This document shows positions 1-64,000 of a stretch of 64,000 bases of DNA, piece by piece. How positions within the stretch are numbered: position 1 is the stretch's first letter; each line of letters begins with the position of its first letter. Where the stretch lies: positions 87,315,921 through 87,379,920 of the forward strand of contig NC_092383.1 of NCBI RefSeq assembly GCF_030028105.1, written 5' to 3'. This DNA comes from Mobula birostris (taxonomy: Eukaryota). A model generated the notes under the pieces. That model saw only the letters and a list, made by a program, of their open reading frames with translations, searched no databases and was not told the origin of the DNA. Made by a program: the position numbers and the translations under genes.

Positions 1-872
1 TAACCACTCTTGTCATTAAATTGTTAACTTCATGAAGGTGAAAAAATAATGTTACCATTCTTCAAGAGAGTGATTTATTTTTAGCATTCTGTTTCCAACA
101 TGTCTCAATATTGTGGCACTTCTTATTTGTTGCCACAGCAACTATTTTTAACCCTGTCACAGCTGTGAACTGCTTAAGACGATTTTACTCTATTAAACTC
201 TCTTCTATGGATTTAAATGCCAGAGGTCGTTGTGTCTTCCAATAATTAATAAGCAGTCAGTTAAAATACTTGTTTATAAACTGCTGAAGTTAATAAGTCA
301 TTTATCCAGTTGGTTTAGTTGAGAATGAAACTTTATACATGACGAACAGATCACATTCAGGTTCCTGGATTTTATTGATGCAGTCAGGATCATAAGACCA
401 TAAGCACAGGAGCGGGATTAGGTCATTCAGCTGTTTCAGTTCCACAAAATGAGTTTACACAGCTTTTCAAATATTCCAAGCTGAAGCCTCCAGTTAGTCA
501 ACTAAGAACTTATCCAGGAGAAAAAGTAATTCCTGTGAGAATGGCATTTGTAACTGAGAAATACAACAACAAGAAGCCACATTGAGCTTTTATGTGGTAA
601 GAACAGAAGGGCCAGCATCGTGGGGACATGTTTGGCTGAGACAACTACTAATTGACTGGAAATCCATTCACTACTTCGCATGCCATAGCCCCTGCAATGA
701 AGTTAACTGGAAACAAACTTAAAACAGTACTGGATGATGCCACAACTGTCTCCACACAGAACAGCATGAACCACTGCTAAATGGACCACTGCTAACAGGT
801 GTCGGTCCCAACCTCTGTACTTCTGGTTGGAAAGCATATTGGATAAGGAAGGACCATGCTGTTCAGTAGTGT

Positions 873-1360
873 GAAAGTGATGAAAACACTGGTCTGACAA
901 TAACAGTTTTTGTGGGCAACATATCAGAGAATGCTTCTGGCATGTTAGTAGTCAGGCGGTTATTTGTGAAATATGGTTTGGTTTTAAAATAGAAGACAGT
1001 TCCAGGAGCTTCAGGAAAGTTGCAAGCATATGGCTCTTGTGAGAATAAAGAACCAGAATCTACTGTGTGTGCATTATACTTATTGCATGAACTTCAAGTG
1101 AGAGACAAAAAGCTGCTTGTAAAAGTAGATGCAATGACCAAGGCCCAGCTGGATTAATAGAAGGTCAAAAGGAAAGGAGTCAATGGAGAGTCAAAAGCAG
1201 AGGATTCATCAGATGATGATGTGGATGAGAAAACCAAGAGGACAGATCAGGTTGTAATGGGAGAAACAGAAGGATTAATAAGAGAATACTCCAATTAACT
1301 AACTGCACCTTCCCAACATCAAGATACATAAACTAGAAGGAGAAAAGGGAAGGAGAAGAA
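873..1360 (+). pseudogene. RBM25: Processed (intronless) fragment of RNA-binding motif protein 25: RRM plus downstream linker, with several in-frame stops
   Basis: Hand translation (codons starting at 906): SDENTGLTITVFVGNISENASGML...GLVLK*KTVPGASGKLQAYGSCENKEPEST...LLHELQVRDKKLLVKVDAMTKAQLD**...GLIREYSN*LTAPSQ. This matches my recall of RBM25 (TTVFVGNISEKASDML...GASGKLQAFGFCEYKEPEST...KKLLVKVDAKTKAQLDEW...LIREYSSELNAPSQ). Confidence 0.9.
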
Positions 1361-1674
1361 AAATGTCCAGAGCTGTCAGAACCACTTTCTGCGGTCTTAA
1401 AGTCAGCTCCTACAACCACCATGGACAAGGCCCCAGAACCTGAGATAGTTTCACAGCCACAAGTATTAACTGCCAGGCGGAGTGATCCTACTGGTCAGGA
1501 AAGATGTTGTCCCACAGGAGTAGGAAATCCTCCACAGCAATTAAATCATTAGGCCTGAATGAGACAAATTAAAATTTACTATGCTGTGGATGTCTGCAAA
1601 TAGTAGCTGCATGATATATTATACTTTGTATATAGTTGATATGCATACTATATTGAGTTGCAAGCAGGGAGAAG

Positions 1675-1978
1675 TGTTGTGTATTTCATATTTTAGTAAT
1701 ATTTGAATAATATTATATATATTGTACATATATTCTTGTTTTTTTAAATAATTAAATACGGTTTATAAGTAAAAGACTTAATTTGCATATGCCATGACAT
1801 TACCATGTGATATGTGCACACATTATCGTCGTCGTCTGAACCCTTAATGCCTATGTGACACATGGGGTCTCACGTGCACACATCACTTAAAGTAAAAACA
1901 CAAACTAAGATTTACATTTCTCGGCTCTGTTGTTTTCCTTTGAATTATTTTACTGTTTTGGAGCTACAAACCATAACA
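1675..1978 (+). repeat. 3' LTR of the Gypsy remnant
   Basis: Starts TGTTGTG right after the PPT and ends CATAACA (6/7 inverted terminal match); AT-rich body. Confidence 0.6.
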
Positions 1979-2629
1979 AGGACCTTTCATCAAACACAGT
2001 TTCACTTCAGGGATCCATCCTCAGATCCGGCTTAGAAGTGGATGAGTGTTGGTTTCGAAAGCAGATCCAGTCAGAGGAGTGCTGTGTAGGATAAAAGACA
2101 ATACCGTTCATTCCCAGGTTATGACAATCTGACTTATGGACACTTCTACAAGTGAACGAGCCTTGTTAATGTTGCTGAATTCAAAACTCTACTGTGCAGT
2201 AATGTGTTAAAGTCGCAGGCATTGTAGATTTTTTATATGGTTTCAGAAGCTATGGCTTCCACAGGGCCCCAATTTCAACATCAGTGAGGCTGTTTGCGAT
2301 TATCTGGAGGTTCAGAGGCAAGCACAACAGCCAACGTCTGGAGAAGAACTGTGGCAACCTGCCAGATAATTTTCTTATAAAACTGCACAACAGTGCAGCT
2401 AAGACGATTGATGCAGTTTTAAAGGCAAAGGAAGGTCTCAACAAATATTGACTTGATTTATTGCTTTTACTGTTTACTGCAATTTATAGTTAATATTTGA
2501 TGTTTAGAAACTTCTCATTTCATTATTTTTGAAAGCATCTTCACTTTACAGAATATTTTGACACTTGCCAATGACTTCTGCACAGTACTGTTTGCATGTG
2601 ACTCGAAGATTGTCGGTGTTGTAGATGGT

Positions 2630-3510
2630 ACAGAGCCTGTCATCAGTTACAACAGGGTGACGAATGGTTGCAGTGCTGGGTGGAGAAGTGGTAGGTGGAG
2701 TTTAACACTGAGAAATGTGAAATGATACAGTTTGGATGATCGAACTTGAAGGCAGATTACAAGGTTAATGGCAGGATTCTGAGCAATGTGGAGGAACAGA
2801 GGGATATTGGGGTGGAAGTCTGTAGATTCTTCAAAGTTGCTGCGCAAGCTGAAAGAGTGTTAAAGAAGATGTATGAGGTGCTGGACTTCACTAGACGAGG
2901 GACTGAGTTCAGGAGCCACAAGGTAATGTTACAGCTCTATAAATCTCCGGTTCAATCAGATTTGGAGAATTTAATTCAGTTCTGATTGCCTCATTGTCAG
3001 AAGGTTGTGGAAGCTGTAGAGAGGGTGCAGAGGAGGTTCACCAAGATGCTGCCTGGATCAGAGAACTTGTCTTATGAGGAGGAGTAAGTGTTGAGTGAGC
3101 CAGGGATTTTCTCTTTGGAGCAAAGGAGAGTGAGAGGTAACTTGGTAAAGTGATGTAGAAGAGGTGTATAAGGCATAGATTGAGTGGACAGGCAGCACCT
3201 CTTTCCCATGGTGACAATGACCAACACCAGAGGACGTCCATTTAAGGTGAAGGGACAAAAGTTAAGAGGAAATGTAAGAGGTAAGATTTTTTTTAATACT
3301 GAGTGGTTGGTCCCTGGAAACACTGCAGGCAAGATGGTAGAGGCTTATATAATAGGGACATTTAGAGGCTCTTAGTTATGCACATGCATATGTGTATGAA
3401 TATAGAGGGTTATGTGCTGTATAGGAGGGAAGGATTAGATTGATCAAGAAGTACAGATTGGCACAATATTCTGTGCCTAAGGGCTTGTACTGTGCTGTTC
3501 TGTGTTCCCA
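2630..3510 (+). mobile_element. 5'-truncated CR1 LINE (RT C-terminus and 3' UTR)
   Basis: ORFs 2746-2985 (YKVNGRILSNVEEQRDIG...MLQLYKS) and 3184-3375 (TRGRPFKVKGQKLRG...FFNTE) are typical CR1 ORF2 C-terminal motifs. Confidence 0.85.
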
Positions 3511-4599
3511 TAAATAATAGAACTAGTTTTCTTTCTCTCTACTTTTCAGAATTACTCTTTCATCTCAGTTTGATATGCAGTTGATGCCTTTCGTAATAAT
3601 ATCATGAAAGTATGGATACCATATTGAGTGATATTTGTTGTGTTTTCTGAATTACGGGCAGAATTGACTCAAAGGCATCTGTAAAAACAGACCCATTCAT
3701 CACTCAGGGACGGTCTGTATGGAGATTAGTTAAGACTGATCTGATCAGTTGATAGGTAAAGCCCAGCCCACCAGTGAACACATCTACAAAGGTGTACTGC
3801 CATAAGAAAGCAGGAGTCATCCAACAACCCCATCATCCAGATGTGCTCTCTTCTCACTGCTACCGATTGGAACATGAGCCTCTGGTCCCAAACTAACAGG
3901 TTCAGGAACAGGGCAGCCATGAGGTTCCTGAACCAGGGTGGATAACTTCAGTCAGCTCAACATTACAATGATGGCTGAACACAACCTATGGAATCACCTT
4001 CAAGGATTCTACAACTCATGTCTTCCATATTATATCTTTACTTATTTATTGTATTTGCATAGTTTGCTTCCTGAGCATATTGTATGTTTGTACTTATCTG
4101 TATGTGTTTTTAATTGATTCTATTATATTCCTTTGTTCTACTCTGAATGCCTGCAAGAAAATTAATCTCAGGGTGAATCTTCTGGTAACAGAAACATTCT
4201 TCGATAATAATTGTTTTCAACTTTGATAAGGTGCACGATTACAGAACTTTCATAACACATTTTGTAGAAATGGACTGAGATATAGAAACAAGGATGAAAA
4301 TTTCCAGTCACTGTACAGAGGTCTTAAAGGAGAACAAGTAATGGAAATAAAAGTTCGGTGCTGAATAAAATGAGTGAGCTGCAAATTATAGCTGCTTGCA
4401 TTAGTCATCAGGGTGTGAACCTGCAAATAGAAGGGGTAACTTTTCTCAGTACTGATCTGTGACTGTAACCCATGAAAGTACAATAAAGGGTCTTGAAAAT
4501 GAGAACTGCATTATTGTCATTATATTCAGTGTAGTATTTGGTGTCATGTACATACTGTGATAATCAACTTAATTTGAATTTTGAACTTAGAAATGTCTC

Positions 4600-6960
4600 A
4601 TTGACAGGTGGGAAGCTAAAGTCAGATGTATCAATATTACAGTATAGTGATGGTAATTACAGAGGCATGCGAGGGGAGTTGGCCAGTATTGATTGGAAAG
4701 GAACACCTGCAGGGATGGCAGTAGAGCAGCAATGGGTGAAATTTCTGGAAGCAATTCAGAAGGCACAAGATACTTACATACCAAAGAGGAAGAAGTATTC
4801 TAAAGGAAAGATGCACAGCCATGGACAAGAGAAGCCAAAGCCCACATAAAAGCCAAACAGAGGGCATATAAAAGAGAAAAGATTAGTGGGAACTTAGAGG
4901 ACGGGGAAGCTTTTAAAAACCAGCAGAAGACAACTAAAAAAGTCACTAAGAAGATAAAGATGGAATACAAAAGTAAACTAGCCAACAATATTAAAGAGGA
5001 CACCAAAAGTTTCCACAGATACATAACGTGTAAAAGAGAGGCGAAAATGGATATTGGACCGCTGGAAAATGATGCTGGAGAGATATAATGGGTGACAAGG
5101 AAATGGAGGATGAACTGAACAAGTATTTTGCATCAGTCTTCACTGTGAAAGACACTTGCAGTATGCTGGAAGTTCAAGTGTGTCAGATGGCAGAAGTGTG
5201 TGAAGTTGCCATTACTAAGCAGAAAGTTCTTGGGAAACTGAAAGGTCTGAAAGTAAATAAATCACCTGGACCAGATGGTATACCCCAGGGCTCTGAAAGA
5301 GGTGTCTGAAGAAATTGTGGAGGCATACGTAGTGATCTTTCAAGAATCAATTGCTTCAGAAATGGTTCCGAAGGAATGGAAATTTCAAAAGCCACTCCAC
5401 TCGTCAAAAAGAGAGAGAGGCAGAAGAAAGGAAATTATAGGCCAGTTAGTCTGACTTCAATGCTTGGAATGATGTTGGAGTCGATTGTTAAAGATGTGGT
5501 TTTAGGGTCATTAGAGGCACATGATAAAATAGTCCATAGTCAGCATGGCTTCTTGCCTGACAAATTTGTTGGAATTCTTTTGATAAATAATAAGCAGGAT
5601 AGACAAAGGAGAATCAGTTGATGTTGTGTACGTGGAATTTCAGAAGGCCTTTGACAAGGTGCCACACATGAAGCTGCTTAACAATCTATGAATCCATGGT
5701 AGTTCAGAGAAGATTCTAGCAAAGTGGCAGAATGACAGGAGGCAAAGAGTGGGAATAAACAAGAGATAATCTGCAGATGAGTAGTTGAATACTCCTCAGC
5801 ATTTTTTCTCCAGTCCTGCTGAAGAGTTTTAGCCTGAAATGTCGACTGTGCTTTTGTCCATAGATTCTGCCTGGCCTGCTGAGTTCCTCCAGCATTTTGT
5901 ATGTGTTGATAAAGGAAGTCTTTTCTGGTTGGCTGCCAGTGGCTCATGGCGTTCCACAGGGGTCGGTGTTGGGACCAATACTTTTTGCCTTATATGTCAG
6001 TGATTTTGGATGATGGAATTGTTGTCTTTGTTGCAAAGATTGCAGGCAGTATGAAGATAGATGGAGGGCCAGGTAGTTTTGAGAAAATAGAGAGGATACA
6101 GAAGGAATTAGACAGATTGGGAGAATGGGTGAAGAAATGGCAGATGGAATACGGTGTCAGGAAGTTTATGGTCATGTACTTTGGCAGAAGAAATCAAAGG
6201 GTTAACTATTTTCTAAATGGAGAAAAAATACAAAAATCTGAGACACAAAGGAACTTGGGAGTCCGGGTGTGGGATTCCCTAAAGGTTAGTTTGCAGCTTG
6301 AGTCTCTGGTGAGAAAGGCAAATACAATGTTCATTTTCATTTCAAGAATACTAGAATATAAGCACAAGGATGTAATGTTGAAACTTTATAAAGCGCTGGT
6401 GAGGCCTTACTTGGAATATTGTGAGCAGTTTTTAGTACCTTACCTTAGAACGGGTTGGCTGAAACTGGAGAGGGTTCAAAGGAGGTTCACAAAAATTCCA
6501 GGATTGAATTGTTTGTCATAGGAAGAGGGCCTGTTGGCTCTGGGCCTATATTCATTAGAATTCAGAAGAATGAGAGATGTCCTAATTGAAAACTGTTGAA
6601 TGGTGAAAAGCCTTGACAGAGTAGAGATGGCGAGGAATTTTCTGATGGTAGGAAAGGCCATGACCAGTGGACTCAGCCTAAGAATGAGGGGGGTGTCCTT
6701 TCAGAACACAGACAAGGAGGAATTTCTTTAGCCAGAGGGTGGTAAATCTGTGGAATTCTTTGCCACAGGCAACTGTGGAGGCCAAGCCTTTATGTATATT
6801 TAAGGCAGAGGTTGATAGATTTTTGATTGGTCAGGGCATGAAGGGATACGGGGAGAAGGCAAGAAACTGGAGCTGAGAAGAAATTTAGAGCATCCATGAT
6901 GAAATGGCGGAGCAGACTCAATGGGCCAAATGGCCTAATTCTATGTATCTATGGTCTTAT
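4600..6960 (+). mobile_element. Degenerate CR1 LINE ORF2 with frameshifts, interrupted by a SINE
   Basis: KSPGPDG, GNYRPVSLTS, FQKAFDKVPH, YKALVRPYLEYCEQF and ERVQRRFTK motifs; 3' tail ending TATGGTCTTATG. Confidence 0.9.
5760..5908. mobile_element. Short SINE/LINE-tail insertion inside the CR1
   Basis: GCCTGAAATGTCGACTG...GCCTGCTGAGTTCCTCCAGCATTTTG motif, which also recurs near 7930, 31950 and 60940. Flanked by ATAAA on both sides, with the CR1 sequence resuming after it. Confidence 0.65.
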
Positions 6961-9900
6961 GTAATATGACATGATATCCTTCACCTGCTATGTGAGGATG
7001 TGAAGCAATAACACCAGAGTCTGTTTGGAGCTCATGATCTCTTTGGGTCAGGGTTACCTGATGTGTGTGGATAGCTGGAGATAATTCCAGATGCAGTGGT
7101 TCCACGTGTGAATCAGGACCTATTATACCTGAGATAATTAATCATCTGAGGGAAGGAACTTGTTTTCTTTATTTCTGCTGACAAACAACAAACTTCACAT
7201 CTGATTCTGACTCTGAAAGGGACCCTTTCCCTTTCCGAGGACATCCAAAAGCAGTTCCCAAAGGATATGGTTGGAACTTCTGTTTTCTTTACTTACAAAA
7301 CAGAATTTAGGGAAGGACCAGTGGATGGCTCATGTAAACACATTGTTCTATACTCTTCCTGCATTACTTCATCTCTTAACACCATAGAACAGAAGACCAT
7401 AAGGCACAAAGATGTTTTGGATCTCTGCAGTTGTTCACATCAGCATATTGAACAATGGTTGTTGAGAAGTTTTCCAAGAAGTGATGGGGCAATGCAGGAA
7501 GAGACTGGAATGATCTGGCTATGTGTAGCCACCATTGGTACTTCTCTGTATTCTGTTTGGTAAGACAAGTAAAGAAGATAGAAGTTCTAACCACATCCAT
7601 AGCTGAGAGTGAATGTTACACAGATGGCAGGAGTGGTTGATGCAGTGGAGTTAGCGCTCATACTAAACAATGTACAACACTTAAGCAGACATACATTCAT
7701 GGCTAGTATGCTGCAATGTTTCCCCCTAAAACAAATGTAACAAACCCAAAGTAACAAAAGCTGTCAATGTATCCTGAATTATTTTATAATTCATCTATTT
7801 ATATACAATGTGAAATTAAGTGTTTATAAACAATTGCAAAGTCAGCAACAAAAATTCAGGAAAATATAAATGAGCTACATTCTTGGATCACCTCAACCCT
7901 CGCGCTACAATGAAATCAAAAGCAACACACAAACAATACTGGAGGAACTCAGCAGGTCAGGCAGCATCTATGGAAATGAATAGTGAAGGATTCAGACCAC
8001 TACAGCCAATTTCACGTCATACAGTATGCCAGTGATATGAAACCTGATTCTGATTCTGTATAACTTCTCCAATATGTGTGACACGTGAGAATTGTACTGA
8101 AGCTCTCTTCAAACTTCATCTGTCCCAGGAATCGCACAGCACGAATCTGGTTAAATCACACTTTGATGAACATTTTAAGATCTAACCACGATCACAGGTA
8201 TATTGGGAAACTAGCAATGGGAAAGATAAGCAAAGATATGCAGGGTCAAGGGTCAGGGAGACCATGGCAGTGAGATTGGTAAGATAGAAATATCTTCTCC
8301 TTGGACAAGTATGACCTATCCATTTACTATGCCCTATGATTCTATGGGAAATAGAAACAACAGGCATTGTGTATTCACACAGACCATTTCCTGTCAAAAT
8401 GGAGTTGATTGGTTTAAGAACAGATCTGATGTGGATTTCACCCATTGTGAATGTGCAATTCCCTCACATCTAACTGAAGCAAAGTGAAATACTATCAGAG
8501 CTCTTGAAATTGCACTGACAGTTGGAACAGAATATAGTACAGGTGAGCTTTAAAGTTCCTTCAAATAGTGGAATCAGCCTTCAGAGAGGAGAAGGAATTG
8601 TATACTGAGTTTGCATGAAAAGCCCCTTCTACATCACACCTATTTCCCACTTTACTCCCTCCTCAGCAGCAAGTTCCCAAAACAGGTTTGATAGAATGAT
8701 CACAACACATGCAAAAACCTAGAGGACCTTAGAAGGCCAAGCAGAATCTACGGAAAACAGTAAACAGTCAACCTTTCAGGCCAAGACCATTCATCAGGTC
8801 TTAAGTCATGTCTTTCTCCTGTCTCGTGTTTGATTAAATTATCACCAAGGCAGGTCCAGAACGATGTACAGATCTTGGGGTGCAAGTCCATAACATCCCG
8901 AGATTTAGAACTAAGGGAGATAGTAAAGAGGGCTTATTGCATTAGATGAGCATTAAGCATTCAAGAATTCATGTTGCAGAAGAGATTCACCAGATTGGTG
9001 CCTGTATTAGAGGACCATAAGACCAAAAGGCAAAGGTGTAAAATTAGGCCCTCTCAACCCCATTCACCTGCCTTCTCCCCATAACCTTTGACACCTTCAA
9101 TAATCAAGAACCTATCAATCTCCATTTTAAATATATCTAATGACTTGGCCTTACACTCATCACCCTATGTCTGAAGAAATCCTTCCTTGTCTCTGTTTTA
9201 AAGGAATGGCCTTGTAGTCTGAGACTGTGCCATTTAGTTGTAGACTCCCCTACTACAGGAAACATCCTCTCCACATCCACTTTATCTAGGCTTTTCAATA
9301 TTCAACAGATTTCAATGAGACCTTCCCCCTACCCCTCCATCCTTCTAATCTCCAGCCCAGAGCCATCGAATGCTCCTGTGGGCTGGATTAGGGGTGACGT
9401 AACTTTCTACTCACACTCACAAAACTCAAAATGGGCTCTTTCCCTTTCCACTATTAACTTTTCACCATGAACACTTTCCCCAGTGACTTACCACAGCTGG
9501 CGTTTTAATCAAGCAAAAAAGAAAAGATCTGAAGGAATCTGGTGGGATCCGCAGAGGCAGGGTGGTCAACGTTTCAGATTAATCCTCTGCGTTAGGATTC
9601 CGCCAGCCATTTACTGTTGCTTCAGATGAGAACATTTGCTGTTCCTCGTGTCAAATATTTCAACTCCGCTCACCTCTGTTCAGCCTTTGGGAATTGTTTA
9701 AATGTTTCTGTCTTACTAAATATAACTGAAAGCTCTCCAGATTGTTATGTACCACACCCCAGTTGCGTCACTGCATTTTTAGATCGAACTTCCAGCTGCC
9801 TTCTTCTCATTTTTATTTCATAGTTATTTCTCTCTGAGGACTGACAGGTCCTGGCTGGGTCTCTGTGAATAAAATGCTGTGGACTTTGATTCTTCTGACT

Positions 9901-10393
9901 GGTTTTCTACCCAGTGAGTGACAACTTGTGCTGGGCATTTGCCTAATCAGCGTTTGTTTGGGGGTTGTACCCCAATGCCAGAACAGAGCTTGAACACGTC
10001 TCGGCAGTAAAGTTCAGAGTACAATCTAGAGGAACTCAGTGGGTCAAGCAGCATCTGTAAGGGGGAGGGGAATTGTCAACGATTTGGTTCAAGGCTTTGC
10101 ATCAAGTCTGAGTAGAGAGGGAGATAGTGTAATTAGAAGAGAGAGAGGTGTGAGACTGGGGAGAAAGCCCTGGGTTTCTGCTTAGGACTCTGGAGTGGGA
10201 AGTGAACCCACAATATACTGACACAGGGGAGAGAGCACTGACACAGCTGACAGTGTAACAGCACTGACTGCACCTCAGACCAAAATCATTGGCTGTGGTG
10301 TCATGGTTTATCTGTTTTTAATGTCATGTTCAAAGATATTTTTTTTGAATTAAGTTGTTCCTTTCCCCTCAAATCTGAAAATACCTCCCTCAG

Positions 10394-10714
10394 TTTCAGG
10401 TGCATTGTGGGCAGAAAAATTTGTAACACGAGTTGTGGGAAGAGCGATCACAATCGATTGTCACTATGAGGAAATGTACCGCTCACACACAAAGTATTGG
10501 TGCCATGGATGGACTCATCATTGTTCAGTTTTAGTGGAAACAAATGGGCAACATGAACGGAGTGGACGAGTGTCAATCACAGTTAACCTGGAACAGAGAA
10601 TACTTACTGTTACTATGGAGGATCTTCAGTCTGGAGATACAGGATGGTACAGCTGTGGAATTATAACACCAGATACCGATCCGAGATTTAATATACGTCT
10701 ACAAGTATCTAATG
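10394..10714 (+). CDS. Exon V1: intact Ig V domain of CD300/pIgR/TREM type, beginning with the signal-peptide tail (V)SGA
   Basis: ctccctcag|TT TCA GGT GCA TTG TGG...TCT AAT G|gtatgt; 321 nt, phase 1-1. Reads ITIDCHY...KYWCHGWTHHCSVLV...DLQSGDTGWYSCG: canonical B/F cysteines plus the family's extra C-C' cysteine pair. Confidence 0.92.
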
Positions 10715-11058
10715 GTATGTTTCTCAGGGACTGACTTTGTTCTTTCAATGAAATAAATGTCTCATCCATGTTTCCTCTGGGAAGAGTCAGTGCATTAGAC
10801 GTCCTGGGGAGTGATGATGTGCTGATCCCACGGTTAAGCTTGCTGAATGGAGAAATACCCATATCATGGAAGAACAACAATCTCCTTCTCCTCTTTGTCC
10901 TTCTGACCTTTGTCCAGACCCTGTCTATCACTCACTATTTCTACATTAATATCAATGCCAAATGTTTCCCTCTCTATGGCTGATCACTGAACCCAGTCAC
11001 AATTTCATTTTCTCCTCAAAGATATGTTACAGATATCTCACAAATTGCAGCCTTTAAG

Positions 11059-11598
11059 CACTCAGTGGCCAATTCGTTAGGTACCTCCTATACCTCATAA
11101 AGTGGCTACTGAGTATGTTCATCACCTTCTTCTGCTGTGGTCAACTTGGTTCAATGTGCGTTCAGATGCTTTTCTGCACACCACTGTCATAATGTGTGGT
11201 TATTTGAATTCTTGCCATTTTTCTGTCAGCTTCAATCAGTCTGGCCATTTTCCTCTGAATTCTCTCATTAACAAGCCATTTTTATTCACAAAATTCCTTC
11301 TCACTGGATACTTTTTGTATTAGACACCATTCTCTGCAAACTCTAGAGACTGTTGTGTGTGAAAATCCCACGATATCAACAGTTTCTGGGATACTCACAC
11401 CTCCCTGTCTGGCATCAATTATCATTCCATGGTCAAAGTCACTAAGATCACATTTCCTCGCCATTTTGATTGCTTAAACACCCACTGAATTTCTTGACTA
11501 TGTCTGCCTGCTTATATGGACTGTGTTGCTGCCATATGATAGACTTATTAGATGTTTGCATTAACGAGCAGGTGAATAAGGGGTACCTAATAAAGTGA
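11059..11598. mobile_element. Non-autonomous Tc1/mariner-derived element
   Basis: CACTCAGTGGCCAATTCGTTAGGTACC at the left and GGTACCTAATAAAGTG at the right. The minus strand encodes the remnant MARKCDLSDFDHGMIIDARQGG. A related copy starts at 39131. Confidence 0.7.
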
Positions 11599-11650
11599 TT
11601 TGATTTTTAAATGTCCATTTAGTGTCTGAATGTTGAATTCCTTTCCACAG

Positions 11651-11971
11651 AACCTGTGTCCACTCCTGTGCTTCGATATCTGTCACCAGCAAATGTGTCA
11701 CGTCTTGGGGTCTCAGTGTCAGTGTCCTATTAGTCTTCCCAGGGATCCTTTCCCATTCAGTACACTTGGTATGAAATAACCTCATCTGGGCATCCAAAGA
11801 TATCAGGCATCAGTAAACTAGGTCTGCATTGTCAATCCTTAGATATCTAACCCTATCAATATTACTGCAGTGCCTCGAATTGGCATGAAGAAAAACACAA
11901 CAGAACAGTTAATGTGACAATCTTCAACAATAGAGAGATCTGCAGATATGAGATGGAAATCAATGGCACCA
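11651..11971 (+). pseudogene. Pseudo-exon C2a (FCRL-like C2 Ig domain)
   Basis: ttccacag|AA CCT GTG TCC...GGC ACC A|gcaagt; 321 nt, collinear with C2b and C2c. B-strand Cys is TAT, stops at TAG 11731-11733 and TAA 11848-11850, donor GT changed to GC. Confidence 0.9.
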
Positions 11972-12853
11972 GCAAGTTCTAACTTCAAAGGAGGATATTT
12001 CTTTTTGTTACTCTGTTACTGCTGCTCTTATACTTCGAGTGAGGGTAAGGAATTACTGACAAACATTCAATGTGCAAAAGAGGCTGATTCATGCAAATAA
12101 TAAAAAGATATAAACAAATAATGCATAGAACATGACATGCAGAGCCCCGGAAAGTGAGTCCACTGCTGCGGATTTTGTTCAGTGCTGAGGCGAGTAAAGC
12201 CGATCCAGGAGCAGGCGGTGTAGGACCCAAGGCTCCGGCACCTCCCACCCATGGTCGTAGTGAGAAGAGAGGGAGATGGTTCAAATGTAGCGCCGTGGGA
12301 CAGGCTCGGGTGGGTGGATCGTGCTGGCACAGACTAATAGTGTTTAACGCTGGTTCATTTCCAGATCCCTTTGTAAACTTTGACAATTCTTTTCACTGTC
12401 CACCGCACTACAGTGGCATTGGCAACCTATTAACCATGACACCTACATGTTCATTACGAATTATTAATATTGATGAGAAATGACATTGGCTAACAAATAA
12501 CAGCACTGATCTCAACAAAGCACCGCTGGTGATAAAGTCTGACGTTGTCAGAACACCAACACTCCACAATCACAGTCTGACTGCTTCCACCAAGTTGATT
12601 CAGTGTCTATCCAGCTGGTTAACCATGTGATCTCACATTACAGATCAGTCTACAAAGCGAGACCTTGTCTCAGTACTTGCTAAACTCCATGTGACAAATG
12701 CTGCTGCCCTGTCTTCATCCGTCCCTTTGGTGATCTCTTCAAAAAAATCAGTCAAATTTCTTTTTGAGATGAATTTCCCATGCACAAAATCATGCTGTCT
12801 ATCCCAGACCGGATCGTGCCTTTGCAAATTCAGGTAAATCCTATCTCATAGAA

Positions 12854-14016
12854 CACGGGTCCCCAACCTTTCTGGCAACACGGACCAGTTTATTATTGAT
12901 AATATTCCTGCGGACCGGCCGACCCGGGATGGGGGGGGGGAACGGGTAAGGTTGCCAATGGACAAGACAAATACGTTGTGTTTCCCGCAAAGACTACAAT
13001 GACCATAAAGCCTTGCACGGGCACCAGTGCGCATGCGTGTACGTGCCGATTTTTTTCTACAAATCATTTTTGGCGATTCTGTTCGGTGGGGGTGGTGTTA
13101 ATCACGAACCGGAATATAGGTAATAAGTGGCTAATACACTCAATTTCGTTTCTAAAAAGGTTTATCTGACGAATTTAATATTAAACACACAGCGCATATT
13201 TTCCTCGCATGAATATAGTGATAAGTCAAATATCAGGGGAGGACAGGGGAGCTTGAAGTAAGTGCTGAACGAAATTCCAGTAGAAATTGTAGTGGCAGGT
13301 TTGATATTATCATTTAAAGAAAAATTGGATACGCATATGAACAGGAAAGGAATGGAAGGTTATGTGCTCAGTGCAGGTTGGTGGGACTAGGTGAGAGTAG
13401 CGTTCGGCTGTTTCCGTGCTGTAATTGTTATATGGTTATATAACTCACTTATAAGTCAATAGCATCATAACATTTTAAGTAACGTTTGGATATTAAACAC
13501 ACAGCACATATTTTCTCCGTATGAACATATAAAATCATTGCAACACACCAATATCGCTGAATCAGTGGGAGCCCTGGGCTTGTTTTCCTGCAACAAGACG
13601 GTCCTATTGAGGGGTGATGGGAGACAGCGATACTCGAAGGGGGTTCCTTATGTCCAGTCTATTCCGCAATTTAGTTTTCGTTGCATTCATTGCAGAGATA
13701 TGTTGGAAATGGAAGCAACGTTTTCAGTACTTTCGTGGCTATCTCAGGATATTTAGCCTTGACTTTGATCTAGAATGCCAGCAGAGATGTTATGTCAAAC
13801 ATACTTTTCAGCCCGTCGTCATTTGCAAGCTCGAGGAGTTGATCTCCTTCCCGCTCTGACATGGATGACGCGTGGGTAATGACCTCACGTGTGTTCAAGC
13901 TCAATAGTGCGTGACAGGGAATGAAGAAAGGTGCAGCTGACTCATATCGCCAAACCATATCGTTTCCTCGTGGCCCCGTAGCACATGCTTCGTGGCCCAG
14001 TGGTTGGGGACTGCTG
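12854..14016. mobile_element. Non-autonomous hAT (Charlie/Buster-type) DNA transposon
   Basis: TIRs CACGGGTCCCCAACC / GGTTGGGGACTGCTG; 8-bp TSD TCATAGAA / CCATAGAA with central TA. Absent from the paralogous intron blocks near 21570 and 25510. Confidence 0.85.
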
Positions 14017-14221
14017 CCATAGAATCACTTCACTAAGTTATCCACCACTGATCTTGTACTCACCTGCCAGGAATGGGACTGGATCAGTAACCTATTGACT
14101 CAGAAATCTGGGCAGTGACAATGATGACTCCAATGAAATAAAAATCATTACTTGTGAAGAGCTGTGAGCACGTGATGAGGGACGATGCTGTTGTCTTCTC
14201 AGTCTATGTGGAATTCAATCA

Positions 14222-15003
14222 CAGTCGGCCCTCCTTATCTGCGGGGGATTGGTTCAGAGACCCCGCGCGGATACCAAAAAATGTGGATGCTCAAGTCCCT
14301 TACTTAACCTGTCGCAGTGCGGGTGGACTTTAGGACCCAGGGCAGCACAGGATCCGCCGCCTTCAGTGTTTCTATTCCGTTGACTTATAATACCGAATAC
14401 AACGTAAATGCTATGTAAATAGTTGTATTACTGTATTGTTTAGGGAATAATGACAAGAAAAAAAGTCTCTGCATGTTCAGTACAGACGCAACCATCGTAG
14501 CTCTTCTGGGAACACTGATGCTGCCTCGGCATCAGCCGATCCCGATTCTCCCGTGATCTTTAAGTTCTTGAGTCTGTAGCACTTTACATAGCCAGCCAGC
14601 CATCCCTAGCACTAACACTTCCACCAATTTCAGCTTCTTTCTGCTTTATTGTGCGAATGCTCGATTCGTTCTTACCGACCTTATGGCCCACTTCGGAATG
14701 AAACATGCCACTTTTCAAAGGATCTAATATTTCTAATTTCTCAGCGAGAGAGAGCACTTTACGCTCCCTCTTAGCCTTTGAGGAATTGCTTTGACCACGT
14801 AATTGCTTTATAGAATATAGAACATAGAATCGTACAGCACTATTTAGGAGACAATTTTTCACAGAAACAAAGTAGCGAATGAACAAGACATGAGGCGAAC
14901 AATGCTCGAACAACGTGTGCTGGAGAGAGAACTTCCGGGTTTTCCCAATTTGCGGTTGGTTGAGTTCGCGCATGCGGAACTGGCAGATAAGGAAGGCCGA
15001 TTG
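14222..15003 (-). mobile_element. Tigger/pogo deletion derivative with a CENP-B-type HTH remnant
   Basis: TIRs CAGTCGGCCCTCCTTATC / GATAAGGAAGGCCGATTG followed by TA. Minus-strand ORF contains AKRERKVLSLAEKLEILD...VGKNESSIRTIKQKEAEI. Confidence 0.88.
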
Positions 15004-16972
15004 TATACCAATTGATCACGCGGGTAGACTCCATAGTTCACAACAACAGCTTTAAATCAAAACAGACTGTGTTCACCTCTCCTAGGGCAGGCTATCCCAA
15101 TTCCCATCCCTGCTTCATGGATCATTCACTCCCTCCCCAACCTCGAACAGTCTCTCTCTGTCCCCGTCAATGTGCTCGTAATCAACCCTCAGCACCCAGT
15201 GACCATCCACTTCCCGGCAGCCAGCCTCTCCATCTGGCCCATTCCTGGTGAGAAATTGAGCATGGAATTAGAGAGAACTTGGGACACAGCCCACACAAGA
15301 ATAGACTCTTTGGCCCACCATGTCTGAATTGACCATGATGTCATTCTATGCTAATTCCATCATATTGCATATGGTCCATATCTCTCCAATTGCTCCCTTT
15401 TCATGTCCTCGTCCAAAAACCTCTTAAATATTGTTATGATATCCCTTTCCACCAGCGGGTCTGACTGTGTGTTCCAACATTTCTGACCCTTCGAGCCATG
15501 CTGCCCAAGAATCCCCAAATTAAATCCTTGCCTAATCACAGGACAACTTGCAATTACCATTTAACCTATCAATCAGTGTGTCTTTGGAATGTGGGAGGAA
15601 ACTGGAGCACCTGGAGGAACTGGAAGAAACCCACACAGTCAAAGGGAGAATGTAAAAACTCCTTACAGACAGCGGTGAGAATTGAACCCGGGTCACTGGT
15701 ATGATAAAGTGTTGTGCTAAACAGTACACTACTATGGGGCCACTGCTGGTGAACCTCTTTACCCTCTCCTAAACCTCAACATCCTTTCTATAGTGTTACA
15801 ACCAGAACTACATATTGTTGCAAATGTCCTATCCAAATTTTTATGAAGCTACAAAATGCCTTGTTGGCTTTAGTCTCCAACATGTAGAATGAAGAAGGCA
15901 AAGGTGCTGAATGCTTTCATTACCATTATGTCCACTTGTGTTGACACTTTCAAGGAGCAATGGACTTGAACCCCAAGAACTCTCTGTACATCAATTCTAA
16001 AGGGATCCAGATATTAAATTCTAGGTGAAGTCAAACTTCCCTGGTGTATGAGGAGCATTTGAAAGCTCTGTAGAAGAATGAGGAAGGATTTCATTGAATG
16101 CTATTAGGCATTGACAAGGCCAGTGGATGTGGAGAGGATGTTTCCTACAGAGTGGACCTCTAGGACTAGAAGTATAGACTCAGAATAGAAGAACATCCCT
16201 TTAAAAGAGAGATGAAGAGGAATTTCTTTAGCCAGAGGCTGGTGAATCTGTGGAATTCATTGTCAAAGGCAGGTGTGGAGGTCAAATAATTGGGTATATT
16301 TAAAGCAGAGTTCTTGATAAAGTAGGTTCTTGATTAGTAAGGAAATCAAAGATTCCAGAGAGAAGGCAGGAAAATAGATTAAGAGGGATAATAAATCAGC
16401 CATGACTGGATGGTGGAGCAGACTCAATGGGCTGAATGGCCTAATTCTGCTCCTATATCTTCTGGTCTATGGTCTATGATCTTCCTGGTTCTCCAGTCTC
16501 AAATAATTCCTTGTTGGCTTCATATAGATCTCAAAACTAATGGGTTTCCTTCCTGCTACAGGTCACTGAAACCAATCACAATTATACTCTCCCTCAACTC
16601 ACCATTCATTTTGTATGTATCTGACAATTTCCTGCTTTCACATTATGGAGAGATTTCCAGGTCACACACAATTGCTTCCATCAAAAAGTCATACTGTTAG
16701 GTGCCAATTTAGACTGTCTCCTTGTTACTGAGCGAGATTATAACTCTGATTATCATTCTGACAGATGCTCAGTACAATCACTGCTGTCCTGAAGTGGGAG
16801 TCCTGTTGAGTTCTGGGATACTGGAAGACATGGAAATTCAGGCAGCTGTGAGAATACAGACACACAGAGAGGTAGCTGAGCTCTTAAGACTGGTGGGTCT
16901 GGGTTGAGATACAGAACTGCTAAAATCGTTATTGTCTTTGGTTTTCAGATATTCACTGATCCTTTCCCACAG

Positions 16973-17293
16973 AACCTGTATCTGTTCCTGTGCTTCGATA
17001 TCTGTCACCAACAAATGTCTCACATCTCGGGGGCTCAGTGTCAGTTTCCTGTGAGTCTCTCCAGGGATCCCTTCCCATTCAGTACTCATGGTATGAACAA
17101 ACCTCAACTGAGCATCCAAAGATCTCAGATACCAATGAACTGGCTCTACATTGTCAATCCCTCAACCGGCAGCATCATCAATATTACTGCAGTGCCTCGA
17201 ATTGGCTTGGAACAAGATCCAGTGCAATGGTTAATGTGACAGTCTTCAAAAATGGAGAGATCTGCACTTGCATGACAGAAATCAATTGCACCA
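16973..17293 (+). CDS. Exon C2b: intact FCRL-like C2 Ig domain plus a Cys-containing extension
   Basis: tttcccacag|AA CCT GTA TCT...TGC ACC A|gtaagt; 321 nt, open frame. EPVSVPVLRYLSP...SVSCESLQGSLPIQYSWYE...YYCSASNWLGTRSSAMVNVTV resembles the FCRL pattern PVSRPVL...CEALRGSPPILY...YSCEANNGLG. Confidence 0.9.
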
Positions 17294-17589
17294 GTAAGTT
17301 CTAATTTTAAGGGAAGTTACATTTCAATAATTCTTTTTGTTACTCGATTACTGCTGTTCTTAAATTTCCAGTGACAGTAAGGAATTTCTTTGCATTTTTA
17401 AATGATACACATTGCAGCCTTCATGGGGTAGAAATAAAGTGGAGTGAACAGTTAAGTCTGGCATTTCTTCTTGGAAGATTTTAAGCATCTCAAACATAGT
17501 TGGACTTGAACATCCAGACAAATTGAGAGTATTCCATTCATACTTCTGCCTTCTGCATTGAGGATGCTAGAATGGGTGTTGAGTTGTGA

Positions 17590-19430
17590 GACAGTGACAC
17601 TGCCATAAAAACAAAAGGAAGGATATATAATGTAACGAAAATTATTGGGAAATCAGAGAATTGGTAAGTATTAAAAAACCAACAGAAGGAACTGAGAAAA
17701 GCTGTCAGGAGAGAAAAGATGAAATATAGAGGGAAATTAACCAATAATATAAAAGAGGATTCCAAAAGAGTTTCAGATACATAAAGTGTAAAAGAGAAGC
17801 AAGAGTGGATATCAGACCACTGGATAATGATGCTGGGGAGGTTATAATGAGGGACAAAGAAATGGAGGACCAACCTATTAAGTACTTTGCTCATTTCACA
17901 CTGAGGAAGGTACAAAGAGTGTGACAGAAATTCGACAATGTCACAAGGCAGCAGTGAATGTAGATGCTATTACTAACGAGGAGGAGCTTGGGAAGCTGAA
18001 AGATCTGAAGGTAAAGTCATCTGGGTCAGATAAATTACAGCCAGGGTTTTGAAAGAGGGAGCTGAAGAAATTGTGGCAGCATTAGGTGTGATCTGTAAAG
18101 AATAACCAGATTCTGGATTGCTTCTGTGTGACTGGAAAACTGGAAATGTCGCTCCACTCTGTAAGAGATGGAAGCAAACGAAGGGAATTATAGACCAGTT
18201 CGCCTGCCTTCAGTGGTTGGGAAGATGTTCGAGTCCATTATTAAGGATGAGTTTTTGGGGTACATGGAGGCGCATGATAAAGTATGGTTTCCTTATGAGG
18301 AAATATTGCCTGAAAAATCTGTTGGAATTCTTTGATGAAATTACCAGTGGAATGCACAAAGGAGAGTCAGTGGATATTGCTTACTTGTATTTTTTGAAGG
18401 CCTTTGACAAATTGCCACATATGAGGCTGCATGCACTTTGGTAGAAGGAATAAAAGTGTAGACTTTTGAAACAGGGAGAAAATTCAGAAATCTGTACTGC
18501 AAAGGGACTTAGCAGTCCTTGTGCAGGATTGCTTAAATGTTAACGTGCAGCTGGAGTCGGCGGTAGGGAAGGCACATGCAATGTTAGCATTCATTTTGAT
18601 AGGATTAGAATATAACAACAAGGATGTAATGCTGAGGATTTCTTAGGCTTTGGTCAAACCACACTTGAAGTATTGTGAGAAATTCTGGACCTTTTCTCTC
18701 AAAGAAGATGTGTTGCCACTGGAGATCTTTCATAGGAGGTTCACGAGAATGATTCCATGTATGAAAGGGATAATGCATGAGGAGCATTTAGTGGTTCTGG
18801 GCCTTTACTCGCTGGAGTTTAGGAGAAGGAGTCAATCTCAATGAAACCTATCAAATATTGAAAGGGTTGGATAAATGTGGAGAGGATGTTTTCTATAGTG
18901 GGGGGAGTGCAGCACAAGGGCACATCCTCAGAACGCAAGGATGTCCCTTTATTTTGTTTATTTACCGATAGAGTACAGAGTAGGCCCTTCCAGCCCTTCC
19001 AGCAACACCGGCCCAGCGACCCTCAACAAAGCCAGTTAACTCTAACCTAATCACAGGACAATCTACAATGACCAATTAACCTTCCTGGTGTGTCTTTGGA
19101 CTGTGGGAGGAAACAGGGCAACCCAGAGAAACCCCACGGACTCCACATGGAGAATGTACAGACTCCACACATTAGAACAGAGATGAGGAGGATTTTGTTT
19201 TGCCAGAGGATGTTAATCTGTGGAATTCAATACCATAGACAGCTTTTGAGGCCATGTCAGCTGGTTTATTTAAAGCAAGGCTTAATAGTTTCTTGTTTAG
19301 TAAAGGCATCAAAGATTATGGGGAGAAAGCAGGATAATGGGATTGAGAGAGATAATAAATCAGCCATGAAGGAACGGTAGAGCTGACTGTATCGGTCGAA
19401 TGGTCCAATTCTGCTCTAATGTCTTATGCC
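17590..19430 (+). mobile_element. Degenerate CR1 LINE with an internal SINE (about 18960-19170)
   Basis: YFLKAFDKLPHMRL and VKPHLKYCEKFW motifs plus a CR1 3' tail. The 5' part is shared with 24430-24760, so it predates the module duplication. Confidence 0.8.
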
Positions 19431-20089
19431 TTCAATTTCTTATGGTCATCACTTCCTTTCAAACTTCTTGAAAAGCCCAGGTAAATTATTGAGTGCTGAA
19501 ACTGAGTTTCAGGTTGCTGACTAAAATATCTCACTCACTTTGAGGTATGAAAAGGGAACCTATACCTTCTATTTGGATCTATGAACTGATATGAACAAAG
19601 CTGTTGCATTTCATGATTATGAAGAGGATAATAAATCTTCAAAACACGTAAAAAAACTGCAGGGATACCATTCGTAGGCAAGGAACAGGCCAGTGTTCAG
19701 CTTACTGCTCCACAGTGTTTACTCGCCTGTGCTGAACTGAGGCTGTGGCCTGGAATTAATGGGCTCCTGAATCATCTGCAGTGATGACTAGCTTAATGGC
19801 GGTGATTCACTTTTGTGAATTTCAGTTCCGAATGTTATTCATTGTTTGCATGATTTGTTTTTTATTCTGCACATTGGGTGTTTGATGGTCTTCCTATTTA
19901 ATGGGTTCCATTGGGTTTCTTTGTTTTGTGGCTGTCTGCATTAGTTGTATATAGTACACATACTTTGATAATAAATGTATTTTGAACTTTGAAATTGAAG
20001 TGTAATCTAATTGGCTGTGATTCCATAAGCTGGCACATGTATGCAATAAAACAAAATTCTGAATTTAACCTTTCAAAAGTGTGGTCCAG

Positions 20090-20780
20090 TTTAGAGAGGA
20101 TGTTGCCTAGTCATAGAGTTATAGATTATGGAAACAGATGCTTCAGGCCAAGGTCACAGTGTCTTCCTGAGCTTCTCTCATTTCCCTGCATTTGGCCTGT
20201 ATCCTTCTAAAGCTGTCCTGTACGTGAACTTGTCCAAATGTATTTTAAATAGTGTATTTGTACCCACCTCTAACTCTTCCTTTGACAGCCTTTTCCATGT
20301 ACACACTGCTCTGTGTAGAAAACACTGATCCTCTAGGCCCTCCAAGACTTGTCCCTCTCACTTTCCATCCAGGTTCTCTAATTTTTGACGTCCCTACCCT
20401 GGGATAAATACCGTGATTATCCACCATACATTTGTCCTTCTTAATTTGTAAACCTCAATAAGGTCACCACTCAGCTACACTCACTTCAGGAAAAACAGTC
20501 TCAGCCTATCCATAACCCAAATCCTCCAGATCCAGCAGCATCTTTGTGAATGTTTCCTGTATTCTCTAATTTAATCATACCTTTCTCCTGAATGACACAG
20601 AGTAGTTGAGGTGAGGTCTTGTCTTAATACCCAATCTAATGAAGGCAACCATGTCATATGCCTTGTTCACTACTTTGTCCACCTGTGTTGCCATTTACAG
20701 GGACCAATGTAGTTGCACACCTAGTTCTCTACTGTCTAAGTTGTGTTCTTGTTTAATCTCCTAAAATGCATCACTTCTCT
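20090..20780 (-). mobile_element. CR1 3' fragment
   Basis: Reverse-strand CR1 3' UTR (CATAGAG/ATAGA tail) and RT C-terminal remnants; a similar fragment lies at 24770-25260. Confidence 0.6.
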
Positions 20781-22038
20781 CTGTCTGAGTTCCATTCCAT
20801 CAGCTGTTGCATTGGCTACTTTCCTTGTCCAATGTTCAAAGTATGTGTTCCATAAACAACCTGCAGACTCATCTCCTTGCAGATGTCCGCAAAACAAAGT
20901 AACACAATAGAATCCATGATAAGCCGCAGGCAACAAAGATTCACGAACATCCAATGAGCAAAAGAGGAGGCTTTGTGCAAATTATAAAAATACGTTAACA
21001 AATAACACATAGAAGGTGAACTGCAGAGTCCCCGAAAGTGAGATCACAGTTGAGGAGTCAGTTCAGCAGTGAGCCGAGCGAAGCCAATCCAGCAGCCGAC
21101 GACATGGGACCCAGGACTCCTGCGCCTTCTGCCTGATGGTAGTAGCAAGAAGAGAGGGAGGTGGATGAACTATCCTTCCAAATTATCAATATAGGTAAGA
21201 AATGACAGTGGTTAACCAACAGCAGCATTGATCCCGATGACACATCACTGGTGATAAAATCTGATGTTGTCAGAAAACCAACACTCCACGACCACAATCT
21301 GACTCCTTCCACCAAGTTGATTCAGTATCTATCCAGCTGGTTAACCATGTGACCTCACATTACAGATCAGTCTACAATGTGAGATCTTGTCTCAGTACTT
21401 GCTAAACTCCATGTGACAAATGCTACTGCCCTGTCTTCATCAATCCCTTTGGTCATCTCTTCAATAAAACTCAGTCGTATTGTTTGAAAGACAATTTCCC
21501 ATGCACAAAATCATGTTCACCATCCCAAATCAGATCTTGGCTTTGTAAAATCAAGGTAGATTCTGTCTCACACAATTGCCTCCAGTAAGTTACCCATTAC
21601 TGACCTTATGCTCACCTGCCTGGAATGGGACTGGATCAGTAATCTATTTACTCACAAATGTGGAAACACACTGAAACATTAGTGGGCAGTAACAATGATG
21701 ACTCCAATCAAATAAAAATCATTACTTGTGAAGAGCTGTGAGCATATGATGAGGGACGATGCTGTTGTCTTCCCAGTCAATGTGGAATTCAATTATACCA
21801 GTTGTCAGTGTGGGCAGATTCTTTAGAACACAGCAACAACTTTAAATAAAACATCTTTTTTATTATGATTGTGTCCTTTTACTTTTGTGTTGTTTTTCTG
21901 CATCAGATACAGAGTAGCAATTATTTCATTATCCTTCACAACGGTGTACAGCAATCAACATGAAACAATCTAGAATCTTGAATCTTCTTGTGTAAATTTG
22001 ATTTTACCTGTCCATTTTCTGAAGATTTTCTCCCTCAG

Positions 22039-22356
22039 TTTCAGGTGCTTTATGGGCAGAAGATAAAGTAAGAGGAGTTGTGGGAAGAGCGATCACAATC
22101 GATTGACACTATGCACCAATGTACCGTTCACACACAAAGTATTTGTGCCGCATGTGGGATCGCCAATGCACGTCGTCAGTGAATACAAATGGGACAAATG
22201 AGCAGTATGGAAGAATGACAATCAGAGATAACACATCCCAGGGAATATTTACTGTTACTATGGAGAATCTTGTCTCTAATGATACAGGACATTACAGATG
22301 TGGAGTTACATCTGGCAATCATCCAGTGTTTGATGTGTATTTACAAGTATCTGATG
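22039..22356 (+). pseudogene. Pseudo-exon V2 (CD300-type V domain) with the B-strand Cys codon changed to TGA
   Basis: ctccctcag|TT TCA GGT GCT...GAT G|gtaggt; 318 nt. ATC GAT TGA at 22104-22106 where V1 and V3 have GAT TGT. The rest of the frame is open (DTGHYRCG); the conserved Trp of KYWC reads KYLC. Confidence 0.9.
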
Positions 22357-23832
22357 GTAGGTTTCTCATTGATTGACTTGACGTCTCCACCAAAATGTCT
22401 GATCAGTATTTTCTCCTGGAAGAGTCAGGGGAGCACCACTATTTTGAAGCTCTGTTGCAGTGCGAAGCTCTGTTGCAGTGCAGAGCCCTGCGGTGAGTGT
22501 GCAGGATTCGGGAAAACCCACTCACATTGCTCTCACCCAGGTTGGGGTCTAACCCACCGATGGGACACCGGTCTCCAATGGGAGGCTCAGCACATTTTCC
22601 TACACTAACACTGTTTGAAATGTCGACTTCTCAGGGGATTGCATTCAGACAAGTACTAATAATATGCTACTAACAGGCCAATGAGAAACAAGAGTAACTC
22701 ATAGTCTAAACACTTTGAAAATCATAAAAAGGGAATCAGATCCAAGATCAAAACAAACTGTGTTCAGTTCTCATAGGCTATCCCACTTCCCATCCACACT
22801 TCATAGATCAGTCACTCCATCCACACCCCGTGCTCTTTCTTGCTGTCCCTGTCGATGTGTTCCGATACTCCACCCCACAGCACCCACTTACCATTCACTT
22901 CACAGTAGCCAGATTCTCCATCTGGCCCATTCCTGGTGGGAAATAGAGCAATGGATTTTGAGAGAACCTGGGACCCAGTCCAGCACAAGAATAGACTCTT
23001 TGGCCTATCATGTGTTCACTGACCATGATATTCTAAGCTAATTCCACTTTCCTGCATATGGTCCATATCCCTCCATTCCCTCCCTTTTCATGTCCTCATC
23101 CAAAAGCCTCTTAAATATTGTTATAATATCCCTTTCCCTAACTGATCTGATTGTTTTCTCCCTGCAGTCACCACCCTGGGTGTAAAGAATCTTGTCTCAC
23201 GAAGTCCTTTAAACTTTCCCCCTATCACCTTAAAAATATGCTCACTATTAAGAAGGGTAATAAATCTGCTGTGTTTGAATGGTGGAGAAGATTCGATGGA
23301 CTGAATGGCCTCATTCTGCTCCTATGTCTGATGGTCTTATGGTCTATGGTCTTTCTGGTTCTCCAGTCTCACATGATTCCTTGTTGGCTTCATACAGATA
23401 ACAAAATGAATGGGTTCCCTTCCTGCTGCAGGTCACTGAAACAATCACAATTATACTCTCTCCCTAAAGTCACCATTTTGTCTGTATCTGACAATTTCCT
23501 GCTTTCACATTATGGAGAGTTTTCCAGGACACTCACAAATGCTTCCATTAAAAAATCATACTGTTAGGTGTCTCCTTGCTGCTGAGAGAGATTGTAATTC
23601 TGATGTTCACTCTGACACGTACTCAGTTTAATCACTGCTGTCCTGATCTGGAGACCTGCTGAGTTCTGGAATACTGGCAGACATGGAAACTCAGGCAGCT
23701 GTGAGAATACAGTGACACAGAGAGGTAGATGAGCTTCTGAAATTCTAAACTGGTGGGTCTTGGTTGAGATACAGATCTGATGAAATCTTTAGTGTTTTTG
23801 ATTTTCTGATGTTCACTGATTCTTTTTCACAG

Positions 23833-24153
23833 AACCTGTGTCTGTTCCTGTGCTTCGATATCTGTCACCAGCAAATGCCTCCCGTCTCGGGGGCTCAGGG
23901 TCAGTTTCCTGTGAGTATCTCTGGGGATCCCTTCCCATCCAGTACAGATGGTATGAAATAACCTCATCTGGGCATCCACAGATCACAGATACCAATGAAC
24001 TGGCTCTACGTTGTCAATCCTTGGACCACCAGCACCATCAATATTACTGCAGTGCCTCGAATAAATTTGGAGAAGAAATCAGTGGAACAGTTAAAATGAC
24101 AATCTTCAGCAATGGAGAGATCTGCAGTTATGTGACAGAAATTAATGGCACCA
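23833..24153 (+). CDS. Exon C2c: intact FCRL-like C2 Ig domain plus a Cys-containing extension
   Basis: tttttcacag|AA CCT GTG TCT...GGC ACC A|gtaagt; 321 nt, open frame with SVSCEY...QYRWYE...YYCSASN. Confidence 0.9.
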
Positions 24154-25971
24154 GTAAGTTCTAATTTCAAGGGTGGATACATTTCAATATTCTTTTTTGT
24201 TCCTCTGTTACTGCTGTTCTTATACTTCTAGTGAGGGTAAGGAATTTCTTTCCATTTATAGAAGCTACACATTGCAACCAAAATGGGGTAGTTCTTCCTC
24301 CTGGAAAACATGGAGCATCTCAAACATAGTTGGACTTGCACATCCTGACAAATTGAAAACATTCCCTTTATACTTCTGGTTTCTGCATTGAAGATGCTGG
24401 AATGGGTGTTGAGTTGTGAGACAGTGACATTCATAAAAACAAAAGGAAGGACATAAAATATAGCAAAAATTATTGGGAATTTAGAGAATTGGAAACTTTT
24501 GAAAACCAACAGAAGGCACCAAAAAACATTATAAGGAGAGAAAAGATGAAATATAAAGGGAAACTAGCCAAAAATATGAGGATTCCAAAAGAGTTTCAGA
24601 TGCATGAAGAGTAAAACAGAAGCAAAGGTGGATATCAGACCACTGGATAATGATGCTGGAGAGGTTGTAATGAGGGACAAAGAAATGGAGAACCAAACTA
24701 ATAAGTATTTTGCATAATTTGAGACTGAGGAAGGCACAAGCATGATGACAAAAATGGGACTTTCCACTCTGACTATCAGTCTAGGCCCTCTAGTTTTCTA
24801 CTCCCCTACTCTGGGATAAAGACTATGATTATCCACAATACTTTGGCCCTTTTTATTTGAAACCTCTATAAGGTCACCCCTCAGCTGCATTCACTTCAGG
24901 GAAAACAGTCCCAGCCTATTGATAACCCAAACCCTTCAGTCCCAGCAGCATCTTTGTGAATGTTTTCTGTATCTTCGCTAATTAATCACATTCTTCCTCT
25001 GGAACTGCACAGAGTAGTTCAGATGAGATCTTATCAATGTCCTTTATAGCTGTAACATGCCATCCCAGCTGTACTTAATGCCCCATCCAATGAAGGCAAG
25101 CATAGCATTTGCCTTGTTCCCCATTTTGTCCACCTGTGTTGCCATTTTCAGGGATCTATGTAGTTGCGCACCTGGTTCTTCGCTGTGTAAGTTGTGCCCT
25201 TGTTTAATCCCCCAACATGCATGGCCTCACACTGCCTGAGTTCAATTCCATCAGCTGTTCCACTGGCCACTTTCCTACCTCAAAGTTCAAAGCCTACCGC
25301 ATTACAGATCAGTCTCCTATGTGAGATCTTGTCTCAGCACTTGCTAAATTTCATGTGCCAAACATGACTGCCTTGCCCTCATCAATCCCTTTGGTCATCT
25401 CTTCAATAAAACTCAGTCGTATTTTTTGAAAGACAATTTCCCATGCACAAAATCATGTTCACCATCCCAAATCAGATCTTGCATTTGTAAAATCAAGGTA
25501 GGTTCTGTCTCAGACAATTGCCTCCAGTAAGTTACCCATTACTGACCTGATGCTCACCTGCCTGGAATGGGACTGGATCAGTAATCTATTGACTCAGAAA
25601 TGTGGAAGCACACCGAGACATTAGTGGGCAGTGACAATGATGACTCCAATCAAATAAAAATCATTACATGTGAAGAGCTGTGAGCACGTGATGAGGGATG
25701 ATAGTGTTGTCTTTGTGGAATTTAATCACACCAATCGACAGTGTGGCAGATTGTTTAAAACATAGCAACAGCTTTTCATAAAACATCTTTTTTATTATCA
25801 TTGTGTTTTTTATCTTTTGTATTTTTTTTCTAAGTCAGATGCAGAGTAACAATGATTTTCATTATCCTTTACAACTGCGTACAGGAACTAACACTAAACA
25901 ACGTAGGATCTTCAATTCACTTGTGTAAATTTGGTTTTACCTGTCCATTTTCTGAGAAACTTCTCCCTCAG

Positions 25972-26210
25972 TTTCAGGTGCTTTATGGACAGAAGATAAA
26001 GTAAGAGGAGTTGTGGGAAGAGCGACCACAATCGATTGTCAATATGCACTATGCAGTGTGGAAGAATGACAATCAGAGATAACACATCCCAGGGAATATT
26101 TACTGTTACTATGGAGAACCTTGACTCTAATGATACAGGGCATTACAGATGTGGCATTACAACATCTGGCAAACATCAAGTGTTTGATGTGTATTTACAA
26201 GTATCTGACG
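25972..26210 (+). pseudogene. Pseudo-exon V3 with an 82-nt frameshifting internal deletion
   Basis: Same splice sites as V2 but 239 nt long. The 87 nt between GCA and CAG in V2 are replaced by 5 nt at about 26049, giving an in-frame TGA at 26067-26069. Confidence 0.88.
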
Positions 26211-26715
26211 GTAGGTTTTTTCTCATTGATTCATTTTATGTTTTGATAGAAATGTCTGATTCATATTTTCCCTGGGAAGAGTCAGGGGAGCACTGATATT
26301 CTTGTTTGGGGGATTCTCATAGAACATAGAATATAGAACAGTACAGCACAGTACAGGCCTTTCGGCCCACAATGTTGTGCCGACCCTTAAACCCTGCCTC
26401 CCATATAACCCCCACCTTAAATTCCTCCATATACCTGTCTGGTAGTCTCTTAAATTTAAGAAGTGTATCTGCCTCCACCACTGACTCAGGCAGTGCATTC
26501 CACGCACCAACCACTCTCTGAGTGAAAAACCTTCCTCTAATATCCCCCTTGAACTTCCCACCCCTTAATTTAAAGCCATGTCCTCGTGTATTGAGCAGTA
26601 GTGCCCTGGGGAAGAGGCGCTGGCTATCCACTCTATCTATTCCTCTCAATATCTTGTAAACCTCTATCATGTCTCCTCTCATCCTCCTTCTCTCCATAGA
26701 GTAAAGCCCTAGCTC

Positions 26716-29390
26716 TATCATGGTCCAGTCCGTGCACTCAGAACTCTGGGTCTTCCAGCTGTCCCTCGTTTGGGTGAGTTAATTATAGGCACCTGATTCC
26801 CATCTTGAGACTTGGAATATAAGTAGCCTTGGGGTTTGAGTGTGGGCTGCTGGTTTGTCTTGTCAGTCCCCCTTAGAGCAACCTGCTGATGGAAGGCTAG
26901 TGAAATCATTTGTGATCTCCTGACCTGGTTGGAGGACCACTGCTTCATGGAGCCTTGTTACCACTTGTTGGAGTAGTCTTTGCAGTATGGATTTGGCTGT
27001 TTCCTGGGCCAGCTGAGTGGCTGCCAGCCACTCTGAGCTAGGTAGGGATCTGGCTGTTTCTGTAGCCAGCAGAGGTTGCTGGCTGTAACTGTGACTTGGA
27101 GCTACCCTAGAGCAGAGATGGAACTGTCTGTCATTCTTTGGTGTTTGTCTCTTCTTGTCCTTGCCTCTGGAGTAAGTCAGGCTGTTTTGCTGTTGCCCTG
27201 TGGGGCGATCTGTCTTGTCCTCACTTCTATGGAGTAAGTCAGGCTGTTCTGATATTGCTCTGTGGGGGGGGGGGGGGTAGGGGGGGGTTGTGTCTTGTCT
27301 TGTCCTTGCCTCTGGGGTAAGTCAGGCTGTTTTGCTATTGCCCTGTGGGGGGACATGTCTTGTCTTTGCCTCTGTTGGATAAGTCTGGCTGTTCTGCTGT
27401 TACCTAACAGGTGGACCTGTCCCACCTTGGTGTAGAGGAGTTGAGTCCTGGTTTATCAAAGTATAAGTCCCAGCTCTGTCTATGTACTGTCCTGTCTCAT
27501 GTTGGTGTTGTGCTAATGACGAGTCCTGGCTCTTTGAAGGACGAGTCCTGGCTCTTTGAAGGACGAGTCCTGGCTCTTTGAAGGACGAGTCCTGGCTCTT
27601 TGAAGGACGAGTCCTGGCTCTTTGAAGGACGAGTCCTGGCTCTTTGAAGGACGAGTCCTGGCTCTTTGAAGGACGAGTCCTGGCTCTTTGAAGGACGAGT
27701 CCTGGCTCTTTGAAGGACGAGTCCTGGCTCTTTGAAGGACGAGTCCTGGCTCTTTGAAGGACGAGTCCTGGCTCTTTGAAGGACGAGTCCTGGCTCTTTG
27801 AAGGACGAGTCCTGGCTCTTTGAAGGACGAGTCCTGGCTCTTTGAAGGACGAGTCCTGGCTCTTTGAAGGACGAGTCCTGGCTCTTTGAAGGACGAGTCC
27901 TGGCTCTTTGAAGGACGAGTCCTGGCTCTTTGAAGGACGAGTCCTGGCTCTTTGAAGGACGAGTCCTGGCTCTTTGAAGGACGAGTCCTGGCTCTTTGAA
28001 GGACGAGTCCTGGCTCTTTGAAGGACGAGTCCTGGCTCTTTGAAGGACGAGTCCTGGCTCTTTGAAGGACGAGTCCTGGCTCTTTGAAGGACGAGTCCTG
28101 GCTCTTTGAAGGACGAGTCCTGGCTCTTTGAAGGACGAGTCCTGGCTCTTTGAAGGACGAGTCCTGGCTCTTTGAAGGACGAGTCCTGGCTCTTTGAAGG
28201 ACGAGTCCTGGCTCTTTGAAGGACGAGTCCTGGCTCTTTGAAGGACGAGTCCTGGCTCTTTGAAGGACGAGTCCTGGCTCTTTGAAGGACGAGTCCTGGC
28301 TCTTTGAAGGACGAGTCCTGGCTCTTTGAAGGACGAGTCCTGGCTCTTTGAAGGACGAGTCCTGGCTCTTTGAAGGACGAGTCCTGGCTCTTTGAAGGAC
28401 GAGTCCTGGCTCTTTGAAGGACGAGTCCTGGCTCTTTGAAGGACGAGTCCTGGCTCTTTGAAGGACGAGTCCTGGCTCTTTGAAGGACGAGTCCTGGCTC
28501 TTTGAAGGACGAGTCCTGGCTCTTTGAAGGACGAGTCCTGGCTCTTTGAAGGACGAGTCCTGGCTCTTTGAAGGACGAGTCCTGGCTCTTTGAAGGACGA
28601 GTCCTGGCTCTTTGAAGGACGAGTCCTGGCTCTTTGAAGGACGAGTCCTGGCTCTTTGAAGGACGAGTCCTGGCTCTTTGAAGGACGAGTCCTGGCTCTT
28701 TGAAGGACGAGTCCTGGCTCTTTGAAGGACGAGTCCTGGCTCTTTGAAGGACGAGTCCTGGCTCTTTGAAGGACGAGTCCTGGCTCTTTGAAGGACGAGT
28801 CCTGGCTCTTTGAAGGACGAGTCCTGGCTCTTTGAAGGACGAGTCCTGGCTCTATGTTGATGTTCAGTTCCCAGTTGGTCTCTCAGCTCCAGCCTCCAAG
28901 TTATCAGCCTTTGTATTTCAAGATGAAGGTCCTGAGCCGAGCCCTGAGAACCCAAGCCTTGAGTATCCCCAGCCTCCAAGCTCTAGACCCAAGACCCCAG
29001 CCTGCAGCCAAGTCATGTCCTTGCCTGGTTCTGGAGTCTGAGCCCAAGGCAAGACCTAGGTTCTGGGTCCCTGTCCAGTCTCGGGCTCGGAGTCCAAGCC
29101 TAGTCTTGTCTCCAAGCTCAGGCTTCTAGACCCCAGCCATGTCATGTCCTTGCCTGGTTCTGGGGTCCGAGCCAGAGGCAAGACCCAGGTTCTGGGTCCT
29201 TGTCCAGTCTCAGGCTTGGAGTCGAAGCGTTGCTTCCTAGTCCATGGTTTCTAGTCCTGGGCCCACTTTCCCTAGCCCAAGTCTGTGTTCTTGTCCCTGC
29301 TCCTGGCCTGAATCCTGTCAAGTCCTGTTCCTTGTACTTCAGTGTCTGTGTCTTGCATTTGGGTCCATTACCAGTGCCCCCAATGTGACA
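26716..29390 (+). mobile_element. Solo-LTR-like element, copy 1, carrying the expanded 22-bp array
   Basis: Termini TATCATG (TGTCATG in copy 2) ... TGTGACA; 5-bp TSD AGCTC/TGCTC. Collinear with the reverse complement of 45767-47127. Confidence 0.85.
27518..28853. repeat. Perfect minisatellite, 22-bp unit GACGAGTCCTGGCTCTTTGAAG, 60 full units plus a 16-nt partial
   Basis: First core at 27518, last at 28838; the difference is 1320 = 60 x 22. No variant units seen by eye. Confidence 0.97.
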
Positions 29391-30479
29391 TGCTCTTTTA
29401 ATCTCTGATCATAATGCATACACTCTAAACCAAGCAGCATCCTGGTAAATCTCCTCTGTTCCCTTTCCAATGCTTCCACATCCTTTCTATAGTGAGGTGA
29501 CCAGAACTGGACACAGTACTCCAAGTGTGGCCTAACCAGAGTTTTATAGAGCTGCATCATTACATCATGACTCTTAAACTCTATCCTTCGACTTATGAAA
29601 GCTAACACTCCATAAGCTTTTTTAACTACCCTATCTACCTGTGGAGCAACTTTCAGAGACCTGTGGACATATACACCCAGATCCCTCTGCTCCTCCACTC
29701 TTCCAAGTATCCTGCCATTTACTTTGTACTCTGCTTTGGAGTTCGTCCTTCCAAAGTGTACCATCTCACACTTCTCTGGGTTGAACTCCATCTGCCACTT
29801 CTCAGACCACTTCTGAATCCTATCAATGTCCCTCTGCAATCTTCAACAATCCTCTACACTATCCACAACACCACCAACCTTTGTGTCGTCTGCAAACTTG
29901 CCAACCCACCCTTCTACCCCCACATCCAGGTCGTTAATAAAAATCACGAAAAGTAGAGGTCCCAGAACAGATCCTTGTGGGACGTCACTAGTCACAATCC
30001 TCCAATCTGAATGTACTCCCTCCACCACCACCCTCTGCCTTCCGCAGGCAAGCCAATTCTGAATCCACCTGGCCAAACTTCCCTGGATCCCATGCCTTCT
30101 CTCACCCTGCCCCAGCCGCCGAGCAACAAGCAAAGCCGAGGACTCGGGGTCTTCGCCTCCGGAGATTTTGGATCACACAGCAGTGAAACAGGCATTTCAG
30201 AAGTTTTAGCAGATGTTCTTCCATGCTCTCGTTTCTGTCTCCATCAAATCAGGATTGTGCACGGCACCCTACTTGACAGATAACAGGTATCATTCACCGA
30301 AGTGGCCGCTGCACGCTGCATCGCCATCTTCTCCCTAATATTTGAAGATATATATAGGTCTATTTATTTATTTTCTTATTCATTCAGATACAGCGTGGAA
30401 TAGAACCTTCCAGCCCTTTGAACCCTGCTACCCGGCAATCCCCAGATTTAATAACAAGTTTGCCGGAACAAAAATAACA

Positions 30480-31650
30480 GGGTTGTCGTGATGGGAGATT
30501 TTAATTTTCCCAATATTAATTGGCAACTCCTGTGGGCAATGGGTTTAGATAGGGTTGAGTTTGTTAGGAGTGTTCAAGAAGGTTTCCTGACACAATATGC
30601 AGAGAAGCCTACAAGAAGAGTCTGTACTTGATCTGTTATTGGGAAATAAACCTGATCGGGTGTCAGGTCTCTCAATGGAGAGCATTTTTGGGATAGTGAT
30701 CACAATTCTATCTCCTTTACCATAGCATTGGAAAGGGATAGGAGCAGACAAGCTATGAAAGCATTTAATTGGAGTAAGGGAAAATATGGGGCTATCAGGC
30801 AAGAACTTGGAAGTATAAATTGGGAGCAGATGTTCTTGGGGAAATACACAGAAGAAATGCGGCAAACGTTCGAGGATATTTGTGTGGAGTTCTGCCTAAG
30901 TATGTTCCAATGAGACAGGGAAAAGATGTTAGGAACCACGGTGTAGAAAGGCTGTTGAAAATCTGGCTAAGAAGAAAGGTAAAGCTTACGAAAGGTTCAA
31001 AAAAGATAAAGCCGCAAGCGGAACCGAGGGTTACAATCGGTAATGATAGACATTGAGAAAATTATAATGCTACAGTAATGTTACAGCTATATAGGACCCT
31101 GGTCTGACCCCACTTGGAGTACTATGCTCAGTTCTGGTCACCTCACTATAGGAAGGATGTGGAAACCATAAAAACGGTGCAGAGAAAATTTACAAAGACG
31201 TTACCTGGATTGGGGAGCATGCCTTATGAGAATAGGTTGAGTGAACATGGACTTCTCTCTGTAGACGATGGAGGATGAATGGTGACCTTATAGAGGTGTA
31301 TAAAATGATGAGAGGCATTGATCATGCAGATAGTCAGAGGCTTTTTTTCCCCAAGGCTGAAATGGCTAAATGAGAGGACACAGTTTTGAGGTGCTTGGAA
31401 GTAGGTACAGAGAAGATGTCAGAGGGAAGTTTTTTTTTTATGCAAAGAGTGGTGAGTGCATGGAATGTGCTGCCGGTGACTGTGGTTGAGGCAGATATGA
31501 CAGGGTCTTTTAAAGGACTCCTGGATAGGTATGTGGAGCTTAGAAAAATAGGGGGCTAGGGAAATTCTAGGCAGTTTCTGGAGTAGGTTACATGGTCGGC
31601 ACAACATTGTGGGCCGAAGGGCCTGTAATGTGCTGTAGATTTCTATGTTC
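30480..31650 (+). mobile_element. Internally deleted CR1 (endonuclease fragment fused to RT C-terminus and 3' UTR)
   Basis: VVMGDFNFPNINW...SDHNSISF region joined at about 31030 to MLQLYRTLV.PHLEYYAQFWSPHYRKD; tail ending CTATGTTCTATG. Confidence 0.8.
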
Positions 31651-32742
31651 TATGTTTTTTTATGTTCTCATCATGGAACAAATTACAAGGACCAATTAAC
31701 TTACCTGCTACATGGACTGTGGGAGGAAACTGGAGGATCTGGAGAAAACCCACACATTCCATGGTGAGGACACAGAGACTGCTGGAACTGAACTCCGAAC
31801 TCCAGTAAGCCCTGAGCTGTAATAGTGTCACTCTAACCACTACGCTACCATGGCAGCCCGGTGTATTGGTTTTCTGTATATTGCTTTAACAAAGCTTGAA
31901 CACAAAATAATCTGCAGATGCTGGGGTCAAAGCAACACTCCCGGACGAAGGGTTCTGGCCTGAAACATCGACCTATCTTTTCCACTGATGCTGCCCGACC
32001 TGCTGAGTTCCTCCAGCGCGTTGAGTGCTAACAAAGCTTGCCTTTTTATTGAGGGAAAACTCCTGCATTATCCTGTTGGATAAAAAGTATCTCACTGGAT
32101 ACTCAAGTACAGCTTTGACCACATTTGCAGAGGGTGATGGGGCCCCAAAGGTAGATCTTCCCATGCTGGCAGAGGCCAGGTCCCTGGCTAGGCCTTTCCC
32201 TTTAGATTACACACACTTAAATAGGATTATATTTTCCTCAGGCCTTTAACTTCCCCAGCCGCATCTCCATACCACCATTGCCTGAATATGGGAAAGAATG
32301 TAAACTGTCTGTAAATGTAATTGGGTACACAATTAGCATAACATCATTACACCTGCAGCCATCAGTGATCAGGGTCCAATTCCCACCACTGTTTGCAAGT
32401 TTCTTGTACATACTCCTTGCGTGGGCACCCTCCAGGTGCTCCAGTTTCCTCCCACATTTCAGAGACACACAGGTTCGGATAAGTAATTCATAGGCAAGCT
32501 ATTTTGGTTCTGGAAGCATGAAACACTTGCAGGCTGCCCCCAGTACATATTCTGTTGGTTGCTGTTGCAAACGATTCATTTGACTGTATGTGTGACAAAT
32601 CTCATCTTTCATCATTAAAAGTGCATTGAGTACCAGATTACCTTTCTCCACCATTATCAAGTGCCTATGGGTCGATCAATTGTGCTCCCTTGTTCTTGCA
32701 AGTGCAAAGCAGATGAAATTGAGTTTTATTTTCTTTTAACAG

Positions 32743-32821
32743 GGCCAATTCATTTCTGTGAAAATACTGTGACTGAATCCATGACAACTGCACAAGGGGA
32801 AGAATCTGCATCAGATAAAAT
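32743..32821 (+). CDS. Stalk exon of the receptor: (R)PIHFCENTVTESMTTAQGEESASDK(I)
   Basis: Strong polypyrimidine acceptor ttttattttcttttaacag and donor gtaaag; 79 nt, phase 1-2. It exactly bridges the phase-1 Ig exons to the phase-2 TM exon and is Ser/Thr-rich. Confidence 0.75.
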
Positions 32822-33551
32822 GTAAAGTATAATGTTCTCTCTACAGGTGGTTTCACTGCTACTACTTCCAAATAGAACAGCTGGGAGGGAAATTGGTTTC
32901 TCTTTAACCGGTGTTAAGCACGTTTGACATGATTAACTTCAATGAAATCCTGTATTGGAAACTGAGTATTCCTGATTTTCCTAGACATGGGTCAAGCCTC
33001 AGAACAAAGATAGTTTTCTTACCCTCAATATTTAATAATTTATGCAAAGCTGTTGAAGCTTGTGTATTGAGTTAGAAAGTCATTGTTGAAAATTAGAAGA
33101 TCAGGCTCCTCAGCCTGACCCGTCCAAGCCAAACAAGAGTCCAGACAGCCATGAAACAAAGAAAACCATGGGGACCGTTTAAAGAAGAGGTTTGGCTACA
33201 TGGTCAGCAGTGCTATCTGTCAGAGAAGAAACCACCAATCAATCCTTTAATGTAACAGTTCCAATGAAATGTTTGTAAAAGCACATGTGAGGGTTCCCAA
33301 ATGGCCTGGACAGTAGTTACACTCTAACCAACATCACTTATCATTGGTCATGATCTCATTTCTGCTTGTGAGACCTTGCTGTGAGCAGATTGGCTCCTGC
33401 AATTTCCCACACTGTCAAAAGTGTCTAATGTTCATTTTCTGAGCTGCAGACATCCTGAGCTCATGAAAAATGCTGTGTAAATGTCAGACTTTACAAATGG
33501 CCAAGAATAAGTGGTGAACCAGGACTGACCCTTTCCTATTCTTTACCACAG

Positions 33552-33643
33552 ACACACTTACATAATTGTGCTCAGTGTCATTGGGATTCTACTCGTACTT
33601 CTTGTCGTTTGTCTACTTTGCTACCTGAGGAGAAAGAACAGGG
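33552..33643 (+). CDS. Transmembrane exon: HTYIIVLSVIGILLVLLVVCLLCYLRRKNR
   Basis: ctttaccacag acceptor, G|gtaggt donor; uncharged hydrophobic stretch of about 22 aa followed by the RRKNR stop-transfer; phase 2-1. Confidence 0.88.
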
Positions 33644-34880
33644 GTAGGTTCCTTTTCCCTTCAATTATTTTTTATGTAGCAGTTAGCGTGACGATATTAC
33701 AGCTCGGGGCATTTTGGAGTTCAGAGTTCAATTCTGACGCAGTCTGTAAGGAGCCTCCACATCCTCCCCATTGAACGTGTGGGTTTTTCCAGGGTGTACC
33801 AGTTTCCTCCCACAGTCCAAAGACACACCGAGTACAGTACGTTATTTAGTCATTGTAAATTGTCCCATGTTAATCGGGTTTGTCAATTGCTGTGTCAGCG
33901 TGGACCAAAAGGACAGAAGGGCTTACTCCATGATGTTAAAGTCTATGGCGAGCCTAGTGGCCCATCAGGCCGGTGCTTATGTCAGTTTCCATGGCGTGAA
34001 GAAATTGAGAGTACGAGACTCCCCACCCCCACCCCCCCCACACCCCGAAGAGGATGCTAGTCTATCACGAGGTTCACCCCCAGCATTTGCCGGTACCCAT
34101 TTTCAGCTGGGTGGACTGGAGCAGTATGTGGTTAAGTGCCTCAATGTACCACTAAATAAATCAATAAATAAATAATCTGGTGTCCCTTAAACAGACTTTG
34201 TAAACCAGTGAAGGGAACAGTGAGTACAGTGGTTATCTATGTGTTGTTATCAGATGGGGAAATGGGGTTGATCACTGGAACATAAAGCCCCTGCAGCCTC
34301 TAACTCACTGGCTGATGGAATATAACTCACTAGCTGAATACTATAACAACTAATAATTCGACTTCTCCCCGAGATGTAGTTCCTGGCCCCTCTCTCGCCT
34401 ACAAACCAGACAACTACTTTCAGTGTAGTATTATCCCCTAGTACCTATTTGTTGTAAAGATCTGAACAAAAGGAGTGCATTCTTTTCCAAAGAGAAATTC
34501 CCTAAATAATAAATACCTGAGATATAAGCAGAAAAGTGCTAGGAACACTCAGCATGTCAGATGGCAGCTGTGGAGAGAGGATCAGCTGATCCTTCAAGGC
34601 AATGACCTTACATCAGAACTGGAAAATGTGAGCGAGAACGAGTCTTGAGGTGCAGAGAAAGAAGAGAAGGAAGCACAAAAGAGCAGGTTTCTGAGGGAGT
34701 ACAAGACAGAAAAAATGTCAGGAAAGATGATGTGTGAGGCAAAAGGTGGGTGGTAATAGGATAAATGAAGATTTAAAGATGGGCGGGCTTTGAAATTTGA
34801 TTTCTGCATGGGTGACATTATCCTCACCAGTAGCAGAGTGTACTGCTCTTGATTTTCTTTGACATTTCTCTTTTTATGGT

Positions 34881-35180
34881 GGTGTATGGCCAAGTGGTTA
34901 AAGTGTTGGACTAGCGAACTGAAGGTCGTGAGTTCGAGCCTCAGCCGAGGCAGCGTGTTGTGTCCTTGAACAAGGCACTTAACCACACAATGCTCCAGTC
35001 CACCCGGCTAAAAACTGGTACCGGCAAAATGCTGGGGGTTAACCTCGCGATACACTGGCGTCCTACCGGGGGGCGGGGGGGAGGGGTAGTCTTGTACACT
35101 CAGTCGCTTCATGCCACGGAAACCAGCATAAGCACCTCTAAGATGATGAGCCTATAAGGCTCGGGGCAGACTTTAACTTT
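34881..35180 (+). mobile_element. tRNA-derived SINE
   Basis: Pol III A box TGGCCAAGTGG (34887) and B box GAGTTCGAGCC (34930), then a non-tRNA body and TTTAACTTT tail. Confidence 0.8.
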
Positions 35181-36520
35181 TGACTTAACTTCTCTTTTTA
35201 TGGTTAACTGCTCTTCATTTAAAAAAAAAAATTGGAACCATGCTTTGGGAAATGAAATCTGTTCAATTCAACATCCACTATTCTGCCCTCACTCAACAGT
35301 TTTCCCTGTTTTCTTAAGGTAGGCAGATAGGTAAACTCCAGTCCAGGTGTAGCTGTAGTTTTAAGGCAATTTTATTGTTCACCAACGCATTACAGTAAGC
35401 CAGGAGCTGAGTGAAAAGAGGTGTTCTCATGAGAGATGGATTCAAATATTGATTAAAGTCCCTTTGAGTTCTAACAAAGTATTTCTGACAAATGAATGAG
35501 TAAATAAACGAGCAATTATAAAATAGCTGATCTGATGTCGAAGGTCAATTGCTTAGAAACAGTAGTAAGGAATGAACAACAGCTGTAAACTTACAAGTAA
35601 GCAGTGATTTCTAGTGGCTAAAAATAAAATAGCAAACCATATCGGGGGGACATAACTTTCACTAATAGTCCAAGGCCATCAAAACTGTTCATTGAGGATG
35701 GGACACACGGACTCTGTATGAAATTGTTGAGCTCAGTGTTGAATTCAAAAGATGGTTTTAATGGTCAGTTGGAAAATGAGGTGAGGGACAATCTGCCACA
35801 GAGCCCTGGAGAGATCAGTGAGATTTTCAAGGGACAGTGTGAATATTGTCAGGAAATCTGCATCATATTGTGAAGGAGAAATATTATCTAAAAACATGCA
35901 CAGACAATGTAGAAAATGCATGGTTAATCAGACAGAATTTGTAGCAATAAAAAGAAAAATAAAATTTCAAATCCAAACTCTTCATTACAATGTACAAAGA
36001 TGGAAAACATCAGTTTTCAGTGGCAGAGAAGGTGGTGGACAAAACAATGTGATCCTTTCTAAATATTGTGTGATAACCAGAGCAGAGGTTTGCTCTGGGT
36101 GGAGAATCATTACTGTGTTGCAGCTGGGGTTCCCATGGTTCTGAGATTCAGTATGGGTGTCATGGTAACCTAGCGGTTCGCGCGAAGCTATTACAGTTTG
36201 GGGCGTTCTGGAGTTTGCAGTTCAATTCCAGTGCCGTTCTGAAAGGAGTCTCTGTATGTTCTCCCTGCGGGATGCATGGATACACTCCGGGTCCTCCAGT
36301 TTCCTCCCACAGTCCAAAGACGTACCAGGTAGGTGAATTGGTCAATGGAAATTGTCCCATGATTAGGTTAGGGTTAATCTGGTTTGTCGGGGGTTGCTGG
36401 GGTGGCGAAGCTCAAAGGGCTGCAAGGGCCAACTCTGTGCTGTATCTATCAATCAATCAATCAATAAATGTTTGTCTGTTCTTGACATGGAATTTTTTTC
36501 AATAATATTGTATTTTCCAG

Positions 36521-36567
36521 AATGGAAGCCCAACACATCTCACAGAGAAGGCAACAATGATACCCAG
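36521..36567 (+). CDS. First cytoplasmic exon: (E)WKPNTSHREGNNDTQ
   Basis: tattttccag acceptor, CAG|gtatgg donor; 47 nt, phase 1-0, the phase needed to join TM to the ITIM exon. Confidence 0.75.
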
Positions 36568-36769
36568 GTATGGACATGAAGTATAAATTGTCTGAATGTT
36601 TCAGAATATTTAACAATTGAATTACATGGGAGTTTACAGTACATTCATCCCCACTAATCCAGTACAGTATTAATATTTTACAGAAACCTCTGAACACTCC
36701 TCTCATTGAATCCCATCAGCATATCCTTCCAGTTATTTGTCCCTTTCTGTTGGGTTTATCCAGCTTTTG

Positions 36770-37080
36770 GGCACATGGCCAAATGGTTAAGGCATTCAAC
36801 TAACGATCTGAAGGTCGTGAGTTCGAGCCCCAGCTGAGGCAGCGTGTTGTGTCTTTGAGCAAGGCACTTAATCACACATTGCTCTGGGACGACACTGGTG
36901 CCAAGCTGTATGTGTCCTAAAGCCCTTCCCTTGGACAACATCAGTGACGTGGAGAGGGGAGACTTGCAGCATGGGCAACTGCTACTCTTCCATACAGCCT
37001 TGCCCAGGCCTGTGCCCTGGAGAGTGAAGACTTTCCAGGCACAGGTTCATGGTCTTGCAAGACTAACTGATGCCTTAAAA
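36770..37080 (+). mobile_element. tRNA-derived SINE with the same head as the 34881 copy
   Basis: TGGCCAAATGG A box and GAGTTCGAGCC B box; head nearly identical to 34881-34990. Other SINE-type copies lie at about 15540, 18960, 31690, 32340, 33680, 36160, 37436 and 60480. Confidence 0.75.
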
Positions 37081-38833
37081 TTTAATCCAGCTTTTCCTTA
37101 AGTCTATCCATAATATTTTACGTAACCGTTCTTCAAAGTGGCTCCACGTCTTTTTTATTGTTACTGAAGGGTGAAAAGTGAGATTGGTCCTTTCAAAGCA
37201 ACACACACAAGATGCTGGAGGAACTCAGCTGGCGAGGTAGCACCTATGTTTATATTTTTTAAAAAAAAAAAAAAAAAAAAGTACAGTCAAGGTTTTGGGC
37301 TGATGGAATGTCTAATTATGCAAATGTCTTTGGGTTCAATGACTTTTCAGTTTACATTTTCTATATTCCCCTGAATCTCAAACTCCGATGTGAAATCAGA
37401 AAAATGAGTGCAGGTATATTCAGAATAATAAACTGGGGGAGGCACGGCAGCGTAGCGGTTAGCGGAATGCTATTAAAAAGCCAGTTACCTGGGTTTAATT
37501 CCGCCGTTGTCTGTAAAGAACTTGTATGCTTTTCCTGTGACAATGTGGGCCTCTGGGTGCTCTGCTTTCCTCCCACATTCCAAAGAGGTTAGTATGTTAA
37601 TTTGGTCACATGGGTTTAACTGGGAGATGTGGACTTGTTGGGCCAGAATGGCCTGTTTCCATGCTGTATCTCTAAATAAGTAAATATCTGTTCTGTGTGA
37701 CCTCACCCACCCACTTTCTCACTCTACCCCTCAATCCTGACACCAGTATGAATAGTCTATTGTCTCTTAGGTCTGTTATCAAGAATCTTTTTTTTTTGAT
37801 ATTTTCCAAAGACTTTGGAATGCTTGTGTATTATTACCTTAATTAGTATCCCAATTGATTTAATATTTCCCTAATTGAATAATTAGGGTCAATATTATCA
37901 AAGAGCTTCAATTATTTTCTCAATTTCGTCAGTTGTCTTTCACTTTCCCAAAGGTAACTGCAGGGTGGAGATTGTTGAAGGATTCTGCTCTGCTGTACAT
38001 TTTCCCTTGTGGGCATCACTTTCTCTCCAAGAGCTGTACCCTCAGAGGACTGTGTGTTCCTCTTGTGCATCTTCCAGTCTCTGAATCCCACCACCAATGT
38101 CAGTAGCTTCAGTTGCCCAAAACCTACACACTAGACAAATCCCACAAATCCATGAACTCCTGCAATTCTGTCCTCTTAACTTTTGTTCGTTCGAGATACA
38201 GCAGAGTAACCGGTCCTTCTGGCCCATGAGCCACCTAATTACACCCATGTGATCAATTAACCTCCTATGACAAACGATTCTGACTGTAAACCCTAAAAGT
38301 ATTGCAGTTTGCGAAAATAATTCCCAAGTTCATTTTCAACCTCTTCTCTCGCTAAACCCCTGTGAAACACCTAGGACCAGTTTAGTGTGTTGGTGTTGTA
38401 AAGCAACATGCCAATGTTGTACATTTAGTAGCGGATCCTCTCTAAGGATCCCTGCCACTGAGCCATAAGCTGTTATCAAACATTATGGAAAATTATATTC
38501 TACAAGTCGATTGAAAGGATCAGGGTTTATTTAAAGAGAGAAAACCGAGGGTGATCTGATAGATGTCTGCAAGATGTTGCCACTTACAGATGAGAGTAGA
38601 ACTGGAGGTATAAACATAAGATGGCTAATAAAAACAAAAAAAATCCAAGAACTTAAGACCATAGGAGCAGAATTAGGCAATTTGGCCCATCAAGACTGCT
38701 CCATCCTTCAATCATGGCTGATTTACTTTCCCTCTCTCCTCATTATCCTGCCTTCTTCCCAATAACTTTCACACCCTCTCCCTTTGCATTCATCAGTCAT
38801 AAAATAGATCATGGAATTTATTTTTTATTTCAG

Positions 38834-38887
38834 GAAATGGCCACGTTGGAAGAAAATGTCACTTATATAAATCTACTCCACGTTTGA
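38834..38887 (+). CDS. Terminal cytoplasmic exon: EMATLEENVTYINLLHV* with ITIM VTYINL; the ancestral frame continues to TAG 39041-39043
   Basis: ttttttatttcag acceptor, phase 0. TGA at 38885-38887 is followed in the same frame by NKAAQLTTNENGIVYADVKFK...NVTDTDIKFQTQCTKPK*. Confidence 0.8.
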   Translation, partial: EMATLEENVTYINLLHV

Positions 38888-40960
38888 AACAAAGCTGCCC
38901 AATTGACTACCAATGAAAATGGTATTGTGTATGCAGATGTGAAATTTAAAGTGAAATCAAGTGCAGTCCACTTCGTTATTGATGGGAACAATGTAACCGA
39001 TACAGATATCAAATTTCAAACACAATGCACAAAGCCAAAATAGAAAGCTTTCTCTCCTGCTACTGCAGAGAACTCAGAATAAGCTTGATAAAGAAATTAT
39101 GTGGATTGATTAAGGCAGAAGAGTTATATGCAGTGGCCACTTTATTAGGTACACCAGTACACCTGCTTGTTAATGCAAATACCTAATCTGCCAATCATGT
39201 GGCAGCAACTCGATACTTAAAAGCATGCGTGTTGGCCTGTTGTGCACTGAGAATGGTTCTTCTGCAGCCACTGTTGTAATGTGTGGTTATTTGAGTTACT
39301 GTCACTTTCCTGTCAGCTTGAACCAGTCTGACCATTGTCCACTAATGGACCTCTTTCTTTTCTGATCCTTCAGTTCTTCTGGAAGTCAGGAATGATGAGC
39401 AGAATTAATTCTAACGATCATTTATTTTGGAGTGCAAACAAATATACAAATGCTAAGCAAACTAAATAAGGAGCTGAAAAATGGTGCAAGGAGCTAAATG
39501 AATGGCAAAGAATGTGAAAACAAAATTGTGGCACCTCTGGAAAAAATCCATTATTTTTTATAGTGAAGATAAGGAAAGTTCCTTCGATAGAAATAAACTA
39601 GCTAATAGGCTACATAATTAAAACAATTACCTCATGAGTAATGTGCTAATATTTAGCCAATGAAAAATGAGGAAGCTGATAAACCATTAGTTTAATTGCT
39701 ATACCGCTTTCTGCCAGTCAGTGGCGACAAGCCAGCACATACGGTGAAAAATACATGAGTTTACTAAAAAGTACAAATCATATGAAAAGTATTATTTTTA
39801 AAAAGTCATGGTTTCCCACACCTCTGACTTCTCTCATTAACAAGGCATTGCATGCACAGAACTGCTACTCACTGGGTGAGACAACAGATTAATGCTGATG
39901 TTAAATTGTACTTAACGATGGCTTCAGGATACAATCAAGGGAGCCATTAAGTGGCTGTCTCCTGTATTAATGCAGCAGTGAGGACACCTTCAAAAGGCTA
40001 CAACCATCATTAAGAACCCCCTTCACCTGGAACATGCCCTCTCCTCATTGTTACCATCAAGAAGGAGGTGTAGGAGCCTGAAGACACACACTCAACATTT
40101 TAGAAACCGCTTCTTCCCCTCCACCATCAGATATCTAAATGGACTCTGATCCCATACACACAACTTCCTCTTTTTTTGCATTTGTTATTTAATATATTTT
40201 ACACACACACACCACACATACCTTTCTTTTTCATGACATAGGGCGGTGATATTAATTCTGATTCTGATTTCTTGCATTCAGTCCTCATCTCTCTAAGCCC
40301 TGCCCCTCCATATACCTATCCAAGTGCTTCTTAAATGGAACTTTTGTGCCTGCCTCAATCACTTTCTTGGGAAGATGCCATGACTCCAACCGATGCTGCC
40401 TTGTAGCTACACCCACTAATGGGTCAGGCCTGGGGACTGTCTGGAGCTGGTGTCCCTCTGGCAGTCCTACGTTGAGTTCAATGCTGATTGGCAACTCCTG
40501 TGATACCACTGGTGCAAAACTGTACCTGTCTCTGCCCTTTCTTTTCAGTCATCGGCTGTGGAGAGAGCAGGAGCCTGTTAGATGGGCAACAGCTTGCTCT
40601 CCATATTGTACTGGCTTTTTTTTAATCATATAGACACCTGGGACACAACATCTATGGTTGACATCTTGTGATGTTTTGTATTGTAAATTTCTGGAGACTT
40701 ACATAAATATTGCTGTGTTGCCTAATTTTGTAGATATTACTGTTGGTGCAATATATATCCTGTTCACGATCCATACAATTTCCATTTCCTCTTTTAATCC
40801 AGCATATTTCTGGTGTTTTTCCATTATTGACCTGTGTATGCTGTTTGTCATCGGAATGGCTTTATCTACTAATTAATTTGTTCTTGCTTGTTTATCCTGC
40901 AATATTACATCTGGATTGTTATTATGGATTGTCCTATCTGTAAAAATGGCTCAGTCATAA

Positions 40961-43900
40961 TATAACCATACAACAATTACAGCACGGAAACAGGCCATCT
41001 CGGCCCTTCTAGTCCATGCCGAACTCCTACTCTCACCTAGTCCCACCGACCTGCACTTGATCCATAACCCTCCATTCCTTTCCTGTCCATATATCTATCT
41101 AATTTAACTCTAAACGACATCAAACCTGCCTCAACCACTTCTGCTGGAAGCTCGTTCCACACAGCCACCACTCTCTGAGTAAAGAAGATCCCCCTCATGT
41201 TACCCCTAAACTTTTGCCCTTTAACTCTCAACTCATGTCCTCTTGTTTGAATTTCCCCCACTCTCAATGGAAAAAGCCTATTCACGTCAACTCGATCAAT
41301 GCTCATAATTTTAAACACCTCTGTCAAGTCCCTTCTCAACCTTCTACACTCCAAAGAATAGAGACCTAACTTGTTCAACCTTTCTCTGTAACTTAGGAGG
41401 TGAAACCCAGGCAACATTTTAGTAAACCTCCTCTGTACTCCCTCAATTTCATTGACATCTTTCCTATAATTCGGTGACCAGAACTGTACACAATACTCCA
41501 AATTTGGCCTTACCAATGCCTTATACAATTGCAACATTACATCCCAACTCCTATACTCAATGCTCTGATTGATAAAGGCCAGCATACCATAAGCTTTCTT
41601 CACCACCGATCCACATGAGATTCCACCTTCAGGGAACTATGCACCATTATTCCTAGATCCCTCTGTTCTACAGCATTCTTCAATGCCCTACCATTTACCA
41701 TGTATGTCCTATTTTGATTTGTCCTACCAAAATGTAGCATCTCACATTTTTCAGCATTAAACTCCATCTGCCATCTTTCAGCCCACTCTTCTAACTGGCC
41801 TAAATCTTTCTGCAAGCTTTGAAAACCTACTTCATTATCCACAACACCACCTATCTTAGTATCATCTGCATACTTACTAATCCAATTTACCACTCCATCA
41901 TCCAGATCATTAATATATATGACAAACAACATTGGACCCAGTACAGATCCCTGAGGCACACCGCTACACACCGTCCTCCAATCTGACACACAGTTATCCA
42001 CCACTACTCTCTGGCATCTCCCATCCAGCCACTGCTGAATCCATTTTACTACTTCGATATTAATGCCTAACGATGGAACCTTCCTAACTAACCTTCCATG
42101 TGGAACCTTGACAAAGGCCTTATTGAAGTCCATATAGACAACATCCACCACTTTACCCTCCTCAACTTTCTTAGTAACCTCATCAAAAAATTCAATGATT
42201 TGTCAAACATGACCTTCCACGCACAAATCCATGTTGACTGTTCCTAATCAGACCCTGCCTATCCAGATAATTACATATACCACCTCTAAGAATACTTTCC
42301 ATCAATTTACCCACCACTGCTGTCAAACTCGCAGGCCGATAATTGCTAGGTTTGCTCTTAGAACCCTTTTAAACAATGGAACCACATGAGCAATACGCCA
42401 ATCCTCCGGCACCAACCCTGTTTCTAATGACATTTGAAATATTTCTGTCAGAGCCCCTGCTATTTCCACACTAACTTCCCTCAAGGTTCTAGGGAATATC
42501 TTGTCTGGACCCGGAGACTTATCCACTTTTATATTCCTTAGAAGCGCAAGTACTTCCTCTTCTTTAATCGTCATCCTTTCCATAACTACCCTTCTTGTTT
42601 CCTTTACCTTACACAATTCAATATCCTTCTCCTTTGTGAATACCGAAGAAAAGAAATTGTTTGAAATCTCCCCCATCTCTTTTGGCTCCGCACATAGCTG
42701 TCCACTCTGATTCTCTAAGGGACCAATTTTACCCCTCACTATCCTTTTGCTATTTATATAATTGTAGAAACCCCTTGGATTTATTTTCACCTTACTTGCT
42801 AGAGCTGCCTTGTATCTTCTTTTACCTTTTCTAATTTCCTTCTTAAGATTCTTTTTACATTCTCTATACTCCTCGAGCACCTCATTAACTCTAAGCTGCC
42901 TATATTTATTGTAAATCCCTCTCTTTTTCTGAACCAAGTTTCCTATATCCCTTGAAAACCATGGCTCTCTCAAACTTTTAACCTTTCCTTTCAACCTAAC
43001 AGATCCCGTACCCTCAAAATTTCACCTTTAAATGACCTCCATTTCTCTATTACATCCTTCCCATAAAACAAATTGTCCCAATCCACTCCTTCTAAATCTT
43101 TTCGCATCTCCTGAAAGTTAACCTTTCTCCAATCAAAAATCTCAACCCTGGGTCCAGTCCTATCCTTCTCCATAATTACATTGAAACTAATGGTATTGTG
43201 ATCACTGGATCCGAAGTGCTCCCCAACACATACCTCCGTCACCTATCCTATCTCATTCCCTAACAGGAGATCCAACACTGCCCCTTCTCTAGTTGGTACC
43301 TCTATGTATTGCTGCAAAAAAACTATCTTGCACACATTTGACAAACTCCAAACCATCCAGCCCTTTTACAGATTGGGCTTCCCAGTCTATGTGTGGAAAA
43401 TTAAAATCTCCCACAATCACAACCTTGTGCTTACTACAAATATCTGCTATCTCCTTACAAATTTGCTCCTCCAGTTCTCGGTCCCCATTAGGTGGTCTAT
43501 AATACACCCCTATAAGCATCACTACACCTTTCCTATTTCTCAATTCCACCCAAATAGCCTCCCTGGATGAGTCCACTAATCTATCCTGCCAGAGGACCGC
43601 TGTTATATTTTCTCTGACAAGCAATGCAACACCTCCCCCTCTTGCCCCTCCTATTCTATCACACCTGAAGCAATGAAATCCTGGAATATTTAGTTGCCAA
43701 TCACACCTCTCCTGCAACCACGTTTCACTAATAGCTACAACATCATATTTCCAGGTGCCAATCCATGCTCTAAGCTCATCCACCTTTCTTACAATGCTCC
43801 TAGCATTAAAATAGATGCATTTAAGAAACTCTCCATCTCTTACTCTCTTTTTATCCTTAATGGAGCAAACAACTTTGTTATCTTTTTCTTCCTTGTCCCC

Positions 43901-44760
43901 TACATCTTTGGTCTGAGTGCTCTTAATCTCTGTCCCCAGCCTATCCTCCCTCACACACTGTCTACTAGCTTTTTCTATTTGTGAACTAACCTCCTCTCTC
44001 CTAGTCTCTTGATTCCCACCCCCCCAAACATTCTAGTTTAAAGTCACCTCAGTAGCCCTCGCACATCTCCCCGCCAGGATATTGGTCCCCCTAGGATTCA
44101 AGTGTAACCCGTCCTTTTTGTACAGGTCACACCTGCACCAAAAGAGGTCCCAATGATCCAAAAACTTGGATCCCTGCCCCCTGCTCCAATCCCTCAGCCA
44201 CGCATTTATCTTCCACCTCATTGTATTCCTACTCTCACTGTCGCATAGCACAGGCAATATTCCCGAGATTACTACCTTTGCGGTCCTTTTTCTCAACTCC
44301 CTTCTTGACTCTCTATATTCTCCTTTCAGGACCTCTCCCCTTTTCCTACCTATGTCATTGGTACCTATATGCACCACGACCTCTGGCTCCTCTCTCTCCC
44401 ACTTCAGGATATCTTGGACGTGATCAGAAATGTCCCGGACCCTGGCACCAGGGAGGCAAACTACCATCTGGGTCTCCGGACTGCGTCCACAGAATCGCCT
44501 ATCTGACCCCCTTACTATCAAGTCCCCTATTACAACTGCCCTCCTCTTCCTTTCCCTACCTTTCCGAGCTAAAGGCCGTACTCTGTGCCGGAGGCACGGC
44601 CACTGTTGCTTTCCCCAGGTAAGCTGTCCCCCCCAACAGCCACTGGGGTACTCTCTATTACCTGACTCTTCCTCTTCCCCCTCCAAGCCGTGACCCACTT
44701 GTCTGCCTCCCATGGCCCCGGTGTGATCATCTGCCTGTAACTCCTCTCTATCAACTCCTC
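40961..44760 (-). mobile_element. Near full-length CR1 LINE (ORF1 SGNH/esterase-like region, ORF2 APE endonuclease and RT) with an internal deletion near 42985
   Basis: ORF1 VVIGDLIVRGSDRRFCG...VVVHIGTNDIG; endonuclease IYFNARSIVRK, VAISETWL, GDFNFPHIDW; [34 protein letters not shown]. Confidence 0.95.
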
Positions 44761-45766
44761 AGTATAGTCAGTATATCAACTCCTCAGTATAGTCTGGGCT
44801 CCGACTCTAAAACTGAATCAGGCTTGTATTTATGCCAAACGAGTACATCAATATACAGTGGCATGCAAAAGTTTGGGCACCCCTGGTCAAAATTTCTGTT
44901 ATTGTGAATAGCTAAGCGAGTAAAAGATGACCTGATTTCCAAAAGGCATGAAGTTAAAGATGACACATTTCTTTAATCTTTTAAGCAAAATTACTTTTTT
45001 ATTTCCATCTTTTACAGTTTCAAAATAATAGAAAAGGAAAAGGGCCCGAAGCAAAAATTTGGGCACCCTGCATGGTCAGTACTTAGTAACACCCCTTTGG
45101 CAAATATCACAGCTTGTAAGTGCTTTTTGTAGCCAGCTAAATGTCCTTCAATTCTTGTTTGAGGGATTTTCACCCATTCTTCCTTGCAAAAGGCTTCTAG
45201 TTCTGTGAGATTCTTGGGCCGTCTTGCATGCACTGCTCTTTTGAGGTCTATCCACAGATTCACCGATGATGTTTTGGTCGGGTGACTGTGAGGGCCATGG
45301 CAAAACCTTTCAGCTTGCGCCTCTTAAGGTAGTCCATCTTGATTTTGAGGTGTGCTTAGGATCATTATCCTGTTGTAAAATCCATCCTCTTTTCATCTTC
45401 AGCTTTTTTACAGACGGTGTGATGTTTGCTTCCAGAATTTGCTGGTATTTAATTGAATTCATTCTTCCCTCTACCAGTGAAATGTTCCCTGTGCCACTAG
45501 CTGCAACACAAGCCCAAAGCATAATTGATCCACTCCCGTGCTTAACAGTTGGAGAGGTGTTCTTTTCATGAAATTCTGCACCCTTTTTTCTCCAAACATA
45601 CCTTTGCGTATTGCGGCCAAAAAGTTCTATTTTAACTTCATCAGTCCACAGGACTTGTTTTCAAAATGCATCAGGCTTGTTTAGTTGTTCCTTTGCAAAC
45701 TTCTCACCATGAATTTTGTGATCAGGATGCAGGAAAGGTTTTCTTCTGATGACTCTTCCATGAAGG

Positions 45767-47127
45767 TGTCACAGAGGTGTGCTGGGAACGGACCCAAATG
45801 TGAGACACAGACACTGAAGTTCAAGGAACAGGACTTGACTAGAGTAGGGATGTGACAGGATTTAGACCAGGAGCAGGGACAAGAATGCAGACTTGGGCTA
45901 GGGAAACCATGGACTAGGAGACAAGGCTTCGACTCCAAGCCCCAGACTGGACAAGGACCCAGAACCTGGGTCTTGCCTTGGGCTCAGACCCCAGAACCAG
46001 GCAAGGACATGACATGGCTTCAGGACAGGACGTAGCTGGGGTCTAGAGGCCGGAGATTGGAGACGGGCTGGGGTCTTTGCTCTTGAGGCTGGGGTCTTAG
46101 GTCTTGAGCTTGGCTGCAGGCTGGGGACTTCAGGCTTGTGTTCTTGGAGCTTGGCTTGAGATCCTCGAGTCTTGGGATCTTGGATCTTGAGCTTGGGATC
46201 CTTGAGGCTTGGGATCTTGGATCTTGAGCTTGGGATCCTTGAGGCTTGGGATCTTGGATCTTGAGCTTGGGATCCTCGAGGCTTGGGATCTTGGATCTTG
46301 AGCTTGGGATCCTCGAGGCTTGGGGCCTGGGATCTTGAGCTTGGCTGCTGGCTGGGGTCTCGGAATGTAGAGGCTGATAACTCGGAGGCTGGAGCTCAGA
46401 GACAGACTGTACATCAGCATAGAGCCAGGACTCATCTTTAGCATGACACTAACATGCGACTGGACAGAACATTGACATAGAGCTGGGACTCATCCATAGA
46501 CAAGCCGGGACTCAACTTTATCTCCACACCAAGGTGGCACAGGTCCACATGTTGGGTAACGGCAGAACGGCCAGACTTACCCAACAGAGGCCAAGACAAG
46601 ACAGATTTCCCTGCAGGGCAATGGCAGAGCGGCCTGGCTTATCCCACGGAGGTGAGGACAAGAAGAGACAAACACCAAAGAACAACAGACAGTTCCATCT
46701 CTGCTTCAGAGTAGCTCCAAGTCTCAGTTCAGCCAGCAACCTCAGCTAGCTATGGAAACAGCTGGATCCTTACCTAGTTTGGAGTGGCTGGCAGCCACTC
46801 AACTGGCCTGGGAAACAGCCGAATCCATACCACAAAGACAACTCCAACAAGTGACAACAAGGCTCCATGAAGCAGTGGTCCTCCAACCAGGCCTAGAGAT
46901 CACGAACGGTTTCACTAGCCTTCCATCAGCAGGTTGTTCCATGGGGGACTGACAAGATAAACCAGCAGCACAAACTCAACCCCAAGGCTATTTATATTCC
47001 AAGCCCCAAGATGGGAATCAGGTGCCTATGATTAACTCAAACGAGGGACAGCTGGAAGACCCGGAGTCCTGACTCCACGGACCGGACCATGAACCAGAAT
47101 GCGGACTTCACGGACCAGAGCATGACA
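45767..47127 (-). mobile_element. Solo-LTR-like element, copy 2 (1361 bp), inserted in the Tc1 transposase
   Basis: TGTCA...TGACA termini, perfect 5-bp TSD GAAGG (45762-45766 and 47128-47132); homologous to 26716-29390. Confidence 0.9.
46171..46345. repeat. 37-bp minisatellite, 4 units plus a partial, inside LTR copy 2
   Basis: Unit CTTGGGATCTTGGATCTTGAGCTTGGGATCCT(T/C)GAGG starting at 46171, 46208, 46245, 46282 and 46319. Confidence 0.85.
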
Positions 47128-47929
47128 GAAGGTTATATTTGTGCAGGTGTCGTTGCATAGTACTACAGTGCACCACCACTCCAGAGTCTGCTAAAGCTTC
47201 CTAAATTTCTTTTGCAGTCAAACAGGGGTTTTGATTTGCCTTTCTAGCAATCTTATGAGCAGTTCGCTCGGAAAGTTTTCTTGGTCTTCCAGACCTCAAC
47301 TTGACCTCTACCATTCCTATTAACTGCCATTTCTTAATTACATTACCAACTGAGGAAACAGCTACCTGAAAACACTTTGCTATCTTCTTACAGCCTTCTC
47401 CTGCTTTGTGGACATCAATTATTTTAATTTTCAGAGTGCTAAGCAGCTGCTTAGAGGAGCCCATGGCTGCTGATTGTTGGGACAAGGTTTGAGGAGTCAG
47501 GGTATTTATAAAGCTTTGAAATTTGCATAACCTGGCCTTTCCTAATGATGATTGTGAACAAGCCACAGCCCTAACAAGCTAATGCAGGTCTGAGAACTTG
47601 GTAAAATTTATCCGAGAGCTCAAATCTCTTGGGGTGCCCAAACTTTTGCATGGTGCTCTTTTCCTTTTTTTCCCACTCTAAAATTGGACAAAAAATACAC
47701 TAATCTTGCTTAAAATGTTGAAAAGAATGTTTCATCTTTAACTTTATGACTTTTGGTGATCAGTTCATCTTCTACTCAATTATTCACAGTAACAGAAATT
47801 TTGACTGGGGTGCCCAAACTTTTGCATGCCACTGTAGGTAAAGCAAAAGTGTTTAATGCCCTCGTTATATTTCTTCTGTTGAGCTCTGTTTGGCAGATTT
47901 CCTTAAGCCTTGAAGTAAATTCTGACAGA

Positions 47930-48720
47930 AGTTTTTCCTTTATCGCACTATGATCAATTTACTTTCCTTGTTGATACCCCAGATACTTACGTTTCATACT
48001 TATCGATTGGCTGTATTGTATCTTGCTGTTCTGTTTTGTATTCTATTAGTTCTTTTGCACATTTTTTAATGTTTAGTGTTCTGCATTTATCCAATCCAAA
48101 GTTCATGTTTATATCTTTCAAAAATCGTTCTACTGTTTGAATAAGTTTCTTCAGCTTAACTGTTGAAGGAGCATACAATTTCAAATTATCCATGTATAAA
48201 TGGTGTGTTAAAGTGTGCTCATCTCGTTGTTTCTGATTTCACACCCAATTTCCATCCAAATCAGTAAATTGGAGAGTGGGCATAAAGCTAGATATAACCA
48301 TAGTGAATCTAGAGAGTCGCCTTGGTTTACTTTGATAACAGTGGCTGTCCTTTTTTTGGTTGTTAATAGGGTGATTACAGTATGCCAATGCTACATCAGA
48401 TGTTGCAGGAATTTCACAAGTGAGTGGTGTGGTTTTTGTATATTAAAACTAATATTAACCATGAGTGTGTGATGAAGTCAAATGCCTTATGGTAGTCAAT
48501 GTAGCAAGATGAAAGATTTCTGCTTTTCCATTGGGCTTGATTTAGAATCATGGAATTGATTATCAGTTGTTCTTTACATCTTTTCATACCCCTATGGCAT
48601 CCTTTCTGCTCTTCTGTTACTATTGAAACCCCTTTGAACTGGACATGTCTGGAGATGCAGCTCATTAGACCCTCCCTAACAGCTATCAAACTCGGCCGTG
48701 AGAAAACCACCTTTACCAGG
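47930..48720 (-). mobile_element. Fragment of an R4/Dong-like (R2-group) non-LTR RT
   Basis: CKEQLIINS, YIDYHKAFDFITHSWL and MDNLKLYA...NFGLDKCRTL motifs. Confidence 0.7.
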
Positions 48721-48799
48721 TTCCGTATGTCTAGGGTAGAAGAAACTTGGGCCCTGCCAAACCTTTGAGGTTGGGATGTCCCGCCCATGTGAACCCCAG

Positions 48800-50000
48800 T
48801 TGGTGTGAATACTGTGTAATTTACTGACCCATTCAATCATCCGTTGGCAAGAAATAACAGATTATACGCTGAATACAATGACAAAGAATGTATATTTATG
48901 AATGTTAATTGAACTAAAAAGTGGTTAATTGAAAGAAACAAAATGGCCCATTATAATTAATTCAGATGTGCACAGTTTGGAGTTCAAATCTTCCAAAAGC
49001 TGATGTGTCCAATATACTTATAGGTTCTCATAGGTTTCTTCTCTCCTCATCACCCACTAAAAAAACCCTCGAACCACCTCAGTATCCATCACCAAAAACT
49101 TCTTTCTTTCTTTTTGTTACATACCCTGTGATGGGGATAAAGAAACCAGCAGAAATAGAAACTACTTTGGAGTCCAGTATTGCCATAAACTAATAACATT
49201 TATTAGTAACTACGCAATACAGTAATATAAAGGAAGATAAATCACACAGGTTAACAATGATTATATATATAAGTACGTAAATCAGTAAGTGTGGAAATAT
49301 ATGTATGAAAACCAAGCTTCTTTAAGTCTAGGGGTAAAAAGATACAGTCTTACGATGATGAGTAAAGTTCAGTTCAGTTCGTGGTATTTAGTTGAGTAGT
49401 GATGGAGAGAGAGAGAGATTGAGTTGAGTCTTCAGGTGAGCTGTTGCTGTCGATCTTCTTGTCATCCTCTTAAATCCTTCACAAGTCACCAACTGTGACC
49501 TTAACAAGGGGGACCAGTTTTCCTGTGGTGGAGCTATCACCCTGGCAAGGGTGGACACACAGACAACTCCCCACCAGTCAACCCCTTCTCCTTCACTGGA
49601 AGAGCAATTTGGATCAATCCGCCTGATCGATCCTCCAAAACCCACTTTCTCTGCGGGCACAACAATGCTCGTTCAGTATCCAGATCATGTGTCTGAGGTC
49701 TGTATCATCTGACCTCCTATTTTTCTCACCAGGCTGAGCATCACCTGTCATTCAAAGAGTCCTTCCTTCCTTTGTCTGTAAAGGATTGCGAGCAGGCAAC
49801 AAGTCCTTGGAGGTGACATCAATAATGTCCTGTTGATCACCATAGCAACCTTCGAGCTGCTCAGTTTTTATCTCCAAAGTAAAACTCCAAAGTTAACTCC
49901 CGTGTCAGTCCAACTGTCGATCTTCGTCTCTCTCTCCTTTCCAAACAAACCATCAATGATAAATGCCTCTCTCGGTCTCTCTTCAAACAGTTAACAGGGG
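48800..50000. mobile_element. Probable nested LTR-type fragments (unclassified)
   Basis: Non-coding, LTR-like composition including a TGTTACATACC start near 49117; boundaries and TSD not resolved. Confidence 0.35.
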
Positions 50001-53000
50001 CACTCCTGAATCCCCTCACGTTTCCAAAACTTTTTATTATTATTATTACCCAAAATTAACAATACATCGAAGTAAGCAACACTTACAATGTCTCAAGAAA
50101 AAAAGCATTATTTTAAAGATTGAAAAAATTTTGGTGATTAAAATAAAAGAGGAAAAAACCCCTACTAAGCAAGAAAAAGGTAAGGAAAAAAAAACATTAG
50201 ATGTTCAACCCCGGAGCCATGCGTCATACAAAAAGCTTCTAAAGATAAACATCAAACCGCCAGCAAGAAAAAAAGTACCAAAAATTTACAATTAGATCGT
50301 GTAAGAAATCTACCAATTAACTCAAATGATAATAACGAGCAAATGAACCCCATCTTTTCTCAAAATCAAACATAGGTTCAAAGGTTCGACTTCTAATTTT
50401 CTCCAAACTAAGACATAGCATCACTTGAGAGAACCATTGTGACAAAGTGGGAGCCGATGTAGCCTTCCACTTTAACAAATGGCCCTCCTAGCTATCAATG
50501 TAACAAATGCAATAACATGTTGGTCAGACAAATACGAAGTAGATACCGCGGATATTTTGAGGAATCATTCCAAAAAGCACAGTTAATTTGTCAGGTTGTA
50601 AATTAATTTTAAATGCTTTAGAAATTGTTGAAAAAAACTGACTTCCAGAACTGTTCCAGTATAGAACAAGACCAAAAATGTTTTTCAGTATAGCTGTCTC
50701 AGTTTTACATCTATCACAGTAACTATCAACATTAGGGAATATTTTAGACAATCTCTCCTTCGTCAAATGGTAACGATGTACAATTTTAAATTGAATCAGT
50801 GAATGACTAGCACAGATCGAAGAAGAGTTAACCAGCTTCAGAATCTGTGTCCAATCCTCCGCAATAAAAGTCAAATTAAGTTCCTTTTCCCAGTCTTGTT
50901 TAGTATTAAATAAAGGAAGCTTATCCCATTGTAATAGTAAATTATAAGTTCTTCCAATGGAACCCTTCATCGAAGGGTTGATACTCATAATATTATCTAA
51001 CAGGTCAGCATCCAATATGAAAGGAAAATTACTTAAATATTTTTGTAAGAAATGTCTAATTTGAAGGTATTGTAGAAAGTGTGAGTCTGAAAGAGAATTT
51101 TTATCAACTAATTGTTCAAAAGACATCAGTCTATCTTCTTTAAATAAATCCAAAAAAGAATTAATACATTTATTTTTCCAAAGTAAAAAAAATTGAATCA
51201 CTTAAAGAAGGCTTAAAAAAGTAATTTCGATAAATTAAACTAGAAAGTTTAAATTTTTTAAGATTAAAACAATTGCAGAACTGGAGCCAAGTTTGTAAAG
51301 AATTCTTAATCACAGGGTATAAATTTAAATTAGCAACTTTAGCTAATTGTATAGGTAAAGCAGCTCCCAATAACGAGGTTAAATAAAACTGTTTCACAGC
51401 TTTCAATTCCAAGTCTGATCGTTCTTATCAACCCAATGTAACTAAAAGGACATGCATCGCACATTAACAACCCAGTAATACATTCTTAAATTAAGCAATT
51501 CAAGACCTCCATCCTTTTTCAACTTTTGTAAGAGACATTTACTAATTCTTGGTCTTTTATTATTCCAAATAAAAGATAAAATAATGTCTGATCAAAAACT
51601 TCTTAGTCAAAAAACAGGGATATCCTGAAATAAATATAGAAACTTTGGTAAAATCATCATTTTGACTATATGGATGCAACCAACAAGTGAAAATGTAAGT
51701 GGACTCCATCTACTAAATAAATACTTCATAGAATCTACCAAGGGAACAAAATTAGCTTTATAAAGATCCTTATATTTTTTAGTGATTATAATACCTAAAT
51801 ATCTAAAAGAATCCGTGACTTTGAAGGGAGTATTATCATATATAGAAACAGATTTATTTAAAGGAAACAGTTCACTTTTACTAAAATATATTTTATATCC
51901 TGAAAGATCCCCAAATTCATTAACTAATTTTAGCAAGGCAGAATAGATTCCTCAGGATTGGATATATAAACCAGTAAATCGTCAGCGTAAAGAGAAATCT
52001 TATGAATGGTCTCAGTTACAAAAATCCCATAAAAATCTTTAGCTTCACAAACAGCAATAGCAAGGGGTTCTAATATTAAATTAAATAGCAAAGGACTTAA
52101 TGGACAACCTTGTCTTGTCCCCCGTGAAAGCTGAAAAAAGGAGACCTACAGTTATTAGTAATAACAGTAGCAATAGGAGTTTTATATATCATTCCAATTC
52201 AATTATTAAAATTAACACCAAAGCCAAATTTCTCTAAAACATTAAATAAATATTTCCATTCGACTCAATCGAACACTTTTTCAGCATCCAAAGAGACGAC
52301 ACATTGTGGAGTTTTAAAAGAGGATGAATATACAATATTAAATAACCTCCAAACATTTGAAAAAGAATAATGACCCTTTATAAAGCCTATTTGATCTTTA
52401 AAAATAATTTTACCCAAGATATTCTTCAACCGATTGGCCATTATCTTCGACAGAATCTTAGCATCGGCATTCAATAATGAAATAGGTCTATATGAGGCAC
52501 AATCAGTAGGATCTTTATCCTTTTTAAGAATTAAAGAAATAGAAGCCTCATAGAAAGTAGAGGGCTTACACCCTGAGTTCATCAGTGACAACCAGGAAAG
52601 ACTGGGTGACAACCACGAAAACAGTGGTGACGACTGGAGAGTCAATGACAGCCCGGAAAGACAGCAACCGGGGCAGAATGGGCTGGCAACCCAATCTGTG
52701 TCCTCTGAGAGGAGGACCCCCACAAAAGCTACAATGAATCTAAGGGAAAGATAGCCCCAGGGGTGCCCAAGAAGGGTGGGGGGAGAATCAGCACCCCAGT
52801 CGGATGGACACAATGACATCAGACCCAGGCAATAAACAAACGACGATGAGGAAGCAGTGTGCATGTGGCAAAATCTGCAAGAACAATCGCAGCTTGAAGA
52901 TCCACCAAGCGAGGATGAAGTGTTTGGCGGGAGCAGGAGCAGCACAACGTTCAGGTGTCCAACCTGGTGAGACTAAGGAGGGGCCAGGCCCGGAGTCACC

Positions 53001-54533
53001 CCGCAGTGCCCGGAACCTCCAAGTGTTGCAAACTAATCCTTCTAAAATGAAGTCTAACAGGAGGCGGATCAAATGGCCTGCAGCTAACATGATTTCACTG
53101 TGGAAGCAGTTTGATGAAGATGCTAACCAAATTCTGGAGGCAATGGCGAAGGGAGGGGTTGATAGGAAGCTGCAAGCCATGACAACAATTATTGTCAGTA
53201 TCGCAGCTGAACGGTTCGGAGAAGAGGAGAAGGAAGGCTCCAAAACATCCTACTCGAAGAACCAAAGAGCATTGAGGATCCACAACATCAGGCAGGAGAT
53301 GAAAGCACTGAAGTCCCAATTCACTATAAAAATCTTCAAAAATCTTATTAATCTCTTCATACTCCCAAGTCAGGGTACCATCTTCCCTACGGATTTTCAA
53401 ACTTTGCCTTTTGGCTCTAGCTGTTTTTAATTGAGATGCAAGCAGTTTATTATTTTTATCTCCAAACATATAAAATTGGCTCTTCAACTTAAGAAAATAG
53501 CCTTCAATAGGATGAATTAATAATAGATTATATTATGATTGGAGTTCCACCCTTTGTTTGAACAAATCAATATTAGGGGAAATTGCATAAATATTATCTA
53601 AGTCTTTAATTTGTTTTGAAATCTTATCTAATTCTACTTTAGTCTGTTTTTTAAGCTTAGCTGAATAAGAAATAATCTGACCACGTAAAAATGCTTTAAA
53701 TGTATCCCATGTGATTAATTTAGATGTATCCCCTATATCATTAAAAAGAAAAAAAATCTTTTATCTTAAATAAAGCTGACAAAGTCAGAGTTTTGCAATA
53801 ATGCCTGAGACATGCACCATGGTGGGCGGGCAAGAATGACATCATCAAATTCAAAAGACAAACTCAGAGGCGCATGATCAGATATAGCAATAGCGTCATA
53901 TTCACAATTTTTAACACTAGGCCAGAAGCAGGATTCGATTATAATATAATCAATCCTCAAATATTTTTTATAAACATGTGAATAGAAAGAATATTCTCTG
54001 TTATCAGGATGTAGATATCTCCATAATTCAATCAATCTAAAATCAGTCAAAAAGGAGTTAATAAGTGACGCGGAGCAACTTGGAAGTCGCTGATTGGTTA
54101 AACTCTTAACAATCAAAGGATTTAAACAACAGTTAAAATCCCCACCTATTATCAACATATATTCATTTAAATCACGCAGTAAAGCAAATACCTTTTTAAG
54201 AAAAGGATCATCTAAATTAGGACCGTACAAATTGATCAAAACAACTTTTCTGTTACAGATTACTCCTTTAACAATTAAAAATCTACCATTAAAATCTGAC
54301 TCAATATCCTCGAGTAATAGCACACCCTTAGTTTTACTTTGAGAAGTGGAGTGAAACAAACCCCTCCACCATCCAAAAAATCTATTTTGATCTCCCACCC
54401 TGATATGTGTTTCTTGGGCAAAGATTACGTCCGGTTGGAATCGGTTAATGATTTTAAAAGTCTTTTCTCGTTTGCTAGGATGATTCCAACCACGTACATT
54501 CCAACTTATTACATTAATCCATTTAAATACCAT
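50000..54533 (-). mobile_element. L1/Tx1-clade LINE ORF2 (endonuclease, RT, C-terminus), frameshifted and interrupted
   Basis: ISWNVRGWN, FAQETH, IGGDFNCCL, SDHAPL; YRPISLLNADAKIL, SLDAEKVFD, TRQGCPLSPLLF (minus), IHIVKMMILPKFLYLFQ, FKIVHRYHLT. Confidence 0.9.
52566..53318 (+). mobile_element. N-terminal fragment of an R2/NeSL-like retroelement (CCHH zinc finger) inserted into the L1
   Basis: QCACGKICKNNRSLKIHQARMKC, IKWPAAN...WKQFDED, IIVSIAAERFG, HNIRQEMKALKSQ, on the strand opposite the L1. Confidence 0.65.
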
Positions 54534-55089
54534 ACTATAATTTTATTCTACTCTACATATGCGCAGAGCACGTACCGATATGGGATGATCAAAAATGGTG
54601 GCGATGAAGAATACAACCACATAGAAAACACGCATGCTCCGGAACCACCCAATGGGAAAAAACCCCTAACTCTAACCCCACCCCTCTCCCCCCATAGCCT
54701 GAAAAAAAGCAGGCTCCCTATGATAGAATACGAAGCCAGGGACTGCTCTGTCTGTACAAAAAAAAATTAAAAGGATTCTCTCTTCCTCCCCCTAGTTAAA
54801 AAAAACAACAAAACTCACTGACCTTGTAAGACGAACGACAAAGTCTCGACAAAGTCTCAAAGTCTCAACACATGTAAACAAAGTGTTTACATTCCAGCAT
54901 CTACAAACTATTCCATGTTTATATTTAATCTTTTTTTAAACAAGAAAGAATCAAAATAATGTTATCTCTTAGAAAGAAAAAACAGCACCATTTTAAAATT
55001 TAATATTAAATCCCTAAAAAAAGCTTTAAATTCAAGATTTAACCAATGAAGTTACATCCAAGTACCGTAACCAAAATTTTAAGCATCGA

Positions 55090-56570
55090 ATACTAATTGC
55101 CCAATAGTAAAATCTAAGATTCGGGAGCGCTAACCCCCCCATCTTTTTTAGATTTCTGTAAATGCCTTTTACCTAGCCTAGGGTTTCTGTTCTGCCATAT
55201 AGATGAAGAAATTTCTGAATCAACATTATCAGAAAAAGATTTTGGAATAAAAATTGGTATTGATTGAAATACATATAAAAATTTAGGCAAAATAATCATC
55301 TTGATACCATTGATCCGACCGATCAGAGACAAAGACATTGGTGACCATTTAGTAAACAAAAGTTTAATCTGATCAATTAAAGGTAAAAAAATTAGCTAAA
55401 AGTAAATCTTTATGCTTTTTTGTGATTTTAATCCCTAAATATATAAAAGAGTCAGTAACCAATTTAAGTGGTAAACATCCATAAATAGGAACCTGCTTAT
55501 TTAGGGGAAATAATTCACTCTTATTAAGGTTCAATTTATAACCAGAAAAATTACTAAATTGAGCCAACAAAGATAAAATAACAGGAATTGATTTCTCCGG
55601 ATTAGAGATATATAATAACAAATCATCTGCATATAATGATAATTTATGTATTTCATTTCCGCAGGTAATACCAAAAATGTTGGGCGAGTCATGGGTAGCA
55701 ATTGCTAAAGGTTCAAGGGCAATATTAAATAATAAAGGACTAAGAAGACATCCTTGCCTAGTACCGCGAGATAGATGAAAAAAGGGAGATCTTTGATTAT
55801 TAGTACAAACCGAAGCTACAGGGGTATAATATAACAATTTAATCCAGGATATAAATATCAGACTAAAATTAAATTTCTCAAACACACTAAATAAATATGG
55901 CCATTCAACTCTGTCGAATGCTTTCTCGGCATCTGATGAGATAATACATTCTGGAGTATCATCTTGAGTGAGGGGGTATAAACAATATTCATTAACCTCC
56001 TGATATTAAAAGATGAATAACGGTTTTTAATAAATCCTGTTTGGTCCACAGATATAATTTGAGGTAATACCTTCTCTAACCTAGTTGCTAAAATTTTTGA
56101 AAAAATTTTTGAATCTACATTCAAAAGAGATATCGGTCTATATGATGCACAATCAGTGGATCTTTATTCTTTTTAAGAATTAAAGAAATAGAAGCTTCAT
56201 AAAATGATTGTGGTAATTTACCTAAACTGATTGCTTCTTTGAATATTCTAGACAACCAAGGAGAGAGAACAGAGGAAAAAGACTTCAAAAATTCCTCTGT
56301 AAAACCGCCCAGACCAGGCGCTTTACCGGAATTCATTGATGAGATTACAGCTGTTATTTCTTCCTCTGTAATAGGAGTTTCTAATGTTAAACAGTCTTCA
56401 GGTGATAATTTCGGAAAATTCTATTTTCTTAGAAAATAATGCATGATGTTAAAATCATGAGGAAGGTCAGAATGGTATAAAGAGGTACAAAATTCTTGAA
56501 AGGTTTTGTTTATCTTGTCATGATCAACTGTCAAAGTATCATATTTACGAATCTTAGAAATTTGACGTGC
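55090..56570 (-). mobile_element. Second L1/Tx1 RT fragment
   Basis: NSGKAPGLGGF, DQTGFIKNR, TRQGCLLSPLLF, LYADDLLLY, KMIILPKFLY. Confidence 0.85.
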
Positions 56571-56574
56571 AGGT

Positions 56575-59500
56575 GCACTTCTTGGTCTTCCAACCAAACC
56601 GAATTGTACATCTTTTTTTACGTCACCCAGAGCAGCGTATACTCCATCCCTGAATCTGGCTGAGGACATCTGGACCTTTCATTAGCAGGTCGTTCAAGCT
56701 CACGCCTCTGAACTTTTGGCTGCTGTTCCACACGAGTCTCACTGGGGTCGTGACAGAGTGCGGGTTCAGAGCAATAAGGTGACTCACGTACCTGACTGGC
56801 CTGTTCTAGTTGATGACCGTGCCTTTGGACAATTTCATTGCAGTCCTTCGATCGACCATGTCACGCACTGGAGCAGTGTAGAGGCAGTTTTCCACTCAGG
56901 TTCTTTGGCGAGTTGCTTTTCCGACCTGAGAAATGTAGCCTCGATTGTTCTTTTATTGATTGGCAAGGAAGCTGGATCTTCTAACCAAGGATATCTGGCG
57001 TGCCAATGTGGCGGTCACCTGTGACATAAGTGAGGCCTCTTTTTACAAATTCAAGTTCCTTCTCCTCAGCAAGAGTCATTTCTTTGCCAGCTGGCTGACA
57101 GTTCTCGCAGCAGCAACCCCCACATTTTGGTTCCCATGCTGCGCCAATACTGTCCCACTTCCACCACGCTAGGAAGTCCTGGTTGGTGCTTGAAGTACCT
57201 GACTCCTGGAGCTTGATGCCATCCTCTTTGTTTGATGGAAGTTGCTCTGGGACTCTGCTGGTGAGCTCCTCGTACTTTACAGCAGCCGCTCTCATTGACT
57301 TTGCAAAAGGTGCCTTGGACATGTGGGCTGACACAGACAGCTCCTCAAACAGATCAGGATGTGCTCCTCTGACCATCTTCCCCAGTGGTTCATCCCACAG
57401 CACGAGGTCTCCAACAGCTCTGGTTCTCTGAGGGGCTAGCTGACCTTCTCTATGGCTTATGAGTAAATTTATTTCTCTGGGTCTCACAAGTTCATCAAGC
57501 GGTATGTCTGGGAAGAATTTCTGCAGTTGCTTCGGTGTCACATATTTGTGGACATTTGCAGTGCTGCCTCGTCCATCACAAACTAATTGGTGTGATCTGA
57601 CAGTGCCCTTGGGAGTGTTTACTCTGATTTTTAGAAGGTACCACTTTGTCTCCACTTGAACCTTCATCACTGCTCCCCCAACTCCATGGACGATGAGAGT
57701 GATTTCCTCACTTCTGAAGTTCAGTCTGCTTGCAGCCTTGCGGGTTATGTAATTGGCGTCTGAAGCCAAGTCAGTTAATGTCCCGATTTTTTGTCCAGCA
57801 TTAGCTGCAACCTCAAGAAGCATCATAATCACTGGCGGCTCTTGCAATCCACTTTCCACCAGAAGGCCCGGTTTATCTTTCACAGTGCTGAAGGCTCTGG
57901 ATGCAGTGTTTGAAAATACATCGCACATTGTTTGGCCAATTCTGGTGAAAGTTTGCTGAAGAACTCCTCTTGATCCTCTGTATATTTCTTCCTGCCTTTA
58001 TCTTCCTCTGGACCAAATCTGCTCTCTTTCTGACCTGCGCTGCTTTTCTTTATTTCAGCACTGGGGCACAGATAGTAATGATGCTCAGGAGTATGCTCAT
58101 CCTTGCAGTCTTGGTTTTCACACAGATAGGCGGGTTTGCAGTATGAACTGTCATTATGAACCTCGAGACACCTCTTGCATGCCTCCAACTTTCTTACTGC
58201 AGCCTTTTTCTCTGGTAGCTTTAGCACTCAAAACTGTTTGCAAAAGTAGAGCTTCCTTTTGTGCTTTCCATCACCGCAGACTACACACCTTGCATGGTCA
58301 TCGTCTGACTTGGTAGACTTGGTTCTGGCATGTCTTGGCTCAGCCCTGGTTTCTCTTCTACTTGGCTCTTCATCCCTCAGTTGCTCGAGCTGCTCATATA
58401 TGCTCTCTAGCCCTTTGAGCAATTCCAAGAGACTGTCAAACTGATTATCTGGTGCCACAGCATTTCTCTTGTCAGCGACATAGACCAGCCATTCCTTTTT
58501 GTGAGTTTCTGGAAGTTTACTTTCAATTGATTTTGTCACCAGTGGATTTTTGATAGCACCAGTGTCTCCACAGTTTGAATTAATTCCACTATTTTCCATG
58601 ACTGATGACTTCTGACAGCTGGCATTTTCTGTAACTCTTCCACTATTTCAATAGCAATGCACGTTTGATTTCCATAGCGATTTTCTAGAACACGAAAGAT
58701 GTCATCTGCAGTGTTATCAGTAGTGAGGCGAAGGTCTCTTCTGATTTTGTTGTCAAGACTGTCCAGTAGTTGAACCTTTTTCACCTCTTTTGAACTGGTC
58801 GGCTCACCCTGCCTCTGGAGTGCTTCCCAGTCCTTTCTCCACCTGTGAAAATCACGTTTGCTGCCAGTAAACTTGGGAAGGGCCATTGGTTTCAATCTAA
58901 TGGCTGGCGTGGGAAAATTGGAGGAAAAGCCCAACGCCGTCGGGGTTAGTCTTTCAGCATCCTCCTTTCTCCTTGCCTGTATGAAGTGAGCCTTCTTGGA
59001 AACCAACTTGGGGATGTGGAGTTCAAGCCCCTTTAGGTGACTCTGAAGGTCCTTCTGATCCCCTGGCGGGATCCATTGTTTCTACCCACCATGCACCCCC
59101 TTCGCTGTCTTTATCAGTCCTTGCAGGTGGTTAAGCATGAAGTCATACGCCTCCTGGTCGCCATTGGGTTGTACAGCAGCGACGTTTTCACATTCATCCT
59201 CTGCTGCTTGTAGTTCTGTGATCAATTCAACATTTCCAAAGTTGGTCCAAAAAGTCTCCTGGGTTAGGCTTCTGACCTCCTTTAGTTTCAACTCACACTC
59301 ATTTGCCGTCTTTGCCAGGTTGGCTTTTTGCTGTTCAGTTAACACAGCTACTTCCTCTGTGTTCAGCTCCACCTCCAGTTCTGCAATGAGTCTGGCCTCC
59401 ACATCATCATTGGTTTCCATGGCTTTCTCGGCTTCTATTGTGAATTTAGTGAAACTGACTCCGAGCTTTTCTTCAGACACATGTCTTCATAGGTCCTGGT

Positions 59501-60085
59501 AATATTGTTGACCAGATGAGAAAATAACATTTTTTGCTGTCTACCTTGAGTTGCTCAACTGATTTCCCAATAGTTTGATCAGCCATGTTTGATTTCCTCT
59601 GCAGGCTGTTCATAGGTGAGAAGGTAAGTACAACTTTTTAATGATGCTTTGATGTTGTTTTATCTTAACTTGATTTTCTTCCAAGTTACTGCTCCTGCTG
59701 ATCCAGCTCAAAGCTCTCCCAGATTTCCATTTCCTGGCCCTCCAGTTTCACGGTCAACCAGTTTTTTTCGCTGTCCAAAGTCTGGCGAAGTAGCCAGTTT
59801 TTCACTGTCAGGTTGGATTTCTTTTTCTTCTTTGAACATGTGCAGCTTCCCCACTTGAAAGGGATTGAATGTGTCTACCCGAAGGTTTTTCAACTGGATT
59901 CCAGTGAATGACCAAACAACTTTTCCTTTTTCCTGCTCTTATTTTTCCCAAGTGCAGCAGTTTGATAGTTCCTCAACCGTTAGACATTAGTCACTTGTCA
60001 CTAGTCGTAAGTTATTAGTCATTTAGGTGAAAAAACTGGCTCTCTCTGCGGACTTTGTTTCAGGTTTGTTAAGTATATGTAACAA
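56575..60085 (-). mobile_element. BEL/Pao LTR retrotransposon, internally deleted (gag, zinc knuckles, protease, start of RT, integrase fragment)
   Basis: Start ATG at 59586 (MADQTIGKS); DUF1759-like LPKFTGSKRDFHRWRKDW; CVVCGDGKH, CKRCLEVH and CENQDC knuckles; protease TLTDLASDANYIT; CEPKCGGC-type motif; TGTTACA terminus at 60085. Confidence 0.85.
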
Positions 60086-61019
60086 AAACATAACATTAAT
60101 TTGCAACAAGTGATTGAAAATTTGTGATGAGTGTTAAAATGTTAGCAGGACTGAGTGATAACACTCAAGCAATGGGATTCTGGTGAATTGTGGGCAGACC
60201 CAGTAAAGATAACATGTTGAGCATCACACCTGCCTCACTCCCAGAAGCACAGGAGATGTAAATGAGAGCCACAGATCAAGCAGTTGGAACAGAGCTTGTT
60301 GGCGGTGGAGGAACTCACAGTTGGAGTTCATGTCGAGTTTACAGTTGTTGTCACAGCTGGTTCCTGTAGAAAGGCATTCAGCAGTTTTCTTCAAAGTCCT
60401 CCCCACTCTGCTGAATCTGCTCAAACAGTGGGACATCCCAATTGCTGCAGGGACCTGAATAATTTTTATTTTTAATTTAATTATATTTAGAGATATAGCA
60501 CATTAAGAGGCCCATCTGACCCAACAAGAATCAACTGCCAAATTAACCTACTAACTTGTGGGTCCTTGGAATGTGGGAGGAAACCGGAGCACCCAGAGGA
60601 AACCCACATGGTCATGGAGTGAATGTATCAGGGTCACTGGTGCAGTAACAGTGTTATGCTAATTGCTACATGCGAAAAGTAACATTAGCAGAGCACAGAC
60701 TGATCAAATCCGTTAGGTGCTTCCATGATGTTCACCATCACCATTCCCGACGCTGGCTCTGCCATTTTTATGCTGCATGTTGGCTGCAGAGATCCCAGTG
60801 GCAGACTGCACAGACACACACCCGCCTCTCTGATGGCTCATGGACAGGGGTCAGATCATAGGTGGGGCTTATGATGGGAGAAAACTGTAGGCGCAGTTTT
60901 ACTCACAAGGCAGAACTTCATTAGTCCTGACGAAGGGTTTCGGCCTGAAACGTCGACTGCACCTCTTCCTACAGATGCTGCTTGGCCTGCCAAATTCTAA
61001 GGCATCAGATTACAGTGTC

Positions 61020-61179
61020 CAGCTCACTGTGGTTTCACAACTGAATTTCCTGCTGCCTGCGTCCTCATTCAACTTCCTATTGTTCAACTACGCCCTATTG
61101 TTCACTGTCAGCTATTTAGATATTCGAGCTGCGAGCTAAGCGATGGACTAGTGCTAACAAGCTCACTACGGTTTGAACG
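61020..61179 (+). promoter_or_regulatory. Candidate TATA-less leukocyte promoter for the downstream paralog
   Basis: RUNX consensus TGTGGTT at 61028-61034 and ETS/PU.1-type TTTCCTG (about 61047) and ACTTCCT (61072-61078) within 150 bp of the ATG. Motif match only. Confidence 0.4.
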
Positions 61180-61216
61180 ATGTGGATTCTGGTTCTTTTC
61201 ATCTGCTCACTGCCCG
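61180..61216 (+). CDS. Signal-peptide exon (MWILVLFICSLP) of the next receptor paralog
   Basis: ATG TGG ATT CTG GTT CTT TTC ATC TGC TCA CTG CCC G|gtgagt. The phase-1 end joins the V-exon start TT TCA GGT GCA to give MWILVLFICSLPVSGA-LWAE. Confidence 0.8.
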
Positions 61217-62059
61217 GTGAGTGACGACCTGCGTGGGATGTTACAGAGAATGCAGGAAATACTCAGCTGGTCAGGCTGTACCCATGGAAAAGGAAACAGT
61301 GAAAGTTTTAGACCCAAGACCCTTTGACTCCGTTTCACTTCCCAGAGATTCAGCCTGACATACGCAGTATTTCCAGCACTTTCTGTTTTTGTCTCAAATT
61401 TCCAACATCTGCAGTTTACTTGTTCATTCAAATGATCAGTGTCAATTTGGGTCTAGTGCACCATTTCTGTAGCAGAGATGGTAAAGTATGTGCAGATATG
61501 TAGAGACAGAAAATACTCCATTAATAAGTTCAACAGTATTGGGGTGTGGAACCATTGACACAATGCTGGAAGAATTGTATGGGTCCAGCAGCATCTATAG
61601 AGTCAAAAGGTATTCCAGTTGGAGACCCTGTATCAGGGCTGGGGGTGGGGAAGAAAGAAACAATACCCAACCTGCAGTTGTGAGTGTGCAGGGAGGAGAG
61701 AAGGGAGCTGTGGACACATCTTAGTCTCTTGCACCGGTGTTTTGAATAATCTTGGCAGAGAGTGTTGCTGCCCAGGGAACATTAATTTGCAGAAGTTTGC
61801 AGATGTAAGTGCAAAGGCATCCTTTCCATCCATGAAACATCATTTTCATGCTGCCTTGTACTCACGAAAATCAGCATAGGAAATATACGTGAAAAGTAAG
61901 TTATCTCTGATAGACAGCTGTTCCTGTTATTGAAATGTCTTGTTCTTCAGTTCTGTGTGGGTTGAGGGCTAACTTGCACTCAGAATCCATTTCCTTCCCG
62001 TTCTATTCCTCAAACTGTGAACATTTGTTTTACTCATCAGCATCCAGTATTATTGGAAA

Positions 62060-62754
62060 TGTAAGGGGGTTCCGACTTTTATGTTACTGCGGAGGCTAAT
62101 TAAAATGGCGTCTTTGTAATGTTAATCTGGGAAATGTGGCTTTGTTGTGTTAAACGCTGAGAAAGTTTACGCTAGTAGCTTGTTTTTGCTTTAGAGTGTG
62201 ATAAGAGAGTGCAATTAACCAATTGGGATAGTTGTTATGGTTTTGGTGTATTTGAAGATACTGTATGCGGGGGGTTTGGGGCAGAAGGCGGAAGAGCGAG
62301 ACAGAGGATGGACGAGGTGCTGTGAGTCCGCTAACAGGGCCGGACCCCGAGCGGGACGTTCGGTGAGGAGACGGAGACGGACTCGTGTGGAGCGTCTGGT
62401 CGACCACCGTTGTTGATCCCAGGCGGCCAGTCGAGTTGGTCCGAGGGGGTCGCAGAGTGAAGAAGAAGGTCCTTGAGCTCCAACGGGTTTTGTGCATGAA
62501 GAGATTGAACTTTGATAAAAGTGGCGCCTTTTATTTTCCTTTTATATTTTATTCTCTCTTAATTATATAGTTCCAGTAATATCTATAAACTGTATATTAT
62601 TTAATTGCATCTGGTGTATTGTCTGTTATTTGGGCGGGGTGGGGTACCTCACACAGCATCCACACAAATTACCCAGTTTGCCGGGGCTGAGGCTGTTTCT
62701 CTAGACGACAGCGAGCCAAGTGACCCTGAGGGTGGCCGGGGTGGGGGGGCTACA
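62060..62754. mobile_element. Solo LTR (695 bp), probably Gypsy-type
   Basis: TGTA...TACA termini with a 4-bp TSD GAAA on both sides (62056-62059 and 62755-62758). Confidence 0.8.
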
Positions 62755-63389
62755 GAAATAATTTAGAAAATGTTTAGCACACTTGCAGAAGAGACGAGAT
62801 AGAATAAGAGATCTCTCATCACTGCCTTCCAACATGGACTGAACGCAGGGGTCCAGCAGAACATCGTGACAAGCAGAACAGTCTGGATAACCTGATTAAT
62901 TTGGCTATTTGAGTTGATGACCCGGTAACCGAGTGGCGCAGGGAAGAAAATGTCTCAAGCTTCTTACAGTCTGATCACTCTCTTTCCTCACCCTCTCCCT
63001 CATCATCCACAGTCTCTTACAATGAAAGAACATTTATCATACACAGTGTCGCAGAATAAGTCTGTTTGATTCAGGTCACCGAGAAACAATGAACACGTTC
63101 ACAAGCACAGAATCAGTTGGTCAAACTTTAATTGATAGCTGGACAAACTGATGAAATTGACCAATCCCGTGATGTCTCATGACAAACCAATAAACAGTAG
63201 CTCAGTAGATAGGACACCTCCCCACCTGTAAGATTTTAGGGGAAACCAGCCTAATAATATTTCACTGGTTTTCTGGTCCGTTCTGATCTACGCAATCCAG
63301 AAACTACAGGATTCAGTGTTGTCCAGATTCGGTGCTTTCAAATGGGAATTCCACTTTGATAGGTTGTGGGGTTAACCTGTTGGGGCTAA

Positions 63390-64000
63390 CTGATCTTGTT
63401 CGGCAACAAGGGATATACTTTCTGTTTCCTGATGTGGTCTAGATGTCGATGGCATACACTTCCATCCTCAAGCGCTGAAGTAACCTACTGGCCCTCTTTC
63501 AACACAACTTCTCCTTTCATCCACATTCAGCTCTCAGGATTTGGGTGAACATAAACTGGCTCTCCTGCCTCAAAGTTCCGATGTTCTGTTTTTGAATCGT
63601 ACCGCACTTTCATTCTGTTGTCTGTGTCTTACTTGGTTTTCCGGCGGAAGGCGCAGTAAATCCAATTGGGAACGCAACCTGCGGCCCATCAATAGCTCAG
63701 ATGAAACCTCTGGTGGTTTCTGGAGTTATCATGTACCTGAAAAAGACTGTTCATCCTGGTGTGTATGTCCACATTCAACTTTTGTATCCCCTGCTTGACA
63801 GTCTGAACAGCTCTCTCAGCCATACCGTTTGATGATGAGTGACGGGGGGGGGGGGGGGGGGTGAATGTTGAAATCAAATTCCATTGTCCTGTAAAAAATA
63901 ATTTGAATTCCACACTTGTAAACGAGAGACCATTATCATAGATCACAGTATGGAGGATTTTACGTGTACCTAATAGTAAGCATAAAAAATTTATCGTTGT
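63390..64000 (-). mobile_element. Gypsy integrase remnant running off the window edge
   Basis: IYDNGLSFTSVEFK...HSSSNGMAERAVQTVKQG (DDE core), followed by GPY/F-like RNYSRGPKWI...GPVGY. Confidence 0.8.

Follow-up and report, generated by a model that had tools for sequence, protein, structure and literature searches.

Organization of the locus

The window (the whole stretch of 64,000 nucleotides of Mobula birostris DNA that was analysed) carries on its plus strand a gene with two kinds of immunoglobulin (Ig) exon. Searches of the window with exon peptides (tblastn), together with DNA alignments, locate three V exons of the pIgR/CD300 type, at 10394-10714, 22039-22356 and 25972-26210, and three C2 exons of the FCRL5 type, at 11651-11971, 16973-17293 and 23833-24153. 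The Pfam families found are V-set and Ig_3. They follow the plan of one exon per domain, with 318-321 nt to each, and are all in phase 1-1, any subset of them keeping the frame. The features that make up the gene are as follows:

9874-9913, plus strand: leader exon; ATG start, encodes MLWTLILLTGFLP, ends in phase 1 with donor GTGAGT
10394-10714, plus strand: V1, an intact pIgR/CD300-type V exon of V_A type (321 nt, phase 1-1, four Cys)
11651-11971, plus strand: C2a, a dead C2 exon
14220-15064: where module 1 has lost its V_B exon; a deletion of ~0.9 kb next to a pogo-like insertion (14220-15003)
16973-17293, plus strand: C2b, an intact FCRL5-type C2 exon of C2_A type (321 nt, phase 1-1)
22039-22356, plus strand: V2, a V_B-type exon with a single TGA and intact splice sites
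23833-24153, plus strand: C2c, a C2 exon, its frame intact, drifting
25972-26210, plus strand: V3, of V_B type, with 79 nt deleted internally and intact splice sites
26317-31600: cluster of transposons within the intron that follows V3 (RT fragments and a tandem array)
32743-32821, plus strand: stalk exon, PIHFCENTVTESMTTAQGEESASDK; in at phase 1, out at phase 2; 89% identical to the P0153 stalk
33552-33643, plus strand: transmembrane (TM) exon; hydrophobic core YIIVLSVIGILLVLLVVCLLCYL without a charged residue, then RRKNR; 83-87% identical to the P0154 and P0185 TM
36521-36567, plus strand: short cytoplasmic exon, EWKPNTSHREGNNDTQ; 81% identical to P0154
38834-38887, plus strand: tail exon as far as it is open, EMATLEENVTYINLLHV followed by TGA (38885-38887); one ITIM left, VTYINL
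38888-39043, plus strand: relic of the ancestral tail past the premature stop, still in frame and aligned to the P0013 and P0154 tails

A strict scan for signal peptides upstream of V1 found nothing, and the leader exon was located through homology. All 13 of its residues agree with the P0174 and P0164 leaders (100% identity), and from 9.8 to 39 kb no other leader match is significant. V1 carries the extra C-C' cysteine pair that is typical of pIgR and CD300 and, compared with chains of solved structure, matches pIgR D1 (E 6e-44) and CD300 (CD300f, E 1e-16), while C2b matches FCRL5 (E 7e-31). These matches agree with the proposal of the initial annotation that one inhibitory-type gene mixes pIgR/CD300-like V with FCRL-like C2 domains. 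In mammals, unlike at this locus, the pIgR/CD300 V domains and the FCRL5 C2 domains belong to separate genes, and orthology with those genes is not implied.

The introns that flank the V and C2 exons are homologous, at 73-88% identity. The initial annotation had described three V and three C2 exons interleaved among such introns; the counts and the homology stand, and the order is V-C2-C2-V-C2-V. It departs from alternation because a deletion of ~0.9 kb (sized against the corresponding part of module 2, 21854-22746) took out a fourth V exon. The repeat unit is C2-V (B type), in three copies, with the V exon missing from the first. The pogo-like insertion adjoining the deletion contains a CENP-B_N match on a minus-strand ORF, 14584-14970. 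The transposon cluster after V3 includes a perfect tandem array of 61 copies of a 22-nt unit (27518-28853), and between V3 and the stalk neither a fourth C2 exon (C2_B type) nor more pre-C2 intron homology was found.

One leader, stalk, TM, cytoplasmic exon and tail are all that the plus strand offers between 9.8 and 39 kb, and the single membrane and cytoplasmic set of the initial annotation is thereby upheld. It is extremely unlikely that the modules are separate small V-C2 genes, the plus strand between them being free of any extra leader, TM or tail exon, or that the repeat is an artefact of assembly: the copies have diverged by 12-27%, in exons as in introns, and carry different transposon insertions, which makes them old duplicates rather than collapsed or duplicated reads.

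A member of the MDIR family

By its sequence the gene is a member of the MDIR (modular domain immune-type receptor) family of cartilaginous fish, here of elasmobranchs; it had been taken from the outset as probably MDIR-like rather than as founding a wholly new family, and that placement holds. The reference proteins are MDIR2, MDIR3 and MDIR5 of the skate Rostroraja eglanteria (Cannon et al. 2006, Immunogenetics 58:362, as cited in PMC3031540). The model protein is 63% identical to MDIR2 over residues 2-219, the V-C2 part (E 7e-93), 63% identical to MDIR3 over 217 residues (E 1e-88) and 59% identical to MDIR5 (E 3e-85); over C2, stalk, TM and tail the identity to MDIR2 and MDIR3 is 44-45%. 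P0013, a close homologue, is 56% identical to MDIR3 across 98% of its length. Like the skate MDIRs, the locus builds its ectodomain from pIgR/CD300-like and FcR-homologue-like Ig domains that alternate, vary in number and have an exon each. It also shares with MDIR2 and MDIR3, which are of the inhibitory subtype, a layout of stalk, TM and tail with ITIM-like motifs: the TM core is uncharged, VTYINL precedes the stop, a relic IVYADV follows it, and the tail aligns with those of MDIR2, MDIR3 and the rays. What sets the locus apart from the skate proteins is that it comes from the myliobatiform ray lineage, that half of its six Ig exons are dead, that one module is without a V exon and that its tail is cut to one ITIM.

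MDIR relatives appear in RefSeq as 'pIgR-like' or 'FCRL5-like' and have 2 to 8 alternating V and C2 domains; annotated relatives with 4-8 are found in rays, skates, sawfish, sharks and one chimaera. P0153 has eight, P0154-P0158, P0163, P0166 and P0167 have six or seven, and skate MDIR3 has five. Judged from these annotated proteins, the many-module V/C2 layout is the normal MDIR design in elasmobranchs, and the expansion of the ectodomain cassette, which had been singled out as unusual, has common counterparts in relatives with 5-8 alternating domains.

P0154 of Mobula hypostoma (an XP entry, 'polymeric immunoglobulin receptor-like', 948 aa) reads V_A-(C2_A-V_B)x2-C2_B-stalk-TM and a tail with three motifs, and thus has the C2_A-V_B unit in common with the locus. 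The stalk, TM, cytoplasmic exon and tail of P0154 and of P0153 (LOC134355435, 1025 aa) are 63-89% identical to those of the locus. Both are intact, and their Ig exons are 71-84% identical to those of the locus, so that they are paralogues and not orthologues. They also carry a membrane-proximal C2_B domain, of which there is no trace at the locus. Among the 243 proteins retrieved, no match to any locus exon exceeds 92%, and orthologous domains are identical between the two annotated Mobula genomes; the locus therefore seems, tentatively, to be without a coding model.

Lesions

Three of the six Ig exons, C2a, V2 and V3, are dead, which puts an ectodomain of four modules beyond what the gene can encode. 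C2a has two stops (TAG at 11731, TAA at 11848), its first Cys has become Tyr and its donor (11972) has changed from GT to GC. Of 66 conserved columns it departs at 12, and no branch of the tree is longer than its own (0.46). In V2 a TGA (22104-22106) replaces the codon of the first Ig cysteine. This exon is otherwise near consensus, with 2 of 50 conserved columns departing and an end branch of 0.023, and is 94% identical to domain 3 of P0185. Selenocysteine recoding of its TGA was considered and rejected, neither a SECIS nor any other Rfam family being found in the whole window. V3 has lost 79 nt at about 26046, and the 239 nt that are left shift the frame. V2 and V3 both keep consensus acceptors and donors, and no sequence feature forces their skipping.

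Comparison with the P0013 and P0154 tails shows that the stop in the tail comes early: of three ancestral ITIMs, only the first precedes it. The open tail ends at 38887, rather than at 39043 as first read. Beyond the stop the relic stays in frame for 52 codons; it keeps the second ITIM, IVYADV, and has the third without its Tyr (VTDTDI). The V2 stop and the tail stop are each a single-base change.

With every exon included, the first stop comes at codon 148; with C2a left out it comes at codon 250. Only the path through V1, C2b and C2c, or shorter ones, stays open. Leader-V1-C2b-C2c-stalk-TM-cytoplasmic exon-tail gives a clean ORF of 424 aa with one ITIM, correct phases and consensus splice sites.

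The surviving exons

V1 departs at 3 of 44 conserved columns, inside the range of annotated domains. The two open C2 exons go beyond it: of 66 conserved columns, C2b departs at 8 and C2c at 9, whereas none of 34 annotated domains departs at more than 7. C2b has gained two new Cys in the linker; C2c has an end branch of 0.33, and its Pfam Ig_3 score of 20.8 bits lies under the cut-off of 30. The identity of the C2b and C2c exons to one another, 84.7%, compares with 84.5-85.6% in their flanking introns, and their dN/dS is 1.39, with omega <=0.5 rejected (p=0.003). All this would speak for relaxed constraint on the two exons and counts in favour of a pseudogene. For V2 and V3 the exon identity is 93.6% and the intron identity 88.7%.

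All three C2 exons are free of indels, where ~3 would be expected per pair. For C2b and C2c under neutrality since their split, the probability of being free of stops is ~0.12 and of being free of indels ~0.05 (joint p ~0.006, for lifelong neutrality). Freedom from stops and indels would be unlikely in neutral sequence, which argues that selection acted on these exons for much of their history. The dN/dS ratio and the surplus of departures at conserved columns would fit drift and a functional, downsized receptor equally well.

A decayed paralogue or a smaller receptor?

In our view the likeliest reading is that, in this haplotype, an inhibitory receptor gene was inactivated recently and is now a pseudogene. 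The ancestral gene had a leader followed by V_A and three tandem (C2_A-V_B) modules; a stalk, an uncharged TM and a tail carrying three ITIM-like motifs completed it. This is the design of the intact paralogues of six to eight domains, and the ancestral product would presumably have signalled through the ITIMs and SHP phosphatases. The lesions differ in age. Decay was stepwise, the older events being the deletion of the V_B exon of module 1, the death of C2a and the 79-nt deletion in V3 (V3 is intermediate in the series), the recent ones the TGA at the first cysteine of V2 and the premature TGA after the first ITIM. Since the splice sites of V2 and V3 are good, default splicing should include these exons and give transcripts with premature stops: no open frame runs through the constitutively spliced exons, and function would probably have been lost. 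At best, exon skipping would yield a V1-C2b-C2c receptor of 424 aa with a single ITIM.

That receptor is the substance of the principal alternative, which we regard as possible, if doubtful: the gene still works, with its three dead exons skipped, and makes a V1-C2b-C2c protein with an uncharged TM whose ITIM, VTYINL, recruits SHP-type phosphatases. The open leader, V1, C2b, C2c, stalk, TM and cytoplasmic exons, with their clean ORF, speak for it and against a pseudogene, as does the phase of the Ig exons. C2a, deprived of its GT donor, may be skipped. The lack of indels in the C2 exons and the improbability of neutral C2b and C2c since their split point the same way, and V1 is normally conserved. 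Precedent for skipping V_B also exists, two RefSeq isoform pairs in Mobula paralogues differing by exactly that exon (107 aa). Mobula P0035 ('FCRL5 isoform X3') and P0223 ('FCRL2 isoform X3') arise in this way from V-C2-V-C2 genes; their ectodomain, V-C2-C2, is the one to be expected of the skipping path at the locus, to whose model they are 59% identical. In contrast to the locus, their TM is of the activating type and contains a charged residue, they lack an ITIM tail, and the V_B exon of their genes is intact and optional, whereas the V_B exons here are dead. Against a working receptor there are the consensus acceptors and donors of V2 and V3, the ambiguity of the C2b/C2c dN/dS and of the surplus departures, the loss of two of three ITIM-like motifs from the tail, and the failure to find a coding model for the locus among the retrieved proteins.

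A quite improbable reading is that V2 owes its stop, and the tail perhaps its own, to a null allele confined to this haplotype or to a base error; the normal gene would then be V1-C2b-V2-C2c, the common V-C2-V-C2 build of MDIRs, with the full three-motif tail. V2 is otherwise the most consensus-like of the exons, its end branch being so short and only one other conserved column of 50 departing; the tail relic is in frame, and both stops are single-base changes. V3, with its deletion and its good splice sites, would nevertheless still have to be skipped, and the third ITIM would still be without its Tyr. Substitution errors are rare in modern assemblies, which counts against a base error.

The working inhibitory receptor with about four V-C2 modules that was initially proposed is scarcely credible: intact relatives with 6-8 alternating domains make the design viable, but half of the Ig exons are dead, inclusion of C2a, V2 or V3 brings a premature stop or a frameshift, there is no SECIS or other recoding element in the window, and the assembly would have to be wrong at four or more separate sites.

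Exon death and domain number

The gene is an ordinary and probably dying member of the MDIR family and not a new multi-module receptor. As such, a decaying inhibitory paralogue, its importance beyond annotation is small; gene predictors should flag it as a pseudogene or a low-quality model. A modest wider interest lies in the dated series of exon losses, which illustrates birth-and-death turnover. V_A and two C2 exons survive, but each of the three V_B exons is either dead or deleted. Two Mobula paralogues have V_B annotated as a cassette exon; optional splicing may therefore shield it from selection, and the series possibly shows how the skipping of cassette exons buffers exon death in fast-evolving immune receptor genes. 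That domain number evolved here by exon death, with a shortened V-C2-C2, single-ITIM receptor still expressed, strikes us as rather unlikely; if true, multi-module MDIR genes could shrink to a constitutive receptor of that form.

Other features of the window

Matches to the C-terminus of the RefSeq proteins P0182 and P0223 at 3.7, 40 and 50.5 kb were set aside as transposon-derived. The minus strand has a relic of a tail exon at 34745-34867, and at 60.2-61.2 kb lie the apparent 5' exons of a next gene.

Exon map and gene unity

With exon peptides as queries against the window, tblastn places six Ig exons on the + strand, three V exons of pIgR/CD300-like type and three C2 exons that resemble those of FCRL. 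Exact borders come from DNA alignments and splice-site reading; the leader, stalk, transmembrane (TM), cytoplasmic and tail exons were placed through homology to ray proteins.

Exons of the MDIR-like gene
9874-9913, + strand, leader, MLWTLILLTGFLP, the same as that of two M. birostris paralogues
10394-10714, + strand, V1, V exon, phase 1-1
11651-11971, + strand, C2a, C2 exon, phase 1-1
16973-17293, + strand, C2b, C2 exon, phase 1-1
22039-22356, + strand, V2, V exon, phase 1-1
23833-24153, + strand, C2c, C2 exon, phase 1-1
25972-26210, + strand, V3, V exon, phase 1-1, 239 nt
32743-32821, + strand, stalk
33552-33643, + strand, TM exon, core without a charged residue
36521-36567, + strand, cytoplasmic exon, 47 nt
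38834 onward, + strand, tail exon

The Ig exons are uniformly phase 1-1 and, with the exception of V3, 318-321 nt long. The upstream acceptor (ccctcag|TTTCAG) is the correct one: annotated homologues have the '...GT-ISGALW...' and '...LP-VSGALW...' junctions that it yields. Homology searching with ray proteins found no further leader, TM or tail between the modules on the + strand; the modules therefore form, as had been proposed, a single transcription unit with one stalk, TM and tail.

A modular domain immune-type receptor

Two family searches, one scanning 1.8 billion representatives by HMMER from V1 and the other word-indexed with P0013, a close homologue, as query, return elasmobranch proteins labelled 'polymeric immunoglobulin receptor-like' or 'Fc receptor-like 5', and among them the clearnose-skate receptors MDIR2, MDIR3 and MDIR5 (MDIR, modular domain immune-type receptor). 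Compared with the 424-aa conceptual product described below, skate MDIR2 is 63% identical over V-C2 (E 7e-93), which bears out the suggestion of an MDIR-like member; MDIR2 and MDIR3 are 44-45% identical over C2-stalk-TM-tail, and the ray paralogues P0013 and P0154 72-75% identical. In 42 relatives whose domains were parsed (from Mobula, Hemitrygon, Hypanus, Pristis, skates, sharks and one chimaera), V and C2 alternate over 2 to 8 domains, so that the mixture of pIgR-type V with FCRL-type C2 and the intragenic multiplication of the cassette are traits of the family; neither sets this locus apart. The initial annotation had thought the cassette expansion unusual; it is not.

Separate V and C2 domain trees, which that annotation had called for, group V1 with V_A domains. 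V2 and V3 sit inside the V_B clade (SH-aLRT 98), and the myliobatiform C2_A clade (SH-aLRT 96) takes in all three C2 exons. P0154, from M. hypostoma, is V_A-(C2_A-V_B)x2-C2_B, with stalk, TM and three-motif tail as in the ancestral build of the window gene.

An old repeat

The introns around the Ig exons are homologous to one another on self-comparison of the window. Exon identity is 84.7% for C2b/C2c (flanking introns 84.5-85.6%), 93.6% for V2/V3 (flanking intron 88.7%), 73% for V1/V2 and 79-81% for C2a against C2b or C2c. An assembly artefact is excluded, the copies having diverged and carrying different transposon insertions; the intragenic repeat is real and old.

Three units make up the repeat, each a C2_A exon with a V_B exon behind it; they lie after the single V_A exon (V1), and module 1 lacks its V_B exon. 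Homology of module 1 to module 2 extends to 14219, is broken at 14220-15003, then returns for 60 nt and skips the equivalent of 21854-22746, with its V exon. (The insertion at 14220-15003 is pogo/Tigger-like, with a CENP-B_N ORF on the minus strand, and adjoins the ~0.9 kb deletion of the module-1 V_B exon.) The tandem V-C2 modules first proposed thus stand as to three V and three C2 exons with homologous introns, but the real order is V-C2-C2-V-C2-V, and half of these exons are disabled.

Lesions, relics and present state

Three of the six Ig exons are dead. C2a has stops at 11731 (TAG) and 11848 (TAA), Tyr for the first Ig cysteine and a GC donor in place of GT; V2 has TGA (22104-22106) precisely at the codon of the first Ig cysteine; V3 is frameshifted by 79 missing nt. 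The tail reads EMATLEENVTYINLLHV and then ends at a TGA (38885). What follows, up to 39043, is ancestral tail still in frame, with the second ITIM kept (IVYADV) and the third lacking its Tyr (VTDTDI); the matching motifs of intact relatives are IVYADL, IVYANV and VTYADI. Splicing in all exons leads to a stop at codon 148, and skipping C2a alone to one at codon 250. The frame is open only through leader-V1-C2b-C2c-stalk-TM-cytoplasmic-tail (424 aa) or shorter subsets.

Several features point to decay. C2b and C2c have diverged as much as their introns, with dN/dS of 1.39 (omega <=0.5 rejected, p=0.003). At columns conserved at >=90%, C2b departs at 8/66, C2c at 9/66 and dead C2a at 12/66, against a maximum of 7 in 34 annotated C2_A domains; the C2b linker has gained two cysteines, and C2c falls under the Pfam Ig_3 threshold. 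None of 243 retrieved proteins matches any exon of the locus at >92%, and between the two annotated Mobula genomes orthologous domains show no differences, so the locus appears to lack a coding model.

Other features speak for past or residual function. Seven exons are still open with correct phases, and the C2 exons have no indels, versus ~3 per pair predicted from the introns; the probability of joint survival under lifelong neutrality is ~0.006. V2, its stop apart, is near-pure consensus (end branch 0.023; one other departure in 50 columns), and the relic of the tail has kept its frame. The lesions differ in age: the death of C2a (branch 0.46) and the loss of the module-1 V_B exon are old, V3 is intermediate, and the stops in V2 and the tail are recent.

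The simplest history would begin with an inhibitory MDIR of seven Ig exons that shed modules during continued use, two recent nonsense hits later marking relaxed selection on the whole gene. We lean towards a gene that is now a pseudogene on the window's haplotype. Continued expression, through exon skipping, of a V1-C2b-C2c receptor with one ITIM is a more doubtful reading. It has the clean 424-aa frame over the seven open exons, and V_B skipping is an annotated event in Mobula paralogues: the two isoforms of each RefSeq pair, P0196/P0035 (M. hypostoma) and P0202/P0223 (M. birostris), are set apart by one precise 107-aa block, the V_B exon, which behaves as a cassette in these intact genes. 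V2 and V3, however, keep consensus splice sites, so that no sequence feature forces their skipping. It seems improbable that the recent stops, in V2 and in the tail, are errors or allele-specific. By homology, the protein made ancestrally, like any that survives, would be a type I membrane receptor, and its ITIM tyrosines would recruit SH2-domain phosphatases.

Surroundings

Other features of the window
27518-28853, perfect 22-nt tandem array, GACGAGTCCTGGCTCTTTGAAG, ~61 copies, 100% matches
34745-34867, minus strand, MDIR tail-exon relic (…KSRAVHSATGEDNVTHAEIKFQS…)
40000-59500, dense retroelement block: LINE RT/endonuclease ORFs (41-44.7 kb), L1-like ORFs (50.5-56 kb), gag-like ORFs (57-59.5 kb)
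45.8-47.1 kb, diverged inverted copies of the flanks of the 22-nt array
60262-60457 and 61180-61215, + strand, stretch matching the N-terminus of Hypanus P0026 at 80-88% identity, plus leader-like MWILVLFICSLP

The 22-nt array lies within a transposon cluster that fills the post-V3 intron. The minus-strand relic, 51-70% identical to the tails of P0154, P0013 and P0153 (the last also from M. hypostoma), has His in place of the ITIM Tyr and sits inside the TM-to-cytoplasmic intron, flanked by inverted repeats (33935-34141 and 34973-35177). The stretch resembling P0026 (annotated as 'A33 antigen-like isoform X2') and the leader-like sequence probably mark where the next MDIR gene has its 5' end. 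Some RefSeq models (P0182, P0223) have C-terminal ends that match retroelements of the type found at 40000-59500, and so these ends look like transposon-derived mis-annotations.
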